The translations under genes were made by a program, and so were the position numbers. A stretch of 64,000 bases of DNA. Source: a virus. The notes beneath the pieces were generated by a model. The model was not told the origin of the DNA. It did not search any database and was given only the letters and a program-made list of their open reading frames with translations. The DNA is taken from the IMG/VR virus record IMGVR_UViG_3300034190_002630; one strand, given 5' to 3'. Position 1 is the stretch's first letter. The number at the start of each line of letters is the position of its first letter. This document shows positions 1-64,000 of this stretch, piece by piece.

Positions 1-2
1 TA

Positions 3-1007
3 ATGTTTTTTATTAATGAACAAGAAGACGCAGAGATACAATTTGGAACACGTGGAAATAAAAATGCATTTGATGATATTTTAAAAGCTAAAGAAGAATA
101 TAACATACCAGATACTATCAATGATTCACTAGGTGTTAGAAGAGTTAATATAAATGGTATCGAAGAAAATTTACATGCAAAAGCAAAAGCAAGATTTAAC
201 ACAACATTCCATGATTCTGCAACAGGTAGAACTGGTCCTACAGGTTACATTGATAATACGGACAGTGAGTATAGTGATGTAGGTGAGGCGATATATGTCA
301 AAAGAGCACCAACTGTTAGATTAGACACTGCGATTGCTTTGTACATGCCACCAACTGCAACTTTTGTTGATAACGCAAACTACACTGATACAGAGATTGG
401 TGCGGCTGCAAAAGCAGGTATGGATATCTACGCAGACGTAATGGCAGGTAAATCTATTGCAACTACAGTAGGAAACTCACTTGAACAATTAGGCCCTGCA
501 CTAAGTGAAGGTCTTACAAAAGCTTTACTTGGGGCAGTTGGTAATATACCTGGTTTTGGTGGAATGAGAGAAGCATATGAAATGGCTGCAGGTACAATAA
601 TCGCTGATAGAATGGAACTTGCATTTAAAGGTGTTGCAAAAAGAGTTTTTCAATTTAATTTTAAAATGATTCCAAAAAGTCAACAAGAAGCAGATGAGAT
701 AAGAAAAATAATATATGCATTTAGATTGAATATGTTACCAGAGTTCAAAGGTGGCAATCGTATGGGCAGAAAATTACGTGTACCAAGCACATTCAACATA
801 CAATATATGTACAATGGTGGTGAAAATAACTATTTACAGAAAATTTCTACTTGCGTTTTAGAGAATTGTACTGTATCATATGGAGGTGACAGATATAGAA
901 CGTTTACACCAAATGAAATAGGAGCACCACCTGTCGAAACAAGTTTGACACTCAACTTTAAAGAAATGGAACTTATCACTAAAGATAGAGTATTCGAGGG
1001 ATTTTAA
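3..1007 (+). CDS. gp48: Baseplate tail-tube cap (T4 gp48-like), probably 5'-truncated by the window edge
   Basis: IALYMP, ELAFKGV..RxFxFxFKMxPKSxxEA and PVETxLTLxFKEMELITK motifs; directly upstream of gp53. Confidence 0.85.
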   Translation: MFFINEQEDAEIQFGTRGNKNAFDDILKAKEEYNIPDTINDSLGVRRVNINGIEENLHAKAKARFNTTFHDSATGRTGPTGYIDNTDSEYSDVGEAIYVKRAPTVRLDTAIALYMPPTATFVDNANYTDTEIGAAAKAGMDIYADVMAGKSIATTVGNSLEQLGPALSEGLTKALLGAVGNIPGFGGMREAYEMAAGTIIADRMELAFKGVAKRVFQFNFKMIPKSQQEADEIRKIIYAFRLNMLPEFKGGNRMGRKLRVPSTFNIQYMYNGGENNYLQKISTCVLENCTVSYGGDRYRTFTPNEIGAPPVETSLTLNFKEMELITKDRVFEGF

Positions 1008-1537
1008 TGTACTTTGAACAATTTCCACTGATACCATATGATTCTGCTGGTAATGGTGTTACAAAAGACGTAACAAATATTTTTCGTAGAGTGGCAGTAC
1101 GTGCAAAAGTAAAAACAAACACAGCACTATTTGATACCTATGATGTTAAGGATGGTGAAACACCTGAGATGATTGCAGACAGATTATATGACGATGCAAA
1201 ACTTCATTGGGTTGTATTACTATTTAATGAGATACATGACAGATATCACCAATGGCCTATGTCAACAATTCAGTTTGAGGATTATTTAAATGACAAGTAT
1301 GGTGATAATCTTAGTTCAATACATCATTATGAAATCACTGAAGACTCTGGTCACGGTACAAAAAAAATAGACGTTGGAACAGTAAACACAGATTATCCAG
1401 CGGCAACTGCAATAACAAACAGAGAGTATGAAGAGAGTTTACAAAACGATAGACGAAGAATAAAATTATTAGATCCTAGATTTATAGATGATTTCGTAGA
1501 GGAATTTAAAACATTAATTAAAGAACGAGTTATTTAA
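1007..1537 (+). CDS. gp53: Baseplate wedge subunit (T4 gp53-like, LysM-like)
   Basis: MYFxxFP start, YDVKDGETPEMIAxxLY..HWVVLLFN, WP and RRIKLL motifs. Confidence 0.92.
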   Translation: MYFEQFPLIPYDSAGNGVTKDVTNIFRRVAVRAKVKTNTALFDTYDVKDGETPEMIADRLYDDAKLHWVVLLFNEIHDRYHQWPMSTIQFEDYLNDKYGDNLSSIHHYEITEDSGHGTKKIDVGTVNTDYPAATAITNREYEESLQNDRRRIKLLDPRFIDDFVEEFKTLIKERVI

Positions 1538-2943
1538 TGCCAATACAATATGCAGGTGAATATAGTTTAGATAAATGCATACTACTAACATCAGGTGGTA
1601 TACGTGTTGATTTAAAAGACACTGTTGTTCAAGTTGATTTATTTGAAGAGATATACAAAACAGGAATATTTGGTACAATCACAGTTGCAGATACAAATGG
1701 TATTGTACAAAACGCACAAGTCATAGGTCAAGATTATCTTAGACTAAAATTAAGCACACCAGGTTTAGATGAAAGAGATGCAGATAAATTTACCATAGAT
1801 TTTTCTGAAAATCCACTTGTCGTAACCAAAATAAATGCAAGATTTGATGTGTCAAAAGGTGGTGAAGTTTTTCAATTATCATTTATGTCACAAGAGGTTC
1901 TTCACAACTATAGACTAAAATTATCGAGAAGTTTTACAGAGATCAATTCTAATATAGTAGAAAACATTTTAAGAAGTCCAAATATTTTAGACTCAAGAAA
2001 AAAATTACATATTGAGGATACGATAGGCATTAGAAGACATGTAGTTCCTAATTTAACACCATTTGATTTTATATCTACATTGTTAGATGACTCAATATCT
2101 AAAGTAAATGGATCGCCACATTATTATTTTTTTGAAAACACAAAAGGTTTTCATTTTAGAACACTACAAAGTTTGTATAATCAACCAGTCACAGCATTTT
2201 TTAATGATGGTGATGCTGGAACTGTTTTGAATGAGGGTAAAACAAGAGACATAGAAAAAGAATTTAATACTGCATTGTCATATGAACCTTCATCACAAAA
2301 TGATATGCTTGCAAATATAATGGGTGGCATGTTAGGTAGTACATTTATCGAATACAATTTATTTCATAAAAAATATGCAATAAAAGAATACGGATATTTT
2401 GATAATTTTAGAGACTTTGAAAGAGTAAATGCAAAAACTATAAGTCGTGATAATCCTATATATAGTGAGGGAAGCGTTGATGACTCAGACAACAACGTAG
2501 GAGATTTTAAGAGTGCAAGAATTTTTCTTCAACCCAATAGCATTAATGAATCAAATCAAGGTGATGCAAGTCACTACAACACAAACACGACATCATATTC
2601 TTTCAGTCCAAACAATAAATCTAAATCAATCTCACACAACATGGCAAAAATGTTTGAATTAAATTCTACAATATCAGCAACTATGCAAGTCAACGGACAT
2701 TGTAATTTATCAGTTGGTAATATAGTTCATGTATCAAGACCTGCTGGAGGCCCAGGTGATATTGATGAAGAATTTTCTGGTAAGTTTTTAATCACAAAAC
2801 TAAGACACATATTTGATCAAGGAACAAGAAAACACGAGGTTCTAATGCATATTGCAAAAGACTCATCAGTTGGTGTTGATAATGGGCCTGTAAAACAAAT
2901 CAAAGGTAGAAATCAACCCACAATTAGGATATCAGAATATTAA
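1537..2943 (+). CDS. Putative baseplate hub protein (gp27-like fold)
   Basis: Position after gp53; YYFFEN..GFHFRTL and FSGKFLITKLRHIF motifs typical of hub proteins. Confidence 0.6.
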   Translation: MPIQYAGEYSLDKCILLTSGGIRVDLKDTVVQVDLFEEIYKTGIFGTITVADTNGIVQNAQVIGQDYLRLKLSTPGLDERDADKFTIDFSENPLVVTKINARFDVSKGGEVFQLSFMSQEVLHNYRLKLSRSFTEINSNIVENILRSPNILDSRKKLHIEDTIGIRRHVVPNLTPFDFISTLLDDSISKVNGSPHYYFFENTKGFHFRTLQSLYNQPVTAFFNDGDAGTVLNEGKTRDIEKEFNTALSYEPSSQNDMLANIMGGMLGSTFIEYNLFHKKYAIKEYGYFDNFRDFERVNAKTISRDNPIYSEGSVDDSDNNVGDFKSARIFLQPNSINESNQGDASHYNTNTTSYSFSPNNKSKSISHNMAKMFELNSTISATMQVNGHCNLSVGNIVHVSRPAGGPGDIDEEFSGKFLITKLRHIFDQGTRKHEVLMHIAKDSSVGVDNGPVKQIKGRNQPTIRISEY

Positions 2944-3000
2944 GGAGGTGCATCTATAAACATTTATATTATTCTATACACATAGTCAAGGAGTTCGATA

Positions 3001-3174
3001 ATGACAAACAAAAGAAAAACACGATTACGTAAAATGACTTTTTTAAACACACACCGACTATCAGATACAAATAAGGATAATAAATATCAAGTAGGAAAAG
3101 AGTTTATAGACAAGAGACATGATTACTTTATCACAATTAGTCCAAGAGTTGCAAGAGGGAGTTTACGACCCTAA
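3001..3174 (+). CDS. Small basic hypothetical protein (57 aa, not in the ORF track)
   Basis: AAGGAG at about 2987; MTNKRKTRLRKMTFL...; overlaps the start of the next gene. Confidence 0.35.
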   Translation: MTNKRKTRLRKMTFLNTHRLSDTNKDNKYQVGKEFIDKRHDYFITISPRVARGSLRP

Positions 3175-3793
3175 TATATTCAAAGCAATATTTCTAGCAG
3201 GTGGCCCTGGTTCTGGCAAATCATATGTTGCAAAAAGAACACTAGGAGGTCAAGGATTAAAAGTTGTCAACTCAGATGATGCATTTGAAAAATTACTTAA
3301 AAAGGCAGGTTTATCTTTACGAATGCCTGAGAGAGAAAAACTTCCAAGAGATATTGTAAGAACACGAGCAAAAGAGTTGACAAAGACACGTCAAACCAAT
3401 TATATTGAAGGAAGACTTGGTTTAATCATTGACGGTACAGGTCGTGATTATGATAGAATATCAAAACAAGCTGCACAGTTGCAAAACTTAGGATATGATA
3501 CTTATATGATATATGTAAATACATCATTAGAAGTGGCATTGCAAAGAAATGAAAAAAGGGCAAGACGAGTTGAAGATAGTATTGTAAAGTCATCATGGAA
3601 TGCTGTTCAACAAAACATTGGTAAGTTTTCTTTGTTTTTTAAGAATGGTTTTATTGTGGTCGATAATAATAGGGCAGACGAGGATGTCATGCGAGTGGTT
3701 TCTAAAAGAGTAAGATCATTACTAAAGAAACCAGTACAGAATGGTAGAGCGAAAGCATGGATACAGAACGAGTTACAAAAAAGAAAAAGATAA
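3119..3793 (+). CDS. P-loop kinase, zeta-toxin/AAA_33-like
   Basis: Walker A GGPGSGKS, VVNSDD, LIIDGTG and VNTSLEVALQRN.KR.R motifs. Confidence 0.8.
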   Translation: MITLSQLVQELQEGVYDPNIFKAIFLAGGPGSGKSYVAKRTLGGQGLKVVNSDDAFEKLLKKAGLSLRMPEREKLPRDIVRTRAKELTKTRQTNYIEGRLGLIIDGTGRDYDRISKQAAQLQNLGYDTYMIYVNTSLEVALQRNEKRARRVEDSIVKSSWNAVQQNIGKFSLFFKNGFIVVDNNRADEDVMRVVSKRVRSLLKKPVQNGRAKAWIQNELQKRKR

Positions 3794-4398
3794 GAATTAT
3801 TTGCACAAGAACTGGCACTAAATTTAGTCAGTGGTGGGAAGACAATCTTAAATATATGATTGATCAATACTCTAATATTGAGTATGATGAATTTGTTTGT
3901 ATTCGTGACAATCGTTTTGAAGATGATTATGGCACATTTAATAATCTAATTATGTTTGATCAGTTTCGTGATAACGATTGGATAAATTTACAATTCGACT
4001 TAGATGTTATCATAAAGGGTGATTGTAATAAATTTTTAAAAGATGAGTTGCATGTTTGTGACGGTAGACAATGGCAAAGTGATATTAGTTATGAACTAAC
4101 AGGCATAAGTTCTGATATATTATCATGGTCTGGTGATTACTCACATATCTATCAAAAAGTTGTTGATGATGTCGATTACTATTATCTTAAATATAGATCA
4201 GGTATCGATACATATCTTGCAAAAGAACATAATCCAAAACGATTTACAGAGGGTTATACATCTATAAGAACACTTACAGATTTCAACAAACATGATGTAG
4301 TAATATTCAATGGTCATTATGAAACGATGTTAAAAAGAGGTTGGTGGCATGAATATACTATGAATCCTAAACCATGGTGGAATGATATTGACAAATAA
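3757..4398 (+). CDS. Glycosyltransferase-like protein (GT-A, DxD)
   Basis: ICxxTGTKFS, FDLDVII (DxD), SSxILSW and VVIFNG motifs. Confidence 0.65.
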   Translation: MDTERVTKKKKIRIICTRTGTKFSQWWEDNLKYMIDQYSNIEYDEFVCIRDNRFEDDYGTFNNLIMFDQFRDNDWINLQFDLDVIIKGDCNKFLKDELHVCDGRQWQSDISYELTGISSDILSWSGDYSHIYQKVVDDVDYYYLKYRSGIDTYLAKEHNPKRFTEGYTSIRTLTDFNKHDVVIFNGHYETMLKRGWWHEYTMNPKPWWNDIDK

Positions 4399-4416
4399 TA
4401 ATAATTATGATATAAA
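4388..4416 (+). promoter_or_regulatory. sigma70-type promoter
   Basis: TTGACA-17 nt-TATAAA with an extended -10 TG; ATG 8 nt downstream. Confidence 0.7.
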
Positions 4417-4424
4417 AGTAAATA

Positions 4425-4601
4425 ATGTATGAAAATTCAGAATCAATACTTGTGCCGGGCACAATAGTAGAACACGTTGAATATCCCGAATGGGGTCAAG
4501 GACAAGTTCAGTCTTGTATTAATAACACTGTGACTATTAACTTTCAGAACGCAGGTAAAAAAACACTAAAAGTAGAATACGAAAAATTTAAATTGTTATG
4601 A
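4425..4601 (+). CDS. DUF3553-like small protein (58 aa, not in the ORF track)
   Basis: LVPGTIVEH..YPEWGQGQVQSCINNTVTINFQNAGK; its stop overlaps the next ATG (ATGA). Confidence 0.75.
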   Translation: MYENSESILVPGTIVEHVEYPEWGQGQVQSCINNTVTINFQNAGKKTLKVEYEKFKLL

Positions 4602-5290
4602 AAATAGTAATCATAGGATTTGGTGTTGTTGGTCAAGCGACAAAAGAAACACTAAAAGGTAATAATACTATAGAGATACATGATCCAAAAAAGGGTCATA
4701 TTTCTAATTATAAGGACGCTGACGTGGTTTTTATATGTACGCCTTATGAACATGTGGGAAGTTATTTAAATGAACTCAAAGATCATGAATTAGTGTTTGT
4801 AAGAAGTACAATACAGTTTGAGTGGGTGTTGAATACAAACATTGCAGTATGGCCAGAGTTCTTGACAGAGAGAACATGGAAAGAAGATGCTGTAAATCCG
4901 TTGTGTTGTATTTGTGGTGGCACAATACGTCAACTAGAAACATTAAAAAATTTAACAAAATTTAAATATATTAAATCTTGGTATCATACTGAAAACCATA
5001 CGGCAGCATTGATGAAAAATGCAACAAATGTTTTTTATACGATGAAAGTTTCATATGCAAATATATTATACGACATATGTCAAAAATATAATATCTCATA
5101 CGACAAATTAAAAGATTGTATTACTGAAGATCCACGAATGGGAACTCAACATTGGGATGTGCCAGGACCTGACGGTAAACTTGGTTATGGTGGAAAGTGT
5201 TTTCCACAAAACTTAGAGATGATGAAAGATCTGATCAAAGATAATGATCTGCTTATAGAGATAGAGAGATATAATAATACAAGAAGATAA
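4598..5290 (+). CDS. UDP-glucose/GDP-mannose dehydrogenase family (truncated phage form)
   Basis: Rossmann IIGFGVVG; RST, PEFL, K..N.F..KV, DPRMG and GYGGKCFP motifs. Confidence 0.85.
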   Translation: MKIVIIGFGVVGQATKETLKGNNTIEIHDPKKGHISNYKDADVVFICTPYEHVGSYLNELKDHELVFVRSTIQFEWVLNTNIAVWPEFLTERTWKEDAVNPLCCICGGTIRQLETLKNLTKFKYIKSWYHTENHTAALMKNATNVFYTMKVSYANILYDICQKYNISYDKLKDCITEDPRMGTQHWDVPGPDGKLGYGGKCFPQNLEMMKDLIKDNDLLIEIERYNNTRR

Positions 5291-5291
5291 T

Positions 5292-5366
<75 letters not shown>

Positions 5367-5475
5367 AAAAATTCATAAAAATCATTGATAAGAAAATAAT
5401 GCACACCTTGTATGCTTTAATAACAATTGTAAATCAAACATTTTTCATATAAATTATAATTGAATAGGAGACAAC

Positions 5476-5571
5476 ATGTTAAAAAAAATTATCAAACTAA
5501 CAAAATTTGTCAAATTAATGAAATTAGGAATGAAAAAAAATGTTAAAGAAGCTTTTAACTTCGTTAAGTGA
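5476..5571 (+). CDS. 31-aa basic amphipathic peptide
   Basis: AGGAG RBS; MLKKIIKLTKFVKLMKLGMKKNVKEAFNFVK. Confidence 0.45.
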   Translation: MLKKIIKLTKFVKLMKLGMKKNVKEAFNFVK

Positions 5572-5692
5572 TTTACTTACACCAAAAACACAACAACAAA
5601 TCGAGGAAGAATATCTAAGTCAAGCAGTTGATCGATATGACCTCGAATGGAGACAAAGAGAACTAATGAACAAGAAAGGATATTGGATATGA
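5540..5692 (+). CDS. DUF3563-like small protein (50 aa)
   Basis: EEEYLSQAVDRYDLEWRQREL resembles the family pattern YLxxAxDxYDLExRxREL. Confidence 0.65.
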   Translation: MLKKLLTSLSDLLTPKTQQQIEEEYLSQAVDRYDLEWRQRELMNKKGYWI

Positions 5693-5760
5693 GAAAACCA
5701 ATTTTCGCAACAGACATCAGATTTTATGGCACATCGCTATTTAAGGTATTGAAAGGTTAA

Positions 5761-5943
5761 ATGAAATGGCACAATTATACAAGAATTTTAAATCTTTATT
5801 TACTACTAACGATACTGATAATGGTATTATTACTTTTTGTAAGACCGAATATGGATCTGACTGGTTCTGGGCGTATCGCACATACCAAACAGAAGGAAAA
5901 TTTCCCTCAATTTTCACTAGAATTTAATAAATCCCCTACCTGA
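5761..5943 (+). CDS. Small membrane-anchored hypothetical protein
   Basis: GAAAGG RBS; hydrophobic stretch ILNLYLLLTILIMVLLLFV. Confidence 0.5.
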   Translation: MKWHNYTRILNLYLLLTILIMVLLLFVRPNMDLTGSGRIAHTKQKENFPQFSLEFNKSPT

Positions 5944-6002
5944 CAGAATGTCGCAGGGGGTTTACCCCTTATTTTTCAACGTTTTTTCCACCAAATTAGA
6001 CC

Positions 6003-6037
6003 TTGACAATATAGTCAAAAACCCTGTATATTATAAT
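6003..6037 (+). promoter_or_regulatory. Early sigma70-like promoter (leaderless)
   Basis: TTGACA at 6003 followed by TGTATATTATAAT and ATGATG; same layout as the promoter at 63820. Confidence 0.6.
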
Positions 6038-6039
6038 TG

Positions 6040-6255
6040 ATGATGAAATTTAAAGTTACATGGAAACGTGGATACGGTGATTCAGACGGAAAGTCTGAGA
6101 TCGTTAATTTTGACGAATTATTAGATTGGAATTTAGACGCATATTTGGGTGACGAATGGATCGATGAGTTCAAAGAAATGACTGTCGGTGGTGACATCAA
6201 ATATGTTTACGGCCCATGCGGTGAAGAAGAAGTACATTATGAAAGGATCGCTTAA
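6040..6255 (+). CDS. Hypothetical early protein
   Basis: ORF directly after the promoter; coupled to the next ORF. Confidence 0.6.
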   Translation: MMKFKVTWKRGYGDSDGKSEIVNFDELLDWNLDAYLGDEWIDEFKEMTVGGDIKYVYGPCGEEEVHYERIA

Positions 6256-6548
6256 TGAAAAAACCTAACTTATCAAAACTAGAATACTGGTTAAAATTAA
6301 AAGATCAAATGAGAGGTATGAGTGTCAAAGATTTGGATATCATTATTCAAATGGCGACAGAACAAAAACGAAATCTAGGAAAGATGTCGTCTTTCAAATA
6401 TTCTCTCGGTGATCAAGTAATGTTTGGCAGACCAAATGGTCGTCAACGACTTGGTAAGATCGTGAAACTTAACCCTGCGAAAGCACTGATTGAAGAAGTC
6501 GGTGGTTCGAAATGGAGAGTTCCTTACTCTCTAATTAAGGCGGCGTAA
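6255..6548 (+). CDS. Hypothetical protein with SH3/KOW-like C-terminus
   Basis: YSLGDQVMF..GKIVKLNP.KA.I..WRVPYSLI. Confidence 0.65.
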   Translation: MKKPNLSKLEYWLKLKDQMRGMSVKDLDIIIQMATEQKRNLGKMSSFKYSLGDQVMFGRPNGRQRLGKIVKLNPAKALIEEVGGSKWRVPYSLIKAA

Positions 6549-6712
6549 TGATCGTTAAAAAACAAAAATCAAGAGATGCAAAAAGGTACGTGTTAACATC
6601 ACGTGCCAGAAATAAACAATTAGGTCTTATTAAAAAGTCATCTAAAAAATCAATGCGACAGTATAATAAACAGATGACAGATATAAGATACATGGATTCA
6701 CACTATGCCTAA
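6548..6712 (+). CDS. Small basic hypothetical protein (54 aa)
   Basis: TAATG coupling; fills the gap between flanking ORFs. Confidence 0.45.
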   Translation: MIVKKQKSRDAKRYVLTSRARNKQLGLIKKSSKKSMRQYNKQMTDIRYMDSHYA

Positions 6713-6956
6713 AGATGAATTAGAACAGTTTAAAGTAGAACCTATTACATTTACTAGGGTCACTTTAGAAGTTGAAAAAATACGTATTGATGATATACTA
6801 GATCAATATCGTAGAAAAATGCAAGATAGACCTCTTAAAGAAAATGAAAATCTAAACATGAATAGGTTTGAGGGATATATGCAAGGGTTATATTTTATGG
6901 AAAAAGTTATCATGGAGGCGCTGAATGAGCAATCAAAGACCCGGCAAATTCACTAA
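6705..6956 (+). CDS. Hypothetical protein
   Basis: Part of the tightly packed ORF chain. Confidence 0.55.
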   Translation: MPKDELEQFKVEPITFTRVTLEVEKIRIDDILDQYRRKMQDRPLKENENLNMNRFEGYMQGLYFMEKVIMEALNEQSKTRQIH

Positions 6957-7140
6957 AGGATTAGATTCAGGTATGAACGAAATGAACCTGAAGAAATCGT
7001 TGTATCTTGCCGCTACACTATTAGAAAATGCTGACAAAGAAGACGAGGCATTTTATTTTCATCAACTTGTCGAATGGATTCAAGACGGAAACAAACTACC
7101 GTTAGAACCCAAAGAAATGGAGAGAGCACTTGGCATCTAA
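6925..7140 (+). CDS. Hypothetical protein
   Basis: GGAGG RBS; packed chain. Confidence 0.65.
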   Translation: MSNQRPGKFTKGLDSGMNEMNLKKSLYLAATLLENADKEDEAFYFHQLVEWIQDGNKLPLEPKEMERALGI

Positions 7141-8101
7141 AATCGATAATAGATTACCTATTCTTAGTGATGCAGTAAGACCACCTGAAGTAGAGGGTGT
7201 TGATTTTATTGAGTTTGCTTGGATTAAAGTAAGTGAATTAAAAGAAAAATATTTTGATAAAAAATTTAATCCTAGAGTAACTGATGTTGATCATAATAAA
7301 ATAACTGAGTTTTCAAAACTTATCAAAAATAATACTTACAGACATTTTAGTTTTTTTCCACCAGTCATTTGTCTGACAGTAAATAAATTAGTTAGTGGTT
7401 ATCATAAATTTATGGCTCATCGAGCACAGTCATTAGAATATATTTTTGTTGCGTTTGTAAAAACAAACGGATCAGAAGTAAACGCAAAAAACTATGGCGT
7501 TATTTGTAATGCACCACAAAATGAATATGTCAATAATCCTAGAGATCAAAGAGACATCATTCAATTAGTTATTGAAAATTTAGAAGAACAAGGATATAAT
7601 GATGATCACGCCCCACAAGATACAACTATTCAAAAAGTATATAATACTTTAAGAGTTCAAAAATCTGAAATATCTTTTGCAAAATTATTGAGAGAAATCA
7701 AAAAGAATTTCAATAAATTACAAACGCTTAAAACATATTCACCAGATGAATTAAAAGAATATGTTCATGAGAAGTATGGTGATCAAGAATCTAATAAAGG
7801 TCCTTTGGCCGATGTTTCATTCAAAAATTATGATAAGGATTCTGATAGACCATGGAAAGATGATAGAGTATGGTATATAGAATCAATGTGTCATCGTGAT
7901 GATCAAAAAAATCCAGCACTACGAACCGCAAGATATATGGCATTTACTGAAACTATAGATTTAGAAAAAGCCCGAATGAATAAAAAAAAGTCTATTGAAC
8001 AAATAAAGAGAGATATTTTGAGAGCAGCTGAGATAATAAAACACAAGGATTTTGTAGACCCAGAACTTATTTTTGTTAATCAAAGTTATGATGCTGACTA
8101 A
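7130..8101 (+). CDS. Hypothetical protein with ParB/Srx-like N-terminal domain
   Basis: NPR..D..KI, PPVI and LVSGYHKFMA (ParB-like GxHR box); TTG start. Confidence 0.55.
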   Translation: MASKIDNRLPILSDAVRPPEVEGVDFIEFAWIKVSELKEKYFDKKFNPRVTDVDHNKITEFSKLIKNNTYRHFSFFPPVICLTVNKLVSGYHKFMAHRAQSLEYIFVAFVKTNGSEVNAKNYGVICNAPQNEYVNNPRDQRDIIQLVIENLEEQGYNDDHAPQDTTIQKVYNTLRVQKSEISFAKLLREIKKNFNKLQTLKTYSPDELKEYVHEKYGDQESNKGPLADVSFKNYDKDSDRPWKDDRVWYIESMCHRDDQKNPALRTARYMAFTETIDLEKARMNKKKSIEQIKRDILRAAEIIKHKDFVDPELIFVNQSYDAD

Positions 8102-8594
8102 AGATCAAAGCGATAATTGTTATACTTGTTTTCATAAGATGAGATCATCATTATGGATGTGGAATAAACCAGAATTTAAACAAAGAAACCTCTGGCGAAT
8201 ATTTTATACTGACATATCAACAATTACAAGTGGTATTATATCTTTAAAGGCATCAGAAAAAAATTATGCATATGAAAATGATCGATTGGTTGATGAACAC
8301 TGGTCAACACCAGAAAAAATTGGTAAATTTATTTTTGATAATGCATCAGAATATCTTGAGGATTATGATAAATTTAAACAATTATATATGACATGTTCAA
8401 TGACAATCAAGACTTTAAAATCAGAAAACATCACTTTATCAAAACAAAAAGGAGTGCGAGTATTAGAAAAATATAAAAATGCTAGTATTAATCTTATTCA
8501 TCCAAAACTTGGCGTATTAATGCTTGATGACGGTGATGAATTTCCGTTTACATTACCAGAAAAATTCTTACAACAGGAAGGAAAATATGACTAA
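8073..8594 (+). CDS. Hypothetical protein
   Basis: 173-aa ORF; start may be the ATG near 8088-8091. Confidence 0.6.
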   Translation: MLIKVMMLTKDQSDNCYTCFHKMRSSLWMWNKPEFKQRNLWRIFYTDISTITSGIISLKASEKNYAYENDRLVDEHWSTPEKIGKFIFDNASEYLEDYDKFKQLYMTCSMTIKTLKSENITLSKQKGVRVLEKYKNASINLIHPKLGVLMLDDGDEFPFTLPEKFLQQEGKYD

Positions 8595-8778
8595 AAAAAC
8601 ATACACATATCACAATAATTCTAGGGTTGCCAGATACTTTGCAGAAAAACGTGGTGGAAAGTATATCGGTTTTATGGGTGATCTAGAATTACAATTAGAG
8701 ATTATAAAAGATAATAACAGAGATAAAGATATACGAACATCTAAAAAGGGTGCATATGTAGTTGAGTATGACAAGTGA
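8587..8778 (+). CDS. Hypothetical protein
   Basis: GGAAGG RBS before ATG 8587. Confidence 0.55.
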   Translation: MTKKTYTYHNNSRVARYFAEKRGGKYIGFMGDLELQLEIIKDNNRDKDIRTSKKGAYVVEYDK

Positions 8779-8968
8779 TATTATTGAAAGTATTATTGAT
8801 GTAGGAAGTGGTTTTCTACTTGCGATTGTCATACAATTACTCATATTTCCGTTGTTCGATCTATATCCAAGTATATTAGACAGTATGGGCATTGCTTTGA
8901 TATTTACTGTGGTATCCATGACAAGATCAGCGTTATGGCGTAGATATTTTAGAAAACGAAGAGTATGA
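8762..8968 (+). CDS. Small two-TM membrane protein of a common phage family
   Basis: ESIIDVGSGFLLA..IFPLF..IFTVVS..R..WRRYF. Confidence 0.7.
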   Translation: MSMTSDIIESIIDVGSGFLLAIVIQLLIFPLFDLYPSILDSMGIALIFTVVSMTRSALWRRYFRKRRV

Positions 8969-9087
8969 CAGATGAACAAATAAAAGAGTTATTAGAGATG
9001 TTTCCAAACATACCAAACCCAGACGAACAACCTCTGGTGTTTGACTATTATATACGTGTTTATAAATTTTTGAAAGGGGTAAAATGA
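8965..9087 (+). CDS. Hypothetical 40-aa protein
   Basis: MTDEQIKELLEMFPNIPNPDEQPLVFDYYIRVYKFLKGVK; ATGA coupling. Confidence 0.5.
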   Translation: MTDEQIKELLEMFPNIPNPDEQPLVFDYYIRVYKFLKGVK

Positions 9088-9252
9088 ATGCGAGTTTTTC
9101 TAATTTCAGTGGTTATTTTTATAGTCCTAGTTCTAGGAATACTATATACTCAACCACAAAGATGGTTCTATCACAGTCACGAATGCGATGGTGGAATAGG
9201 TGGTGGATGCAACTTATCAACAGGCAAAGGAAATTTTTTAACGAGGTGGTAA
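9088..9252 (+). CDS. 54-aa signal-anchored peptide with a CDGGIGGGC loop
   Basis: Hydrophobic N-terminus; GAAAGGGG RBS. Confidence 0.55.
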   Translation: MRVFLISVVIFIVLVLGILYTQPQRWFYHSHECDGGIGGGCNLSTGKGNFLTRW

Positions 9253-9253
9253 T

Positions 9254-9565
9254 ATGAGACAATTTACTTACGATACATGGAACAGTATTATGGATGCCAA
9301 TTGGAATCCATTACGACACATAAAAGACATGCAAGTACGACATTTGGTACTACAATTATTGGCATGGATGTGGTGTATCACATTTTCACTATATTTCGGA
9401 TCATTTGTAATATTCGGATATAGTGCTGCGGCACACTTTATTATTATTCTAGCAGTAGTAGTGACAGTCGCTACATTTAAAACAGCAGAAAATTTTAAAA
9501 CGCATGACGGAACACTGAAATACGAGGAGGCACAGGCTCCAAGTAAATACGAGGATATTTGGTAG
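9254..9565 (+). CDS. Membrane protein resembling marine proteobacterial/phage homologues
   Basis: GAGGTG RBS; WNSIMD..NPLRHI.D.QVRH.VLQ.LAWMWC. Confidence 0.75.
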   Translation: MRQFTYDTWNSIMDANWNPLRHIKDMQVRHLVLQLLAWMWCITFSLYFGSFVIFGYSAAAHFIIILAVVVTVATFKTAENFKTHDGTLKYEEAQAPSKYEDIW

Positions 9566-9566
9566 A

Positions 9567-9761
9567 ATGACGCAACCACATAAAGACATGTATCACAATC
9601 CGAATCTGAATGTAAAAGATTGGTGGAAAAGAATACCTGATAGTATTGAGTACGGAACAACAAGTTACGAAACAAAATACAGTTATCAGATATGTCCAAG
9701 TTGTGAGACAGATTTAGTCGATAACAAATGCGTTGTATGTGAACAAACAGAGGATGAGTAA
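9567..9761 (+). CDS. Small Zn-ribbon protein
   Basis: CPSC...CVVC. Confidence 0.55.
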   Translation: MTQPHKDMYHNPNLNVKDWWKRIPDSIEYGTTSYETKYSYQICPSCETDLVDNKCVVCEQTEDE

Positions 9762-9920
9762 ATGAAACGATATGGTAATAAAATCAAACTATCGGAAGAA
9801 TTATATCCTTTCCGACACATTATAGAAAAATGTATGGAAAAAGGTATAACAAAGTTTCCGTTGGTGCGATACAATAAAAAGATAATAAAAAAACAACCTG
9901 CAACCATCATATTAAACTAA
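9762..9920 (+). CDS. Hypothetical 52-aa protein
   Basis: Fills the gap exactly between neighbouring ORFs. Confidence 0.4.
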   Translation: MKRYGNKIKLSEELYPFRHIIEKCMEKGITKFPLVRYNKKIIKKQPATIILN

Positions 9921-10001
9921 ATGGACGAGGAAGAGTGGTATGATGAATGCCCTCTTTGTGGTGAGGATATAGAGGAATGTGAATGTTTTGACTATGACTA
10001 A
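9921..10001 (+). CDS. 26-aa acidic Cys-rich peptide
   Basis: MDEEEWYDECPLCGEDIEECECFDYD; abuts the upstream stop and overlaps the downstream start. Confidence 0.4.
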   Translation: MDEEEWYDECPLCGEDIEECECFDYD

Positions 10002-10593
10002 AATATTATGTATCGGAGATTCTTGGACTGATCCGAATTACCCCGAATATGACGGTATCAAAACATGGGCAGAATATTTCGACTGCGATATCATCGCTCG
10101 ATATGCATGTTCAAATGATTGGATATTTGATTCTTTTTGTCGATATCACGAGGCATATGATAAAATCATTATACTATGGAGTGAATGGCATCGACATGGA
10201 TTAACAGGAAAAGCGCATACTTTCTCAAAAACAGACGATGTATTGATAGATATACTCAAGACACCAAACTATATGTACGCTGTTGATAAAATACGAGGGA
10301 ATAATGTATTTCAAATGCAAGGACCTGACATCGTAGGATATGGTTATAATACGCAAAAAGAGATAGATATATCTGCGTATAAGGCGTGTAAACACATTAT
10401 TGACAGAGATATTACATCAAATGTACATGGATGGCCCTGTATGGAAGAGATTGGTGGATTTAATTGTCGATCATTATTAAACAAATCATTTCCGAATAAA
10501 TCATGGAAACTATCAAAGAATAACGGACACCCCAACACACAAGGACATCAATTTATATACGAATATATAAGAACACATGCGAACTTACAATAA
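9994..10593 (+). CDS. SGNH/GDSL-like hydrolase or acyltransferase
   Basis: ILCIGDSWT, SN, WSEWxR and GHPNxxGH motifs. Confidence 0.65.
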   Translation: MTKILCIGDSWTDPNYPEYDGIKTWAEYFDCDIIARYACSNDWIFDSFCRYHEAYDKIIILWSEWHRHGLTGKAHTFSKTDDVLIDILKTPNYMYAVDKIRGNNVFQMQGPDIVGYGYNTQKEIDISAYKACKHIIDRDITSNVHGWPCMEEIGGFNCRSLLNKSFPNKSWKLSKNNGHPNTQGHQFIYEYIRTHANLQ

Positions 10594-10656
10594 AACCCCC
10601 AACCCTCATACAATAGAACAACAACTCACAGTAAGCTCGCTCGCTAGGGGCTTGAT

Positions 10657-10902
10657 ATGAGTATTCCACAGTATAAGAACGATATTGGTGTACAATCCAT
10701 AGAAATTGGAGTACGAAACTTTCAATGTGTAGGAGAAACACCCCCAATGGATCATCCACACATATACTTAACAATGGGAAGTGGTATACGTAAGGTCTGT
10801 CTATATTGTAACACAGAATACACACTAAACAGTAGTCTTTCACGTGAGGAGACAATACCCGAGGGTTGTTATCATGGAGAGGTAGATGAGACATTACGGT
10901 AA
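10657..10902 (+). CDS. zf-CHCC zinc-finger protein (alphaproteobacterial/NDUFS6-related)
   Basis: IEIGVxxFxCVG..PPxDHPHIYL.MG..CxYC. Confidence 0.8.
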   Translation: MSIPQYKNDIGVQSIEIGVRNFQCVGETPPMDHPHIYLTMGSGIRKVCLYCNTEYTLNSSLSREETIPEGCYHGEVDETLR

Positions 10903-11056
10903 TAGACTGCACATAGTAGGATATACGCACATATCAGGCGACTTCTTCGGTCATATTCTCAGAGTCAACGGAAAGAAAGTACAATATATACCTGTACCAC
11001 ATGTTTGCGTAAAACTTTACAAAACCCTAAGAAATATAGTAAGTAGTGTTGGTTAG
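10886..11056 (+). CDS. Hypothetical 56-aa protein
   Basis: GGAGAGG RBS; overlaps the upstream stop. Confidence 0.4.
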   Translation: MRHYGNRLHIVGYTHISGDFFGHILRVNGKKVQYIPVPHVCVKLYKTLRNIVSSVG

Positions 11057-11134
11057 AGTCTGCGGCCTATCGGCAAAAAATTTCTGAGTTTCCACAAAAA
11101 TTATCGAAAAATCCCATCGGGGCCCGAAAAGGCC

Positions 11135-11163
11135 TTGACAAAAGCCCAAACCTGTGGTATAAT
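11135..11163 (+). promoter_or_regulatory. Perfect-consensus sigma70 promoter
   Basis: TTGACA-17 nt-TATAAT with an extended TG. Confidence 0.85.
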
Positions 11164-11216
11164 AGGTTATGTGCCTGGGGGTATAGTATAGCATATCAGC
11201 GTAGTATAGTATACCC

Positions 11217-11245
11217 TTGACAAATGGTACAAACTATGATATATT
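11217..11245 (+). promoter_or_regulatory. sigma70 promoter upstream of the candidate ncRNA
   Basis: TTGACA-17 nt-TATATT with an extended TG. Confidence 0.75.
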
Positions 11246-11251
11246 AATAGA

Positions 11252-11425
11252 ATATCACAGATACATCACAGTATGTTCGAGTGATCTGTGATATACAGTC
11301 AGAGTGGCCTCATTAAGGTAGTTTGGTGGCCCACATAGTACACATAGAGCGGCTCTCAATCGCCGATAGTGTATGAAAGTTCCGAGTTCTCGGTGTGGGG
11401 TGGAAGTTGAGGCCCTCTGAACTAT
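11252..11425 (+). ncRNA. Candidate structured non-coding RNA, family unknown
   Basis: Begins 6-7 nt after the -10 box; 11-bp hairpin 11252-11294; 13-bp closing stem 11299-11312/11408-11420 enclosing nested helices. Confidence 0.55.
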
Positions 11426-11545
11426 ACATGCGACAGGTTGACACCCCGCCCTTTAGAGTAGGTGGTGGCTTGTAATCTATAAATGCAATGTAGAATCCTA
11501 CCTTTATACTGCGACATTCTGGTACCCCCACCCCCCTAAATTCTC

Positions 11546-11574
11546 TTGACAAACCCGTAGGGATGTTATATACT
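11546..11574 (+). promoter_or_regulatory. sigma70 promoter
   Basis: TTGACA-17 nt-TATACT, then GAAAGG RBS and ATG 11598. Confidence 0.8.
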
Positions 11575-11597
11575 AAAATATATCGAAAGGATAAATT

Positions 11598-11801
11598 ATG
11601 GGAAAAGTAAAAGCAATGTACATGGAACAAGAAGAACAGATTATGGAGTGGTATTATGACGGTATTACTCTTGAAAAGGCAAAACATCTAGCGGAATTGT
11701 CTTTCGGTCCTTCTGTAATACAATTAGTAGAAGAAATCTACAAATATGGTGAATCTTACTTTCTAGAGAAAGAACACTATGGTGTCGAAGAGCCTTTATG
11801 A
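11598..11801 (+). CDS. Hypothetical early protein
   Basis: Promoter and RBS present; MGKVKAMYME start. Confidence 0.7.
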   Translation: MGKVKAMYMEQEEQIMEWYYDGITLEKAKHLAELSFGPSVIQLVEEIYKYGESYFLEKEHYGVEEPL

Positions 11802-11878
11802 TACTTCCACCAGACGTGAAAGCGTTATTTGTCACTTCAATGGCAATTGTATTTGTATTAATTATATTCGGAGCGTAA
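11798..11878 (+). CDS. 26-aa single-TM micropeptide
   Basis: ATGA overlap; MILPPDVKALFVTSMAIVFVLIIFGA. Confidence 0.5.
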   Translation: MILPPDVKALFVTSMAIVFVLIIFGA

Positions 11879-11879
11879 A

Positions 11880-11963
11880 ATGGTACGTCAATTGACATTT
11901 AATACATGTCTATTGTTTAGTATATCGTTTTTCATACTACTTGGTGTAGTAGCAACTGCATAG
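11880..11963 (+). CDS. 27-aa single-TM micropeptide
   Basis: GGAG RBS; MVRQLTFNTCLLFSISFFILLGVVATA. Confidence 0.5.
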   Translation: MVRQLTFNTCLLFSISFFILLGVVATA

Positions 11964-11974
11964 TGGAGTTCTAT

Positions 11975-12040
11975 ATGATTGAATATGCGATGATACTCTT
12001 TGCAATTCTACTGAATGAAACTTTGATCAGTATATTTTAG
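11975..12040 (+). CDS. 21-aa hydrophobic micropeptide
   Basis: GGAG RBS; MIEYAMILFAILLNETLISIF. Confidence 0.45.
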   Translation: MIEYAMILFAILLNETLISIF

Positions 12041-12115
12041 GGGGTATAGCTCAGTTGGGAGAGCACTTGATTTGCATTCAAGGGGTCGTGGGTTCGAATC
12101 CCTCTACCTCCACCA
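12040..12115 (+). tRNA. tRNA-Ala(TGC)
   Basis: GGGGGTA/TACCTCC acceptor with G3:U70, anticodon loop TTTGCAT, TTCGAAT, encoded CCA. Confidence 0.95.
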
Positions 12116-12199
12116 GCCAGCGAAGCAACTTTTAGGAACTGCGAGCGTCTTTGATATACTCTGATGTATGGTTGTGGCGGCGTCACACGAAACTTTTCT

Positions 12200-12207
12200 T
12201 ATAAATA
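12200..12207 (+). promoter_or_regulatory. T4-type late promoter
   Basis: TATAAATA followed by AGGAG and ATG 12231. Confidence 0.7.
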
Positions 12208-12230
12208 AACATGTATTAGGAGTAATTGAC

Positions 12231-12938
12231 ATGTCAAAATATTTTTTATTATCATCTAACCATAACGATTTTTCATCTCTGGCAACATATGTCATCGGAA
12301 AGACATTAGGTTATCACGATAACTATCTCAATAAGTCAGAGGTTTCAAGTCCGTACAAAGATTGGAACGTTTTTATCGAACAAACGACTGGTTCCGATAC
12401 AATTAGTAACATTTCAAACATGAGTACATGGTTGTCAACTCTTTATGATAATGTCAACGCAGATAATATTGAAGATTATTCTACAGCCTTGACAGGTTTA
12501 CTTTGGGAATCAAAGAAAACTGCTTCTAACGCACATTATGGTGATGTTCACGTACAGATTGGTATCGATCCGTCTGTAACGATTGACACAACTGATTACG
12601 ATAAGGTCGTAGCAGTGACAGATTCAAAAGTCATTCACCTGACATGGAGTGATTTTACGCATTCATCCTTTACAACCACCTACAAAGCACGTTGTGATGC
12701 CATGGATACTGGTAATAATGTATCTGATTGGGATGAAAGAATTAAAACTTACAAAGCAAACATGAATGCGATTACATATCCAAGTGATGGTAAGAGTTTT
12801 GTATTGTATCAAGATAAACTTTTAGATAAAGATGCGACACACTATGGTGAACTTTGCACATTTTTAGGACGATCACAGTTAGGCACATCCACCTGGCAAG
12901 GATACGTGGACGCTTATAATACTTTTATCTCATCATAA
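12231..12938 (+). CDS. Late hypothetical protein, possibly a degenerate sulfotransferase-like fold
   Basis: AGGAG RBS; C-terminal FVLYQDKLL..YGELCTFLG. Confidence 0.6.
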   Translation: MSKYFLLSSNHNDFSSLATYVIGKTLGYHDNYLNKSEVSSPYKDWNVFIEQTTGSDTISNISNMSTWLSTLYDNVNADNIEDYSTALTGLLWESKKTASNAHYGDVHVQIGIDPSVTIDTTDYDKVVAVTDSKVIHLTWSDFTHSSFTTTYKARCDAMDTGNNVSDWDERIKTYKANMNAITYPSDGKSFVLYQDKLLDKDATHYGELCTFLGRSQLGTSTWQGYVDAYNTFISS

Positions 12939-12941
12939 TAG

Positions 12942-12970
12942 TTGACATTCGTCACATTTTCTGATACATT
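12942..12970 (+). promoter_or_regulatory. sigma70 promoter (leaderless)
   Basis: TTGACA-17 nt-TACATT; ATG 6 nt downstream. Confidence 0.7.
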
Positions 12971-12976
12971 TACAGT

Positions 12977-13633
12977 ATGAACAACGCAAATCTGCAACAA
13001 ACAATTTCATTAAAGGATTTAAATCGACCAAAAGATCATATTCAAGTATTAGAAACTTATCCTTTTGCCATACGTAACATCTACGATGATGCGATGTCAA
13101 TCAATATCAATCGTAAAACAGGGCAACAAGTTCCTTTACACATTGATTTAGAATTAACAACACTTGAAAAAGTTGGAGTTGTTCGTACATCAAATGTCAA
13201 CGCAAGAATGACTGATTGGTATGTACATCAAGAAAGTGATTCCTATAATTGGATTGCTCAACAAGCGTGTGCCCTTGCAGAACAGATTACAGCGAAACTT
13301 GCAAAGACAAAATTCGAGTGTCATGAGATGTGGGGTGTGCATTACACTGAAAAAACATCGACACGAGCTCATTCACACTGGCCTTATCAGTTTGCTTTTG
13401 GATATTATATCAAAATGCCATCATACGCTCCCTTGATTTTTCCTACTGCGAACTATGAATACAATCCTAAACCTGGCGATCTTGTTGTTTTTCCTGGCCA
13501 TATACAACATGAAGTGAAATCTGTTGAAGGTGAACGCATCATGGTTGCAGGTAATCTCAAAAATACTCTCTGGTCAGTTTCAAGAAATTTTCAAAACTCA
13601 TCAATCAAGGATGTCATCAAACATAATATATAA
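12977..13633 (+). CDS. Putative 2OG-Fe(II) oxygenase
   Basis: WGxxY..HSH..YY..P..GDLVVFPGHIQHEV..RIMVAGN. Confidence 0.8.
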   Translation: MNNANLQQTISLKDLNRPKDHIQVLETYPFAIRNIYDDAMSININRKTGQQVPLHIDLELTTLEKVGVVRTSNVNARMTDWYVHQESDSYNWIAQQACALAEQITAKLAKTKFECHEMWGVHYTEKTSTRAHSHWPYQFAFGYYIKMPSYAPLIFPTANYEYNPKPGDLVVFPGHIQHEVKSVEGERIMVAGNLKNTLWSVSRNFQNSSIKDVIKHNI

Positions 13634-13641
13634 ATATAGAT

Positions 13642-14424
13642 ATGTTAAATGGATTAAAAAGAAGAAGTCAACATTTTTTCTATGATGATACAAAGATTCC
13701 GTCAAAAGAAACAATAGATCTAATACTTCGAGATACTTACTCATTAGTTCCTTTGAAAAATGATCTATCATGGATCAAAGCAGAAGTTTTTGGACCAGAG
13801 TATTCTGAGGATAAACATAAATTTTGTTTACAAACTGTCTGTGATTATTATGATGGTGATGAAAATGATGTTTACTCAGAGGCAGGTATTGATCCGTTAA
13901 AGATAGTTGACCCGATAAACGTTTGGGGTATTGGCAGAGAAAGAGAAAAACATATTCAAGAAGATCTCATGCCAAAACTTTTAGAATACAAAAAGATTAA
14001 AAAAAGATTACAACCACCTCTTCTATACAATTTAGTTCAGTTTAACAATCAAGTATTGGCACCTTGGGTGATTATGTTTACTTGTAATCTCAATCGTAAC
14101 GGAAGAGCGATCATACAAAATAAAAATCCAAATGATATAGATCATTCACTTCTAAAATATACAAATGTTAAAAATGCGTATGTACAAACATCCATGATGG
14201 CGTTGACAATCGCAGGTTTGGCAAATGAAAATGATTTAGACTGTAGTTTTACTATGGGATTTTTTCCAAGTAATCACAATGACAACGCATTGATTAGTAC
14301 AGATGAAAAATTTTTGATGGCTGTAAGTGTTGGTGTTGCAGACAATGATGTCGATTACTCAAAAGCAGACTCAACAAAACGTAAAGAGTTTAACAAATAT
14401 TCAAACATTTTTAAATTTAAATAG
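13642..14424 (+). CDS. Nitroreductase-like fold protein
   Basis: LKRRSQ..IP.KE.I..IL....VP.K, QVLAP, A.ENDLDCSF; late promoter TATAAATA at 13629-13636. Confidence 0.55.
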   Translation: MLNGLKRRSQHFFYDDTKIPSKETIDLILRDTYSLVPLKNDLSWIKAEVFGPEYSEDKHKFCLQTVCDYYDGDENDVYSEAGIDPLKIVDPINVWGIGREREKHIQEDLMPKLLEYKKIKKRLQPPLLYNLVQFNNQVLAPWVIMFTCNLNRNGRAIIQNKNPNDIDHSLLKYTNVKNAYVQTSMMALTIAGLANENDLDCSFTMGFFPSNHNDNALISTDEKFLMAVSVGVADNDVDYSKADSTKRKEFNKYSNIFKFK

Positions 14425-14426
14425 AT

Positions 14427-15281
14427 ATGAACAAAACAAATTTTATGGGTAAGGACGGATTTCATTGGTTCGTAGGAGTTGTAGAATCAAGAGAAGATCC
14501 AAGTCAACTAGGAAGAGTCCAAGTTCGTGTCTTAGGTATTCACACAGATAACAAAACATCTATACCTACAGAAGATTTACCTTGGGCGACTGTGATGCAA
14601 CCAACTACAAGTTCAGCAAACTCTGGTATAGGAACATCACCAAGTTTTATTATTGAAGGATCATGGGTTGTAGGATTTTTTATGGATACAGAAAAACAAC
14701 AACCAATTATCATGGGAACTTTACCTGGTGTTCAAAATCAAGAGGTTGATACATCAAAAGGTTTTTATGATCCAAACGGAACGTATCCATTAAGTCATTA
14801 TCTAAATGAATCTGATGTAAATAAACTTGCCAGAGGCGATAGTACACGATTAGTAAAAGTGCCTGATACAGTAACAGGCGAACCTTCCAATCCTTACAAC
14901 GCTGTCTATCCAAAAAATCATGTGTTTGAATCTGAATCAGGTCACGTTATAGAGATTGACGATACGACAGACGCAGAAAGAATACATGTTTATCACAAGT
15001 CAGGTTCATTTGTAGAGTTTCATCCTAATGGTGATATTGTCACACAACACAAAAATGGATTCAAAACTGTGACGGGCAATGATAATATTCATGTCACAGG
15101 TGATCTAACAATCAAAGCAGATGGTGATATAAAGATAGACGGAAAGACGATCAATCTAAATTCTGGCACACAAGGTGCCGCACGATTCGGTGATACAACA
15201 TTAGATAATGATACTGAACTCAATGGCGCCGATGCAGGTAAAATAGATTCCAGCTCTTCTACTGTAATCATTGGTGATTAG
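14427..15281 (+). CDS. gp5: Baseplate hub/spike (gp5-like), without a lysozyme domain
   Basis: WFVGVVExRxDP..LGRV.VRV.G.H, LPWA, GSWVVGFF.D, YP.NHV.ESESGH.IE.DDT. Confidence 0.92.
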   Translation: MNKTNFMGKDGFHWFVGVVESREDPSQLGRVQVRVLGIHTDNKTSIPTEDLPWATVMQPTTSSANSGIGTSPSFIIEGSWVVGFFMDTEKQQPIIMGTLPGVQNQEVDTSKGFYDPNGTYPLSHYLNESDVNKLARGDSTRLVKVPDTVTGEPSNPYNAVYPKNHVFESESGHVIEIDDTTDAERIHVYHKSGSFVEFHPNGDIVTQHKNGFKTVTGNDNIHVTGDLTIKADGDIKIDGKTINLNSGTQGAARFGDTTLDNDTELNGADAGKIDSSSSTVIIGD

Positions 15282-15283
15282 TG

Positions 15284-15291
15284 TATAAATA
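15284..15291 (+). promoter_or_regulatory. Late promoter
   Basis: TATAAATA upstream of gp25. Confidence 0.7.
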
Positions 15292-15312
15292 CTCTTATAG
15301 GAGAGTATCTTT

Positions 15313-15756
15313 ATGGCACACGTTTCAGGTAATTTTGGCACAGACGCACAATTAACAAACAAAAGTAGTAAGTCTGCAAGAATAAACACTGATTTAGATT
15401 TATTTTTCACAAGAAGAACAAATAAAGATGTTAGCGTTGTAGAAGATATTCAGGCTGTCAAAAGATCAATTCGTAATTTAGTACAATTTAATCCTCATGA
15501 GAAACCATTTCACCCAGAGATCTCATCAGGTATTCGTGATTTATTATTTGAAAATATGTCACCTGTCACCAGTGTTGTACTTGCAAGGAAAGTAGAAGAC
15601 GTAATTACAAACTTTGAACCTCGTGCTAGACTACAATCTGTAAGAGCGATACCAAGATTTGATGACAACGCATATGAGGTCACTGTTGATTTTTACGTTA
15701 GAAACTATCCTACAGAATTAGTAAACTTAGACCTCTTTCTAGAGAGATTACGATAA
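15313..15756 (+). CDS. gp25: Baseplate wedge subunit
   Basis: DLDL.F, AVKRSIRNLV..EKPF.P, I.NFEPR. Confidence 0.93.
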   Translation: MAHVSGNFGTDAQLTNKSSKSARINTDLDLFFTRRTNKDVSVVEDIQAVKRSIRNLVQFNPHEKPFHPEISSGIRDLLFENMSPVTSVVLARKVEDVITNFEPRARLQSVRAIPRFDDNAYEVTVDFYVRNYPTELVNLDLFLERLR

Positions 15757-17684
15757 TGGCAACGACTGTAAATAAAAAAAATTTAAGAGTAACTGAACTT
15801 GACTTTGATGAAATAAAAGATAATCTAAAAACTTTTTTAAAAGATCAAGATGTATTAAAAGATTACGACTTCGATGGTTCTGCGATGAACATATTGTTAG
15901 ACACACTTGCATACAACACTCACTACCTTGGTTACAATGCAAACATGGCTGCAAATGAAATGTTCTTAGACACAGCAGGTTTACGTTCATCTGTGGTATC
16001 ACACGCAAAAACTTTAGGTTATGAAGTTCAATCTGCTCGAGCACCAAAAGCACAAATCAGCGTGACAGTGGTTTCTGATCAAACATCTATCACAATGCCA
16101 GCAGGTACAAAATTTTCAACAACATATGATGGCACAGATTACAATTTTGTAACATCAAATGATATACAAAGATTTAAGTTTGGTAATTCTGTTAACTTTG
16201 ATTCAATAGATGTTTTTGAAGGTACATACATTACAACAAGATATACAGTTGATACATCAGACTTAGAACAAAGATTTTTATTAAGAGACAATCGTGCCGA
16301 TACATCCACACTAAGAGTCACAGTTCAGAACTCATCTACAGATACAACTTCAACAACTTATACAAAGGCAACTGATATCACACAATTAGAATCTACATCT
16401 ACAGTTTATTATTTACAAGAAACTGAGGGAGGTCAATTTGAAGTTTACTTTGGAGATGACGTGGTTTCAAAAGCAGTGGCAGATGGTAACATTGTATTTT
16501 TAACATATGTTGTTACAAACAAAACTGAAGCAAACGGTGCATCATTATTTAATCCACCAAGTTCGATTGGTGACGAAACAAATATTTCTGTAACCACAGT
16601 ATCAAATGCAATCGGTGGTGCAGAACCTGAGACATTACGATCAATAAAATTAAATGCACCTTTGAATTATGCATCACAAGGTAGAGCTGTAACAACATCT
16701 GATTATGAGTCAGTAGTCAAAAGAGTTTTTGCAAACACACAAGCAGTTTCAGTTTTTGGTGGAGAGGACGGAAGTTTTAATTCATCAACTGGTGTGACAT
16801 CAACACCTGAATATGGAAAAGTTTTTATATCAATTAAATCTACAACTGGTGCAAACTTAACATCATCACAAAAAACACAATTGGTAAGTGATTTAAAAAC
16901 TTATACGATTGCATCTATAACACCTGTGATTGTTGACCCAGAAACAACATTTTTAAGACTTGCAATTACATATAGTTATGACACGTCTGCAACAACTTTA
17001 GGATCAAGTGATATTGATGGTTTGATCACCACTGCATTACAATCATACAACTCAAATACATTACAAACATTTAATTCACAATACAGAGCATCTGCTGTTT
17101 CAAAACTTATCGATGAAGCAGATAACTCTATTTTAAATAGTACAACATCTGTTAAACTTTCAAAGTTCTTCACACCAACACAAGGAACAACAACTTCATA
17201 TAGAATACCTTTTAACAATGCGTTATTACACCCAGAGGATGGTTATCTAGCATCGACTGGTGGTGTTGTTTCATCAACTGGTTTTAGAGTAGGAACAGAT
17301 ACGACATCAGAGTTTTTCTTTGATGATGATGGCCAAGGTAATTTAAGAAGATACTCAATCGTTGGAACTACAAGAAACTATGCAGACTCAAGCGCAGGCA
17401 CAATAGATTATGATTCTGGTTTGGTAACAATTAATAATATTAATATCACTGGTGTTCTTAATGTAGATGATTTAACATCATCACAAATAAGAATTATAGT
17501 GACACCTAATTCAAATGATATCGTGCCAGTGAGAAATCAAATATTAGAAATTGATTTTGTTAATACAAGTTTAAATGGTAACATCGATACAGCCACAACA
17601 TCAGGCACAACTACAACAACCACTGGCTCTGGAACAACTGCCACAACTACTGTGACATCATCAGGTGGCACGTCAAGTTATTAA
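15756..17684 (+). CDS. gp6: Baseplate wedge subunit
   Basis: ELDFDxIK.NLK.FL, LLD.LAYNTHY, ANEMFLD.A..RSSVVSHAK.LGY, QGRAVT..DY. Confidence 0.95.
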   Translation: MATTVNKKNLRVTELDFDEIKDNLKTFLKDQDVLKDYDFDGSAMNILLDTLAYNTHYLGYNANMAANEMFLDTAGLRSSVVSHAKTLGYEVQSARAPKAQISVTVVSDQTSITMPAGTKFSTTYDGTDYNFVTSNDIQRFKFGNSVNFDSIDVFEGTYITTRYTVDTSDLEQRFLLRDNRADTSTLRVTVQNSSTDTTSTTYTKATDITQLESTSTVYYLQETEGGQFEVYFGDDVVSKAVADGNIVFLTYVVTNKTEANGASLFNPPSSIGDETNISVTTVSNAIGGAEPETLRSIKLNAPLNYASQGRAVTTSDYESVVKRVFANTQAVSVFGGEDGSFNSSTGVTSTPEYGKVFISIKSTTGANLTSSQKTQLVSDLKTYTIASITPVIVDPETTFLRLAITYSYDTSATTLGSSDIDGLITTALQSYNSNTLQTFNSQYRASAVSKLIDEADNSILNSTTSVKLSKFFTPTQGTTTSYRIPFNNALLHPEDGYLASTGGVVSSTGFRVGTDTTSEFFFDDDGQGNLRRYSIVGTTRNYADSSAGTIDYDSGLVTINNINITGVLNVDDLTSSQIRIIVTPNSNDIVPVRNQILEIDFVNTSLNGNIDTATTSGTTTTTTGSGTTATTTVTSSGGTSSY

Positions 17685-17693
17685 TGAAAAAAA

Positions 17694-20600
17694 ATGAGTC
17701 ATGATCCTAAATTCAATAAAAAGATATCACCTCTTATAAAAGGTCAATTACCAGACTTTTTACAAGACGCAGATTTCGAAACTTATAGAAATTTCGTAAG
17801 AGACTTCTATAAATTTTTAGAATCTGCAAGGATGAAGTTTACTTACACTACAAACTACCTTGTTTTAGAACCTGTCACTAAATCTTATGTTTTAGAAGAA
17901 ACAGATGATAACAGAGTTGTATTAGAAGACTCAGTTGAATTTACAATAGGTGAAACAATAGTAGGACAAACATCAGGTGCCGAAGCAACTGTGCTTGTTA
18001 ATGATGCAAGAAACTCTCAAATCTATATCACATCAAATCAAAGGTTTGAACTTGGTGAAATTGTTAAAGGAAACACATCAGGTTCTGAAGCAACATTAGA
18101 TGCATACAAAACAAACCCTGTTCAGAATATTCAACAAATGTTGGATTATGCAAATATTGATAATACAATCTTTGAATACTTTGATCAGTTTAGAGAAGCA
18201 TTTTTAAGTGTTATACCTAAGACACTTGCCACAGGTGTTGCAAAAAGAAAACTTGTAAAAAATATTAAAGATCTATATTCTGCAAAAGGAACTAGAGATG
18301 GTCACAAACTTTTCTTTAGAATATTATTAGGTGAGAATGCAGAAATATTTTATCCAAACGAAAATATTCTAAATGTATCTGGTGGTGATTGGAGAGGCAA
18401 ATTAAAAATAAGATGTACATCATCAGGTGCATCTTCTAATGAAGCAGTTGGTCAAGTAATCACAGGTAGATCATCAGGCGCAACTGCAAGTGTTGATGCC
18501 GCCTCTGTGTTTCAGCAAGACACAGCTTCTGTCGTTGAGTTTGATATAGAAAATGTAGTAGGAACTTTTACAAGTGGAGAGACTTTAGATTTAACATCAG
18601 CAGTAACAGATACACCTATCACATTTGTTATTAAATCAATTGTTACAAAAGCAAACATAGTTAATGATGGTATATTACACACTGCAAAAGAAGCACTGAC
18701 AGTTGATAATACAAAAGGAAATGGTTTTGCAGATGTGCTTGTTAATAATATCAAAAGAGGTTCTGTATCAGATGTATTTGTTCAAACAGTAGGTAGTGGA
18801 TATGAGGTAGGTGATAAACTTACATTCACAGGTGGTGACGGTATCACAAGAGCAACAGGTATAGTATCAGCAGTTGGTGGTGGTATTGCATTAGAAGATA
18901 GTTCAGGTAATCTTATTATTGATAGTGGAACAGAATCAACTGAAGAACCATTTAACATTGCGTTAGAATCACAAGATGTAGTTGATGGCCCATTTTATCT
19001 TTATGGTACAGCAGAGTATGATCAAAAAGGTGCTGGCAAAACAGGTTATTTTTATCCTTTATTTTTAACACAATCAGGTGCAGGTGGAGAAGATAACTCA
19101 CACGCACATACTTTTATAGATTTTCCTGGCGTTACTTTTTACATGCCAAATGCAACAGTCAATCATGGTATGGCAGATTTTCCAACAGGTTCATATGATA
19201 GTAATCCTTACGTTGAATATCCATTACCAGAAAATGATCTTTTAATTTTAGACGGAACAGATTTATCAAGTTCAGATGCAGGTGACAATATTCTTACAAA
19301 TGAAACTCAAGTATCTTTAGATACATTTTCAACACCAAATGATATACTTGTTCTTGAACATGACACGTTTGCAACTGATGCTGAAGCATCATCAATAAGA
19401 GACGTATTTTTATCTAACGGTGGTGAGGGATATGATGCACTTCCAACAATAACAGTTCAATCATCTAATGGTAGTGGTGCAAAAATTCTTGCACTTACAA
19501 CTGACATTGGTGCAGTAGAATCTTTAGTGATTAATGATAGTGGAATTAATTATAATCAAGATGATAAACCTGATGTAGAGTTAATCGCACACTTTATTTT
19601 AAAAGATGTTTCTGGTACGTTTGAAACAGACAACACATTGACCACACATGTTGGAACTGTAAAAAGTTTTGACTCAGATAGACAACAATTAAATACTACT
19701 TTTGAAAATAAAATAAAATTTGATTTAGAACAATCAACAGCATTTAACATACCTTTTGTTCAAGAAGGTAATAGTTCAGCAGTAAATGAAAATAATTTAT
19801 TGGCAGAAGATACTCAAATAGAAGTTACAGATGATGACGATAATATTATTTTAAATGGCACAAGTGTTACAACTGAAGCGACACAATTTATTAATGTTGA
19901 TGTAAAACATTTTGATGTTGCTTCTCCTAACGCACAAGATTATTTTATAGTAGATAATGTAAGACAAAAACAATTAAGATTGAAAAAAGGTAACACTTAT
20001 TATTTTGATTTATCTGATTCATCTTTGTTCAATGCAGACACCTCTTTAAATCGTCCTTTTAGATTTTCCACAACTGAAGATGGCACACACAACAGTGGCA
20101 CTGAATATACGACTGGTGTTACAAAATCAGCATCAACAACTGCAATCGGAACAACTGGTGCATTCATACAAATAGTCGTTGCAAATGATGCTCCACAATT
20201 ATTTTATTATAATCCTAATAATAGTGGTGAAGGTGGAAAGGTTGAAGTTGTATCTAGGAATACTATTATTGCTGATGCAGGTTCTAATGTTTTATTAGAC
20301 GGAACAAGTGTAAATAAAGATAGATTATTAATTGAAACACCAGCAGGTGAAAATCCTTTACTTGGTATTGATATGGAAGATAACTCTGGTGACATACTTT
20401 TAGAATCTACTTTCTTAGGTGTTATTGGTGATGAGAATGGTAAAGTAGTTTTAGATAGTTTACATAATATAGGCACAAGATTTTTAGCGGCCGAATCAAG
20501 TCTTGATGATCGAAGACTAAAAAATGAACAAGTTGGTAATTTAATTATAGCAGAAACAGGTGATAGATTAGTTGGTGAAACACAAAACTCTACATCTATT

Positions 20601-21452
20601 GGTGATCATATTGTTCTTGATGGCACAGACGCATCACAAAATAACGCAGGTCAAAATTTAATCAATCAAGAAGACATTGATTTCTCAGGTCAAGATGTTG
20701 TTATCACTGATTCTAGTGGTGCAACAGGTACAATATTATTAGCAGATATTGCGACTGCCACTGTTGATGTTGATGTGACACAAGATACAGAAGGTAATTA
20801 TATTAATGTTAAATCATTAGTGGGTGAGGATTTAATTAGAGTTCAAGATTCTTATTACTATCAACAGTTTTCTTATGAAGTGCAAGTTGGTCAGTCAACT
20901 GCAACATTCATAAACGAACTAAAGAAAGCAGTACACCCTGCTGGATTTGCACCATTTGGAAAAGTTTCTATTGCATCATTTATATCAGCCGCAATAGGAA
21001 CGACAGGTTCACAACAAGCAGACCCTGTAGATTCTACTGAAACATTCTCACCAATTCTTGCATCTACATTTGATTTCATATTTGATGAAGTATTGCAGAG
21101 AAGACATCATGTACCTAGAGTTGGTGCAAGGATAGGTAATAGAACTGATAAAATTACAATAGATGGTTCTTCAACATCAACACTTGCACTTGATGGTAGT
21201 GATAGTTCATCATCAAATGCAGGTAGCACAATTATTGCAGAGGACGATTTAGGTAATGTTAATATGATAGCAGAAAGTGCTTTATCACAAGATGCAAATG
21301 GAAGTATAAAATGTGAAGAGGGAACACTTACAATCTACGGACAAGGTAATAGAATATTTGCAGAAACAGCATCAGTTCAAGGTGGTGATCACGAACTTGT
21401 ATTTGTTCCGAATATAAATGTAGTAGTACAATCACAAGCGAGGGCAAGATAA
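17694..21452 (+). CDS. gp7: Baseplate wedge initiator (gp7-like), extended
   Basis: QLP.F, K.IKDLY.AKGT..KL.FRIL.GE, VQDSYYYQ.FSY and VHPAGF motifs. Confidence 0.85.
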   Translation: MSHDPKFNKKISPLIKGQLPDFLQDADFETYRNFVRDFYKFLESARMKFTYTTNYLVLEPVTKSYVLEETDDNRVVLEDSVEFTIGETIVGQTSGAEATVLVNDARNSQIYITSNQRFELGEIVKGNTSGSEATLDAYKTNPVQNIQQMLDYANIDNTIFEYFDQFREAFLSVIPKTLATGVAKRKLVKNIKDLYSAKGTRDGHKLFFRILLGENAEIFYPNENILNVSGGDWRGKLKIRCTSSGASSNEAVGQVITGRSSGATASVDAASVFQQDTASVVEFDIENVVGTFTSGETLDLTSAVTDTPITFVIKSIVTKANIVNDGILHTAKEALTVDNTKGNGFADVLVNNIKRGSVSDVFVQTVGSGYEVGDKLTFTGGDGITRATGIVSAVGGGIALEDSSGNLIIDSGTESTEEPFNIALESQDVVDGPFYLYGTAEYDQKGAGKTGYFYPLFLTQSGAGGEDNSHAHTFIDFPGVTFYMPNATVNHGMADFPTGSYDSNPYVEYPLPENDLLILDGTDLSSSDAGDNILTNETQVSLDTFSTPNDILVLEHDTFATDAEASSIRDVFLSNGGEGYDALPTITVQSSNGSGAKILALTTDIGAVESLVINDSGINYNQDDKPDVELIAHFILKDVSGTFETDNTLTTHVGTVKSFDSDRQQLNTTFENKIKFDLEQSTAFNIPFVQEGNSSAVNENNLLAEDTQIEVTDDDDNIILNGTSVTTEATQFINVDVKHFDVASPNAQDYFIVDNVRQKQLRLKKGNTYYFDLSDSSLFNADTSLNRPFRFSTTEDGTHNSGTEYTTGVTKSASTTAIGTTGAFIQIVVANDAPQLFYYNPNNSGEGGKVEVVSRNTIIADAGSNVLLDGTSVNKDRLLIETPAGENPLLGIDMEDNSGDILLESTFLGVIGDENGKVVLDSLHNIGTRFLAAESSLDDRRLKNEQVGNLIIAETGDRLVGETQNSTSIGDHIVLDGTDASQNNAGQNLINQEDIDFSGQDVVITDSSGATGTILLADIATATVDVDVTQDTEGNYINVKSLVGEDLIRVQDSYYYQQFSYEVQVGQSTATFINELKKAVHPAGFAPFGKVSIASFISAAIGTTGSQQADPVDSTETFSPILASTFDFIFDEVLQRRHHVPRVGARIGNRTDKITIDGSSTSTLALDGSDSSSSNAGSTIIAEDDLGNVNMIAESALSQDANGSIKCEEGTLTIYGQGNRIFAETASVQGGDHELVFVPNINVVVQSQARAR

Positions 21453-22549
21453 TGGCACAGAAAAATTTATTATTACATTTAGGAAAAGATTCATTTGGTG
21501 CTCAAGACGGTGATGGTATACAACTTGAAAATAGATCAGACGGATCTTTTGAATATGGAAAAATTATTTTAGACGGAACAGAGCCATTAGGGATTGTTAA
21601 CTTTCTTGTTCAAGAAACAAATGGTGATAATCTTATCGCAGAAGATTCTTTACAAAGAACTAATCAAGTAAATCTTATCGCAGAAGATTCTATATTTTCT
21701 TTTGGAAGAACACAAGTACAAAACATAGGTGAGACTTTATTACAAGATAATCCTACAGATGTTGAACTAATAACAATCGCAGATATGGACGGAATCAGAA
21801 TCGTAGATATTATTAGAAATAGTAAAATACTTTTAGAAAATCCAGCATCAGTTGAAGGATTTAAGTTTATGAACAAAATTATTTCAGAGTTAGATAATGT
21901 GACACCACTAAAAAGTGAAGCAAGTCTAGGTGGAAAATTTTTAGTATATGAAGATGGCACGTTTCCTGTATTAAATCCATTTGTTAATTTACAAAGTGGT
22001 CAAGGTGATATCAATTCTGGTTCCACAGATGAGGATGGTATTCAAATAGAAGGTGGTGGATTAGTTCTTGCAGAAACAGGACAAAGACTGATCAGTGAAT
22101 CATTATTAGGAAACAAAAACTTTGCACAAGAGGTCAATGGAGTTTTAGAGATAGAGGACTACTCACCTAACTCTAACATTGTTCACTTGATGGCAGAAAC
22201 TGGCACACGAGGAACTGATGGTTTTAGAATGTCATTAGAAAGATCACTACAACCAGAAAACAAAGATGGTATATTATTAGAAGACTCTGAAATAGATAAT
22301 CTTGTGTTGAATGGAACAGATTTAAGTTCTACAGACGCAGGTGATAAAATTTTATATGAAATAGATTTAAATGATATAGATTTACAAACAAATCTAATAT
22401 TAGCAGAACAAACACACATATTTTTTGATGAAGGACAAATCCCACATCAAAACTTTGATTTAAGTTTGAACGAAGGTAGACCAAATGACTTGATCGCAAA
22501 AGGAAGTGTACCAGTGACCTTAAGTTCAGTGATAGGATTATCTACTTAG
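21452..22549 (+). CDS. Acidic virion structural protein with LxxE/DG repeats
   Basis: Between gp7 and gp8; shares repeats with gp7. Confidence 0.65.
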   Translation: MAQKNLLLHLGKDSFGAQDGDGIQLENRSDGSFEYGKIILDGTEPLGIVNFLVQETNGDNLIAEDSLQRTNQVNLIAEDSIFSFGRTQVQNIGETLLQDNPTDVELITIADMDGIRIVDIIRNSKILLENPASVEGFKFMNKIISELDNVTPLKSEASLGGKFLVYEDGTFPVLNPFVNLQSGQGDINSGSTDEDGIQIEGGGLVLAETGQRLISESLLGNKNFAQEVNGVLEIEDYSPNSNIVHLMAETGTRGTDGFRMSLERSLQPENKDGILLEDSEIDNLVLNGTDLSSTDAGDKILYEIDLNDIDLQTNLILAEQTHIFFDEGQIPHQNFDLSLNEGRPNDLIAKGSVPVTLSSVIGLST

Positions 22550-22552
22550 GAG

Positions 22553-22572
22553 TATAAATAACAGTATAAATA
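22553..22572 (+). promoter_or_regulatory. Tandem late promoters
   Basis: TATAAATA at 22553 and 22565. Confidence 0.7.
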
Positions 22573-22592
22573 TAACAAAGGAAGAGTAAGTC

Positions 22593-24086
22593 ATGACAGC
22601 AATAATTACAGAAAAGTTTAGGTTGCATAACGCATCACAGTTTGTTGAGTCGTTTTCAGAGGCGGCAAAATCAACATATTATCTATTCATAGGTAAAGCA
22701 ACACCATTTACAAGTGGAACAAGTGGAGGATCAGATACATCCCCACCCACACCTGCAGACGCAGTTTCAAACGAATTTTACAGATATGATTCAATGTTGG
22801 CTGCAAAACTTATTACAAGTTCAGATGTCTCTAACGCTCTTCCTAGAGTAAACTGGGCTAACAGTACAGTATTTGACAGATATGATGATCAAGTAACATC
22901 ATCAAACACAACAACATCAGGTGCATCATCAATTTATCAAGGTAATTTTTATTTTCTTACATCTACAAACAAAGTATATAAAGTATTAAACAATAATGGT
23001 GGCACTGCATTTTCTGGTTCTGAACCTACCTCTACATCTACGTCACCATTTGAATCAGGTGGTTACGTGTTAAAGTACATGTATGAGATAACATCCTCAG
23101 AAGCAACTAAATTTTTAACAACTGATTACATGCCAGTATCCACAGACTCAACTGTATCAGCAGCCGCAACTGATGGTAAGATAGAATCACTTGCGATAAC
23201 TGTAGGATCTGGTTACAATGACGGAACATATTATTTTCCCGTATTTGGTGATGGCACAAGTCAAGGAACATCTTCTGGTGCGATAGTCCGTGCAACTGTT
23301 TCAGGTGGAGCATTTGCAGATTTTGGTTTGACTGCTGGAACAGATACAACAATACATGCAGGTGGATCAGGTTATACTTTTGCAAACGTTTCATTAACAA
23401 ACGTATTTTCTGATGCAGCTTTATCATCATCAACAACTGTTGGTTCTGGTACTGGTGCAGTTATTCGTCCAATCATATCACCTAAAGATGGTCACGGTGC
23501 AAACGCTGTAAATGAACTAGGTGGTCACTTTGTAATAACAAATACAACACTAACTCAAGCAGAGGGTGATGACTTTACAACTGCAAACGATTTTAGAAAT
23601 GTAGGTATCGTTGTAGATCCAACAGATTTTGGAACATCAACTATTGCAACTGCATCAACAAGAAGAATGACATATGTTGTTAAGTTTTCTTCAAACACAG
23701 GAAACTTTGATGTTGATGAACAGATTACACAAGCAACTACAGGCGCCGTTGGTAGAGTGGTTGAATGGGATAATTCTAGAAAATTATTATTTTATCAACA
23801 AGAGAGATTTTCAAGTTATGGAACAGCAACTACTACACAATCTTTCACAGCATTTAGTGGTGCAAATAATATCACTGGTGCAACGAGTGGAGCTGTAGGA
23901 ACACCAAGTACAACAGGTTCTGAAACTGTAACACTTGCAGGTGGTAATACAATCACTTTAACAAGTGGATATGCAAACCCAGAATTAAAGTTTGACTCTG
24001 GTAACATAATTTATACAGAAAATAGAAAACCAATACAAAGAGTTTCAGATCAAACCGAAGACATAAAGATAATTATAGAGTTCTAA
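22593..24086 (+). CDS. gp8: Baseplate wedge subunit
   Basis: MTAIITEKFR..NA..F, YYLFIG, GY..KYMY, GHG, ENR.PI.R..DQTEDIKIIIEF. Confidence 0.92.
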   Translation: MTAIITEKFRLHNASQFVESFSEAAKSTYYLFIGKATPFTSGTSGGSDTSPPTPADAVSNEFYRYDSMLAAKLITSSDVSNALPRVNWANSTVFDRYDDQVTSSNTTTSGASSIYQGNFYFLTSTNKVYKVLNNNGGTAFSGSEPTSTSTSPFESGGYVLKYMYEITSSEATKFLTTDYMPVSTDSTVSAAATDGKIESLAITVGSGYNDGTYYFPVFGDGTSQGTSSGAIVRATVSGGAFADFGLTAGTDTTIHAGGSGYTFANVSLTNVFSDAALSSSTTVGSGTGAVIRPIISPKDGHGANAVNELGGHFVITNTTLTQAEGDDFTTANDFRNVGIVVDPTDFGTSTIATASTRRMTYVVKFSSNTGNFDVDEQITQATTGAVGRVVEWDNSRKLLFYQQERFSSYGTATTTQSFTAFSGANNITGATSGAVGTPSTTGSETVTLAGGNTITLTSGYANPELKFDSGNIIYTENRKPIQRVSDQTEDIKIIIEF

Positions 24087-24087
24087 T

Positions 24088-27000
24088 ATGGTACAAAAAA
24101 CAGATTTAAATGTTGCGCCATATTATGACGACTTCAGCGAAGATAAAAATTTTCATCGTATTTTATTCAGACCTGGTTTTGCAGTACAAGCACGAGAACT
24201 AACACAATTACAATCTATACTACAAAATCAGATTGAACGATTTGGTAATCACATGTTCCAAGAAGGAACTGCTGTTATACCTGGTAATCAAAATATTAAT
24301 CCTAATTATTATTCTATTAGACTTGCATCAACTTTTGCAGGTGAAACAATTGATGTGTCAAAATATTATAATGCATCATCGCCTATAGAGATACAAGGTG
24401 CGACAAGTGGAGTAAGAGCAAAAGTCATAGGATTTAAAGCTGCAACTGCAACAACTCAACCTTTACTTTATGTGCATTATGTATCATCAGGTTCTGATTT
24501 AGAAACAACAGTTTTTCAAGATGGCGAAAATATATTTGCTGATGCAGCCATAACTCATACGACTGCATATTCTATCAATGCTAATTCAGCAACTACATTT
24601 ACACCAACAGACGATACAACTGCATCTCAAATAGGAACTGCTGTCACTGCAGGCGGTGGAGTATATTATATTCGTGGAACTTTTGTTCAAATGACTGAAC
24701 AAACAGTCGTTTTATCTGATAATAGTCAAACTGCAACAGGAAGAGTAGGATTTACAGTATCAGAGGAGTTGATATCACCTGAAACAGATGAATCTTTGAC
24801 AGATAATGCAACAGGTGCTTCAAACTTTGCAGCCAAAGGTGCTCATCGATTAAAGATAAGTTTAAATTTAACATCTATTGATTTGAACTCTACTGCTGAT
24901 GAAAATTTTGTAGAAATACTTAGAGTCAATGAGGGTTCAAATGAATTAGAAGCAAGACCTACAGAATATTCTGTAATAGGTGATACACTTGCTAGAAGAA
25001 CATTTGACGAATCAGGTGATTATACTGTTAGACCTTTTCAGATTGATGCTAGAGAAGGTGTCACATCTACAGTCAAAGGTGAAGAGTTTAGAGGTGTCTA
25101 TGCTAATTTAGAAGATCAAACACAAGACGGAAACGCCGCATCTGAAGATAAGTTTGTTGTTGCAGTGTCACCAGGTAAAGCATATGTTCGTGGATATGAA
25201 ATAGAAAAAACTGCAATAACATTTAAGGATGTTAACAAAGCAAGAGACTTTGATACAGTAAATACAGGTACACTTAATACAGAGTTAGGTAACTTTGTAA
25301 AAATTACGAACTTATATAATCAACCACAAGTTTCAGATATAAGTGGTGAGACAACACCATACAAACAAATTCAACTACATGATGATGTAATTAATACAAG
25401 AGGAACAGCGAGAGGAAGACACATAGGAGTTGCAAGAGCAAGAACTATTGAGTTTGACTCTGGTACTGCTGGAAACACAGATGCAGTTTACAAATTATTT
25501 TTATTTGATATTCGTCTATTTACATATTTAACATTATCAGGTGAACCATCAGCAACATTAACATCTAATCATTCAAATGGTGGAATACAAGTAAAAGGTG
25601 TTACCTCTGGTGCGACAGGTTTTGTTTTCGGAAGTTTGACATCAGGTCAAACAGTTGTTCTCACAAATGTTTCTGGTACATTTACATCAGGTGAAAAAAT
25701 TACTGCGTCTGATAGTAGCGAATCAGATCAAATCGTTGAAGACTCAGCAAATGCAGATTTGACAATATCTGAAGTAGTGACTCATGAGATTTCTCAAGCA
25801 AGATCATTATTTCAAGATGATGATGATGCAGGTCAAGACTTTACTGCTGATCTAGTTCTAACAGGTAATGTAGTCGGATCATTAATCGCAGACGGAACAG
25901 ATGCAGGTGGAACAAATGAAAATGCAAACTTTGTATCTGAACAAGATGGCACATCTACTATTGCTTTAGAAACTAGACAAGTTGCCGCACTTACAAACCC
26001 AGAAAAAAATGTTGCATTATATAAACTTTCAAAATCAGCTGTAAAAACTTTATTAACAACTGCGAATGAGGCAGCATCCGATACATCATTTACAATAAGA
26101 AAACAATTTATTGGCACAACAAATTCATCTGGTGCCGTATCATTTACTGCAGGTGCAAATGAAACATTCTTATCTCACACTGAAAAAGACTTTACTCTAA
26201 ACGTATTAACAGCAGGCAGTGGTAGTTCTGTTCAAGGTGATATAGTTTCAGTTAGTGGTAATATCGCTGGAACAGGAACATCAACTATAACAATTACAGA
26301 TAATTCAAGTTTTGGTAACGCTGCAAAAGTTATGTTAACTGCAACATTATTAAAAACAAATATTACACAAAGAATAAAAACTACAAATTTATCTAAACAA
26401 GTAAAAGTTGCAGGTGCAACCGCAGGTGCGTTTGGAACAAAAGCAACTGACACTACAATATCTTTAGGAAGAGCAGATGTATTTAATCTTGGTGCTGTCT
26501 TTGATTCTGAAGATACAAGTAGTGATGCATCTTTACCAACACTTACATTATCAAGTGTAGTTGGTACATTTATCAGAGGTGAAAAGATTACAGGTGGTAC
26601 ATCAGGTGCAACTGCACATGTTGTAAATCCAACAACACCTATATCATATTATTTAATTAATGGTGCAGGTGCAACTGACTTTTCTGCAAGTGAAACAATT
26701 ACTGGTGCATCATCAGGTGCGACTGCAACTGTGTCATCACTAACTGCTGGATCAAAAGTCATTACATCTAATTATACATTAGATACAGGTCAAAGAGATA
26801 ACTTTTATGACATCGCAAGAATACAATTAAAACCTGAGACTGCAAAACCAAGAGGAAGATTATTAGTTGTATTTGATTTCTTTGAACATTCTAGTGGTTT
26901 ATTTTTTAGTGTTGATTCTTATACAGATGTTGCAGGTCGTATGGGATACGATGACATTCCAACTTACACAGCAACGAGAGTTGACCCAGATGAACCAGAA

Positions 27001-30000
27001 CCAACAGGCGAATTTGATCTATCAGATTGTTTAGATTTTAGACCAACTGCTGAAGATATCACTGGTACATCAACAACTTTAGCATCTATTGATACAATTA
27101 CAGGTCACTCATTTGATTTCTTCCATAGACAGTTTGATGGTGTTGGTGGTGCGACTGTTGATACACCAAAACCAGGCACATTAGGAACATTAGATTTTGA
27201 ATTTTATTTAAACAAAATAGCATCTTTATTTTTAACACAAAGTGGTTCATTTAAAATAGTTGAGGGATCACCTGCTGAAGTGCCAACTGAACCTAAAGAT
27301 ATAGATGGTGCAATGAAACTTGCAACTATGTTTATACCTGCATTTACTTTTAAACCAACAGATGTTAGATTTGAAAGAATAAAAAATCAAAGATTTACCA
27401 TGAGAGATATTGGTAAGTTACAAAAAAGAATACAAAATTTAGAATATTATACAAACTTATCATTATTAGAAAGAGACGCAGAATCATTTGAAGTTCTTGA
27501 TGCAAACGGATTGAATAGATTTAAATCTGGTTTCATCGTAGATAATTTTGCAGGTCACAGAGTTGGTGATGTAAAAAACAAAGATTATAAAAATGCAATA
27601 GATCAAGAGAACAAAGAACTAAGACCTAAGTGTGTATTGAGAGCTGCATCACTTGAGGAAAATGTATCAACTGATACAGAAAGAACAACATTAGGTTATC
27701 AAAAAACTGGTGATCTTATTACTCTTCCTTATACTGAAGTTGTTCAGTCAGAAAATCCATATGCAACAACACTTGAAAAAGTAAATCCATATCTAAATGC
27801 AAACTGGGTTGGTAATATTGATTTATCACCTGCAAGTGATGAGTGGTTTGAAACAGAAACAAAACCAGATTTAATTATTAACGTTGACGGAAACTATGAT
27901 GCAGTTTTAGCCGCAAATGAAAATAGACTTGGTACTATTTGGAACTCTTGGGAAACTCAATGGTCAGGTGTTGTATCCACAAAAACTGAAAAAGTTAAAC
28001 AAGGTCGTTCAACTATAACAAGAAGTATAGAGACAACAAGATCAGATTTAAGTAGAACAGGTATCAGAACTGAATTAGTTGAACAAGTTGAAGAAGAAAC
28101 ACAAGGAACAAGAACATTATCAAAAGCATTGATACCTTGGATAAGACCTAGAACAATAACTTTCACTGGTACTGGTTTCTATCCAAACACTAAAGTTTAT
28201 CCTTTCTTTGACGGAACAGATGTTGCAAAATTTGTAACACCATCCTCAACAGAATTTACAAATGCTTCTACAGTAGTTGAAGGATCTCAGTTGGTTACAA
28301 ACTCAACTGGTAATGTAAACGGAACATTTAGAATACCAGAGTATAGATTTAAAGGTCAAGAGAATATTCCTAAATTTAAAACTGGTGAAGTAGAATTTAG
28401 ATTAACATCAAGTTCAACAAATGATCAAATAACTCTTCCAAAAACTGCAGCCAGTGTTACATATCAAGCAAAAGGTATTTTAGAAACTGAGCAAGAAACA
28501 ATTCTTGCAACAAGAAATGCAAGTGTATCACAAAGGTTCGTAACTGAAACAACATCAATATTAGATACCTCAACAAGAACAATCAGTGTAGAGGATTCAG
28601 GTAATGATCGTGACATTGAAAGAAATAGATCAAATCTTAATATTGGTTCAACAGATCCAAATAGATATAGACTATCAGGTAATTTTGGTTACTCAGCCAA
28701 CACATTAGGGGGATTTTCAACTGTAGGTGGTAATAGACAACTAGCTCGAATATCATGTAGATATAATGATCCTATCGCACAAACATTTATTGTTGAAGAG
28801 TCTGGTGGATGTTTCTTAACATCTGTAGATTTATACTTTGGTGCAAAAGACAATGATCAACCTGTTTGGATAGAATTAAGAAACGTAATAAATGGATACC
28901 CTGGTCCAAAAATTTTACCATTTGGTAGAAAACTTTTACAGGCCGCAGACATAAACACATCAACTGATGCATCAACTGCCACAACATATACATTTGACTC
29001 ACCTGTATTTGTAAAGGAAGGACAAGAGTATTGCATAGTCGTTAGAACACATTCTAACTCACCTGCTCTTTGGATTTCACAAATGGGTCAAACAGATGTT
29101 GGTGGATCAAGAATAGTTTCAAAACAACCACACTTAGGTGTATTATTTAAATCACAAAATAATTCAACTTGGACTGCAATACAATCTGAAGATATGAAGT
29201 TCACAGTTAGAAAAGCATCTTTTGATACATCCAAAGTTGGAACACTAACTTTACAAAATAAAGTAATTGGTGAGGCAGTATCAAATGAATTAGGAACAAC
29301 TGTTTATGGTAAGAGACTAAAATCAAATCCTATCATATTAACAAACAGTTCAACAGTATTAAAAGTAAAACATATAGATCATGGCATGTATTCAACTTCT
29401 AACAATGTAAGAATTACAGGTGTCTCATCAGGTATCAGTACGACATTAAACGGAGCGATAAGTGCCTCTGCAACATCTCTTACTTTGACATCAAATACAA
29501 ACTTCCCAGCTGGAAGTATCACTTTGAAAATAGGAAATGAAATAATTACAGGTTCAAACAGTAGTGGAACAGTTTCATCATTGACAAGAGCAACTGACGG
29601 ATCAACTGCTGTAAATCATGCAAGTGGTGATACAGTTGAATTGTATCAAATACTTGGAACACCATTGACAGAGATAAACAAAGTTCATACTGCTCTTGCA
29701 AACATTGGTATGGATTCATACACAGTAAGTTTAACAACTGCACCAACAATTAGTGGTGGATCAACAACAAGTGAAGTTGGTGGTAACAATGTCTATGCAT
29801 CAGAAAACTATAGATACGAATCTGGTAAAACTTTGATAGGTGCATTAGAACTTCCAAATACAAAGATAGTTACATCACTAAGAAACACAACAGGAACATC
29901 ACCAAGTGGTAGTGAAACATCATTTACTACAACAACACTTGCAAACGCTATAAGTATTCCTTTGAATGAGAACTTTGATAACTCAGTGACAAATATAGTC

Positions 30001-30597
30001 GCATCAGACATAAATGAAACAAATGAACTTGCAGGTGCAAAGTCATTATTCTTGCCTATCACATTGACAAGTAATGCATCTGATAGATCACCAGTTATTG
30101 ATTTAGGTCGTGCATCATTTATTGCGATTGCAAATAGACTAAACAATATTGATAGTTCATCAGATGTATTCCCAACAACTGATTACAATGATTCAACACA
30201 ACCAGATGGTGATCAAAATGCATTTATTTACATGACTAAAAAAGTTGCGTTAGAAAATCCAGCGACAGCAATCAAAGTAATATTCTCAGCACAAAGAAGA
30301 AATAGTGCTGAACTCAAAGCATTGTTTAGAACTTTGAGATCAGACGATGCATCTGACTTTGATGAACTAAGTTATCAATTCTTCAATACTACAGGCACAA
30401 CTGATGTTGCCGTTAATGCATCTGTCGATGATGATGACTTCCAAGAATATGTTTTCACAGCAGGTATCACAGATGATGGCACAGGTGAACCATTACCTGA
30501 GTTTATTCAGTTTGCGATTAAGATAGTCGGACAAGGAACAAACGCAGCTCAACCACCAAGAATAAAAGATTTAAGAGTGATCGCATTGGCAACATAA
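24088..30597 (+). CDS. Large virion structural protein (VrlC-like/DUF4815)
   Basis: LNVAPYYDDF..K.F.RILF.PG.AVQARELTQLQSILQNQ, RRT.DESGDY.V, RFKSGF.VDNF, DP.AQTF, PRIKDLR.IALA. Confidence 0.88.
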   Translation: MVQKTDLNVAPYYDDFSEDKNFHRILFRPGFAVQARELTQLQSILQNQIERFGNHMFQEGTAVIPGNQNINPNYYSIRLASTFAGETIDVSKYYNASSPIEIQGATSGVRAKVIGFKAATATTQPLLYVHYVSSGSDLETTVFQDGENIFADAAITHTTAYSINANSATTFTPTDDTTASQIGTAVTAGGGVYYIRGTFVQMTEQTVVLSDNSQTATGRVGFTVSEELISPETDESLTDNATGASNFAAKGAHRLKISLNLTSIDLNSTADENFVEILRVNEGSNELEARPTEYSVIGDTLARRTFDESGDYTVRPFQIDAREGVTSTVKGEEFRGVYANLEDQTQDGNAASEDKFVVAVSPGKAYVRGYEIEKTAITFKDVNKARDFDTVNTGTLNTELGNFVKITNLYNQPQVSDISGETTPYKQIQLHDDVINTRGTARGRHIGVARARTIEFDSGTAGNTDAVYKLFLFDIRLFTYLTLSGEPSATLTSNHSNGGIQVKGVTSGATGFVFGSLTSGQTVVLTNVSGTFTSGEKITASDSSESDQIVEDSANADLTISEVVTHEISQARSLFQDDDDAGQDFTADLVLTGNVVGSLIADGTDAGGTNENANFVSEQDGTSTIALETRQVAALTNPEKNVALYKLSKSAVKTLLTTANEAASDTSFTIRKQFIGTTNSSGAVSFTAGANETFLSHTEKDFTLNVLTAGSGSSVQGDIVSVSGNIAGTGTSTITITDNSSFGNAAKVMLTATLLKTNITQRIKTTNLSKQVKVAGATAGAFGTKATDTTISLGRADVFNLGAVFDSEDTSSDASLPTLTLSSVVGTFIRGEKITGGTSGATAHVVNPTTPISYYLINGAGATDFSASETITGASSGATATVSSLTAGSKVITSNYTLDTGQRDNFYDIARIQLKPETAKPRGRLLVVFDFFEHSSGLFFSVDSYTDVAGRMGYDDIPTYTATRVDPDEPEPTGEFDLSDCLDFRPTAEDITGTSTTLASIDTITGHSFDFFHRQFDGVGGATVDTPKPGTLGTLDFEFYLNKIASLFLTQSGSFKIVEGSPAEVPTEPKDIDGAMKLATMFIPAFTFKPTDVRFERIKNQRFTMRDIGKLQKRIQNLEYYTNLSLLERDAESFEVLDANGLNRFKSGFIVDNFAGHRVGDVKNKDYKNAIDQENKELRPKCVLRAASLEENVSTDTERTTLGYQKTGDLITLPYTEVVQSENPYATTLEKVNPYLNANWVGNIDLSPASDEWFETETKPDLIINVDGNYDAVLAANENRLGTIWNSWETQWSGVVSTKTEKVKQGRSTITRSIETTRSDLSRTGIRTELVEQVEEETQGTRTLSKALIPWIRPRTITFTGTGFYPNTKVYPFFDGTDVAKFVTPSSTEFTNASTVVEGSQLVTNSTGNVNGTFRIPEYRFKGQENIPKFKTGEVEFRLTSSSTNDQITLPKTAASVTYQAKGILETEQETILATRNASVSQRFVTETTSILDTSTRTISVEDSGNDRDIERNRSNLNIGSTDPNRYRLSGNFGYSANTLGGFSTVGGNRQLARISCRYNDPIAQTFIVEESGGCFLTSVDLYFGAKDNDQPVWIELRNVINGYPGPKILPFGRKLLQAADINTSTDASTATTYTFDSPVFVKEGQEYCIVVRTHSNSPALWISQMGQTDVGGSRIVSKQPHLGVLFKSQNNSTWTAIQSEDMKFTVRKASFDTSKVGTLTLQNKVIGEAVSNELGTTVYGKRLKSNPIILTNSSTVLKVKHIDHGMYSTSNNVRITGVSSGISTTLNGAISASATSLTLTSNTNFPAGSITLKIGNEIITGSNSSGTVSSLTRATDGSTAVNHASGDTVELYQILGTPLTEINKVHTALANIGMDSYTVSLTTAPTISGGSTTSEVGGNNVYASENYRYESGKTLIGALELPNTKIVTSLRNTTGTSPSGSETSFTTTTLANAISIPLNENFDNSVTNIVASDINETNELAGAKSLFLPITLTSNASDRSPVIDLGRASFIAIANRLNNIDSSSDVFPTTDYNDSTQPDGDQNAFIYMTKKVALENPATAIKVIFSAQRRNSAELKALFRTLRSDDASDFDELSYQFFNTTGTTDVAVNASVDDDDFQEYVFTAGITDDGTGEPLPEFIQFAIKIVGQGTNAAQPPRIKDLRVIALAT

Positions 30598-30833
30598 TGA
30601 CAGAGAGATATTTAAAAGTTGAGGGATATACAGAGTTATTAAGAGATACAGACTCAGGTGCGATTATTAATAAAAATACTACTGCATATTTAAAAGCAAG
30701 AAGTAGATCATTTGAAGTGCAAAAAAGAAATGATGAACTTAGAAATGCAACAAGAGAGATTAATAATTTAAAGTGTGAGATGCATGAAATAAAAAATTTA
30801 TTAAAAGAATTGGTAAATAAAAATGGCGATTAG
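30597..30833 (+). CDS. Small coiled-coil protein
   Basis: KVEG...L.RD..SGAIIN; usual position after the VrlC-like gene. Confidence 0.75.
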   Translation: MTERYLKVEGYTELLRDTDSGAIINKNTTAYLKARSRSFEVQKRNDELRNATREINNLKCEMHEIKNLLKELVNKNGD

Positions 30834-31203
30834 TGCAGGGCAAATCTCTAACTTAGGAACTATAGAGCAGTTAAGAGGACAATTTAACAATCTTGTAACT
30901 GATGTATCTGCGTTAGAGAGTGGAACAATAAATTTTAGTAATTTATCTGCAACAACAATCAATGTTGGAGATTTGAATGTTAGTGGTGCTTTTGATATAC
31001 CTAATATTACAGCAACCTCACTTACGATTAGTGGTTCAAGTATTACTTTTGAAGGAGCCACTACCGATGCGTTTGAAACAACTTTTACTGTTACAGATCC
31101 AACAGCTGATCGAACAATAACATTTCCAAACACATCAGGCACAGTATTATTAGACGGAGGCACAATTGATTTAGGTTCTAGTGAAACACATGTAGGTGCG
31201 TAA
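30823..31203 (+). CDS. Short fibre-like protein, paralogue A
   Basis: T.EQ.R..FN N-terminus; FEG.T.D.FETT..VTDPTADRTITFP. Confidence 0.7.
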   Translation: MAISAGQISNLGTIEQLRGQFNNLVTDVSALESGTINFSNLSATTINVGDLNVSGAFDIPNITATSLTISGSSITFEGATTDAFETTFTVTDPTADRTITFPNTSGTVLLDGGTIDLGSSETHVGA

Positions 31204-31206
31204 TAA

Positions 31207-31743
31207 ATGGCGATTAACGCAAGTCAAATAAGTAATCTTGGAACGATAGAACAATTACGAGGTCAATTCAATAATCTTGTAACAGATGTCTCTGCTTTAG
31301 AATCAGGTAATATAAACTTCTCAGCAATTGCAGCCACAAGTGCATCAATAGGAACTTTAGATATTACAGGTACGTTTACAATTGCATCATTATCACCAAC
31401 ATCTATTGATATAAGAGGTAGTTCTATTACATTTGAAGGATCAGTAGATGATGAAAATGAAACGACTTTAACAGTTACAAATCCAACTGCTGATAGAACT
31501 ATAACTATACCTGATAATACAGGCACAATCGCACTAACCACAGATTTAGGATTTACAAATTCAACATTATTTGTTTTCCCTACAACATCAGGCGATGATA
31601 CTGATCTGGCAGGAGGTGAGACACCATTTGATGCAACTGCAACAGATGCTTTTGGAATAGCAACATCTTCAAACTTATATGATATGGCAGAACCAAAAGG
31701 TTCTACATCAACACAAGATATAGGTTCTGATAGTGGTATATAA
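31207..31743 (+). CDS. Short fibre-like protein, paralogue B
   Basis: N-terminus nearly identical to the 30823 ORF. Confidence 0.7.
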   Translation: MAINASQISNLGTIEQLRGQFNNLVTDVSALESGNINFSAIAATSASIGTLDITGTFTIASLSPTSIDIRGSSITFEGSVDDENETTLTVTNPTADRTITIPDNTGTIALTTDLGFTNSTLFVFPTTSGDDTDLAGGETPFDATATDAFGIATSSNLYDMAEPKGSTSTQDIGSDSGI

Positions 31744-31755
31744 GATGATAAATAG

Positions 31756-31775
31756 TATAAATAAAAGTATAAATA
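31756..31775 (+). promoter_or_regulatory. Tandem late promoters
   Basis: TATAAATA at 31756 and 31768. Confidence 0.7.
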
Positions 31776-31794
31776 TTCAATAGGAGAGAATAAA

Positions 31795-33405
31795 ATGCCA
31801 ACAGTTCTACAATTTAGAAGAGGTACAACTTCTCAGAACAACTCTTTCACTGGCGCTTTAGGAGAGTTATCTGTCGATACAGATTTGGATACACTACGTA
31901 TTCATGACGGTTCTACTGCTGGTGGATTCACTCTTGTTCAAGAAGATGCTACTCAAACACTCACAAACAAAACTTTAACAAGTCCTGTAATTAATACAGG
32001 TACATTCGGAACATCAATACTACCAGTTAGCGCCGACGGTACTACATTGGGTTCTGCTTCAAAAGAATTCTCAGATTTATTTCTGGCCGATGGTGGCACT
32101 ATTCAATTTGGTAATGATCAAGATGTAATAGTTACACACGACCCAGATGATGGTCTATTTTTTAAATCAGCCGCAACAGGTGATGATAATCCTTTTGTAT
32201 TAACACTACAAACAGGTGAAACAGACATTGCCGCTGATGATGTTATTGGTGCGATTAACTTCCAAGCACCAGATGAAGGAACAGGCACAGACGCAATCTT
32301 AGTTGCCGCAGGTATCGAAGCTGTATCTGAAGGTGATTTTAGTTCTTCATCTAATGCAACAAAATTAAGTTTTAAAACTGGTGCCTCTGAAGCAGCTGCT
32401 GAAAAGATGTCATTATCTTCAGCAGGTCTTTTGACAGTAACAGATGACATTGTAATTAAATCAGCTGGAACAATTGGTGGTGCAAACGATACTGACTTAT
32501 TAACACTTGGTAACGGTGCATTGACAGTGGCTGGAACTATTGCTGGAACAACTATTACTGCAAGTGGTAGATTAATTACAGATGACACTACTGAAGCAAC
32601 AAGCACAACTGATGGTTCACTTCAAACAGATGGTGGACTTTCTGTAGCAAAAGATGCTGTGATTGGTGATGACTTATTGTTATTATCTGATGCCGCAGTA
32701 ATTAAGTTTGGTGCAGACTCAGATGTCACATTGACTCACGTTGCTGATGCAGGTCTTACTCTTTCTGTACCTGCAACTGCTGACAATAGTTTTCCAAAGT
32801 TTAACTTATCAGCGGGTGATAACGATATCGCCGCAGATGATGTCTTAGGACAGATTGACTTCCAAGCACCTGCCGAGGGAGCTGGAACAGATGCGATATT
32901 AGTTGGAGCCACAATTAAGGCTGTGTCTGAAGGTAACTTTGCCGCAGATAACAACGCAACAACATTATTCTTTGAAACTGGTAAATCTGCAGCCGCAGGA
33001 ACTGATGGTGGTAGATTAACATTGACTTCAACAGGTAAGATGGTTCTTAAAGATCTAGCAACAGCAGACGGATCATCAGCCACAATTACTTTACAATCAG
33101 GTGATACTGATATTGCGGCTAACGATGTGCTAGGTGGAATATTATTCCAAGCACCTGATGAAGGAACAGGAACCGATGCTATATTAGTAGCAGGTGCTGT
33201 TGAGTGTGTTTCTGAGGGAGACTTCTCATCATCAAACAATGCAACTAAGATTTCATTTAGATGTGGTAACTCTGAAACTGCAACAGAAAAAGCAAAGATT
33301 GTTGGATCTACTGGTAAGTTCCACGCAACACCAGATTCAATTCTTTTAATTAAGAACTCAGCTGGTTCTACATTAAAAACTGTGAACGGACACGCTGCAA
33401 TTTAA
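31795..33405 (+). CDS. Tail fibre with Mtd-like N-terminal domain and three internal repeats
   Basis: LQFRRGTT....FTGA.GE..VDTD..TLRIHDGSTAGG; repeat DIAAxDVxGxIxFQAPxEGxGTDAILV occurs three times. Confidence 0.8.
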   Translation: MPTVLQFRRGTTSQNNSFTGALGELSVDTDLDTLRIHDGSTAGGFTLVQEDATQTLTNKTLTSPVINTGTFGTSILPVSADGTTLGSASKEFSDLFLADGGTIQFGNDQDVIVTHDPDDGLFFKSAATGDDNPFVLTLQTGETDIAADDVIGAINFQAPDEGTGTDAILVAAGIEAVSEGDFSSSSNATKLSFKTGASEAAAEKMSLSSAGLLTVTDDIVIKSAGTIGGANDTDLLTLGNGALTVAGTIAGTTITASGRLITDDTTEATSTTDGSLQTDGGLSVAKDAVIGDDLLLLSDAAVIKFGADSDVTLTHVADAGLTLSVPATADNSFPKFNLSAGDNDIAADDVLGQIDFQAPAEGAGTDAILVGATIKAVSEGNFAADNNATTLFFETGKSAAAGTDGGRLTLTSTGKMVLKDLATADGSSATITLQSGDTDIAANDVLGGILFQAPDEGTGTDAILVAGAVECVSEGDFSSSNNATKISFRCGNSETATEKAKIVGSTGKFHATPDSILLIKNSAGSTLKTVNGHAAI

Positions 33406-33447
33406 TAGTTGACAAAACGTTGAAAATAGTATAGATTAGGAGATATT

Positions 33448-34407
33448 ATGACAGCAAGAACACCTTTATATTACGATGGCACTAATTTAGTCGAGATGTC
33501 AGCAGCAGAAATTGTTGAATATCAAAGACAAGCAATTTTTCAATATGCCTCAAACCCATCAGTGACTTTGACAGTTGTTGCAAACAGTGGTGCTGGTTTT
33601 GATGCGATAGATGATACTAGATTCAAATCTAGTGCAGCCGTTCAACAAGCCTCTTCACACCCTGGTTCTGGTGCATTACAAACCACAACAACTTCATTTG
33701 ATAAATTAAATCAAGCAAAGGCATCTGTAAGTGTAACAGGCGATACAAATAATATTCATTTTCCTGTTTACTATGACGGTTCAGGTTCCATACAATCAAT
33801 GACAGAAGCAGATTTTGTTGACACGTTTATTAAACCTGCGATTGATCTAATGGTAGCAAGTAGTGAAGCAGTTGCTGGTGACTATGGTGGAACATTTACA
33901 ATTCATACTGGCACATCATTGACAAATCACACTTTGATTTCATCAACAGCAGTTTTTATTGATACTAGAGCAGATACTGCTTCATATGCAGCTGATCAAA
34001 TAGGAACTGCTGGATCATTTCAAACTCACAACGAAGTAATAAACAGTTTCTTCTTACATAGAAGAGATGCAGTTGATAACACACCTGCCAGAACTATGTT
34101 GTTTATTGAAAATGATAGTGGTGATCACAATTTAAAACAATATGCTGATGCTGATATTGAAAGTTTACTTGCAGAGTACATAAGAAATCTTGCAGTAAGT
34201 GATACAGTAGCTGCAGATCATCAAATTGATTATAATATTAACGGATCTGGTGATCCGAGAGGAACAGCGATGACTGATACTAAACTTGACGGATCAGGTT
34301 CAGAAACAAATAGATTTGTTAGCGCAGATGATTATAGATCACAGAAGTTCCCAAATGGTTCTGCTACAACAATAAGCACATTTACATTTAAAATTAATAA
34401 ATCATAA
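33448..34407 (+). CDS. Virion structural protein
   Basis: MT.RTPLY.DG..L.EM, DF.DTFI.PAI, RG..M.DT.L.G, DYR.Q.FP.G. Confidence 0.7.
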   Translation: MTARTPLYYDGTNLVEMSAAEIVEYQRQAIFQYASNPSVTLTVVANSGAGFDAIDDTRFKSSAAVQQASSHPGSGALQTTTTSFDKLNQAKASVSVTGDTNNIHFPVYYDGSGSIQSMTEADFVDTFIKPAIDLMVASSEAVAGDYGGTFTIHTGTSLTNHTLISSTAVFIDTRADTASYAADQIGTAGSFQTHNEVINSFFLHRRDAVDNTPARTMLFIENDSGDHNLKQYADADIESLLAEYIRNLAVSDTVAADHQIDYNINGSGDPRGTAMTDTKLDGSGSETNRFVSADDYRSQKFPNGSATTISTFTFKINKS

Positions 34408-34429
34408 TTTTTATTATTAGGAGTACATT

Positions 34430-35047
34430 ATGGAATTAAAAGATATACCATTGAAAGGATACAAACCTTTACCTGCTGTTGAAAGACAACCAACAAACGC
34501 TTTACAAGAAGATCATGATACATCTCTAAATTTGTGGAATAAAGATAATTTTATTCGTGCAGAATTTACCAATAGCGATAGAACTCATGTTAGAGTTTAT
34601 TACACAAATGATATGGGTAAAGAAGACGAGTTCAATTTTGTTTTTGATGAAACACACAAATATACAAAAAAACTTTTAGAACTAACTGATCTTGATACAA
34701 TGCATGAGTTGACATACAAAAGAATCAAACAAGAAGAAAAATATTTCAAAGAGTTTGCAGTGCGTGTAGGAAAAGAACAAGGTTTATTAATCGATCCGAT
34801 TGCATATTATGATAGTGAAACTCAATCATCTAAAGTTGATACAAAGTTTTACTCTTATGGTTTAAAATTATTTTTTGAAGATTTTGATTCTGATAAACAA
34901 AAAGAAGATTTGTTTATTGTAAAACTTGCAGCCTTTGAATTAGATTTAGTAAAAAATTCTGAAAACAGAGATTTAAAATCTAAGATTAGAAAAGCAAAAG
35001 ATCCGATTGAAATATTAAAGATATTATTAGAACTCAAAGAAAGTTAA
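34430..35047 (+). CDS. Hypothetical protein
   Basis: AGGAG RBS; LF..KL..FE...VK.S.N..LKS.IRKAK. Confidence 0.7.
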   Translation: MELKDIPLKGYKPLPAVERQPTNALQEDHDTSLNLWNKDNFIRAEFTNSDRTHVRVYYTNDMGKEDEFNFVFDETHKYTKKLLELTDLDTMHELTYKRIKQEEKYFKEFAVRVGKEQGLLIDPIAYYDSETQSSKVDTKFYSYGLKLFFEDFDSDKQKEDLFIVKLAAFELDLVKNSENRDLKSKIRKAKDPIEILKILLELKES

Positions 35048-35825
35048 AAACATTTTCAAAGTCTTTGTTGATCACATGAATTAATGAAGATGTTTTACAT
35101 ATTTTTAGATTTGTATCACTAAGAATTAGTTGATGCCAATGAGTTGGTAAATTTTCTAAAGGCACATTATATTTTTCAATCATGTATGTTAACATTGTTT
35201 CATTATTATAAAAATATCTATCATCAATCTGTTTCACTTCATCAACTACTTTTTTAACCTCATTTAATCTATCACTAAATCTAAGTTCATCTCTAACTTT
35301 TTTATTACCACCAAATGTGCCTGTGTTCATCATCCATTCATTTTTAGGTTGACATAGTTGTGAGTACATCATATCTTTATATTGTTTTGTTTTGATTACC
35401 CAATGATATTTGTCAAGTGTTTTAATAAATGAATCTTTATCTTCTAAATCAAATCTAGATTGAACAAATCTAGGAATAGGTGTTGGAGTCATATAAGTCA
35501 CTAAACTATTGAAGTTAAATTTTTTAAATATGTTTTTATTTGTGTTTGGTATAATATCAAAATCAAGATACATTACTTCATCATAATCATCAAGATATTT
35601 TTCCCACATCTTGATTTTTTCTATATTTAAGTCATCATAATTTTTAGTCGTAAAGGTTGTTAGATTAAAATCAGCATTACAATTTTCAGCATATTTTTTT
35701 AAACCCTCACGTAATTTAGAACTAAATTTTTTAAATTGATTTGCGTTATGTAATCTTTTTTCTGTGATATCAGAAACTTCAGTTCCAATACTAAAGATTA
35801 ATCTTTTTTTCAAATCGCCAGACAT
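35034..35825 (-). CDS. Glycosyltransferase-like protein (DxD)
   Basis: YDEVMYLDFDIIP, NTG, NNET, WH, HVINK; paralogue of the adjacent gene. Confidence 0.75.
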   Translation of the reverse strand: MSGDLKKRLIFSIGTEVSDITEKRLHNANQFKKFSSKLREGLKKYAENCNADFNLTTFTTKNYDDLNIEKIKMWEKYLDDYDEVMYLDFDIIPNTNKNIFKKFNFNSLVTYMTPTPIPRFVQSRFDLEDKDSFIKTLDKYHWVIKTKQYKDMMYSQLCQPKNEWMMNTGTFGGNKKVRDELRFSDRLNEVKKVVDEVKQIDDRYFYNNETMLTYMIEKYNVPLENLPTHWHQLILSDTNLKICKTSSLIHVINKDFENVFNFL

Positions 35826-36678
35826 AATCAAATTCCTTGTTGATAGCATGAACTATTTTAGTATCTTGTGGTATATATAATTCTGTATCATAAAAATAGT
35901 GCCACTGTTTGTTTAACCATTGTATTGAAACATCATTTTCTTTTATCTTATATGAAAATATTGTTTCGTTGTCATATCCAAAAGTATCTGTTATATTTCT
36001 TGGATACATTGATTCTTTTTCGTAAACATCACTTCTTAAATAATGCATGAGATCAAACAGATTAACAAGACCATTCCAATAGTCTAATTTTTTCCAATGA
36101 TATTTATTTGCACCAATGATACCTGTATTGATAACATCACACTGAGGTGAGTATCCATTTTCTTCTAACATGGCCATCGTGTTAAAGTACTTTGCAGATG
36201 GCGATCTTATAGTGCCCTTTACCATATCTAAAGGCATATGTGTTGGTCTAATATTATTATTGTTATTATAAACAGCAATACCTTTTGATAAATCCCATGC
36301 ATCAAAAAAATTATCTTTAGTTACAGGTATCGCATCAAAATCAAGATACAATACCTCATCATAATCATGTAGATAATTATTCATAAGTTCTAATTTGTAA
36401 AAGTTTACAATGTTATACATTGTAATAAACGGATAGTGTGTTTTGAAATATTTTACATAATGTTTGAAGTTCTCATCATTCTCATGTAAAAAATAATCAA
36501 CACCTATATTATCTGCATATTGTTTTTTATTATCAACTATCTTTTGATGATGTTCTTTAAATTGGTTTTTTGTATTGATATTAGTTGGTATTTGATCCTT
36601 TTTTATGATATTTTTGTCAAAAAAATCAAGATCATCCTCAGGTATATCAATGTATAAACTATAAATTACCCTTGACAT
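35791..36678 (-). CDS. Glycosyltransferase-like protein (DxD)
   Basis: YDEVLYLDFDAIP, INTGI, DNET.FS, WH, HAINK. Confidence 0.75.
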   Translation of the reverse strand: MSRVIYSLYIDIPEDDLDFFDKNIIKKDQIPTNINTKNQFKEHHQKIVDNKKQYADNIGVDYFLHENDENFKHYVKYFKTHYPFITMYNIVNFYKLELMNNYLHDYDEVLYLDFDAIPVTKDNFFDAWDLSKGIAVYNNNNNIRPTHMPLDMVKGTIRSPSAKYFNTMAMLEENGYSPQCDVINTGIIGANKYHWKKLDYWNGLVNLFDLMHYLRSDVYEKESMYPRNITDTFGYDNETIFSYKIKENDVSIQWLNKQWHYFYDTELYIPQDTKIVHAINKEFDYVWRFEKKINL

Positions 36679-36733
36679 TTGTTATCCATGTGTGATATAA
36701 ATATACTTATAACATATTGAGAGATTATTGTCA

Positions 36734-37528
36734 ATGAAAATATTAGTCACTGGTGACAAAGGATTTATTGGAAGTCATTTGTCTAAATCACTTATTAATG
36801 ATGGTCATGAAGTTATCGGTTGGGATAAAAAAGATGATAAAGATATACTTCATATAACATCTGATGATATTGGTTATGCAGAGAGGATAGTGCATCTTGC
36901 GGCAAAGGCAAATGTAAAACAAAGTTTAAAATATCCAACAAGTTATCATATAACAAATACTCTAGGAACTAGAGCAGTTTTTGAAGCAGCAGAGTATGTT
37001 GGTGTGCCCGTAATTTTCGCATCATCATCTACTGCAAAACAATGGTGGTTATCACCATACGGAACGACTAAAAAAATGACAGAGGTTATCTCAGATAACT
37101 ATTTACAAAATGTGGCATTGAGATTCTCAAATGTTTATGGTGATGGTCAAAGAGACACGATGTTGTTTCAAAGAATGATTGATAATAAATTAGAATATAT
37201 TAGTAACAATCATATCAGAGACTTTGTACATGTCGATGATGTCGTGGATGCAATAAAAATATTTTTATATGCAAAAGATTTTGAATTTGATAGAATATAT
37301 GACGTAGGATCAGGTGAAGGTCTTATTGTAAATAATTTAGTAGAATATTATGGATTTAATGTTGAAGAAAGAGTTGGTGAGTCTTGTGAAATGTTAGATA
37401 ATACGTCTGATATTACGAAATTGACTAGATTAGGGTGGTCACCAAAAAATGATATACATAAATACTTAAAAAGGAAATTAGATGGCAGAACCAAACTCAA
37501 AAACAACGCTCAAGGATTATTGTCTTAG
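36734..37528 (+). CDS. NAD-dependent epimerase/dehydratase
   Basis: ILVTGxxGFIG, HLAA, ASSS, YxxxK, LRF.NVYG, RDFVHV.D. Confidence 0.9.
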   Translation: MKILVTGDKGFIGSHLSKSLINDGHEVIGWDKKDDKDILHITSDDIGYAERIVHLAAKANVKQSLKYPTSYHITNTLGTRAVFEAAEYVGVPVIFASSSTAKQWWLSPYGTTKKMTEVISDNYLQNVALRFSNVYGDGQRDTMLFQRMIDNKLEYISNNHIRDFVHVDDVVDAIKIFLYAKDFEFDRIYDVGSGEGLIVNNLVEYYGFNVEERVGESCEMLDNTSDITKLTRLGWSPKNDIHKYLKRKLDGRTKLKNNAQGLLS

Positions 37529-38294
37529 GAATTTAGGATTTGGTGTCATTGATATTAACGTATCAGATGATCAGATTGATGACAGAATAGATGAAGCAGT
37601 TCAATATTTCGCACACTACTATTATGATAATATTGAAAAAATGTATCTTAAATATAAAATTACTACCGATGATATCACAAGGTTTAAAACAAACGCCACT
37701 ACAACAGCGACAGATAGATCAGATAGTTCACTAAGTTTTTCATTCTTAGAAGGTAAAAATTTTATATCGATGCCCTCAAGTGTTGTATCAGTATTAAGAA
37801 TATTCTCATTCGATAATGCAGCCACAAATAATATGTTTGATATTCGTTATCAACTAAGACTCAATGATCTATATGATTTTTCATCTACATCAATCATACA
37901 CTACGAAATGACAATGCAACATTTGGATTACTTATCACATTTGTTAGTTGGTGAAACACCAATAAGATTCTATGAACATCAAGGTAGATTATATCTTGAT
38001 ATGAATGTTGATGGTGATATAAATGCTGATGATTTTTTAATTATTGAGTGTTATAGAAAATTAGACCCAGAGACATATACAGACATTTATAATAACATGC
38101 ATTTAAAACGATATGCAACATCTTTGATCAAAAGACAATGGGGTGCAAATTTATCAAAGTTTCAAAACGTCACATTACTTGGTGGAGTGACAATGAATGG
38201 TGATCAAATATATTCACAAGCAGTAGAAGAAATAGAAAGATTAGAAACTTATATAGAAAATTTACAATACCCAGACATGATCATAAAGGGATAG
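37482..38294 (+). CDS. gp13: Neck protein
   Basis: L.DYCLR.LG..VI.INV...Q..DR.DEA; KRQWG.NL.KF. Confidence 0.93.
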   Translation: MAEPNSKTTLKDYCLRNLGFGVIDINVSDDQIDDRIDEAVQYFAHYYYDNIEKMYLKYKITTDDITRFKTNATTTATDRSDSSLSFSFLEGKNFISMPSSVVSVLRIFSFDNAATNNMFDIRYQLRLNDLYDFSSTSIIHYEMTMQHLDYLSHLLVGETPIRFYEHQGRLYLDMNVDGDINADDFLIIECYRKLDPETYTDIYNNMHLKRYATSLIKRQWGANLSKFQNVTLLGGVTMNGDQIYSQAVEEIERLETYIENLQYPDMIIKG

Positions 38295-38295
38295 T

Positions 38296-39309
38296 ATGGC
38301 TGTTAATCAAGCATTTACGACATCAGGTAAACTCGCAACAACTGCCGAACAAAATCTATATGCTGATTTAGTTAAAGAAGCGATACAGATTCATGGGCAT
38401 GATGTTAATTATGTTGATAGAACTCTAACAGCAAGAGATGATATTTTTGGTGAAGACTCACTATCTACATTTAGTAAACAACAAACAATAGAAATGTATG
38501 TTGAGGATGCAGATGGTGGATATCAAGGTGAAAAAGAACTCATACAACAATTTGGATTAGAGAATAGAAATGAAATTACTTTTGTTGTGAGTAGAACAAG
38601 ATTTGACGATGTTGCTCATCAAATGGATTTAGAAACTGCGACTGCATCTACTCAAGGTTCAATACTTTTAGAATCAGGTACGATCACATCTTCACTGACA
38701 AACAAAATTAGTGCATCATTTGGAACTGCGTATTTAAGAGGTGAAGCTGCATCCACAAGTTTATATGCAAATAGACCAAAAGAAGGTGATCTTATTTTTC
38801 ACCCTGTTTTAAATAAAATATTTGAAGTTGCATTTGTTGATGAGGATGAACCATTTCATCAACTTGACAATAACCCTGTATATAAGTTAAGATGTAAATC
38901 ATTTGAATATAGTTCTGAAGTGCTTGATACAGGTATTACAGCGATTGATGCTGTTGAGGATGCATTGACAGGTGATGCATTACAACATCAAGTAACACTT
39001 GAACAAACAAGTGCTTACACACAAAGTTTTGCTCTTGAGTTTTTTACACAAAAGAGTTATACAGACACTTTACTTGCAGAGACAGGCGATACTTTAGTTT
39101 CTGAATCAGATGATTCTTCTGCTGGTGAAAGCATACTTCTTGAAAACCCTGCTGATAGTGGTGTCGATAGTTATATCATTCAAGAAGACTATATAGTAGG
39201 AGATATGTCAACTGATACAACTGCTCAAAATGAATTGTTTGAGTCAGAGGACGAAGATATATTAGACTTCAGCGAATCTAATCCATTCGGTGATGCTGGG
39301 AGAACATAA
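38296..39309 (+). CDS. gp14: Neck protein
   Basis: EQ.L..DL..E.I.I.G, RP.EGDLI..P, F.YS.E..DTG, DFSE.NPFG. Confidence 0.93.
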   Translation: MAVNQAFTTSGKLATTAEQNLYADLVKEAIQIHGHDVNYVDRTLTARDDIFGEDSLSTFSKQQTIEMYVEDADGGYQGEKELIQQFGLENRNEITFVVSRTRFDDVAHQMDLETATASTQGSILLESGTITSSLTNKISASFGTAYLRGEAASTSLYANRPKEGDLIFHPVLNKIFEVAFVDEDEPFHQLDNNPVYKLRCKSFEYSSEVLDTGITAIDAVEDALTGDALQHQVTLEQTSAYTQSFALEFFTQKSYTDTLLAETGDTLVSESDDSSAGESILLENPADSGVDSYIIQEDYIVGDMSTDTTAQNELFESEDEDILDFSESNPFGDAGRT

Positions 39310-40115
39310 TGTTAGGAACACAATTTTATCATGAAACAATAAGAAAAATGGTCGTGACTTTTGGTACGATATTTAACAATATTAATATTGTTAGAAAAGA
39401 CAATAATGGAAACATAACTCAAAAAATGAAAGTTCCATTAGCATATGGACCAAAACAAAAATTTTTAGTAAGATTAGATCAAGATGCTAATTTAGATTCA
39501 AAGGTTGCAATAACTTTACCACGTATGGGTTTTGAAATACAAAACTTAACTTACGATGCAACAAGAAAATTAAATCGTGTTCAAAAATTTAAAAAAGTAA
39601 AAGGTTCCAAAGCAAATCAATTAGATACTCAGTTTATGCCTGTTCCATATAATCTTGATTTTGAATTGTATGCAATGGCAAAACAATCAGATGATGCTTT
39701 ACAAATAGTTGAACAAATACTTCCATACTTCCAACCAGATTACACAGTAACAATGAATGACATGGCTGATATGGGGATCAAAAGAGATATCCCTATAATA
39801 CTAAACTCTATAAGTTATGAAGATAGTTATAGAGGAGATTTCAATGAAAGAAGAGCAATAATTTATACTTTGACATTCACTGCTAAATTTTATCTATATG
39901 GCCCAGTTGTATCAAGTAAAGTTATCAAACAAGTTCAAGTTGATCAATACGCAGATATGCCTGTAAAAGCACCAACTAGAGAACAAAGATATACAGTGAC
40001 ACCTAATCCTACAACTGCTGATGCTGATGATGATTTTGGATTTAACGAAACAGTATCATTTTTTGAAGATGCAAAAAACTTTAATCCAGCAACAGGTGAG
40101 GATGAACCTAAATGA
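39309..40115 (+). CDS. gp15: Tail sheath stabiliser/completion protein
   Basis: FG.IFN.I, VPL.YGP.QKF, LPRM.FE, QI.EQILPYFQP. Confidence 0.95.
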   Translation: MLGTQFYHETIRKMVVTFGTIFNNINIVRKDNNGNITQKMKVPLAYGPKQKFLVRLDQDANLDSKVAITLPRMGFEIQNLTYDATRKLNRVQKFKKVKGSKANQLDTQFMPVPYNLDFELYAMAKQSDDALQIVEQILPYFQPDYTVTMNDMADMGIKRDIPIILNSISYEDSYRGDFNERRAIIYTLTFTAKFYLYGPVVSSKVIKQVQVDQYADMPVKAPTREQRYTVTPNPTTADADDDFGFNETVSFFEDAKNFNPATGEDEPK

Positions 40116-40121
40116 TGATAA

Positions 40122-41012
40122 ATGATATTCAAATCAAAAACAGTTAACTTAGATATAACACATAGATGTACTTTACAATGTGCTAAGTGTTCAAGACAAG
40201 ATCCTAACTATGTTTATGATAAGAGAGATACGACACTTGAAGAGTTTGATAAAATAACAGATTATTATCAAGAGATAATTTTTTGTGGACAAATTTCTGA
40301 TCCTATTTTTCATCCACAGTTTGATGAGTTTTTAAAAATGTGTAAGGATAAAAAAGTCTTTGCAGAGGTTCATACTGCAGCCAGTCATCGTAAAAAAGAA
40401 CAATATAAAAAATTTTTTGAAGCAAACACAGATGCCAAATGGGTTTTTGGTATAGACGGATTGCCAAAAGATAGTCATAAGTATAGAATAAATCAAGACG
40501 GTGAATATCTTTTTGATATAATGTTATTGGCAAAAAAAGAATATGATATAAACGTGTCTTGGCAATATATTGTTTTTCCTTACAATGAAGACGATTTATT
40601 TACTGCAATGGGTATTGCAAGAGATAATGATATCAACTTTTTAATTATTGAGTCATCTAGATTTGATGATGAAGAACAATTACCTGATCTTAATAATAAA
40701 CAGTATGAAATGGTATATGATTTTAAACCTCAGTGTATAAGTGCTGAAAAAGAACATGGACACACATCAAAAGGATTTGTTTTGCCTTGTTGTTGGTCTG
40801 ATGTAAATAAAAATCAGATACCTGAATTGACGTTAGATCATTTATCATTGACAAATGCAGATAATATAGATACAATAATTACGTCAAAAGAATGGACAGA
40901 TTTTGCAGAAAGACTAAAAACTAATCCACCAGAATATTGTAAAAGATATTGTGGATATAAAAAGAAAACAAGTATAAGATCAGAGATAAATTTTAATGAC
41001 AGAAAATATTGA
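40122..41012 (+). CDS. Radical SAM protein with a C-terminal SPASM/twitch-like Cys cluster
   Basis: CTLQCAKC (CxxxCxxC), FCGQISDP, FGIDG, PCCW..CxxxC. Confidence 0.88.
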   Translation: MIFKSKTVNLDITHRCTLQCAKCSRQDPNYVYDKRDTTLEEFDKITDYYQEIIFCGQISDPIFHPQFDEFLKMCKDKKVFAEVHTAASHRKKEQYKKFFEANTDAKWVFGIDGLPKDSHKYRINQDGEYLFDIMLLAKKEYDINVSWQYIVFPYNEDDLFTAMGIARDNDINFLIIESSRFDDEEQLPDLNNKQYEMVYDFKPQCISAEKEHGHTSKGFVLPCCWSDVNKNQIPELTLDHLSLTNADNIDTIITSKEWTDFAERLKTNPPEYCKRYCGYKKKTSIRSEINFNDRKY

Positions 41013-41403
41013 TAAAATAATAGACAAAGCATTAGGTGTTGTTGAGGAAGAAAAGAAACAATCTAAAAAACAAGTTGTAATACCTAGACCAAAAGAAAAT
41101 GATGATGTTGATGCTGATTATCAATATCAAAGAGAAAATTTTTATGCTCTTATTGAAAGAGGCCAAGATGCTGTTGAAGGCATATTAGAACTTGCTCAAG
41201 AATCTGATCATCCACGTGCATATGAAGTTGCAGGTAATCTAATAAAGTCAGTCGCAGATGTAACAGAAAAACTTGTTGATTTACAAACAAAAATGAAAAA
41301 ATTAAAAGAAGTTCCTAATAAAGGCCCTAACAATGTGACAAATGCTTTGTTCGTTGGATCTACTACAGAGTTACAAAAAATGTTAAAAAAGAAAGATGAT
41401 TAA
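40996..41403 (+). CDS. gp16: Terminase small subunit
   Basis: DY.Y.R.N.Y.LIE.G, HPRAYEV, NALFVGST.ELQK. Confidence 0.93.
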   Translation: MTENIDKIIDKALGVVEEEKKQSKKQVVIPRPKENDDVDADYQYQRENFYALIERGQDAVEGILELAQESDHPRAYEVAGNLIKSVADVTEKLVDLQTKMKKLKEVPNKGPNNVTNALFVGSTTELQKMLKKKDD

Positions 41404-42361
41404 TTTAGAAAACTCTACAGTTGATCTAGACATATCAAACAAATGCACTTTAGAATGTAATAGATGTGAACGTCAAGAATTACGTAGTTTGAATATGGAT
41501 GTGCCTGGTGGTGACATGTCTGTTGATGATTTTATTAAAGTTTGTGACTATTATGGAAGTGATGAAAATTATATAGCATTCTGTGGACCTATTAGTGATC
41601 CTATATTCAATCCAAATATTTTAGAATTTTTAAAAATCGCATATGAAAAAAATAAACGTGTTAAGATTCATACTGCTGCAACATCAAAAAATAAAAAGAT
41701 TGATTGGTATGAAAAGGCATTTGATATCAATCCAAATGCAAGGTGGATATTTGGTTTAGACGGACTACCTAACAAAAGTTGGATTTACAGAGTTAATCAA
41801 GATAGTGATTTAATCTATGATGCAATGATATTATGTGCAAAAAAGAATATGGATGTAATATGGCAGTATCTAGTCTTTGGTTATAATGAAGATCAAATAG
41901 AAGAAGCAAAAGATATTGCTGAGAATAATAATATTACATTAGAGATAAATCATACATCTAGATATATTGATCACGACATATACAAACCAACAAATGATGT
42001 TGTCAACGAAACAAAAAAAACTGTAGAGTATGGATTTTATCCAAGATGTTTATCAAACAATAGACCACCATACGTAAGCGCAACAGGTCAAATACTTCCT
42101 TGTTGTTGGGTTGATCAACCCACTGTAAATTTATTAAAAAATGATCCTGTGTTGGCAACGTTAAACAGAGAAGATTTTAATATTAAAAATGTTGAAAATA
42201 TAAAAGACGTATATAAACATGAAGTATATAAAAAGTTTTACAATGATTTAATAAATAATCATGATAGTTGTTCAGAATATTGTAAAAAAAAATGTTCGCA
42301 AAAAATGGAAAACCCAACTAGAATTAAAAAACGTTATGGAAAATTATCTAGGAAATCCTAA
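41396..42361 (+). CDS. Radical SAM protein with a SPASM/twitch-like cluster (paralogue of 40122)
   Basis: CTLECNRC, FCGPISDP, FGLDG, PCCW..CxxxC. Confidence 0.88.
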   Translation: MINLENSTVDLDISNKCTLECNRCERQELRSLNMDVPGGDMSVDDFIKVCDYYGSDENYIAFCGPISDPIFNPNILEFLKIAYEKNKRVKIHTAATSKNKKIDWYEKAFDINPNARWIFGLDGLPNKSWIYRVNQDSDLIYDAMILCAKKNMDVIWQYLVFGYNEDQIEEAKDIAENNNITLEINHTSRYIDHDIYKPTNDVVNETKKTVEYGFYPRCLSNNRPPYVSATGQILPCCWVDQPTVNLLKNDPVLATLNREDFNIKNVENIKDVYKHEVYKKFYNDLINNHDSCSEYCKKKCSQKMENPTRIKKRYGKLSRKS

Positions 42362-43964
42362 TTTAAAAAAAGTTAACACTGTTCAAGAATATACAAAAGA
42401 ACAAATTGTTGAATATCAGAAGTGTATGGATGACCCTTTATATTTCATAGAGACATATATAAAAATTATATCTCTTGATGAGGGATTGATAGACTTCAAA
42501 CCATATAACTTTCAAAAAGAAATGATTGGCACATTTCATAAAAATCGTTTTACAATTTGTAAACTTCCAAGACAATCAGGTAAATCTACAATCATGTTGT
42601 CATATCTTTTACATTATGCTTTGTTCAATGCAAATATTAACATTGCAATATTGGCAAACAAAGCTGCAACTGCCAGAGATTTATTAGGTAGATTACAACT
42701 TGCGTATGAAAATCTACCGACATGGTTACAACAAGGGATAATGTCATGGAACAAAGGTTCTCTTGAATTAGAAAATGGATCTAAAATATTAGCATCATCA
42801 ACATCAGCATCTGCTGTTCGTGGTAGTTCATACAACATAATATTCTTAGATGAGTTTGCATATGTTCCAGCAACGATTGCCGATGAGTTTTTTAGTTCAG
42901 TTTATCCTACGATATCATCTGGTACGTCAACAAAAGTCATAATCGTATCAACACCTCACGGTATGAATATGTTTTATAAATTATGGAACGATGCGATACA
43001 CAAAAGAAATACATACGTTCCTATTGAGGTACATTGGAGTGAAGTACCTGGTCGTGATGAGAAATGGAAAGAAGAGACAATAAAAAATACAAGTGAACAA
43101 CAATTTAGAACAGAGTTTGAATGTGAGTTTCTAGGATCAACAAATACATTAATTAATCCAACAAAACTAAGACAGTTGTCTTACAAAGATGCACTGACAT
43201 ATAACGCAGGGTTATCAGTATATGAGAATCCAATAAAAGACCATATCTATTTTATGACGTGTGATGTATCTAGAGGAACTAAAAATGACTGTTCTGCGTT
43301 TACTGTGATAGATGTAACACAAATACCATACAAAATAGTTGCATGTTTTAAAGACAATGAGATAAAACCACTAATGTTTCCTCATAAAATTAACAATGTT
43401 GCAAAAGCGTACAATCATGCGTTTGTATTAGTTGAAGTAAATGATATTGGAGAGCAAGTATCTAATAATTTACACTATGATTTAGAGTATGATAATATCG
43501 TTATGTGTTATATGCGTGGACGTGCAGGTCAGATTATGGGTGGTGGATACTCTGGTGGTAAAGCACAAATGGGAGTTCGCACAACAAAGGCAGTAAAAAA
43601 ACTAGGATGTTCTAATTTAAAACAAATTGTGGAGTCTGATAAACTTATTATAGAGGATTTTGATATAATCAATGAATTATCAACGTTTATTGTCAAAGGT
43701 AATCAAATACAGGCCGAAGAAGGATGTAATGATGATCTTGCAATGTGTTTAGTATTATTTTCATGGGCATGTGATCAAACATACTTCAAAGAACTAACAG
43801 ATGTTAACATACGTGCAAAGTTATACGCAGAAACACAAAATCAACTTGAGTCAGATATGTCACCTTTTGGATTTGTTGATAATGGTGTTGACGATCCTTA
43901 TGAGACAAGTGAATATGGTCAAGTATGGACTACAGTCGATATCCCTAGATTTGATGATGATTAA
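42336..43964 (+). CDS. gp17: Terminase large subunit
   Basis: YLGNPNLKK, PRQSGKST, FLDEFA, STP.G.N.FY, DDL.M.LV.F. Confidence 0.97.
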   Translation: MENYLGNPNLKKVNTVQEYTKEQIVEYQKCMDDPLYFIETYIKIISLDEGLIDFKPYNFQKEMIGTFHKNRFTICKLPRQSGKSTIMLSYLLHYALFNANINIAILANKAATARDLLGRLQLAYENLPTWLQQGIMSWNKGSLELENGSKILASSTSASAVRGSSYNIIFLDEFAYVPATIADEFFSSVYPTISSGTSTKVIIVSTPHGMNMFYKLWNDAIHKRNTYVPIEVHWSEVPGRDEKWKEETIKNTSEQQFRTEFECEFLGSTNTLINPTKLRQLSYKDALTYNAGLSVYENPIKDHIYFMTCDVSRGTKNDCSAFTVIDVTQIPYKIVACFKDNEIKPLMFPHKINNVAKAYNHAFVLVEVNDIGEQVSNNLHYDLEYDNIVMCYMRGRAGQIMGGGYSGGKAQMGVRTTKAVKKLGCSNLKQIVESDKLIIEDFDIINELSTFIVKGNQIQAEEGCNDDLAMCLVLFSWACDQTYFKELTDVNIRAKLYAETQNQLESDMSPFGFVDNGVDDPYETSEYGQVWTTVDIPRFDDD

Positions 43965-44257
43965 AGTAGTTCAATCAAATCATTATCTAATTTTATCCAA
44001 CAATTATGACAAAGTATTTTAGAACCATTCATAAGTTCTATTATTTCTTCTCTTGATCCATTTATTGCAGTTGTTTTTGATTTTTTACGTATCTCGGAGT
44101 CATGTGGATGAAATTTAAGACATACAGTTTCAGACTCACCACAACTTGTACAAGACTTATCAGATAAATGAGTATTCAACCATGCAACACGTTTATTGTA
44201 GTGCCTTCTTGCGACTTTCTTAATAGTCTCTTTGTATTTTTCATAATGTGTTTGCAT
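43961..44257 (-). CDS. HNH-like Zn-binding protein (degenerate)
   Basis: CTSCGE..CL.FH...LCHNC; TATAAATA on the - strand 5 nt upstream. Confidence 0.7.
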   Translation of the reverse strand: MQTHYEKYKETIKKVARRHYNKRVAWLNTHLSDKSCTSCGESETVCLKFHPHDSEIRKKSKTTAINGSREEIIELMNGSKILCHNCWIKLDNDLIELL

Positions 44258-44313
44258 AATTATATTTATATATACATAGTATATAAAAAGCGTGTTGTAG
44301 AAAAATTAATTTC

Positions 44314-44321
44314 TATAAATA
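44314..44321 (+). promoter_or_regulatory. Late promoter
   Basis: TATAAATA upstream of gp18. Confidence 0.75.
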
Positions 44322-44362
44322 ATCATGAAATTACAAAGATATTATCTTAAAAGGAGACAATC

Positions 44363-46384
44363 ATGCCTAGTACATTCGGCGTTTCACCTGGCGTTCAGGT
44401 AAGAGAAGTAGATTTAACGAATGTAGTACCTGCAGTTGCAACATCTATTGGTGCAATCGCTGGACCATTCGAAAAAGGCCCTGTTTCTAGTGTCACAACA
44501 ATTAGTTCCGAAGAGGAGTTAGTAGAGATTTTTGGTAAACCAAATGCTGAAAATTTTGAAGTTTTCTTTACTGCGGCAAACTTCTTAGGATATACAAATG
44601 CCCTAAAAGTTGTTAGAACGGAATCTGGTGTTTTAAACGCTGGTGCGAACAGTGGAATATTAATCAGAGATACAGACCATTATTTAAACTCATTTGCAGA
44701 CGGTTCAGGTTCACATGGTGAGTGGACTGCAAGAACTGCTGGAACATGGGGTAATTCACTTGGTGTTTCATTATGTCCAAGTGCAACTGCATACGAACAA
44801 ATGATTAGTTCATCAAGTCAAACAGTTGGTGAAGATGCTGCAGGTTCAACATCTATCGCTGTTGACGATATAGATTTAGCAAATAATGTTATCGCAGTTG
44901 GTGACATTGTATCATTCTTCCAAGATTCAGCAGGTGCGACACCTGTGACTGGTGAGACTGGTAAACAATATGAAGTTACTGCTGTTGATACAAGTGCCAA
45001 CACAATGACAATCAAAAGATTAGATGATCCAAACGGTGGTGGAACATTTAATATCATACCTGATAATTCATTTATTAAAAGACGTTGGAGATTTTACGAT
45101 TTATTCAATGGTGCTCCAGGCACATCATCATACGCAACAAACAATCAAAGAGGTACAAATGACGAACTTCATTTTGTTGTTTATGACAGAACTGGTGCAA
45201 CAACAGGGTTTTCTGTAGATTCAAACGGACAGAGAACAAACTCAGTTATTGAGACATTCTCAAACTTATCAAAACACCCTAATGCAAAAAATGAATCTGG
45301 TTCATCAATCTATTACCCAGATTATGTTTACGCAAACTCAGAGTTCATTTATTGGACTGATCATATTTCTGCAGGCACAAATTGGGGAACTAATTTAACA
45401 GGAACAACAGCATTTACAGACGTTATTGTTGTTGTTGTAGATGAACTAACTGGTGGAACAGATGATTATGCTGTGACTGCTGGTGAAACAAAAACTGCAT
45501 ATGAAAAGTTTGAAGATGATGCAACTGAAGATGTAAACTTAATTCTTGGTGGTGAGTCATCAATCGTAGCAGATACACAGTCTGCATATGATACACATGC
45601 AACAATGATTAATGATATCGTAACAGCAAGAAAAGATTGTTTAGGTTTTGTATCACCTCGTAGAGGTGCTGTTGTAGGAGTCACAGACTCAGCAACACAA
45701 ACCAAAAACGTATCTGATGATGCTGCAACTGTTCCAAGTTCATCATTTTTAGTTCTTGACAGTGGATACAAATACATGTACGACAAATACAACGATACAT
45801 TTAGATTTGTACCTTTAAACGGCGATGTTGCTGGAACATGTGCTAGAACTGATGCAGTAGCAGATTCATTCTTCTCACCTGCTGGATATAATAGAGGTAG
45901 AATTAGAAATGCAATCAAACTTGCTTACAACCCAAATCAAACACAAAGAGATGAGTTGTACAGAGGAAGAGTCAACCCAGTTATCAATCAACCAGGTCAA
46001 GGTGTTGTCCTATTTGGTGATAAAACAGCATTGACAAATCCTTCAGCATTTGATAGAATAAACGTTAGAAGATTGTTTATCTTATTAGAAAAAGCAATCT
46101 CAACAGCTGCTAAATTCCAACTCTTTGAGTTCAATGATGAATTTACAAGAGCACAATTTAGAAGTTTGATAGAACCTTTCCTAAGAGACGTACAAGGTAG
46201 AAGAGGTATCACAGACTTTAGAGTTATAGCAGATGCAACAAATAACACAGGTGAAGTTATTGATAGAAACGAATTTGTCGCAGACATCTTTGTAAAACCA
46301 AATAGATCAATCAACTTTATCCAACTAAACTTCGTTGCGACACGAACAGGTGTAGCGTTCACTGAAGTAGCAGGAGCAGTATAA
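44363..46384 (+). CDS. gp18: Tail sheath protein
   Basis: SPGV.VRE.DLT, SPAG.NRG, FDRINVRRLF, FE.ND..TR. Confidence 0.97.
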   Translation: MPSTFGVSPGVQVREVDLTNVVPAVATSIGAIAGPFEKGPVSSVTTISSEEELVEIFGKPNAENFEVFFTAANFLGYTNALKVVRTESGVLNAGANSGILIRDTDHYLNSFADGSGSHGEWTARTAGTWGNSLGVSLCPSATAYEQMISSSSQTVGEDAAGSTSIAVDDIDLANNVIAVGDIVSFFQDSAGATPVTGETGKQYEVTAVDTSANTMTIKRLDDPNGGGTFNIIPDNSFIKRRWRFYDLFNGAPGTSSYATNNQRGTNDELHFVVYDRTGATTGFSVDSNGQRTNSVIETFSNLSKHPNAKNESGSSIYYPDYVYANSEFIYWTDHISAGTNWGTNLTGTTAFTDVIVVVVDELTGGTDDYAVTAGETKTAYEKFEDDATEDVNLILGGESSIVADTQSAYDTHATMINDIVTARKDCLGFVSPRRGAVVGVTDSATQTKNVSDDAATVPSSSFLVLDSGYKYMYDKYNDTFRFVPLNGDVAGTCARTDAVADSFFSPAGYNRGRIRNAIKLAYNPNQTQRDELYRGRVNPVINQPGQGVVLFGDKTALTNPSAFDRINVRRLFILLEKAISTAAKFQLFEFNDEFTRAQFRSLIEPFLRDVQGRRGITDFRVIADATNNTGEVIDRNEFVADIFVKPNRSINFIQLNFVATRTGVAFTEVAGAV

Positions 46385-46914
46385 TGGCAAACATAGACGA
46401 TTTTAAAGCTAATCTTGCAGGTGGTGGTGCTCGTGCTAATCAGTTCAGAGTAACTATTACACCTCCAACAGGTATTGCAATTGGTTTAGATGTTAGAAAT
46501 GCTTCATTCTTATGTAAGGCATCGAACTTACCAGGTCAAACACTTGGTGAGATACCTGTGCCTTTCAGAGGAAGAAATGTATATATCGCAGGTGATAGAG
46601 AGTTTGAAACTTGGTCAACCACTTTCATCAACGATACAACTTTCAATGTAAGAAATGCTATTGAAAGGTGGATGAACGGTATCAACGATCTTGCAGAAAA
46701 CACAGGTGTTACTTCTGCAACTGATTATCAAGCAGACTTGTTTGTTGATCAATTAGATAGAGATGATACAGTTCTTAAAACTTATATTTTAAGAGCATGT
46801 TTTCCACAGTCAATAGGACAGGTTGATTTATCTTACGATACAACTAATGCATTGGAAGAATTTGAGGTGACTTGGAGATATCAACACTTTGAAACAAGTG
46901 GCGTGAACTTCTAA
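46384..46914 (+). CDS. gp19: Tail tube protein
   Basis: GGAR.N.F.V, FRGR...IAGDR.F..W, EEF.VT. Confidence 0.95.
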   Translation: MANIDDFKANLAGGGARANQFRVTITPPTGIAIGLDVRNASFLCKASNLPGQTLGEIPVPFRGRNVYIAGDREFETWSTTFINDTTFNVRNAIERWMNGINDLAENTGVTSATDYQADLFVDQLDRDDTVLKTYILRACFPQSIGQVDLSYDTTNALEEFEVTWRYQHFETSGVNF

Positions 46915-46923
46915 TTTACCTAC

Positions 46924-46931
46924 TATAAATA
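46924..46931 (+). promoter_or_regulatory. Late promoter
   Basis: TATAAATA upstream of gp20. Confidence 0.75.
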
Positions 46932-46949
46932 GAAAGTAGGAGCTTAATT

Positions 46950-48509
46950 ATGGCAGAACTATTCGGATTTAAATTCGAAAGAATCAAAGATAGCGGTAGT
47001 ACAGAGAAATTTACTCAACCCTCAGCTGATGACGGTACAGTTGAAGTCGCAGGTGGGGGTCACTACGCTACTGTCTTAGATCAAGATGGTAGAGATAGAA
47101 GCGAGTATGATCTTATCAAACGTTACCGAGATATTTCACAACAACCAGAGTGTGACAGTGCGATTGAAGACATCGTAAATGAAGCAATTGTTTCAAACGA
47201 AAGAGATCAATCAGTAAGCATTATATTAGATCAACTTCCATATAGAAAAAATGTAAAAGATAAAATCAGAGAGTGTTTTGATGAGACACTATCACTTCTA
47301 GACTTTGATACAAAAGGTCATGACATTTTTAGAAGATGGTATATCGATGGTAGAATTTATTATCACAAAGTTATTGATACCAAAAATCCAAGAATGGGAA
47401 TAAAAGAAGTTAGATATATTGATCCAAGAAAAATTAAAAAAGTAAAAGAAGTAACAAAAGTTCCTAAATCATCTGGGCCAGAGTTGATCAAGAAGTCAGT
47501 TGATTATTATGTCTATAATGAAAAAGGTCATAATATGAACTCAACACAAGGTGTAAGAATATCACCTGATGCAATTACGTATTGTGTATCTGGTCTTACT
47601 GATGCAAATAAAAATATAGTTTTATCTTATTTACATAAAGCAATCAAACCTGTTAATCAGTTAAGAATGATTGAAGACTCTTTAGTCATTTATAGAATAT
47701 CAAGAGCACCAGAAAGAAGAATCTTTTATATTGATGTTGGTAATTTACCAAAAGTAAAAGCAGAACAATATTTAAAAGATGTGATGCAAAGATATAGAAA
47801 CAAACTTGTTTACGATGCAAAGACAGGTGAGATTCGTGATGATAGAAATCATATGTCAATGTTAGAAGACTTTTGGTTACCAAGAAGAGAAGGTGGAAGA
47901 GGAACAGAAATATCAACACTACCTGGTGGACAAAACTTAGGTGAGATAGATGATATAATTTATTTTCAAAGAAAATTATATCGATCTTTAAATGTTCCAA
48001 TCTCAAGATTAGAAGCAGAACAAAACTTTTCTCTTGGTAGAACAACTGAGATAACAAGAGATGAATTAAAGTTTTCTAAATTTGTGCAAAGAATAAGAAA
48101 AAAGTTTACACCATTATTCAATGACATTTTAAAATCACAATTAGTTTTAAAGAACGTCATTAATATTGAAGAATGGAATAACATCAAAGAGCATATACAA
48201 TATGACTTTATGAAAGACGGACATTTTGCTGAGTTGAAAGATGCAGAGATACTAAGAGAACAGTTGGATCAACTTGGTCAAGTCGAAGGTTACATAGGAA
48301 CATTTTTTTCAAAATCGTGGGTTCAAAAGAATATTTTAAAAATGACAGACTACGAGATTGAAGAAATGAGAAAACAAATAAACATTGAAGCAGGTAATCC
48401 ACCAGATGAAGGTGGTGTAAATATTGGCGATAACGATGGTATAACAAATGAACCATTGAAGACGCAACAAGAACCTGAAGAACCACAAGGAGATAATAAT
48501 GAGCAGTAA
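46950..48509 (+). CDS. gp20: Portal protein
   Basis: YRISRAPERRIFYIDVGNLP, EDFWLPRREGGRGTEI.TLPG. Confidence 0.98.
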   Translation: MAELFGFKFERIKDSGSTEKFTQPSADDGTVEVAGGGHYATVLDQDGRDRSEYDLIKRYRDISQQPECDSAIEDIVNEAIVSNERDQSVSIILDQLPYRKNVKDKIRECFDETLSLLDFDTKGHDIFRRWYIDGRIYYHKVIDTKNPRMGIKEVRYIDPRKIKKVKEVTKVPKSSGPELIKKSVDYYVYNEKGHNMNSTQGVRISPDAITYCVSGLTDANKNIVLSYLHKAIKPVNQLRMIEDSLVIYRISRAPERRIFYIDVGNLPKVKAEQYLKDVMQRYRNKLVYDAKTGEIRDDRNHMSMLEDFWLPRREGGRGTEISTLPGGQNLGEIDDIIYFQRKLYRSLNVPISRLEAEQNFSLGRTTEITRDELKFSKFVQRIRKKFTPLFNDILKSQLVLKNVINIEEWNNIKEHIQYDFMKDGHFAELKDAEILREQLDQLGQVEGYIGTFFSKSWVQKNILKMTDYEIEEMRKQINIEAGNPPDEGGVNIGDNDGITNEPLKTQQEPEEPQGDNNEQ

Positions 48510-48699
48510 AGATGTAGTTGATGCACTTGCAAAAGGAAAAACATTAGACGCTGAAGACGCATTCAAAGATACAATGAAAGATAAAGTTGCAGATGCACTT
48601 GAGACAAAAAAAGTAGAAGTTGCACAAAGTTTTGTCAAAAATCACTTACCTGATGAAACACAAAGTGAAACTCAACCAGAAGAAAAGGAAGATGAGTAA
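48499..48699 (+). CDS. Prohead core protein (gp67-like)
   Basis: Small acidic ORF after the portal gene. Confidence 0.55.
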   Translation: MSSKDVVDALAKGKTLDAEDAFKDTMKDKVADALETKKVEVAQSFVKNHLPDETQSETQPEEKEDE

Positions 48700-48943
48700 G
48701 TTCAACGATTTATATACATCGATTTTCGAGAAAGATGAACATAAAAAAACGAAATCTTATCGAAAACTTGCGCCAAAAATGAAGAAAGCGGTAGATGAAT
48801 TGTTTAAAAAGCTTGATACCAAGGGCTCAAATTTCCTAAATAATTTTGAGAAAACAATAACAGATGTCTCAAAAAGGTATCGTGTACCCGAAAAACAGTT
48901 ATACGATTATTTTGAGAATGAGGCAATGGATATATTAAAGTAA
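48692..48943 (+). CDS. Prohead core protein (gp68-like)
   Basis: Synteny; AAGGA RBS; MSKF..L...FE start. Confidence 0.5.
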   Translation: MSKFNDLYTSIFEKDEHKKTKSYRKLAPKMKKAVDELFKKLDTKGSNFLNNFEKTITDVSKRYRVPEKQLYDYFENEAMDILK

Positions 48944-48950
48944 GGAAAAC

Positions 48951-49334
48951 ATGGCACTAGTAGTACAAACACTAAGAGATTCAGACTTTGAAACAGTAAT
49001 CAAGGTTACAACAACATCAACAAATTCAGCTGCGAGTATCCTAGATGCTTCTGCATTGGCAGGTGCATCAACTGATCCTAGACTATCGATAGTATCATGT
49101 AGTTGGTCTGTCGCTTCGACAACTGATATTTTATTTGATGCAACATCTAATGTCGTTGCATTATCACTAAATGGTAGTGGTCATTTTAATACACAAGCAG
49201 TAGGATTACCTGCAATAGCAAACAATGCTGGTAGTGGTATTAGTGGTGACGTATTGTTAACAAACGGATCTGCATCAGTAGGATTCGTAATATTAAAATT
49301 TAGAAAGACTTCGGGGTTTGATAACTTAAGCTAA
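48951..49334 (+). CDS. Hypothetical head-associated protein
   Basis: Between the core genes and gp21; NNAG.G..GD.L motif. Confidence 0.65.
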   Translation: MALVVQTLRDSDFETVIKVTTTSTNSAASILDASALAGASTDPRLSIVSCSWSVASTTDILFDATSNVVALSLNGSGHFNTQAVGLPAIANNAGSGISGDVLLTNGSASVGFVILKFRKTSGFDNLS

Positions 49335-49996
49335 TGAATACAGTAAAACTTATAACAGAGGCGAATGATTTTAGTACATCAAACTATATTATTGAACAAA
49401 AAGAAGACGGCAAAAAAGATTACAAAATAAAAGGTATCTTTATGCAATCTAACATAAAGAATAGAAACGGAAGAGTATATCCGAGAGAAGTTCTTATGAA
49501 AGAGGTAAAGAACTATGATTCTAAGTTCATACAAAAAAATAGAGCATTTGGTGAACTTGGACACCCAGATGGTCCAACTGTAAATTTAGACAGAGTATCA
49601 CATATGATTACAAGTCTAAAACCAGAGGGTGATAATTTTATAGGAGAAGCGAAGATAATGTCAACACCTATGGGTGAGATTGTAAAATCACTCATGGATG
49701 AAGGTGCGACATTAGGAGTTTCATCAAGAGGTATGGGGAGTTTAGACCAAAGAGGTGGTGTAAACTATGTGAAAAATGATTTTAAACTTGCAACCGCAGG
49801 TGATATCGTGGCAGATCCATCGGCACCTTCCGCCTTCGTAGAGGGAATAATGGAAGGTAAGGAATGGGTTTGGGATCACGGATCATTGGTTGAAGCACAA
49901 GTTTATGAAATGAAAGAAAGAATTGAAAAAAGAGTTAGAGCAAGACAAAACAAGGAACAAGCATTAGAGTTTGCGAAGTTTCTTAAAATGCTTTAA
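49334..49996 (+). CDS. gp21: Prohead protease
   Basis: GIFMQ...NRNGR.Y, GELGHP, LGVSSRG.GS, D.VADPSAP.AFV. Confidence 0.97.
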   Translation: MNTVKLITEANDFSTSNYIIEQKEDGKKDYKIKGIFMQSNIKNRNGRVYPREVLMKEVKNYDSKFIQKNRAFGELGHPDGPTVNLDRVSHMITSLKPEGDNFIGEAKIMSTPMGEIVKSLMDEGATLGVSSRGMGSLDQRGGVNYVKNDFKLATAGDIVADPSAPSAFVEGIMEGKEWVWDHGSLVEAQVYEMKERIEKRVRARQNKEQALEFAKFLKML

Positions 49997-49998
49997 TT

Positions 49999-50020
49999 TA
50001 TAAATAATTATGTATAAATA
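49999..50020 (+). promoter_or_regulatory. Tandem late promoters
   Basis: TATAAATA at 49999 and 50013. Confidence 0.7.
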
Positions 50021-50041
50021 TAAAAAAAGGAGAACATCCCC

Positions 50042-51448
50042 ATGGCTAACGAACTAGACAAAACCATTGAGGAATTAGAAGCGGAAGTTTTGGCTGAACT
50101 AGAGGAAGCCGCACATGATGCTCCTAAAAAGAATGCTGCTCCTGCCGAACCTATGGTAGCAGCTCCAAAAGATGGTGCAACAAACGTAGAAAAAGGTGCT
50201 AAACCTGCCGAGGTAGGTGCCGCTTCTGTCGCTGCTGGGAAATCTGGTAAAGAGATTACGAATGACCCTGCACAAAAAGGCGAAGTAAAACCTGAACCTG
50301 CCCCAAAACTCAAAGAAAAGAAGCACAAAGAAGAAGGTATGCATGACTTAAACAAAGAAGGTATGCATAAAATGGAAAAAGTCCATAAAGAAGGTGCTCA
50401 CGAAGACGATGAAGAAGAGGGCGAAGACGATAGTGGTATGGAAGGTATGCACAAAGAAATAGATCATGGCAAAATGAAAGAAGATATGATGAAGGCTATG
50501 AAGTCAATGAAAAAAGACGACATGGTTGAATTATATGCTCAATATATGAAGAACGCTATGAACATGACTAAAGATGAAATGTATAAAGAAATGATGAATG
50601 GCATGGACAAAATGTCAAAAGGCAAAATGGAAAAACTTCACGCTGCCTATCATTCAGAAATGGGTCATCCAAACGATGACGAGAAAGATGCAAAGACTGA
50701 AGAAAGACTAGCATCTGTAAACGTTAAAGAACACGTTGACGCATTACTATCATCTGATAGCAATCTTTCAGAAGAATTTAAAGTTAAAGCTGCAACAATT
50801 TTTGAAACTGCTGTAAAATCTAAGATCAGAGAAGAGATCAAAAGATTAGAAGAAGAGTATCAGTCAGAATTAAGAACTGAAGTTGCTGATGTACATGAAA
50901 CACTAACAAACAAAGTTGACAACTACTTAAACTATGTGGTTGAAGAGTGGATGAAAGAAAACGAACTTGCTCTTGAGCGTGGTCTCAAAGGCGAAATCGC
51001 TGAAGATTTCATCTCAGGTCTAAAAACATTGTTTGAAGATCATTACATTGATGTGCCAAACGAGAAGTACGATGTACTTGAGGCACAAGCTGAAAAAATT
51101 TCTAAGTTAGAAGAGAAGTTAGAAAAAACAATTCAAGAAGTTGTTGATGCGAAGAAATCTAACGGATCACTAATAAAAGAAAAGGTTATTAAAGATGTAA
51201 CATCTGATTTAACCGACACAGAAATTGAAAAATTTGAGTCTCTTGCTCAAGACGTAGAATACACTGAAGAGGGAGTTTATACTGAAAAGTTAAACACACT
51301 TAAAGAATCCTACTTCCCAAAACAGAAGGTTCAAACCGAAACACATGATGAAGTAGAAACTGGCACCGCTGTAGAGGACTTGAATGAAGACAGTTCAATT
51401 GCAGCCTATATGTCTGCGATTGGCAGAACAGTCAAGAGTGCGAAATAA
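50042..51448 (+). CDS. gp22: Prohead core scaffold
   Basis: LSEEFK.KA.TIFE.AV, VD.YL.YVVEEW..EN, F..GLK.LF. Confidence 0.92.
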   Translation: MANELDKTIEELEAEVLAELEEAAHDAPKKNAAPAEPMVAAPKDGATNVEKGAKPAEVGAASVAAGKSGKEITNDPAQKGEVKPEPAPKLKEKKHKEEGMHDLNKEGMHKMEKVHKEGAHEDDEEEGEDDSGMEGMHKEIDHGKMKEDMMKAMKSMKKDDMVELYAQYMKNAMNMTKDEMYKEMMNGMDKMSKGKMEKLHAAYHSEMGHPNDDEKDAKTEERLASVNVKEHVDALLSSDSNLSEEFKVKAATIFETAVKSKIREEIKRLEEEYQSELRTEVADVHETLTNKVDNYLNYVVEEWMKENELALERGLKGEIAEDFISGLKTLFEDHYIDVPNEKYDVLEAQAEKISKLEEKLEKTIQEVVDAKKSNGSLIKEKVIKDVTSDLTDTEIEKFESLAQDVEYTEEGVYTEKLNTLKESYFPKQKVQTETHDEVETGTAVEDLNEDSSIAAYMSAIGRTVKSAK

Positions 51449-51478
51449 TAAATAGTAAGATATAAAAGAGGAGAGACA

Positions 51479-52798
51479 ATGTTTCAATCAAAAAACTTAC
51501 AAGAGAAGTGGCAGCCAGTCCTTGAGCATCCCGAATTACCAAAAATCGATGATGCCTACAGACGAGCTGTTACTACTGTCATCTTGGAAAACCAAGAAAA
51601 AGCGTTAAGAGAAGACAGAGCGTTCTTAGGTGAAGCTGCACCAACAAACGCAACTGGTTCTTCAATTGACAATTGGGACCCAATCCTAATTTCATTAGTA
51701 AGACAATCAATGCCAAATCTTATTGCGTATGATGTCTGTGGTGTTCAGCCAATGACTGGCCCAACAGGTCTTATCTTTGCAATGAGAGCAAGAGCAAAAT
51801 CACAAGCAGGCGCACAAGCGTTGTTTGACGAGGAAATTCCATTTCTATCAAACCAAGACGCTGCAGGCGACACAGGTGCTGGTGATCAGTCAGGTACTAA
51901 CCCTGCTGTTCTAAACGATTCACCTGCTGGAACTTACAGTTCTGCTACTGGTATGACAACAGCACAGGTTGAAGCATTAGGTGATACAACCGCTGATGCT
52001 TTCGCAGAAATGGCTTTCTCAATCGAGAAGCACACTGTGACTGCCGTATCAAGAGCTTTAAAAGCAGAATACACAATGGAACTTGCACAAGACTTAAAAG
52101 CAATCCATGGTTTAGATGCAGAGACAGAGCTTGCTAACATTTTATCAGCAGAAATCTTAACAGAGATCAACAGAGAAGTGATCAGAAACATCTACTTCTC
52201 AGCTGTAAAAGGTGCTCAAGTAAACACAACAAACGCAGGTATCTTTGACTTAGACACAGACTCAAACGGTCGTTGGTCAGTTGAAAAGTTCAAAGGACTT
52301 CTTTTCGGTCTTGAAAGAGATGCAAACGCAATCGGACAAGAAACACGAAGAGGTAAAGGTAATATCATCATTACATCTGCTGACGTTGCTTCTGCTTTAC
52401 AAATGGCTGGTGTTCTAGATTACACACCTGCATTATCAACTAACTTAAACGTAGATGATACATCAACAACTTTCGCTGGTGTATTAAACGGTAGATACAG
52501 AGTGTATGTAGATCCATATGCTGCAAACGTATCTGCATCACAATACTACATTGTTGGTTACAAAGGTACATCACCTTATGATGCTGGTATGTTCTATTGC
52601 CCATATGTTCCACTACAAATGGTGAGAGCAGTTGGTGAGAACACATTCCAACCAAAGATTGGCTTTAAGACAAGATATGGTATCGCCGCAAACCCATTCC
52701 ACACTGGTAAAAGAGCTGCTGGTCAAGATGGTGCGATCTCTATCGATGCTAACTCTAACAAATACTACAGAAGAGTTAAAGTCGCAAACTTAATGTAA
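51479..52798 (+). CDS. gp23: Major capsid protein
   Basis: KW.P.L, GVQPM.GPTGLIFA, ELAQDLKA.HGLDA, YCPYVPL, FQPKIGFKTRYG. Confidence 0.98.
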   Translation: MFQSKNLQEKWQPVLEHPELPKIDDAYRRAVTTVILENQEKALREDRAFLGEAAPTNATGSSIDNWDPILISLVRQSMPNLIAYDVCGVQPMTGPTGLIFAMRARAKSQAGAQALFDEEIPFLSNQDAAGDTGAGDQSGTNPAVLNDSPAGTYSSATGMTTAQVEALGDTTADAFAEMAFSIEKHTVTAVSRALKAEYTMELAQDLKAIHGLDAETELANILSAEILTEINREVIRNIYFSAVKGAQVNTTNAGIFDLDTDSNGRWSVEKFKGLLFGLERDANAIGQETRRGKGNIIITSADVASALQMAGVLDYTPALSTNLNVDDTSTTFAGVLNGRYRVYVDPYAANVSASQYYIVGYKGTSPYDAGMFYCPYVPLQMVRAVGENTFQPKIGFKTRYGIAANPFHTGKRAAGQDGAISIDANSNKYYRRVKVANLM

Positions 52799-52820
52799 TC
52801 TTACTATACAAAAATTAAGA

Positions 52821-52842
52821 GGGGGCTTCGGCCCCCTTTTTT
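52821..52842 (+). terminator. Rho-independent terminator
   Basis: GGGGGC-TTCG-GCCCCC followed by T6, after gp23. Confidence 0.92.
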
Positions 52843-52861
52843 ATTTCTACTAAATAATATC

Positions 52862-53443
52862 ATGGCGACAGTTTCAAGACAACCAACTACAATGGACTAT
52901 GTTAGTCCTACACAGTTTAAATTTACAATCACTCAACTTCCAAAAGTAGAGTTCTTTGTTACAAACTGCAATCTACCTGGCATTAGTCTTGGTGAAACTA
53001 TATTTCCTACACCTTTCAAACCAATACCTGTACAAGGAGACGAACTTACTTTTGATAATCTATCAATAGGTTTCCAAGTATCAGAGAATCTAGAAAACTA
53101 TATTGAATTACATAACTGGTTATTAGCGATTGGATTTCCTAAGTCAAGACAACAATTCGCAACACATAGAAGTACAACATCAAATACTTCAAATACAACT
53201 AGAGGTGGAACGACAAATGATATTGGTAAAGTCGAGTTGCAAACACCTGCTAATCCAATGTTTTCTGATGCAACGCTTACAATTTTATCAAACAAAAACA
53301 ATCCGTTAGTTGAGGTAAGATTTGAGGATTTATATCCAACAACGTTGTCTGCATTAGAATTTACACAAGAAGAAACAGATGTTACTTACATAAAAGCAAC
53401 ATCAGAATTTACATATAAATATTACGAAATAATTACATTATAA
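52862..53443 (+). CDS. gp3: Tail tube terminator
   Basis: F.F.I..LP.V.FF....LPGI, V.E.L.NY.E..NW, SDATL.IL. Confidence 0.9.
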   Translation: MATVSRQPTTMDYVSPTQFKFTITQLPKVEFFVTNCNLPGISLGETIFPTPFKPIPVQGDELTFDNLSIGFQVSENLENYIELHNWLLAIGFPKSRQQFATHRSTTSNTSNTTRGGTTNDIGKVELQTPANPMFSDATLTILSNKNNPLVEVRFEDLYPTTLSALEFTQEETDVTYIKATSEFTYKYYEIITL

Positions 53444-53479
53444 TTGACTTTTAGTTAATATTATGTTAGGATACTTATT

Positions 53480-53908
53480 ATGACCTTAGATGAATTAAAA
53501 CAAATCGTTTACAAACAATTACCCGTAGATAAAGATCACTTAGATACAGAGTCTTTGAGAAACCAAGAACTATATGCAAAGTTCATAGATTATAAAACTA
53601 ACTTTGATTTTTTACTTGCAAAAGCAAAAGGTGAATACAAAGTTTTATATAAAGAAAAATGGGAATATTATGGTGGAAAAGCAGACGCAAAAATATATGT
53701 CACAAAACCATTTGATCTCAAAGTTTTGAAAAATGATTTACATATCTACATAGAATCTGATAAAGAAATAATTGATGCAGAAAATAAAATAGTTTATTTA
53801 GAAACTACTGTAAAATACATTGATTATGTTCTGAAATCAATTCAGTCTAGAGGGTGGGATATAAAAAATGCAATTGAGTGGAAAAAGTTTGAAGCCGGAA
53901 TGGTTTAG
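53480..53908 (+). CDS. uvsY: Recombination mediator
   Basis: WEYY.GKA, PF.LKV.K, R.W.IKNAIEW.KF; TTGACT-17-TAGGAT promoter at 53444-53472. Confidence 0.92.
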   Translation: MTLDELKQIVYKQLPVDKDHLDTESLRNQELYAKFIDYKTNFDFLLAKAKGEYKVLYKEKWEYYGGKADAKIYVTKPFDLKVLKNDLHIYIESDKEIIDAENKIVYLETTVKYIDYVLKSIQSRGWDIKNAIEWKKFEAGMV

Positions 53909-54383
53909 TAAAGTTCAACAAATGAGAAACGAGGAAGTTGACTTCCTCTATGAAATGGTTGAACAAACTGAAGGTGACATACTTGAGATAGGTATGGGTG
54001 GTTCTACTTTTGCATTTTTAGATGCCACAAAGGATACAGATAGACAAGTTTGGTCAATCGATATGAAAAATAAACTTGAAAAATATTATGATTATATTCC
54101 ACAAGACTATCAAGAGAGATTAAATTTTATTCAAGCAGATTCACATCAAACAGTATTGCGAAAAGAGTTTGGATTATTATTGATTGATGGTGATCATCAT
54201 TTTGATGCAGTTAGAAAAGATACAATGTCATTTTGGTCAAACGTAAATGATGACGGACTAATTTTGTATCATGATTATGATTTAAAAGAAGTAAATCAAT
54301 TTGTTGATTCATGGATATATGATTTCGAATATGCCTTAGTTCATAAAATACAAAACAATCTCATCGCACTAAAAAAAGTATGA
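53868..54383 (+). CDS. Class I SAM-dependent methyltransferase (Methyltransf_24-like)
   Basis: ILEIG..GST, SID, LIDGDH, G.I.YHD; true start may be 53922. Confidence 0.8.
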   Translation: MQLSGKSLKPEWFSKVQQMRNEEVDFLYEMVEQTEGDILEIGMGGSTFAFLDATKDTDRQVWSIDMKNKLEKYYDYIPQDYQERLNFIQADSHQTVLRKEFGLLLIDGDHHFDAVRKDTMSFWSNVNDDGLILYHDYDLKEVNQFVDSWIYDFEYALVHKIQNNLIALKKV

Positions 54384-55813
54384 TCTTTGTACATAAACTA
54401 AATGATGTCTACCTTCAGGTAGAATGTGAACCACATGTTTCAAGAGAGTTAAGTTCGTTCTTTGAGTTTGAAGTGCCTGGTGCAAGATTCATGCCTGCCT
54501 ATCGTAATAGAATGTGGGATGGTAAGATTAGATTATTCTCACAAAAAACAAACAAAATTTATGTTGGATTACTTTCATATCTTGAAGATTTTTTTAAAAA
54601 TAATGAACTAGAATATGTTTTGCATGAAAATGTAGAAGATAAAAAGTTGATAAATGTAAATGATGTGAATGGATTTGTTAAGTCTTTGAAGATCCCTTTT
54701 GAAGCAAGAGATTATCAATTTGGTGCAATATGCACTGCGATTGAAAAATCAAGAAGATTATTTTTATCACCAACTGCATCTGGTAAGTCTTTTATCATCT
54801 ATTGTTTAGTTCGTTATTATAGAATGATGAACAAAAAAATATTAATATTAGTTCCAACGACATCGCTTGTAGAACAAATGACAAGTGATTTTATATCATA
54901 TGGTTGGGATGATGATAACATACATAAAGTTTATTCGGGTTATGATAAACAAACAGATAAACCTGTTGTGATATCTACATGGCAATCGCTTTACAAACTT
55001 CCTAAAAAATATTTTGAACAATACCAATGTATCTTTGGTGATGAGGCACACACGTTTAAAGCAAAGTCACTTACTAGCATCATGGAAAAATTAGAAGATT
55101 GTCCTTATCGTTTTGGTTTTACTGGTACACTTGACGGAACACAAACACATAGATTAGTTTTGGAAGGTTTATTTGGAAAGGTAGAAAAAGTTATTTCTAC
55201 AAAAGAACTTATGGATAAAAAAACATTGGCAAAATTAGATGCAAACTGCATCGTGCTTAAATATGGTGAAGATGAAAGTAAACAAATTAAAGATCATAAA
55301 TATTCTGAAGAAATAAATTTTCTTGTAAGTCACAATAAAAGAAATACGTTCATCATTAATTTATGTAAAAGATTGAAAGGCAACACCCTATGTCTATTTC
55401 AGTTAGTCGAAAAACATGGTAATGTATTATACGATATGATGAAAGGTGATAATACTCATTATGTACATGGAGGCACAAGTGCTGAAGACAGAGAGAGAGT
55501 TAGAGAACTTGTTAACAATTCAAATAATTCAATTATTATTGCATCGTATGGTACTTTCTCTACTGGTATTAATATTCCTAATCTTAATAACATCGTGTTC
55601 GCAAGTCCAAGTAAAAGCAGAATACGTGTGTTACAATCGATTGGCCGTGGATTGCGTAAGTCCACAAATAAAGATTCCGTATTAATTTATGACATATGCG
55701 ATGATCTATCATACAAAGGTAAGAAGAACTTTACATTATTACATTTTGAAGAAAGAATAAATATATACAACGAGGAAAGTTTCTCATATAGGATAAACAC
55801 AGTAAACATATGA
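54380..55813 (+). CDS. uvsW: SF2 RNA-DNA/DNA helicase
   Basis: WDGKIRL, SPTASGKS, DEAH, G.TGT, QSIGR.LR. Confidence 0.96.
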   Translation: MIFVHKLNDVYLQVECEPHVSRELSSFFEFEVPGARFMPAYRNRMWDGKIRLFSQKTNKIYVGLLSYLEDFFKNNELEYVLHENVEDKKLINVNDVNGFVKSLKIPFEARDYQFGAICTAIEKSRRLFLSPTASGKSFIIYCLVRYYRMMNKKILILVPTTSLVEQMTSDFISYGWDDDNIHKVYSGYDKQTDKPVVISTWQSLYKLPKKYFEQYQCIFGDEAHTFKAKSLTSIMEKLEDCPYRFGFTGTLDGTQTHRLVLEGLFGKVEKVISTKELMDKKTLAKLDANCIVLKYGEDESKQIKDHKYSEEINFLVSHNKRNTFIINLCKRLKGNTLCLFQLVEKHGNVLYDMMKGDNTHYVHGGTSAEDRERVRELVNNSNNSIIIASYGTFSTGINIPNLNNIVFASPSKSRIRVLQSIGRGLRKSTNKDSVLIYDICDDLSYKGKKNFTLLHFEERINIYNEESFSYRINTVNI

Positions 55814-56217
55814 CACAACAAATAATAAAATTTAATTCAGGTGATCAAGTGATTTGTGATGTTATCAAAGATTCAGGTGATTATCTATCTATCGAAAACC
55901 CAATGAAAATGGATACAGTACCAAGAGTAACAAGAAAAGGTATTGTTGAATCGTTAACATTATCAAGATGGTTATATCCTTATAGTGAACAAAAGATATG
56001 CAAAGTAAGAAAAGATTCAATTACAACAATAATGTCTGCATCTGAAGGTATGAAAACATTTTATAGAAGACAACTAGATCAAGGTGTAAAAACTGAACTA
56101 AAAGTTCATGATTGGGATGCAAAAGATTTAGGAGAAGATTTTGATGAAGATGAAGTTAGAAGATACCTTGAAAGTTTAGAACCTTCAAAGTCTGTAAAGA
56201 AAAAGATACTTCATTAA
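55810..56217 (+). CDS. Conserved hypothetical protein (Sm-like) between uvsW and gp55
   Basis: IIK..SG.Q.IC; synteny. Confidence 0.7.
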   Translation: MTQQIIKFNSGDQVICDVIKDSGDYLSIENPMKMDTVPRVTRKGIVESLTLSRWLYPYSEQKICKVRKDSITTIMSASEGMKTFYRRQLDQGVKTELKVHDWDAKDLGEDFDEDEVRRYLESLEPSKSVKKKILH

Positions 56218-56236
56218 CTCATACAGGACAAGCCTG

Positions 56237-56264
56237 ATTATACAGGTTTAAAAAATAAAGTCAA
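56237..56264 (-). promoter_or_regulatory. Antisense sigma70-like promoter
   Basis: TTGACT-16 nt-TATAAT on the - strand. Confidence 0.5.
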
Positions 56265-56319
56265 GGGTAAATAAAATTTTTTTGATTGACATTTATCCCA
56301 TAAAGTGATAGATTATTAC

Positions 56320-56859
56320 ATGGCCAGAACTAAGAAAAATCCACAACATTATGTAGATAATAAAAAACTTTTAGAAGAAATGAAAAAGTTTAAAAAGGAT
56401 TGTAAAGATGCTGATGCAGTTGGTGATAACATGCCACCTGTACCTGATTATATTGGCGAGTGTTTTTTAAAAATTGCAAATGGATTATCATTTAGACCTA
56501 ACTTTATTAATTATACTTATAGAGATGAGATGATATCAGATGGCATAGAAAATTGTTTACAATACGTATATAATTTTGATCCAAATAAATCTAATAATCC
56601 TTTTGCATATTTTACTCAGATAATATATTTTGCGTTTATTAGACGTATTCAAAAAGAAAAAAAACAAACACATATCAAACATAAAATAATTGAGAAAGAA
56701 GAATATAGAACACATGATACTTTGGCAATGGATTCAACAAATTATAGTATTCATGGTTTTGATCCTACTATCATGTTACCTGATGAACCAGTTTACAAAA
56801 CAAAAGAAAAAGAAAAATCACAACAACCGTCTGGTCTTGAGGAGTTTATGGAAGATTAA
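56320..56859 (+). CDS. gp55: Late-transcription sigma factor
   Basis: HYVDNK, YIGECFLKIA, NF.NY..R.EMI.DGIE, NPFAYFTQI; TTGACA-17-TAGATT promoter at 56286-56314. Confidence 0.96.
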   Translation: MARTKKNPQHYVDNKKLLEEMKKFKKDCKDADAVGDNMPPVPDYIGECFLKIANGLSFRPNFINYTYRDEMISDGIENCLQYVYNFDPNKSNNPFAYFTQIIYFAFIRRIQKEKKQTHIKHKIIEKEEYRTHDTLAMDSTNYSIHGFDPTIMLPDEPVYKTKEKEKSQQPSGLEEFMED

Positions 56860-57920
56860 TGAAAGTTGCTATATTATGTGATTCGCACTTTGGTGCAAGA
56901 AATGATAATTCTTTTTTTCTAGAATATATGTTACAATTCTATGAGGGAATATTCTTTCCTTATTTACAACAACACGATATCAAAACTGTAATTCATTTAG
57001 GTGACTTAATGGATAGAAGAAAATATGTATCTATTAAAACTGCGAAAGAATTTAGAGAAAGATTTATGCTTCCTATAAATCATTTGAAGTTAGACTTTCA
57101 TTGTCTTGTTGGTAATCATGATATCTTTTTTAAAAATACAAATGATGTAAATTCTTTAAGAGAACTAATTGATGGTAGATCAAATAAAATTAAAATATAT
57201 GAAGATCCAACTGAAGTCAATATAGGTGGACTAGATATTTTATTTTTACCATGGATTACACCACAGAATCAAATATACGCTGAGGGTATGATAGATTCTA
57301 CAGATGCTTCTATCGTAATGGGTCATCTAGAAATAAAAGGTTTTCAAATGTACAAAGGGATACAAAGTGATCATGGTATCGATAAAAGTTTATTCTCAAA
57401 GTTTCAATCAGTGTTTTCAGGTCATTATCATCATAAATCAGATGATGGTCAGATATATTATCTTGGAGCACCTTATGAGATTTATTGGAATGATTACAAT
57501 GATCCAAAAGGATTTCATATATTTGATACAGAAACTTTAGAACTAACAAGAGTTTTAAATCCTTTCAGAATGCATGAAAAAATATTTTATGATGATACAC
57601 AAACAGCATATGAAAATCATGATGTCACACAATATACAAATAAATTTGTAAAGGTAGTAGTTGTTAATAAAAAAGATCTCTATCAGTTTGATAGATTTAT
57701 GGAAAGACTAATGAAGGCAAACTGTCATGATGTCAAAGTAATTGAAGACTTTTCTGATTTATCTGCTGATTCAGTATCAGATGATATAGTTCAGTATGCA
57801 GAAGACACTACGACATTAATAAACAAATATGTTGATGAACTTGAGATAGAATTAGATAAAGATAGAATCAAAAGAATTATGAGAGGATTATATAATGAGG
57901 CACAAGATTTAGAGTTATGA
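56859..57920 (+). CDS. gp47: Recombination endonuclease subunit (Mre11/SbcD-like)
   Basis: D.HFG, HLGD..DRRK, GNHD, GHLE, SGHYH. Confidence 0.96.
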   Translation: MKVAILCDSHFGARNDNSFFLEYMLQFYEGIFFPYLQQHDIKTVIHLGDLMDRRKYVSIKTAKEFRERFMLPINHLKLDFHCLVGNHDIFFKNTNDVNSLRELIDGRSNKIKIYEDPTEVNIGGLDILFLPWITPQNQIYAEGMIDSTDASIVMGHLEIKGFQMYKGIQSDHGIDKSLFSKFQSVFSGHYHHKSDDGQIYYLGAPYEIYWNDYNDPKGFHIFDTETLELTRVLNPFRMHEKIFYDDTQTAYENHDVTQYTNKFVKVVVVNKKDLYQFDRFMERLMKANCHDVKVIEDFSDLSADSVSDDIVQYAEDTTTLINKYVDELEIELDKDRIKRIMRGLYNEAQDLEL

Positions 57921-59626
57921 TTAATTTTAAAACTGTGCGTTGGAAAAATTTTCTTTCTACTGGTAATCAATTCACAGAGATACCTTTAGATAAAAATGCG
58001 ACAACACTTATCGTTGGCGAAAACGGTGCAGGCAAATCAACAATATTAGATGCACTATGTTTTTCACTATTTGGAAAACCTTTTAGAGTGATTAGTAAAT
58101 CACAATTAGTAAATTCTATTAATGATAGAGAGACAGTTGTTGAAGTTGAGTTTAGTATAGGAACTAAAGAATGGAAGATCGTAAGAGGTATTAGACCAAA
58201 TACTTTTGAGATATATTGTGATAATATTTTAATTAATCAAGATGCAAACTCAAGAGATTATCAAAAATTTTTAGAACAAAATGTTTTAAGATTAAATTAT
58301 AGATCATTTACACAAGTTGTCATTTTAGGATCATCTACGTTTGTTCCTTTTATGCAACTCAAAGCATCTCATCGTAGAGAAGTTGTTGAAGAGATACTTG
58401 ACATAAAAATATTTTCTATCATGGGTATGTTACTAAAACAAAAGATAAAAGATATCGCAGATGAAATAAAAGAGTTGGATTATCAGTTTGAACTTGCAGT
58501 AGAAAAGATTGCAATGCAACAAAATTACATTGATGATATGAAAGCAAATAAAGAACAAATCATATCAGATAAACAAGTCACACATAAAAATAATAAAACT
58601 GTTTTAGATGAAAGAACTGAAGAGTTTGATTTTATTGGTGATGAAAGTATTGACTTGATGAAACAAGTAGATGATCAAGATATCGTAAAAAATAAACTAC
58701 AAAAGTTTAATAATCTTAGGGCTACACTGATTGAAAAACATAAACAGTTAACAAAAGATGCAGATTTTTTTAAGAATAATGATAACTGCCCAGTATGTTT
58801 ACAAGATATAGAGTCTTCACACAAACAATCAATGTTAACAGATAAAGAAAATAAAATAAAAGAAATAGTTGATGGCGCAACTAAACTTAAAGATGAATTA
58901 ACAGATGTTGAAAATAGATTGAATGAGATCAATGATATAATGACAAAAGTTCGTGATAATGAAGTTAGAAGAGCAGAGTTATCATCATCGATTACAGAAT
59001 TAGAAAAATATAATAAAAAACTAGAAGATGAGATTGCATCATTTGAGGCAGGTTCAGTATCAGAGACAGACATTGATAAATTATCAAATATGAAAGATGA
59101 ATGCAAGGGTATCGAGAATACTAGAAGTACAAAGAAAGAAGAGAGAACTTACGTACACGCAGCCAGAGATATGTTAGATGATGCAGGTATCAAAACAAAA
59201 ATCATCAAACAATATCTGCCAATTATGAATCAATTAATTAATAAGTATTTAATGTCTATGGAGTTTTATGTAAACTTTAATCTAGATGAAAACTTTAATG
59301 AAACTATTAGATCAAGATTTAGAGATGCGTTTAATTATGCGTCATTTAGTGAAGGTGAAAAAATGCGTATTGATCTTGCTTTACTTTTTACATGGAGAGC
59401 GATTGCAAAGATGAAAAATTCTACAAATACAAATCTTTTAATACTTGATGAGATATTTGACAGTTCACTTGATGGTCAAGGAACAGATGAATTTTTAAGA
59501 ATATTAAATACACTTGATAATGAAAATGTATTCGTAATAAGTCACAAAGGTGATCAACTTGTAGATAAATTTAGAAATAGTATCAAGTTTGAAAAGACAC
59601 AAAACTTTAGTAGGATAGCATCATGA
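57917..59626 (+). CDS. gp46: Recombination ATPase (Rad50/SbcC-like)
   Basis: GENGAGKST, CPVC Zn hook, FSEGEK.RIDL, LILDE.FD. Confidence 0.97.
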   Translation: MINFKTVRWKNFLSTGNQFTEIPLDKNATTLIVGENGAGKSTILDALCFSLFGKPFRVISKSQLVNSINDRETVVEVEFSIGTKEWKIVRGIRPNTFEIYCDNILINQDANSRDYQKFLEQNVLRLNYRSFTQVVILGSSTFVPFMQLKASHRREVVEEILDIKIFSIMGMLLKQKIKDIADEIKELDYQFELAVEKIAMQQNYIDDMKANKEQIISDKQVTHKNNKTVLDERTEEFDFIGDESIDLMKQVDDQDIVKNKLQKFNNLRATLIEKHKQLTKDADFFKNNDNCPVCLQDIESSHKQSMLTDKENKIKEIVDGATKLKDELTDVENRLNEINDIMTKVRDNEVRRAELSSSITELEKYNKKLEDEIASFEAGSVSETDIDKLSNMKDECKGIENTRSTKKEERTYVHAARDMLDDAGIKTKIIKQYLPIMNQLINKYLMSMEFYVNFNLDENFNETIRSRFRDAFNYASFSEGEKMRIDLALLFTWRAIAKMKNSTNTNLLILDEIFDSSLDGQGTDEFLRILNTLDNENVFVISHKGDQLVDKFRNSIKFEKTQNFSRIAS

Positions 59627-59739
59627 TACATAAAAAAATTAAAAAAATAAAATTATATATTTTATTGTATTGGAATACATTCTTAAAAAGATTTAAGAAA
59701 AAAGAAAAACATGACACTTTCATCTACGAAGATAAATGA
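59623..59739 (+). CDS. 38-aa basic peptide
   Basis: ATGA coupling; MIHKKIKKIKLYILLYWNTFLKRFKKKEKHDTFIYEDK. Confidence 0.45.
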   Translation: MIHKKIKKIKLYILLYWNTFLKRFKKKEKHDTFIYEDK

Positions 59740-60442
59740 GGTTTCAATTGGTATTACAAACTTTTGTAATGCAGGTTGTCCTCAATGTCATCGCACTAAT
59801 CCTAATGGGTTGAATACAGTTGATTGGTTGCCACTAACGTCTTGGTCACTTGATGACTTCAAAAGAGCATTTCCAACATTTAAAAATATTAATATTATTG
59901 AGTTCTGTGGTATTTGGGGCGATCCAATCATGGCAAAAGATATATTTGAAATCTGTAAATATATAATAGACAATTCAGATTGTAAAATAGAAATACTAAC
60001 AAACGGTTCTATACGAGATGAAACTTGGTGGTGGAATCTTGGAGTTATGTGTGGAAACAGACTTGAGGTTATTTTTGATATTGATGGCATAACACAAGAG
60101 ATGCATCAACAATATAGAAGAAAAACTAACCTGCAAAAGATACTTAACAATATGGAAACATTAACATCAACGTTTGCAAAAGCAAAAACATTTACAGTTG
60201 TTTTCAAACATAATGAAGATTACATTGAAGAAATAGAAAAACAAAATAAATCTCATGGTGCATTTTTTTGTGAGTTTGTTCATTCAAATAGAATATTTGA
60301 TGAGGAAGATAAGTTTCATTATGTGGATGAAAATGGCGAAAAACAATTTTTAGAAAAATCTTACAAAAAACTTCCTGTAACAACTTGGAGTTGCAGTTGT
60401 GATATTTGTAGACCAAAGAAAGATTTCAATGATAGAGTGTGA
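59711..60442 (+). CDS. Radical SAM core domain
   Basis: CNAGCPQC, FCG.WGDP, TNGS, FDIDG. Confidence 0.88.
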   Translation: MTLSSTKINEVSIGITNFCNAGCPQCHRTNPNGLNTVDWLPLTSWSLDDFKRAFPTFKNINIIEFCGIWGDPIMAKDIFEICKYIIDNSDCKIEILTNGSIRDETWWWNLGVMCGNRLEVIFDIDGITQEMHQQYRRKTNLQKILNNMETLTSTFAKAKTFTVVFKHNEDYIEEIEKQNKSHGAFFCEFVHSNRIFDEEDKFHYVDENGEKQFLEKSYKKLPVTTWSCSCDICRPKKDFNDRV

Positions 60443-60761
60443 GTGGAAAAAAGAAGGTAGAGTTCAAATAAACCCAGATGGTCAAGTTTATCCATGTTGT
60501 TATCTTTGTACTCCACATTATAGATTTCTTTTAGGTTTCAAGTCAAATTTAACACATAAAGAGCATAAAGATGAACATACTCAACACATTTGGGATGAGT
60601 ATAACGATAATAAAGAAAAATTTAATATTAATAATAGATCATTAGAAGAAATACTAAACGATAAATGGTTCACAGAAACATTACCTAAATCATGGGAGAG
60701 TGAAGATACTGCGTTAGTTCAATGTATTGAACACTGCACAGTAGATAAAAAGGATGAATAG
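60429..60761 (+). CDS. Stand-alone SPASM/twitch-like Fe-S domain
   Basis: C.W....QINPDGQVYPCCY...QCIEHC. Confidence 0.75.
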   Translation: MIECEWKKEGRVQINPDGQVYPCCYLCTPHYRFLLGFKSNLTHKEHKDEHTQHIWDEYNDNKEKFNINNRSLEEILNDKWFTETLPKSWESEDTALVQCIEHCTVDKKDE

Positions 60762-61695
60762 TAATTTATGTAAAGCACCTCATACAAATATGTATTGTTC
60801 AGTGGAAGGTTTTGTTTCGCCTTGTTGGTTGACTATTGGTAATTGTGATCAATGGTCTGAAACTAGATCACTTAAAGATATTTGGTTTGGGGAACATTTT
60901 GATAAGTATAGAAACAAATGTTGTAGTTTACATAAAGACTTCACTATTGCAGATGCGTATAAAGACAATGTAGTGAAAAAATATCCTAGTATGATAGAAC
61001 TTGAATTATCAAATCAATGTAACTTTGAATGTATTATGTGTAATGAAAGATTGTCTTCTGGTATTAGAAAAAATAAAGGTCTTGCACCAATGCCTATGGC
61101 ATATACAAATAAATTTGTCGATGAGGTAGAAGAGTTGTTACCACATTTAGATGAGATTAGATTTAATGGAGGTGAACCTTTTGCTCAGAAAATAGTTTTT
61201 GATATTATAGATCGTGTCACTGATGATACTAAAATTAATATTGCAACTAACGGAAGCATATTAAACAAAAGAGTAAAAGATTATATTAAAAAGAAAAATA
61301 TAAGATTAAATATTAGTATTGATGCTTTAACAAAAGATTTATATGATCAAATTAGAGTGAATGGTGACTTTAATAATGTTATGGAAAATTTTCAGATATT
61401 TAAACAATATTGCGATATTGCAGTTATGGTAAATCCAATGACAAATAATTGGTTTCAGATGAAAGATTTTGTTGACTTCTGTAATGAAAATAATGTATAT
61501 TTAGGATACAACACTGTAAGATATCCAAAACATCTTTCAATACAACATATGCCTGTTGATATGATTGAGGATGTATATCTTACTTTACATAAACAAGTTA
61601 ATACATATCCAAATAAAAATCATAATTGGAAAAGATTTGAGTATTTGGTTGAAACACAAATAAAAAATTGGATGTTGGAAAAATGGAATGGTTAA
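60754..61695 (+). CDS. Radical SAM protein with N-terminal twitch-like domain
   Basis: CKAP..G.V.PC; CNFECIMC; GGEP, TNG, SID. Confidence 0.88.
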   Translation: MNSNLCKAPHTNMYCSVEGFVSPCWLTIGNCDQWSETRSLKDIWFGEHFDKYRNKCCSLHKDFTIADAYKDNVVKKYPSMIELELSNQCNFECIMCNERLSSGIRKNKGLAPMPMAYTNKFVDEVEELLPHLDEIRFNGGEPFAQKIVFDIIDRVTDDTKINIATNGSILNKRVKDYIKKKNIRLNISIDALTKDLYDQIRVNGDFNNVMENFQIFKQYCDIAVMVNPMTNNWFQMKDFVDFCNENNVYLGYNTVRYPKHLSIQHMPVDMIEDVYLTLHKQVNTYPNKNHNWKRFEYLVETQIKNWMLEKWNG

Positions 61696-63004
61696 TTTAG
61701 GAATATCAGAAGGATTTCATGATGCAGGCGTAACTGTATTAGACGGACAAGAAATTAAATACGCATCTCATAGTGAAAGATATAGTAGAAAGAAAGGTGA
61801 TAAATGGATTCATCCAAAACAAATGAAAATAGGTTATCACAATATCGCATATTACGAAAAACCATTTTGGAAAAACACTAGAAGATTTTATGCAAATCAA
61901 TCACTCCAATGGCCAAGAAGAAAATATGACTACTATTTTAAACATCATCAATCACATGCTGCGGCAGGATATTTTACTGCACCATTTCATAATTGCAATA
62001 TTATTGTTGTAGATGCTATTGGTGAATGGGATACTGTTTCGATATGGGATAATATGAAAAAAATTAAGTCATTTAAATATCCATATTCATTAGGATTATT
62101 ATATTCAGCAATTACGCATAGACTTGGTTTGAAACCAAACGAGGATGAATATATCACAATGGGAATGGCTGCATATGGTGAACCTAAATATGATTTAGAA
62201 TATCTTTTGCAAAAGAACAATCATTGGGGTGTAGGAAATTTGTTACCGAATGCACGTGATGAAGATTTGGCCGCATCGATTCAAAATCTTTATGAATCAA
62301 AACTTTTAGAACTGTTGAAATATACGACAAAAAATAATTTGATATTAATGGGTGGATGTGCTTTAAATTGTGTTGCAAACAGTAAGATACCAGATCGATA
62401 TAATATATGGATAATGCCATCACCAGGTGATGCAGGTTCTTCTCTTGGTGCGGCTGCATTGATTAATAAAGTAAGATTAAATTGGAAACATCCATATCTC
62501 GGCCATAACATTGATAGAACTATAAATCCAAAAGAAGTTGTTAGACATTTATTAGAACACAAATATTGTGGGATTGCAAATGGACGTGCTGAGTTTGGAC
62601 CAAGAGCATTAGGAAATCGTTCACTAATTGCTGATCCTAGATATCCTATAAAAGACACAATAAATCAAATTAAAAGACGACAAAAATATCGTCCTTTTGC
62701 ACCCATGATATTAGAAGAACACTTTGACAAATATTTCAAAGGAAGAAAGAATAGATATATGCAATTTGTATCAAAAGCACTACATGATTATAAGTCTGTT
62801 ACGCATGTTGATGGCACTGCCCGTGTACAAGTCGTAGAAAGATCAAATCCGTCTGTAGCCCGCCTTATATTGGAAGAATGGTATGAAAAAACAGGGTGTC
62901 CTATGTTATTGAATACATCCTTGAATATAAAAGGTCAACCTATAGTTAATACATGGGATGATGCAATAGATTTTCAGAAAGAATATAATGTCAAAGTCTT
63001 CTAA
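61688..63004 (+). CDS. Carbamoyltransferase (NodU/CmcH/TobZ family)
   Basis: HDA, ERYSR.K, HH.SHA, D..GE, GG.ALN..AN, EFGPRALG.RS, RPFAP, H.DGT.R.Q, LNTS.N. Confidence 0.95.
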   Translation: MVNLGISEGFHDAGVTVLDGQEIKYASHSERYSRKKGDKWIHPKQMKIGYHNIAYYEKPFWKNTRRFYANQSLQWPRRKYDYYFKHHQSHAAAGYFTAPFHNCNIIVVDAIGEWDTVSIWDNMKKIKSFKYPYSLGLLYSAITHRLGLKPNEDEYITMGMAAYGEPKYDLEYLLQKNNHWGVGNLLPNARDEDLAASIQNLYESKLLELLKYTTKNNLILMGGCALNCVANSKIPDRYNIWIMPSPGDAGSSLGAAALINKVRLNWKHPYLGHNIDRTINPKEVVRHLLEHKYCGIANGRAEFGPRALGNRSLIADPRYPIKDTINQIKRRQKYRPFAPMILEEHFDKYFKGRKNRYMQFVSKALHDYKSVTHVDGTARVQVVERSNPSVARLILEEWYEKTGCPMLLNTSLNIKGQPIVNTWDDAIDFQKEYNVKVF

Positions 63005-63761
63005 GATTATTGTCGGTGGATGTAGTTTTACAGATAAAGATTTTTCAATAAAAACAAAACCTAAAATTAATCCGTTTCCAAGTTGGCCTGAACAGTTAGC
63101 AAAGAAAACAGGCAAAGAAGTTATTAACACTGCAAAGTGTGGATCAGGTAATCGTAGAATTTATCAAACAGTTTTGAATGAAATAATAAAACATGATGAC
63201 GTAGAGCAAGTTATCATAGGTTGGTCTGAATGGACTAGACAAGATTTTTTAGTGAAAGAAGGTCGTAATAAAGATGGTTGGCATTCAGTTATACCAAGAA
63301 AACCTGATACAAAAGATCGTGCAAACTTTGTAAAAGTTGTTGATCAAGAAGTTTTGTTTGATTTTTATATGAACGCTTTTAATTTTGATTATCCGACACC
63401 AAGTCAGATTGTTGATGAAAATTTAAATCATTTCTATTCACTACAATGCATATGCAAAGAAAGAAATATTAAACTCAGTATGTTTCAAATGTTTTATCCG
63501 ATAAATGGAATATTTAATGATGATGAGAGAACTAACTTATATCAAATGGCTTTTGTAAAGAGTATGTTATCAAATCCATTATTACTTGAAATGGATGACA
63601 CTTTTTGGGGTTGGCCTATATTTGAACATATTGGAGGTAAGAATCTAATGAGACATCTTGATAAGAAAAATATGTGGAAAGAAGTAAGTCATTTTGATGC
63701 TCATCCTAATGAAGAAACTCATAAAAATATCATGGAACTTATATATGGTGTGACAAGTTGA
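62988..63761 (+). CDS. SGNH/GDSL-like protein
   Basis: GGCSFT, WP..LA, N.A..G.GN, WSEW.R, D.HPN. Confidence 0.65.
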   Translation: MSKSSKIIVGGCSFTDKDFSIKTKPKINPFPSWPEQLAKKTGKEVINTAKCGSGNRRIYQTVLNEIIKHDDVEQVIIGWSEWTRQDFLVKEGRNKDGWHSVIPRKPDTKDRANFVKVVDQEVLFDFYMNAFNFDYPTPSQIVDENLNHFYSLQCICKERNIKLSMFQMFYPINGIFNDDERTNLYQMAFVKSMLSNPLLLEMDDTFWGWPIFEHIGGKNLMRHLDKKNMWKEVSHFDAHPNEETHKNIMELIYGVTS

Positions 63762-63819
63762 CACATAAATAGTTTTAAAATGCCCGATAATACTAGGATT
63801 TTTAAGACCTATTTAACCC

Positions 63820-63854
63820 TTGACAATCACCCCATATACCTGTCATTATATAAT
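63820..63854 (+). promoter_or_regulatory. Early sigma70-like promoter (leaderless)
   Basis: CCTTGACAAT...CCTGT..TTATATAAT..ATGATG; similar to 6003. Confidence 0.55.
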
Positions 63855-63857
63855 TAG

Positions 63858-64000
63858 ATGATGACTAAAAAATCCACAATTGCGAAACTTCTCTCTGAAG
63901 AGAATATTATTGTTAGACATAAAAAAGCAGATACTGCTTCATTTAATGTTGAAACAAGAGAGTTAGTTTTACCTATATTCAAAGAAGAAATTAGTAATGA
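63858..64000 (+). CDS. N-terminus of a conserved T4-like marine-phage peptidase/vWA (CobT-like) protein; runs off the window
   Basis: MMTKKSTIAKLLSEENIIVRHKKADTASFNVETRELVLP. Confidence 0.7.
   Translation, partial: MMTKKSTIAKLLSEENIIVRHKKADTASFNVETRELVLPIFKEEISN

Follow-up and report, generated by a model that had tools for sequence, protein, structure and literature searches.

Near-complete loss of GATGGA and related asymmetric hexamers from a marine T4-like phage suggests avoidance of putative host restriction

We analyzed a 64,000-nucleotide stretch of DNA from an uncultured marine T4-like myovirus of 33% GC (positions 1–64000, hereafter the window, comprising a structural and replication module) and found five asymmetric hexamers to be nearly gone from both of its strands. 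GATGGA (TCCATC on the other strand) is left with one site, and ACTGGA, TCTGGA, CCTGGA and TCAGGA together are left with two. The pattern probably stems from strong purifying selection, directed at a small number of exact 6-bp words, with sequence-specific, DNA-targeting defense enzymes of the host as the likely agents.

The preliminary description of this DNA had reported no GATGGA on the plus strand, one TCCATC near 49816, about 26 GACGGA and three TCCGTC, in a sequence where Asp is mostly GAT and where GATGGT, GATGGC, AATGGA, TATGGA and CATGGA are common. Exact counts bear this out. GATGGA is absent from the plus strand, and the sole TCCATC, at plus-strand positions 49816–49821, falls in the frame xxT-CCA-TCx within an ORF at 49334–49996, at a place outside the coverage of the compared relatives. 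The five comparison hexamers occur 49, 21, 42, 36 and 27 times on the plus strand in the order given, and GAT makes up 80% of the Asp codons in the window (1187 GAT, 295 GAC). In-frame GAT-GGA is absent, while GACGGA occurs 26 times on the plus strand, 26 of 26 in frame as GAC-GGA, compared with 5.7 such pairs expected by codon usage. At the 20% baseline, the chance of all 26 Asp-Gly(GGA) pairs being written with GAC is about 6e-19.

Both null models placed the observed/expected ratio of GATGGA far below 1. A maximal-order Markov null predicted 24.2 sites on the two strands against the one observed (z = –6.3), and under it GATGGA is the most depleted of all hexamers in the window. We consider this null well calibrated because it gives ratios of about 1 both for 45 T4-like loci that are more distantly related and for 8 genomes of AT-rich marine bacteria. 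Synonymous-codon shuffling, run 1000 times inside ORF-based gene calls, gave an expectation of 36.1 ± 5.0 sites on both strands, with 23 in the lowest shuffle and a Poisson probability of about 8e-15 for the loss. Related phages that retain GATGGA led to an expectation of 58. Classical palindromes are also scarce in the window (CGCG 0, CCGG 3, GAATTC 1), as is usual in virulent phages exposed to restriction.

The 26 in-frame GAC-GGA sites, found where GAT-GGA would be expected, span positions 6085–61747 of the plus strand and start at 6085, 7084, 9506, 14454, 15138, 16767, 19251, 20298, 21539, 21572, 21788, 23220, 25126, 25891, 27886, 28210, 29596, 31153, 33067, 34288, 40455, 41759, 48216, 54252, 55133 and 61742; among the positions given earlier, only 25890 had to be corrected, to 25891. 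The three TCCGTC, the reverse complement of GACGGA, start at plus-strand positions 12569, 13698 and 62848 as first described (extending over 12569–62853), each in the frame xxT-CCG-TCx, and their number is no excess over the 1.9 expected by codon shuffling.

With the main replacement being exactly T-to-C, these sites could be imagined as a sequencing or assembly artifact in which long reads systematically miscall T as C (A as G) at a methylated word. That account is already refuted and hardly credible: out-of-frame GACGGA was not seen against about 6 to 7 expected, TCCGTC was seen 3 times against about 8 expected, and the lack of a TCCGTC excess argues against a systematic A-to-G miscall. GACGGA sites also recur in independent assemblies from other metagenomes. 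Among five near-identical contigs, every covered site is present in at least one and most are present in all, three of them appearing in some contigs as AACGGA or GATAGA; a more distant contig shares nine of the sites. Relatives write such positions as GATGGT or GATGGC, and two of the other purged words, ACTGGA and TCAGGA, were rewritten by two-base codon-pair changes.

The loss extends over three reading frames and both strands and therefore acts on DNA, not on codon pairs. By codon shuffling, out-of-frame sense copies of GATGGA number 0 against 6.1 expected and antisense copies 1 against 6.5; by orientation, the coding strand lacks the word where about 30 sites were expected, and the opposite strand has 1 where about 6 were expected. 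In a 210-kb pool of the clade, the coding strand carries 4 GATGGA against 158 expected and 2 TCCATC against 33.5, and the other purged words behave alike. A translational codon-pair bias, or a context-dependent mutational one, at GAT-GGA and similar pairs would fit the over-use of GAC-GGA, the in-frame position of most expected copies (23.6 of 36) and the rather frequent use of GAC-GGA in HTVC008M and Mosig as well. We nevertheless find such a bias very improbable and, in practice, refuted by the strand and frame tests. The remaining NAT-GGA pairs are normal, relatives and AT-rich bacteria of equal base composition have ratios near 1, and the state flips between close relatives.

The selected unit is the exact hexamer. 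In the clade pool, bases flanking GATGGA are irrelevant to its loss, and its single-base neighbors tested there are normal, save GAAGGA, which has a depletion of its own, and GACGGA and GATGGC, which are enriched as replacements. The first and the last base are both needed, GATGGT/C/G and A/C/TATGGA being found at normal frequency. A shorter 5-mer target was ruled out by the 70 GATGG and 105 ATGGA on the plus strand. Enzymes with 5-bp sites are known, among them BccI (CCATC), BsrI (ACTGG), HpyAV (CCTTC) and an enzyme for CCAGA, but as true words these were rejected as well, the 5-mers followed by any other base being near-normal in frequency. GATGGG is absent from the plus strand of the window; relatives keep it (38 against 52 expected), and the word is therefore GATGGA and not GATGGR. 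Selection against a nonpalindromic hexamer, as first proposed, thus finds support in both strands, all frames, the synonymous swaps and the lineage specificity, and neither a shorter 5-mer nor codon-pair bias, the two explanations that had been named against it, accounts for the data.

The single-word view of the preliminary description held for GATGGA but overlooked ACTGGA, TCTGGA, CCTGGA and TCAGGA, which are purged as fully on both strands and bring the equally purged hexamers to at least five; GCTGGA is spared. The five words together have 3 sites in the window against about 122 expected by synonymous-codon shuffling, and on the sense strand TCCAGA occurs 0 times against 13.0 expected and TCCTGA 0 against 7.2. 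Besides the TCCATC described above, the leftovers are one TCTGGA at 17628–17633 on the plus strand, in a gp6-like baseplate wedge gene (15756–17684), and one CCTGGA at 45115–45120 on the minus strand (TCCAGG on the plus strand), in the tail sheath gene (44363–46384). Within genes, the swaps are synonymous: GAT-GGA becomes GAC-GGA, GAT-GGC or GAT-GGT, and xCT-GGA or xCA-GGA becomes xCA-GGT. A single degenerate word or weight matrix does not describe the set, as the losses are nonadditive (GCTGGA and AATGGA kept, ACTGGA and GATGGA lost) and the words separate between lineages.

A near-identity DNA search of known phages with the window gave no match. Among about 160 related viral contigs, the avoidance of GATGGA is lineage-specific, with a two-peaked and patchy distribution of avoiders and keepers. 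The observed/expected ratio is near 1 in 88 related loci and at most 0.25 in 20 independent loci, a count that leaves out near-identical copies of the window. The nearest relative by capsid protein retains the word (15 against 11.7 expected), as does phage Melnitz (45 against 43.5). On a tree of the gp6-like baseplate protein, GATGGA changed state at least 6 times, HCTGGA (ACTGGA, TCTGGA and CCTGGA) about 3 times and GAAGGA at least 8 times. One locus nested among the avoiders, L100, retains GATGGA (9 against 13 expected), its sites aligning with GACGGA, GATGGT or GATGGC in its kin; the leftover sites of avoiders are each confined to one lineage. The words are also uncoupled, and the subsets dropped differ between lineages: in L100, HCTGGA and TCAGGA are gone yet GATGGA is present; in Melnitz and several clades, only TCAGGA or CCAGGA is missing; and other lineages also lack GAAGGA.

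This turnover bears on a phage-intrinsic cause, in which the clade's own site-specific nucleases, for example for host DNA degradation, or a sequence-preferring DNA modification would force the phage to keep its own targets out of its genome. T4-like phages do degrade host DNA (T4 EndoII and EndoIV), candidate hosts offer many targets (the words have a normal density of about 0.6 per kb in SAR11), and the avoided set tracks phage clades fairly well, as the few changes of HCTGGA illustrate. We nonetheless judge this cause to be quite unlikely. A scan of roughly 40 window proteins revealed no recognizable nuclease of this kind or DNA methyltransferase, and the four to five independent on/off specificities, with the many changes of GATGGA and GAAGGA, would need repeated gain and loss of nucleases. 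We know of no phage that guards against its own nuclease by site avoidance alone.

A host-encoded agent of restriction type is the most economical cause and our best explanation; the GATGGA-specific methylation recorded in a marine bacterium (PMC9296519) speaks for it. Under this explanation, GATGGA, HCTGGA and TCAGGA in double-stranded DNA would be the targets of putative restriction–modification-type systems of a marine host population, acting on a single site or on pairs in any orientation. A phage genome carrying a site would be cut or blocked, and for that reason new sites would be removed as they appear, within genes by synonymous choice. Alternatively, methylation itself may be avoided rather than cleavage: host methyltransferases, orphan or not, would mark the words, and the marked phage DNA would be penalized, for example because modification-dependent (Type IV) nucleases of the next host attack it or because phage gene expression is disturbed, until the words are shed. 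Strand symmetry and the lineage mosaic fit this equally well. Methylated words are under-represented in marine bacteria even with orphan methyltransferases alone (PMC8919816), a nuclease partner is missing for most marine methyltransferases (PMC9516812), and Wilbanks et al. (2022, PMC9296519) document GATGGA as a methylated motif, m32, of a marine Rhodobacteraceae genome. We still regard avoidance of methylation as unlikely, since the depletion is near total (observed/expected about 0.03) and typical of lethal cleavage, whereas methylation-linked loss is about two- to threefold (PMC8919816). Moreover, no Type IV system or methyltransferase is tied to these phages.

Within host restriction, we infer the class of enzyme from the form of the words. 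A contiguous, exact hexamer that is lost in both orientations regardless of its flanks has the features of an orthodox Type IIS target, with which the data are consistent without being diagnostic of it; such enzymes would be one example of a fitting system. BREX type 1 systems (PglX) target a nonpalindromic 6-bp word with a methylated adenine at position 5, and Type IIL enzymes of the MmeI family target an asymmetric word of 6 to 8 bp with a penultimate adenine. At that position, GATGGA has G and TCCATC has T, the adenine being missing from HCTGGA and TCAGGA likewise, so BREX and MmeI-type sites fit poorly. Type III cleavage needs two inversely oriented sites, and the loss of one orientation is enough for evasion (PMC6286503); the strand bias that this would leave is not seen. 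Both orientations are gone (0 sites against about 30 expected in one and 1 against about 6 in the other), and a classical Type III system fits poorly, too. The restriction-type character proposed earlier is kept, but of the Type IIG, IIS, III or BREX-like classes then named, Type III and BREX fit poorly, as do MmeI-type sites. [quoted passage not shown]

Searches for the host gave negative results within their scope. No cognate enzyme, methylome or host for the avoided words was found in the literature or in the Pelagibacterales and Prochlorococcus genomes sampled, and in a full-text search combining the avoided words with methylation terms, the GATGGA passage of PMC9296519 was the only relevant match. 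None of 401 Pelagibacterales species genomes is depleted of GATGGA, an outcome independent of the two unpublished genomes among them, and stretches from seven Pelagibacterales genomes and one Prochlorococcus single-cell genome show no five-word depletion. The host-genome result is weak evidence, since a host may retain the sites that it methylates. Phage contigs in bacterial assemblies were rejected as a host link: the capsid relatives are at most 74% identical, lie in bins of many unrelated phyla and look like binning artifacts. SAR11 genomes have been reported to lack restriction–modification systems (PMC9516812), and few defense systems are generally attributed to the dominant AT-rich marine bacteria.

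Tentatively, the words may form an NNNGGA family (TCCNNN on the other strand) of GATGGA, HCTGGA, TCAGGA/CCAGGA and GAAGGA, and be the footprint of a diversifying family of host defenses, a reading to which we give some but limited credence. Subsets of the family would toggle among close marine T4-like phages, the host would be an abundant AT-rich marine bacterium, possibly SAR11-like, and the enzymes, single polypeptides or of another readily retargeted design, would combine an invariant part that reads GGA with one that varies. Such a family would need strong and stable pressure and would run against the finding that phages ignore easily retargeted specificities. For host restriction in general, a near-complete purge would be a quantitative readout of what the defenses of a host population recognize, here GATGGA, ACTGGA/TCTGGA/CCTGGA and TCAGGA, with GAAGGA in relatives. 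We predict that the word set could link a large group of uncultured myoviruses to their hosts; methylation at this combination would mark a genome as a strong candidate. How fast avoidance comes and goes could be read from the mosaic among close relatives, which is in effect a natural time series.

Restriction-site avoidance in virulent phage genomes was reportedly described by Sharp in 1986, and Meisel and colleagues are said to have found in 1992 that the EcoP15I sites (CAGCAG) of phage T7 all lie in one orientation, evading a Type III enzyme. In T7, as here, an asymmetric restriction word shapes the phage genome, but T7 keeps its one-orientation sites whereas the window has lost both orientations, beyond what Type III evasion needs. 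The BREX (PglX) and MmeI families share the nonpalindromic 6-bp words, and their easily changed specificity would suit a set of related NNNGGA words; GATGGA, TCCATC, HCTGGA and TCAGGA nevertheless lack adenine at the characteristic position, and TCCTTC, as GAAGGA reads on the other strand, is free of adenine altogether. Motif m32 of the marine Rhodobacteraceae genome is identical to GATGGA and shows that an enzyme of this specificity exists, but the organism is high-GC, which makes it improbable as the host of a phage with 33% GC, and the pertinent passages describe neither a nuclease partner nor a phage link (PMC9296519). Depletion of GANTC partitions the pelagiphage phylogeny (Seong et al. 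2022, PMC9516812), similarly dividing marine phages of AT-rich heterotrophs into those with and without a word; that word is, however, palindromic, of CcrM type and found in podoviruses, whereas here asymmetric hexamers are lost from T4-like myoviruses and GANTC is undepleted (165 sites in the window). A close parallel in form is phage restriction-site avoidance, in which orthodox Type II systems account for nearly all documented cases (Rusinov et al. 2018, PMC6286503). The window shares with it short exact words that are nearly gone, rarer than composition and codon nulls predict in both orientations and all frames, synonymous replacement, lineage-specific rather than group-wide loss and missing palindromes. 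Conceptually, this is restriction-site avoidance of the ordinary kind. Its unusual side lies in the sites, which are asymmetric, several and mutually related and have been almost wholly removed, with at least four related hexamers purged jointly and in a mosaic across relatives.

GATGGA is absent from the + strand of the window, and its reverse complement TCCATC occurs once, at 49816. GACGGA is found 26 times, always in frame as GAC-GGA, and the codon pair GAT-GGA is never used; overall, Asp is encoded by 1,187 GAT versus 295 GAC codons, and AAT-GGA, TAT-GGA, CAT-GGA, TTT-GGA and AGT-GGA pairs are in normal use. An exact recount reproduced every figure in the preliminary description, which had proposed a window-wide avoidance of GATGGA/TCCATC with Asp-Gly spelled GAC-GGA. 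Under a maximal-order Markov null, conditioned on both constituent 5-mers, 24.2 sites were expected over both strands, and no hexamer had a lower z score (z = –6.3). We also shuffled synonymous codons within the 64 genes (59 kb) of an ORF call scored by codon usage and obtained an expectation of 36.1 ± 5.0 sites, with a minimum of 23 in 1,000 runs, while related phages that keep the word predicted 58. The Markov null is sound: applied to 45 T4-like loci at greater distance, to seven genomes of Pelagibacterales and to one of Prochlorococcus, it gives observed/expected ratios close to 1. The three expectations agree, and the loss of GATGGA is real and very strong.

The loss acts on DNA and not on translation, since copies outside the reading frame and on the antisense strand are gone too: in codon-shuffled data, 6.1 out-of-frame sense-strand and 6.5 antisense copies were expected in the window, versus zero and one observed. 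Pooling 210 kb of sequence from the window's clade gave 4 GATGGA on the coding strand (158 expected) and 2 TCCATC (33.5 expected). The avoided word is exactly GATGGA: observed/expected counts in the pool were 6/191 for GATGGA, 83/58 for GATGGC, 38/52 for GATGGG and 295/296 for GATGGT, CATGGA, TATGGA and AATGGA were normal, and the sequence flanking GATGGA had no effect. Systematic miscalling of T as C where the word is methylated was considered and rejected, as out-of-frame GACGGA was found 0 times versus ~7 expected and TCCGTC 3 times versus ~8; identical GACGGA sites in independent assemblies of other metagenomes further contradict such an error.

Profile matches identified T4-type baseplate, tail sheath, portal, scaffold, terminase, UvsW-like helicase and gp46/47-like proteins in the window, which has a GC content of 33% and nearly all its genes on the + strand. 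Among phages in culture, the window is closest to Melnitz, a Methylophilales phage, and to the Pelagibacter phages HTVC008M and Mosig (~50% protein identity); a DNA search of known phages found no similarity at the DNA level. Among ~160 related loci from three scans of viral contigs, the GATGGA trait was bimodal, and the loss proved lineage-specific: the observed/expected ratio was near 1 in 88 loci and at most 0.25 in 20 independent loci, excluding near-identical copies of the window. GATGGA was near expectation in the closest capsid-protein relative (86% identity; 15 versus 11.7 expected), Melnitz (45 versus 43.5), HTVC008M (14 versus 18.5) and Mosig (14 versus 16.5).

The gp6-like baseplate protein tree places the window within a clade of 19 members, 18 of them without GATGGA, while a second clade of 17 members is a mosaic of loci avoiding and keeping the word; at least six state changes are needed across the tree. 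The sole keeper of the first clade, contig L100, is 88% identical to its nearest sister in DNA and has nine GATGGA sites, at which its kin carry the synonymous Asp-Gly spellings GACGGA, GATGGT or GATGGC. The rare sites left in avoiding loci are each private to one lineage, as expected under mutation–selection balance; in one such locus, L099, a GATGGA stands opposite GACGGA in three relatives.

Comparing all k-mers between keepers and avoiders, the latter picked by GATGGA alone, revealed further words purged as thoroughly as GATGGA itself. In the window, ACTGGA (0 versus 23.7 in codon-shuffled data, both strands), TCTGGA (1 versus 24.5), CCTGGA (1 versus 9.3) and TCAGGA (0 versus 28.5) are gone in both orientations. 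GCTGGA is not avoided, and its in-frame copies are enriched (18 versus 5.5 expected). Both the first and the last base of each word are needed, the latter illustrated by observed/expected counts of 0/158 for ACTGGA versus 165/237 for ACTGGT and 3/70 for TCAGGA versus 217/69 for TCAGGT. Rewriting of xCT-GGA to xCA-GGT explains the strong enrichment of CAGGT/ACCTG and makes xCA codons, including ACA and GCA, more common. The window encodes tRNA-Thr(UGU) (5292–5366) and tRNA-Ala(UGC) (12040–12115), decoding these two codons, which are used 1,001 and 740 times, respectively. ACATGT is over-represented three- to fourfold both in avoiders (188 versus 53) and in the window (40 versus 14); for CACCTG/CAGGTG the excess is ~2.5- to 3-fold.

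The words can be lost independently of one another. L100 retains GATGGA in the absence of HCTGGA (ACTGGA, TCTGGA and CCTGGA) and TCAGGA, whereas only TCAGGA/CCAGGA are missing in Melnitz and several clades. In Melnitz (positions 90000–139999), TCAGGA occurs once versus 17 expected and CCAGGA 0 times versus 9, with GATGGA and HCTGGA retained; this cultured phage, whose host is known, seems to avoid YCAGGA. GAAGGA is also missing in many relatives, and one related locus, L005, has lost every NCAGGA; NNNGGA is the form common to all avoided words. At another, L160, HCTGGA is low in the coding-strand orientation only (3 versus 17, compared with 8 versus 11 in the opposite one); these small numbers may point to Type III-like strand asymmetry. 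Removal of restriction words has been noted in other phages, in other combinations than GATGGA, ACTGGA, TCTGGA, CCTGGA and TCAGGA.

Palindromes are also affected. CGCG is absent from the window versus 44.8 both-strand occurrences (~22 sites) expected under the Markov null, and it occurs zero or one times per 50-kb stretch of HTVC008M, Mosig and Melnitz. In sampled SAR11 genomes it is at, or only modestly under, expectation, and the avoidance looks phage-specific and common to the entire group, SAR11 phages included. CCGG (three sites), GAATTC, ACTAGT and AGTACT (one each) are rare in the window, and AGCTA/TAGCT is low, with 7 copies where relatives predict 42. TATTTA/TAAATA ranks second among the under-represented hexamers (89 versus 136.6, Markov), perhaps because words resembling T4-type late promoters are avoided within genes.

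The exactness of the short words, their loss from both strands, the synonymous rewriting, the rapid turnover among lineages and the loss of palindromes (CGCG, CCGG and GAATTC) make selection through sequence-specific cleavage of phage DNA the most likely origin of the pattern. GATGGA-specific methylation is present in a marine Rhodobacteraceae genome (PMC9296519), so such a specificity exists. It is possible that methylation is avoided rather than cleavage, but this fits poorly with near-total loss of the words. Alternatively, the phage may encode a nuclease and keep its own genome free of the targets. No such nuclease gene is found within the 64-kb window, however, and self-avoidance would need many gains and losses. 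Accessory genes stand amid the structural genes (3119–3793, 4598–5290, 36728–37528, 53868–54383 and 59711–63004) and comprise an AAA_33/zeta-toxin-like kinase, a UDP-glucose dehydrogenase-like protein, an NAD-dependent epimerase, a class I methyltransferase (Methyltransf_24) and, by domain content at the window end, two radical SAM/SPASM proteins and a carbamoyltransferase; these gene products may act in sugar or DNA modification.

We found no depletion of GATGGA in 401 Pelagibacterales genomes (two of them unpublished, the result being independent of both) and none of any of the five words in sampled stretches of seven. Because a host can protect its own sites by methylation instead of losing them, the result is no evidence against a Pelagibacterales host. 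Phage-like contigs in bacterial assemblies were distant relatives scattered across many phyla. T4-like contigs L171–L241 were binned with metagenome-assembled genomes of unrelated phyla, including archaea, Saccharibacteria and Chloroflexota; these placements are evidently binning artefacts and caution against host assignment through such bins. GATGGA avoidance is, as had been suggested, a candidate host-linking marker.

The preliminary description had attributed the avoidance to a host Type IIG/IIS/III restriction or BREX-like site, which was right in kind but incomplete, with five words rather than one, and too broad in enzyme class. Classical Type III enzymes require inversely oriented site pairs; with ~30 of 36 expected GATGGA sites in one orientation, they would be evaded by losing the six minority sites alone. 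The loss in both orientations thus indirectly favors an enzyme that can act on a single site or on any pair. In known BREX and MmeI-type sites, the fifth or penultimate base is an adenine, which holds for none of the avoided words. Phages are reported to avoid essentially orthodox Type II sites alone (PMC6286503), which points to Type IIS-like enzymes as the agents here, or else to an unusual case.

Follow-up and report, generated by a model that had tools for sequence, protein, structure and literature searches.

What might a phage produce from a stretch of its genome that holds no gene and carries several strong promoters? The question is raised by positions 11057–11597 of the 64 000 nt stretch of viral DNA analysed here (IMG/VR virus record IMGVR_UViG_3300034190_002630, referred to below as the window), where the GC content is 0.427, compared to 0.331 for the whole window. 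An earlier note, made from the sequence alone, had singled out this island as the only long gene-free, GC-rich stretch, with no open reading frame on the + strand. This was confirmed, as the island lies in the sole run of at least 500 nt free of + strand ORFs, apart from 35048–36727 where the genes are on the minus strand, and it contains no + strand ORF of 30 aa or more. A minus-strand ORF (11313–11687, 124 aa) was considered as a possible gene and rejected, as the window and the related sequence L002 differ by indels of 1 and 2 nt that break all frames. Because such frame-breaking indels separate close relatives, the island is, on this comparison, not protein-coding. The only tRNA genes detected in the window by ARAGORN and Rfam were tRNA-Thr (5292) and tRNA-Ala (12040), with none in 11057–11597.

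On its gene content, the window (33% GC) derives from a marine T4-like myophage that is uncultured and of the pelagimyophage type. This assignment was made because baseplate genes gp5 and gp6 are found 3–4 kb downstream of the island, and because of the identities of gp6, which is approximately 50% identical to the gp6 of Melnitz, a Methylophilales phage, and of the Pelagibacter phages HTVC008M and Mosig, versus approximately 35% for the gp6 of cyanomyophages. The features found in the island and directly after it are as follows.

11135–11163, + strand: promoter P1, TTGACA at 11135, 17 nt, TATAAT at 11158, with a TG extension (12 of 12 matches)
11164–11216, + strand: leader transcribed from promoter P1 (predicted from alignment A1 and lineage comparison)
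11217–11245, + strand: promoter P2, TTGACA at 11217, spacer of 17, TATATT at 11240, with a TG extension (11 of 12 matches)
11252–11294, + strand: Domain 1, predicted hairpin at the 5' terminus, with stems of 11 bp and, further in, 3 bp below a conserved apical sequence (fold, alignment)
11299–11312, + strand: 5' strand of helix P1, the closing helix, with T11305 bulged; pairs with 11408–11420
11313–11329, + strand: J1/2, conserved asymmetric loop UUAAGG..G..UGG (UUAAGGUAGUUUGGUGG) (alignment)
11330–11335, + strand: 5' strand of helix P2, CCCACA; pairs with 11394–11399
11339–11373, + strand: P3 arm, TACAC/GTGTA, an internal loop, then CGGC/GCCG with an 8-nt loop; optional in the family
11374–11381, + strand: J3/4, (U)GAAAGUU, then the invariant C that opens P4 (alignment A4)
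11382–11393, + strand: P4 hairpin, CCGA, GUUC loop, UCGG (covariation)
11394–11399, + strand: 3' strand of helix P2, UGUGGG; pairs with 11330–11335
11400–11407, + strand: J2/1, GUGGAAGU, in the wider family G.U....GU (alignment)
11408–11420, + strand: 3' strand of helix P1; pairs with 11299–11312
11444–11489, + strand: conserved promoter-like block, a G/C-rich run, TTTAGAGTAGG, approximately 9 nt and an 18-mer with TATAAAT (11472–11489)
11546–11574, + strand: promoter P3, TTGACA at 11546, 17 nt, TATACT at 11569 (11 of 12 matches); the next gene is 24 nt on
11598–11801, + strand: first downstream gene, 67 aa, with no family match

The tandem consensus promoters reported previously are present, and three near-consensus sigma-70 promoters, all on the + strand, were located. 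Promoter P1 is kept in every related lineage that retains the upstream sequence, and its leader includes conserved non-coding sequence (11164–11195) of the TATG..TGCTGGGTATAGTAT type in which no reading frame is conserved. A long-range pairing between the G-run of this leader and the C-rich run at 11524–11536 was rejected, as both are low-complexity G/C sequence and there is no convincing covariation. The predicted start for promoter P2 is at approximately 11251–11253, and AACCCTTGACA at this promoter is kept in all lineages of the P3 class, to which the window belongs. Promoter P3 is conserved in L002. Islands of the P3 class occupy a fixed genomic place, 0.8–3 kb upstream of the genes for a 235–256-aa protein, a 2OG-Fe(II) oxygenase and gp5, and homologues of the 67-aa downstream gene come after the island in six lineages.

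As judged from its predicted fold, the segment 11252–11420 encodes a + strand RNA of approximately 170 nt, in which a 5' hairpin is followed by a domain where an asymmetric loop leads to a 6-bp helix and on to a three-way junction. The window has one copy of this RNA. Most of the architecture described in the earlier note was recovered. The perfect 11-bp hairpin placed at the start for promoter P2 (stem 11252–11262/11284–11294) begins 7 nt past the −10 hexamer, and the closing stem (11299–11312/11408–11420) has 13 bp and one bulged T. The nested helices CCCACA/TGTGGG, TACAC/GTGTA and CGGC/GCCG also stood, but the fourth, given as CCGAG/CTCGG, is a 4-bp helix (CCGA/TCGG with a GTTC loop), not 5 bp. 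The + strand fold of 11252–11425 (−58.3 kcal/mol) was better than that of shuffled controls, a comparison proposed in the same note (z = −3.0, one of 200 shuffles as good). For a single sequence this is only moderately better than shuffles, and it is the comparative data that lie far beyond chance. In the window, no terminator was found after the folded domain and no T-run follows the 3' strand of helix P1.

Relatives were collected in several ways. A neighbouring protein was used to fetch contigs with islands that are 98% and approximately 80% identical, and the latter has compensating changes in every helix while its loops and junctions are fixed. A pattern composed of the junction words alone yielded a third lineage, and a metagenome scan with a pattern for the 3' core yielded 30 loci. 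Alignment A3, containing 25 distinct domain sequences including that of the window, was the basis of a covariance model (R1). Weaker matches to R1 were found just upstream of the 18-mer in unrelated-looking contigs that had been fetched without the use of any motif pattern. Short-form members lack the P3 arm but keep helix P1, UUAAGG..UGG, helix P2, GAAAGUU, P4 and the 3' strands, and helix P2 covaries in them (GCCUCA/UGAGGC, CUCACG/UGUGAG). A short-form pattern recovered 77 stretches, of which approximately 55 are real. The phage type was checked for two short-form contigs; L178 has a gene for plastocyanin, which is cyanophage-type, and in L157 there are genes for ribonucleotide reductase. 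The family, drawn from IMG/VR and ocean metagenomes, covers approximately 100 contigs of uncultured marine T4-like phages, with 62 distinct sequences. In every scan some part of the core was invariant by construction, though that part differed by scan and members found only with the model agree with the rest. The joint alignment of all 62 sequences (A4) was fitted to the model and hence leans towards it.

The predicted RNA of the window fits the family definition, namely helix P1, UUAAGG..UGG, helix P2, an optional P3, GAAAGUU, P4, the 3' strand of P2, G..GU and the 3' strand of P1. Its score against R1 (96.4 bits, E 2e-19) is circular, the window being one of the 25 A3 sequences behind the model, so the independent support is the covariation. 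RNAalifold applied to a plain MAFFT alignment of the 25 sequences recovered P1–P4 unaided, with 27 pairs of which 14 are changed on both sides. In the hand-drawn structure (P1–P4, 23 pairs), 95.0% of 536 cells pair, compared to 34–52% when the 3' partners were slid by 1–3 columns. The covariation score for the same 25 sequences was 0.605 versus 0.05–0.13 for slid partners, and none of 500 column shuffles reached the observed paired share or score. In the 62-sequence alignment 93.9% of cells pair (40–51% when slid). The MAFFT-based figures are the cleaner evidence, because the larger alignment leans towards the model. Compensatory changes in homologues, to which the earlier note had looked as a check on its proposal, are clearly present, with two-sided changes in 17 of the 22 modelled pairs across the 62 sequences. 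Approximately 40 cells hold G-U or U-G pairs, and each of these would turn into an A-C mismatch if the opposite strand, or a DNA cruciform, were the folded form. These cells, together with the orientation of the promoters, assign the structure to the + strand RNA.

The extent of variation differs between the parts of the domain. All seven modelled pairs of helix P1 covary across the 62 sequences, and its length ranges from 9 to 14 bp. Helix P2 is near-invariant, yet four of its six pairs covary in rare variants (GCCUCA/UGAGGC, CCCAGA/UCUGGG, CGCACG/UGUGCG). At the base of P3, 3 of the 5–6 pairs covary, and the arm is cut to a hairpin of 3–6 bp in other lineages and is absent from the short class. 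In P4, three of four pairs covary. The UUAAGG of J1/2, a loop that was outside the metagenome search pattern, is invariant bar one UUUAGG. The sequence GAAAGUUC is found in 60 of the 62 rows of A4 (the exceptions are AAAGUUC in L127 and GAAGUUC in L091); its conservation is partly forced by the search patterns, though members from the 18-mer scan and those found only with the model carry it too. Four additional invariant pairs between J2/1 and J1/2 were proposed by RNAalifold and may also form. Altogether, approximately 35 positions are near-invariant across the family. A consensus for Domain 1 was obtained within the subgroup of the window (four sequences), where both sides are changed in three of the ten stem pairs and a C-G pair is replaced by U-G, while MAFFT/RNAalifold gave none across all subtypes. 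The RNA family is very probably real.

The family appears to be previously undescribed, although its kind, a phage structured non-coding RNA or leader, is already known; no relative was found. Rfam 15 scans, at gathering and E-value thresholds, of the window and of L048, L104, L061, L091, L024, L121 and L116 returned only tRNAs and noise, for example RAGATH-9, whose 20 bits fall short of its threshold of 75. The statement that the RNA could not be matched to tRNA, tmRNA, SRP, RNase P or a ribozyme was thus borne out by Rfam 15 and ARAGORN. Neither program found a tRNA or tmRNA in the island, whereas the Melnitz tmRNA and glutamine aptamer, used as a control, were found by the same tools. There was also no match to a known riboswitch aptamer family in E-value scans with Rfam 15 of the window island and three other members, or to the hammerhead, twister, twister-sister, pistol, hatchet, HDV-like and glmS models. 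A blastn search of 50 697 isolate phage records with six members found none, bar one spurious 44-nt match to a gokushovirus. R1 found nothing in HTVC008M or in two Melnitz phages, each scanned as a whole genome, and two exact core patterns, both strict, gave no match in 185 579 prokaryote species genomes. With filters off, R1 found nothing on rnaC/rnaD (70908–71171) in T4 68000–75000, where the best match (E 1.4) was elsewhere. The papers on pelagimyophages, Melnitz and cyanophages describe only CfrI, PhotoRC-II, wcaG, the glutamine riboswitch and tmRNA, and not this RNA. Several short words in the RNA resemble the 16S 3' end, the complement of the anti-Shine-Dalgarno (UAAGG), the L11-binding region of 23S (AGGAUGUUG) and RNase P (GAAAGUCC). 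These resemblances were put down to chance, as they are short and either not conserved in the family or in a different structural context. A CsrA site (AAGGAUGU, in one subgroup) was rejected because its GGA is not conserved and is GGU in others.

The position of the RNA relative to its promoter was compared across the family. A promoter (TTGACA, 16–18 nt, 17 in nearly all, TAnnnT) is found within 200 nt upstream in 52 of the 62 members, and two more end at a contig edge. Three classes can be distinguished by the distance from the −10 to helix P1. In 22 compact members it is 10–18 nt and the RNA would start at helix P1. In the P3 class it is 55–74 nt and the 5' hairpin comes first, while in the third class (120–165 nt) another structured module comes first. 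Among the 23 P3-class rows in which a promoter was matched, 21 have the 55–74 nt spacing; in L143 it is 44 nt from a poor match (TTGATA, 16, AATCAT). When 16 P3-class leaders were folded, the 5' hairpin was predicted from approximately +2 in 15, the exception being L143, which has no credible promoter match. The 22 compact members fill the whole 5' UTR of small early genes, for membrane proteins or lipoproteins, without a terminator, and in the 13 where a Shine-Dalgarno–ATG pattern matched, the domain ends 14–21 nt ahead of it.

What follows the RNA also varies. The downstream genes do not belong to one family, and in other members promoters, tRNAs or RNA modules come next. A run of at least four T follows helix P1 in 11 of the 62 members, including L164, where a T7 run is directly followed by a tRNA. 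There are tRNA genes after the island in L038, L064 and L133, and in L048 the motif is followed by a tRNA-like element, with a T-arm and an acceptor strand ending in ACCA, that was not called by ARAGORN or Rfam. At the syntenic spot in Melnitz there is an early promoter and the conserved block and no such RNA. Because Melnitz keeps both at this site without the RNA, the RNA is, on synteny, an accessory insertion behind an early promoter.

The general suggestion that the island gives rise to an early phage non-coding RNA behind a consensus promoter is supported by the covariation and the promoter position. As to what it does, the reading we tentatively favour is that the window RNA may be made early and in abundance, be protected at its ends and bind one specific partner. 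From the promoter geometry, host sigma-70 RNA polymerase would make the RNA early, from promoter P2 and by read-through from promoter P1, and the transcript would begin at the first bases of the 5' hairpin. The paired ends would protect an abundant early RNA; in Escherichia coli, 5'-terminal stem-loops stabilise transcripts. The approximately 35 near-invariant nucleotides (UUAAGG..UGG, CCCACA/UGUGGG and GAAAGUUC) could provide a specific binding surface for a single partner (a small ligand, or a protein of the host or phage), which the RNA would titrate or scaffold. The RNA may remain attached as the 5' part of the early transcript, or it may be freed by processing, like the stable RNAs of the T4 tRNA cluster. 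This reading is favoured because promoters P1 and P2 feed the RNA and promoter P3 separates it from the next gene, because the 5'-terminal hairpin covaries and the closing helix is long, because islands are shared with tRNAs or the tRNA-like element (L038, L064, L133, L164, L048), and because the RNA is an accessory module with no single gene family attached. The T-runs after helix P1 in 11 members, including the T7 ahead of the tRNA in L164, likewise point to a dedicated RNA product. Against it are the lack of a terminator after the domain in the window, the 22 compact members that look like cis-acting leaders, and the heavy conservation of the junctions and helix P2, a pattern more usual in riboswitches and ribozymes than in RNAs that act as protein decoys.

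The main rival reading is a cis-acting leader, which might be a riboswitch-like metabolite sensor, a put-like element that alters the transcribing polymerase for read-through into delayed-early genes, or an aid to stability or translation. We consider this possible but doubtful. The element lies directly behind a near-consensus sigma-70 promoter in the 52 members noted above, in the 22 compact ones only 10–18 nt past the −10, and in 13 of these it stops 14–21 nt ahead of the Shine-Dalgarno/ATG of a small membrane protein or lipoprotein gene. Its build is also aptamer-like, with variable helices, approximately 35 fixed nucleotides and an optional peripheral arm. Glutamine riboswitches are found in early non-coding islands of related phages (PMC9004378), and pelagimyophages are without the T4 early-to-middle regulators (PMC7029224). 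However, there is no conserved expression platform, and sequestration of the Shine-Dalgarno site by the 3' strand of helix P1 was rejected, as the site is unchanged when the strand changes (L162 versus L163). The length and stability of helix P1 would be unusual in a switching helix, the downstream genes are mutually unrelated, and the RNA and the next gene are separated by another consensus promoter in the window and in L038. The motif was in no cellular genome under the two exact patterns, and T-runs right after helix P1 in 11 members fit an antiterminator badly. It is less likely that the RNA represents a new class of aptamer or catalyst confined to phages, be it a riboswitch, a ribozyme or an aptamer without a platform that is over-produced from tandem consensus promoters and sequesters a host protein or a nucleotide used in signalling or defence. 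The last of these would explain the aptamer-like conservation, the absence of a platform, the protected ends, the accessory distribution and the absence from cellular genomes, and if true it would be an RNA counterpart of the protein 'sponges' used in host takeover or counter-defence.

A new self-cleaving or processing ribozyme that cuts an early precursor, for example freeing itself from the adjacent tRNA or mRNA, is improbable. The small core, in which many junction nucleotides are invariant while the helices vary freely, the restriction to phages, and the precursors common to tRNAs and the tRNA-like element would suit one, and small ribozymes are common beside phage tRNAs. On the other hand, no Rfam ribozyme family was matched at E up to 5–10, inspection revealed no hammerhead, twister, pistol, hatchet or HDV core, and in the short class there is nothing upstream of helix P1 that would need removal. 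The earlier note had loosely likened the RNA to 6S, on account of a long closing stem with an internal bubble, and suggested a decoy for RNA polymerase or a protein. A long closing helix with a large conserved internal loop, a strong early promoter, and phages without AsiA/MotA-type takeover proteins (PMC7029224) would be in keeping with a 6S-like decoy of RNA polymerase holoenzyme, but the resemblance did not hold up, with the wrong shape and size and no match to a Rfam 6S model at the gathering threshold over the window or at E up to 10 over 10900–11700. In the family consensus the closing helix leads through an asymmetric loop to the 6-bp P2 and then to one or two hairpins, which is not a rod. 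The span closed by helix P1 is only 67–73 nt in short forms, so it is not a rod of approximately 180 nt with a central bubble and is too small to mimic an open promoter, and the loop is strongly asymmetric (14–17 versus 8–10 nt) and sequence-conserved, unlike 6S bubbles. A 6S-like decoy is hence very improbable. Slighter still is the chance of an element acting as DNA, either an origin of replication primed by transcription or a genome-end signal, as strong promoters placed in tandem in an island without genes, and phased A-tracts upstream, might suggest. Promoter transcripts do serve as primers at oriF and oriG of T4. Here, however, the helices pair via G-U intermediates that are workable only in the + strand RNA, the cumulative GC skew of the window has no turning point around 11 kb, and the short forms sit inside ordinary 5' UTRs.

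The closest parallels to an end-protected early RNA are the T4 RNAs rnaC (species 1) and rnaD (species 2), structured RNAs of approximately 120–140 nt in a non-coding island beside tRNAs, with which they are co-transcribed, and still unexplained. The tRNA-like T-arm at the end of rnaC is comparable to the tRNA-like element after the motif in L048. They are not homologous, and unlike them the new RNA is found at the 5' start of a sigma-70 transcript and has a highly conserved core. In Melnitz and Mosig, the early-promoter island contains a permuted tmRNA and a glutamine riboswitch (PMC9004378). These are likewise Kyanoviridae-like marine myophages in which a consensus early promoter is followed by several hundred nucleotides of structured RNA and then an early gene, but the tmRNA and glutamine aptamer are missing here and the place in the genome is different. 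Other marine phage aptamers (the glutamine/glnA RNA, PhotoRC-II, wcaG, manA) are also small domains in 5' leaders with a variable P1 and conserved junction nucleotides. There is no sequence or structure match to them, and no conserved platform, consistent gene family or cellular homologues were found for the new RNA. The put RNAs of HK022 are two simple stem-loops of lambdoid phages that act in cis in processive antitermination. They too are folded RNAs just downstream of early promoters, whatever the downstream genes, but there is no sequence relation and some members of the new family have a T-run directly after helix P1. With 6S RNA the new RNA would have in common a closing helix with an internal loop and the high expression expected, while it differs in shape and size, matches no 6S model and has an asymmetric, sequence-conserved loop.

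T4-type phages resembling pelagimyophages and cyanophages are among the most abundant ocean viruses and are without the T4 proteins that reprogram host transcription. A conserved structured RNA at the start of early transcription is a candidate for an RNA-based step in takeover, sensing or processing, a status it owes to its strong conservation, its position in the early transcript and its absence from cultured phages and Rfam. Should it turn out to be a riboswitch, ribozyme or sponge RNA of a new type, viruses would be the only source of that class known to date. The 62-sequence alignment and the covariance model are a sufficient basis for in-vitro tests and for the mining of metatranscriptomes.

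The conserved promoter-like block downstream of the RNA (11444–11489) is a separate feature with a single copy in the window, and 34 of the 62 family members have it within 400 nt. It was considered as an ordinary late promoter and rejected, as the structural genes of the window are preceded by plain TATAAATA without the flanks of the block, and a hairpin inside the 18-mer was set aside because it is not conserved. A literature search by the 14-mer TCTATAAATGCAAT of the block, rather than by the words of the RNA motif itself, did not find it. Exact copies of the 18-mer (11472–11489) are present in 98 IMG/VR stretches, five of which yielded further lineages of the island, and Melnitz has a near-exact copy of the block with one mismatch in the 18-mer.

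Several further elements were noted outside the structured RNA. Those in and around the gene-free island are as follows.

Window 11060–11113: box opening the island, followed by A/T runs
Window 11164–11195: conserved part of the P1 leader, the first ~30 nt transcribed from promoter P1
Window 11429–11435 and 11510–11516: the word TGCGACA, also seen ahead of the P1 -35 hexamer in each of the related loci L038, L052 and L057
Window 11444–11489: conserved block of ~45 nt, also at 2527–2583 of L020, from the cultured Methylophilales phage Melnitz

In the block, a run of G or C precedes TAAAACTGRG (in the window TTTAGAGTAGG); about 8 nt further on comes an 18-mer with TATAAAT inside. The exact 18-mer is carried by 98 viral stretches in IMG/VR, and the isolate Melnitz has a copy with one mismatch. 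A start codon or tRNA usually lies 20–35 nt 3' of the block, which occurs once in the window and is distinct from the plain TATAAATA sites found there ahead of structural genes. The CTAAAACTGR part occurs four times in the forward orientation in Melnitz, versus none in the control. The spacing of the block is suggestive of a bipartite promoter belonging to a special class. TGCGACA repeatedly adjoins promoter -35 regions, both in the island and in related lineages, and may be a regulator-binding box.

On the upstream side, the island begins with a conserved box, CTGCGGCC..CGGCA, and A/T runs; in the window, three roughly phased A-tracts come next, upstream of P1. This region may be what remains of a terminator, or else an upstream element of curved DNA. 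The P1 leader is kept as non-coding sequence of the type TATG..TGCTGGGTATAGTAT, with no conserved reading frame across the lineages compared. Its G-run might pair with the C-rich stretch at 11524–11536, but the case for this is unconvincing.

In three loci with the short form of the RNA, which has no P3 arm (L157, L163 and L164), a small gene lies directly upstream, and its 3' end overlaps the promoter of the RNA. The C-terminus encoded by this gene (..LEKDGYI.TKK...ELIPIKD) resembles a winged-helix DNA-binding protein.

Two further structured elements were found in the related contig L048.

L048 3888–3942: second structured module, also in L148 and L167
L048 4123–4216: tRNA-like element

In several contigs the second module occurs together with the main motif, on its upstream or its downstream side. 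It comprises a GAGAGAC...GUCUCUC stem around UUCUGGAG, a hairpin and CUAG, and has no Rfam match at the gathering score. The tRNA-like element, called by neither ARAGORN nor Rfam, combines an acceptor-like stem of 6 bp with a T-arm whose loop reads UUCAAUU, and its ACCA end is encoded; a long irregular hairpin stands in place of the D and anticodon arms. The element is similar to the tRNA-like 3' end of the stable RNA rnaC of phage T4, and related copies are present in L104 and L061.

Downstream of an early promoter, Melnitz carries a permuted alphaproteobacterial-type tmRNA and, after it, a glutamine riboswitch aptamer (PMC9004378). This order was confirmed using Rfam and ARAGORN (7964–8447 of L146, also from Melnitz). 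The aptamer lies 3' of the tmRNA and 5' of a gp33-like gene, and its regulatory target may therefore be that gene, not the tmRNA.
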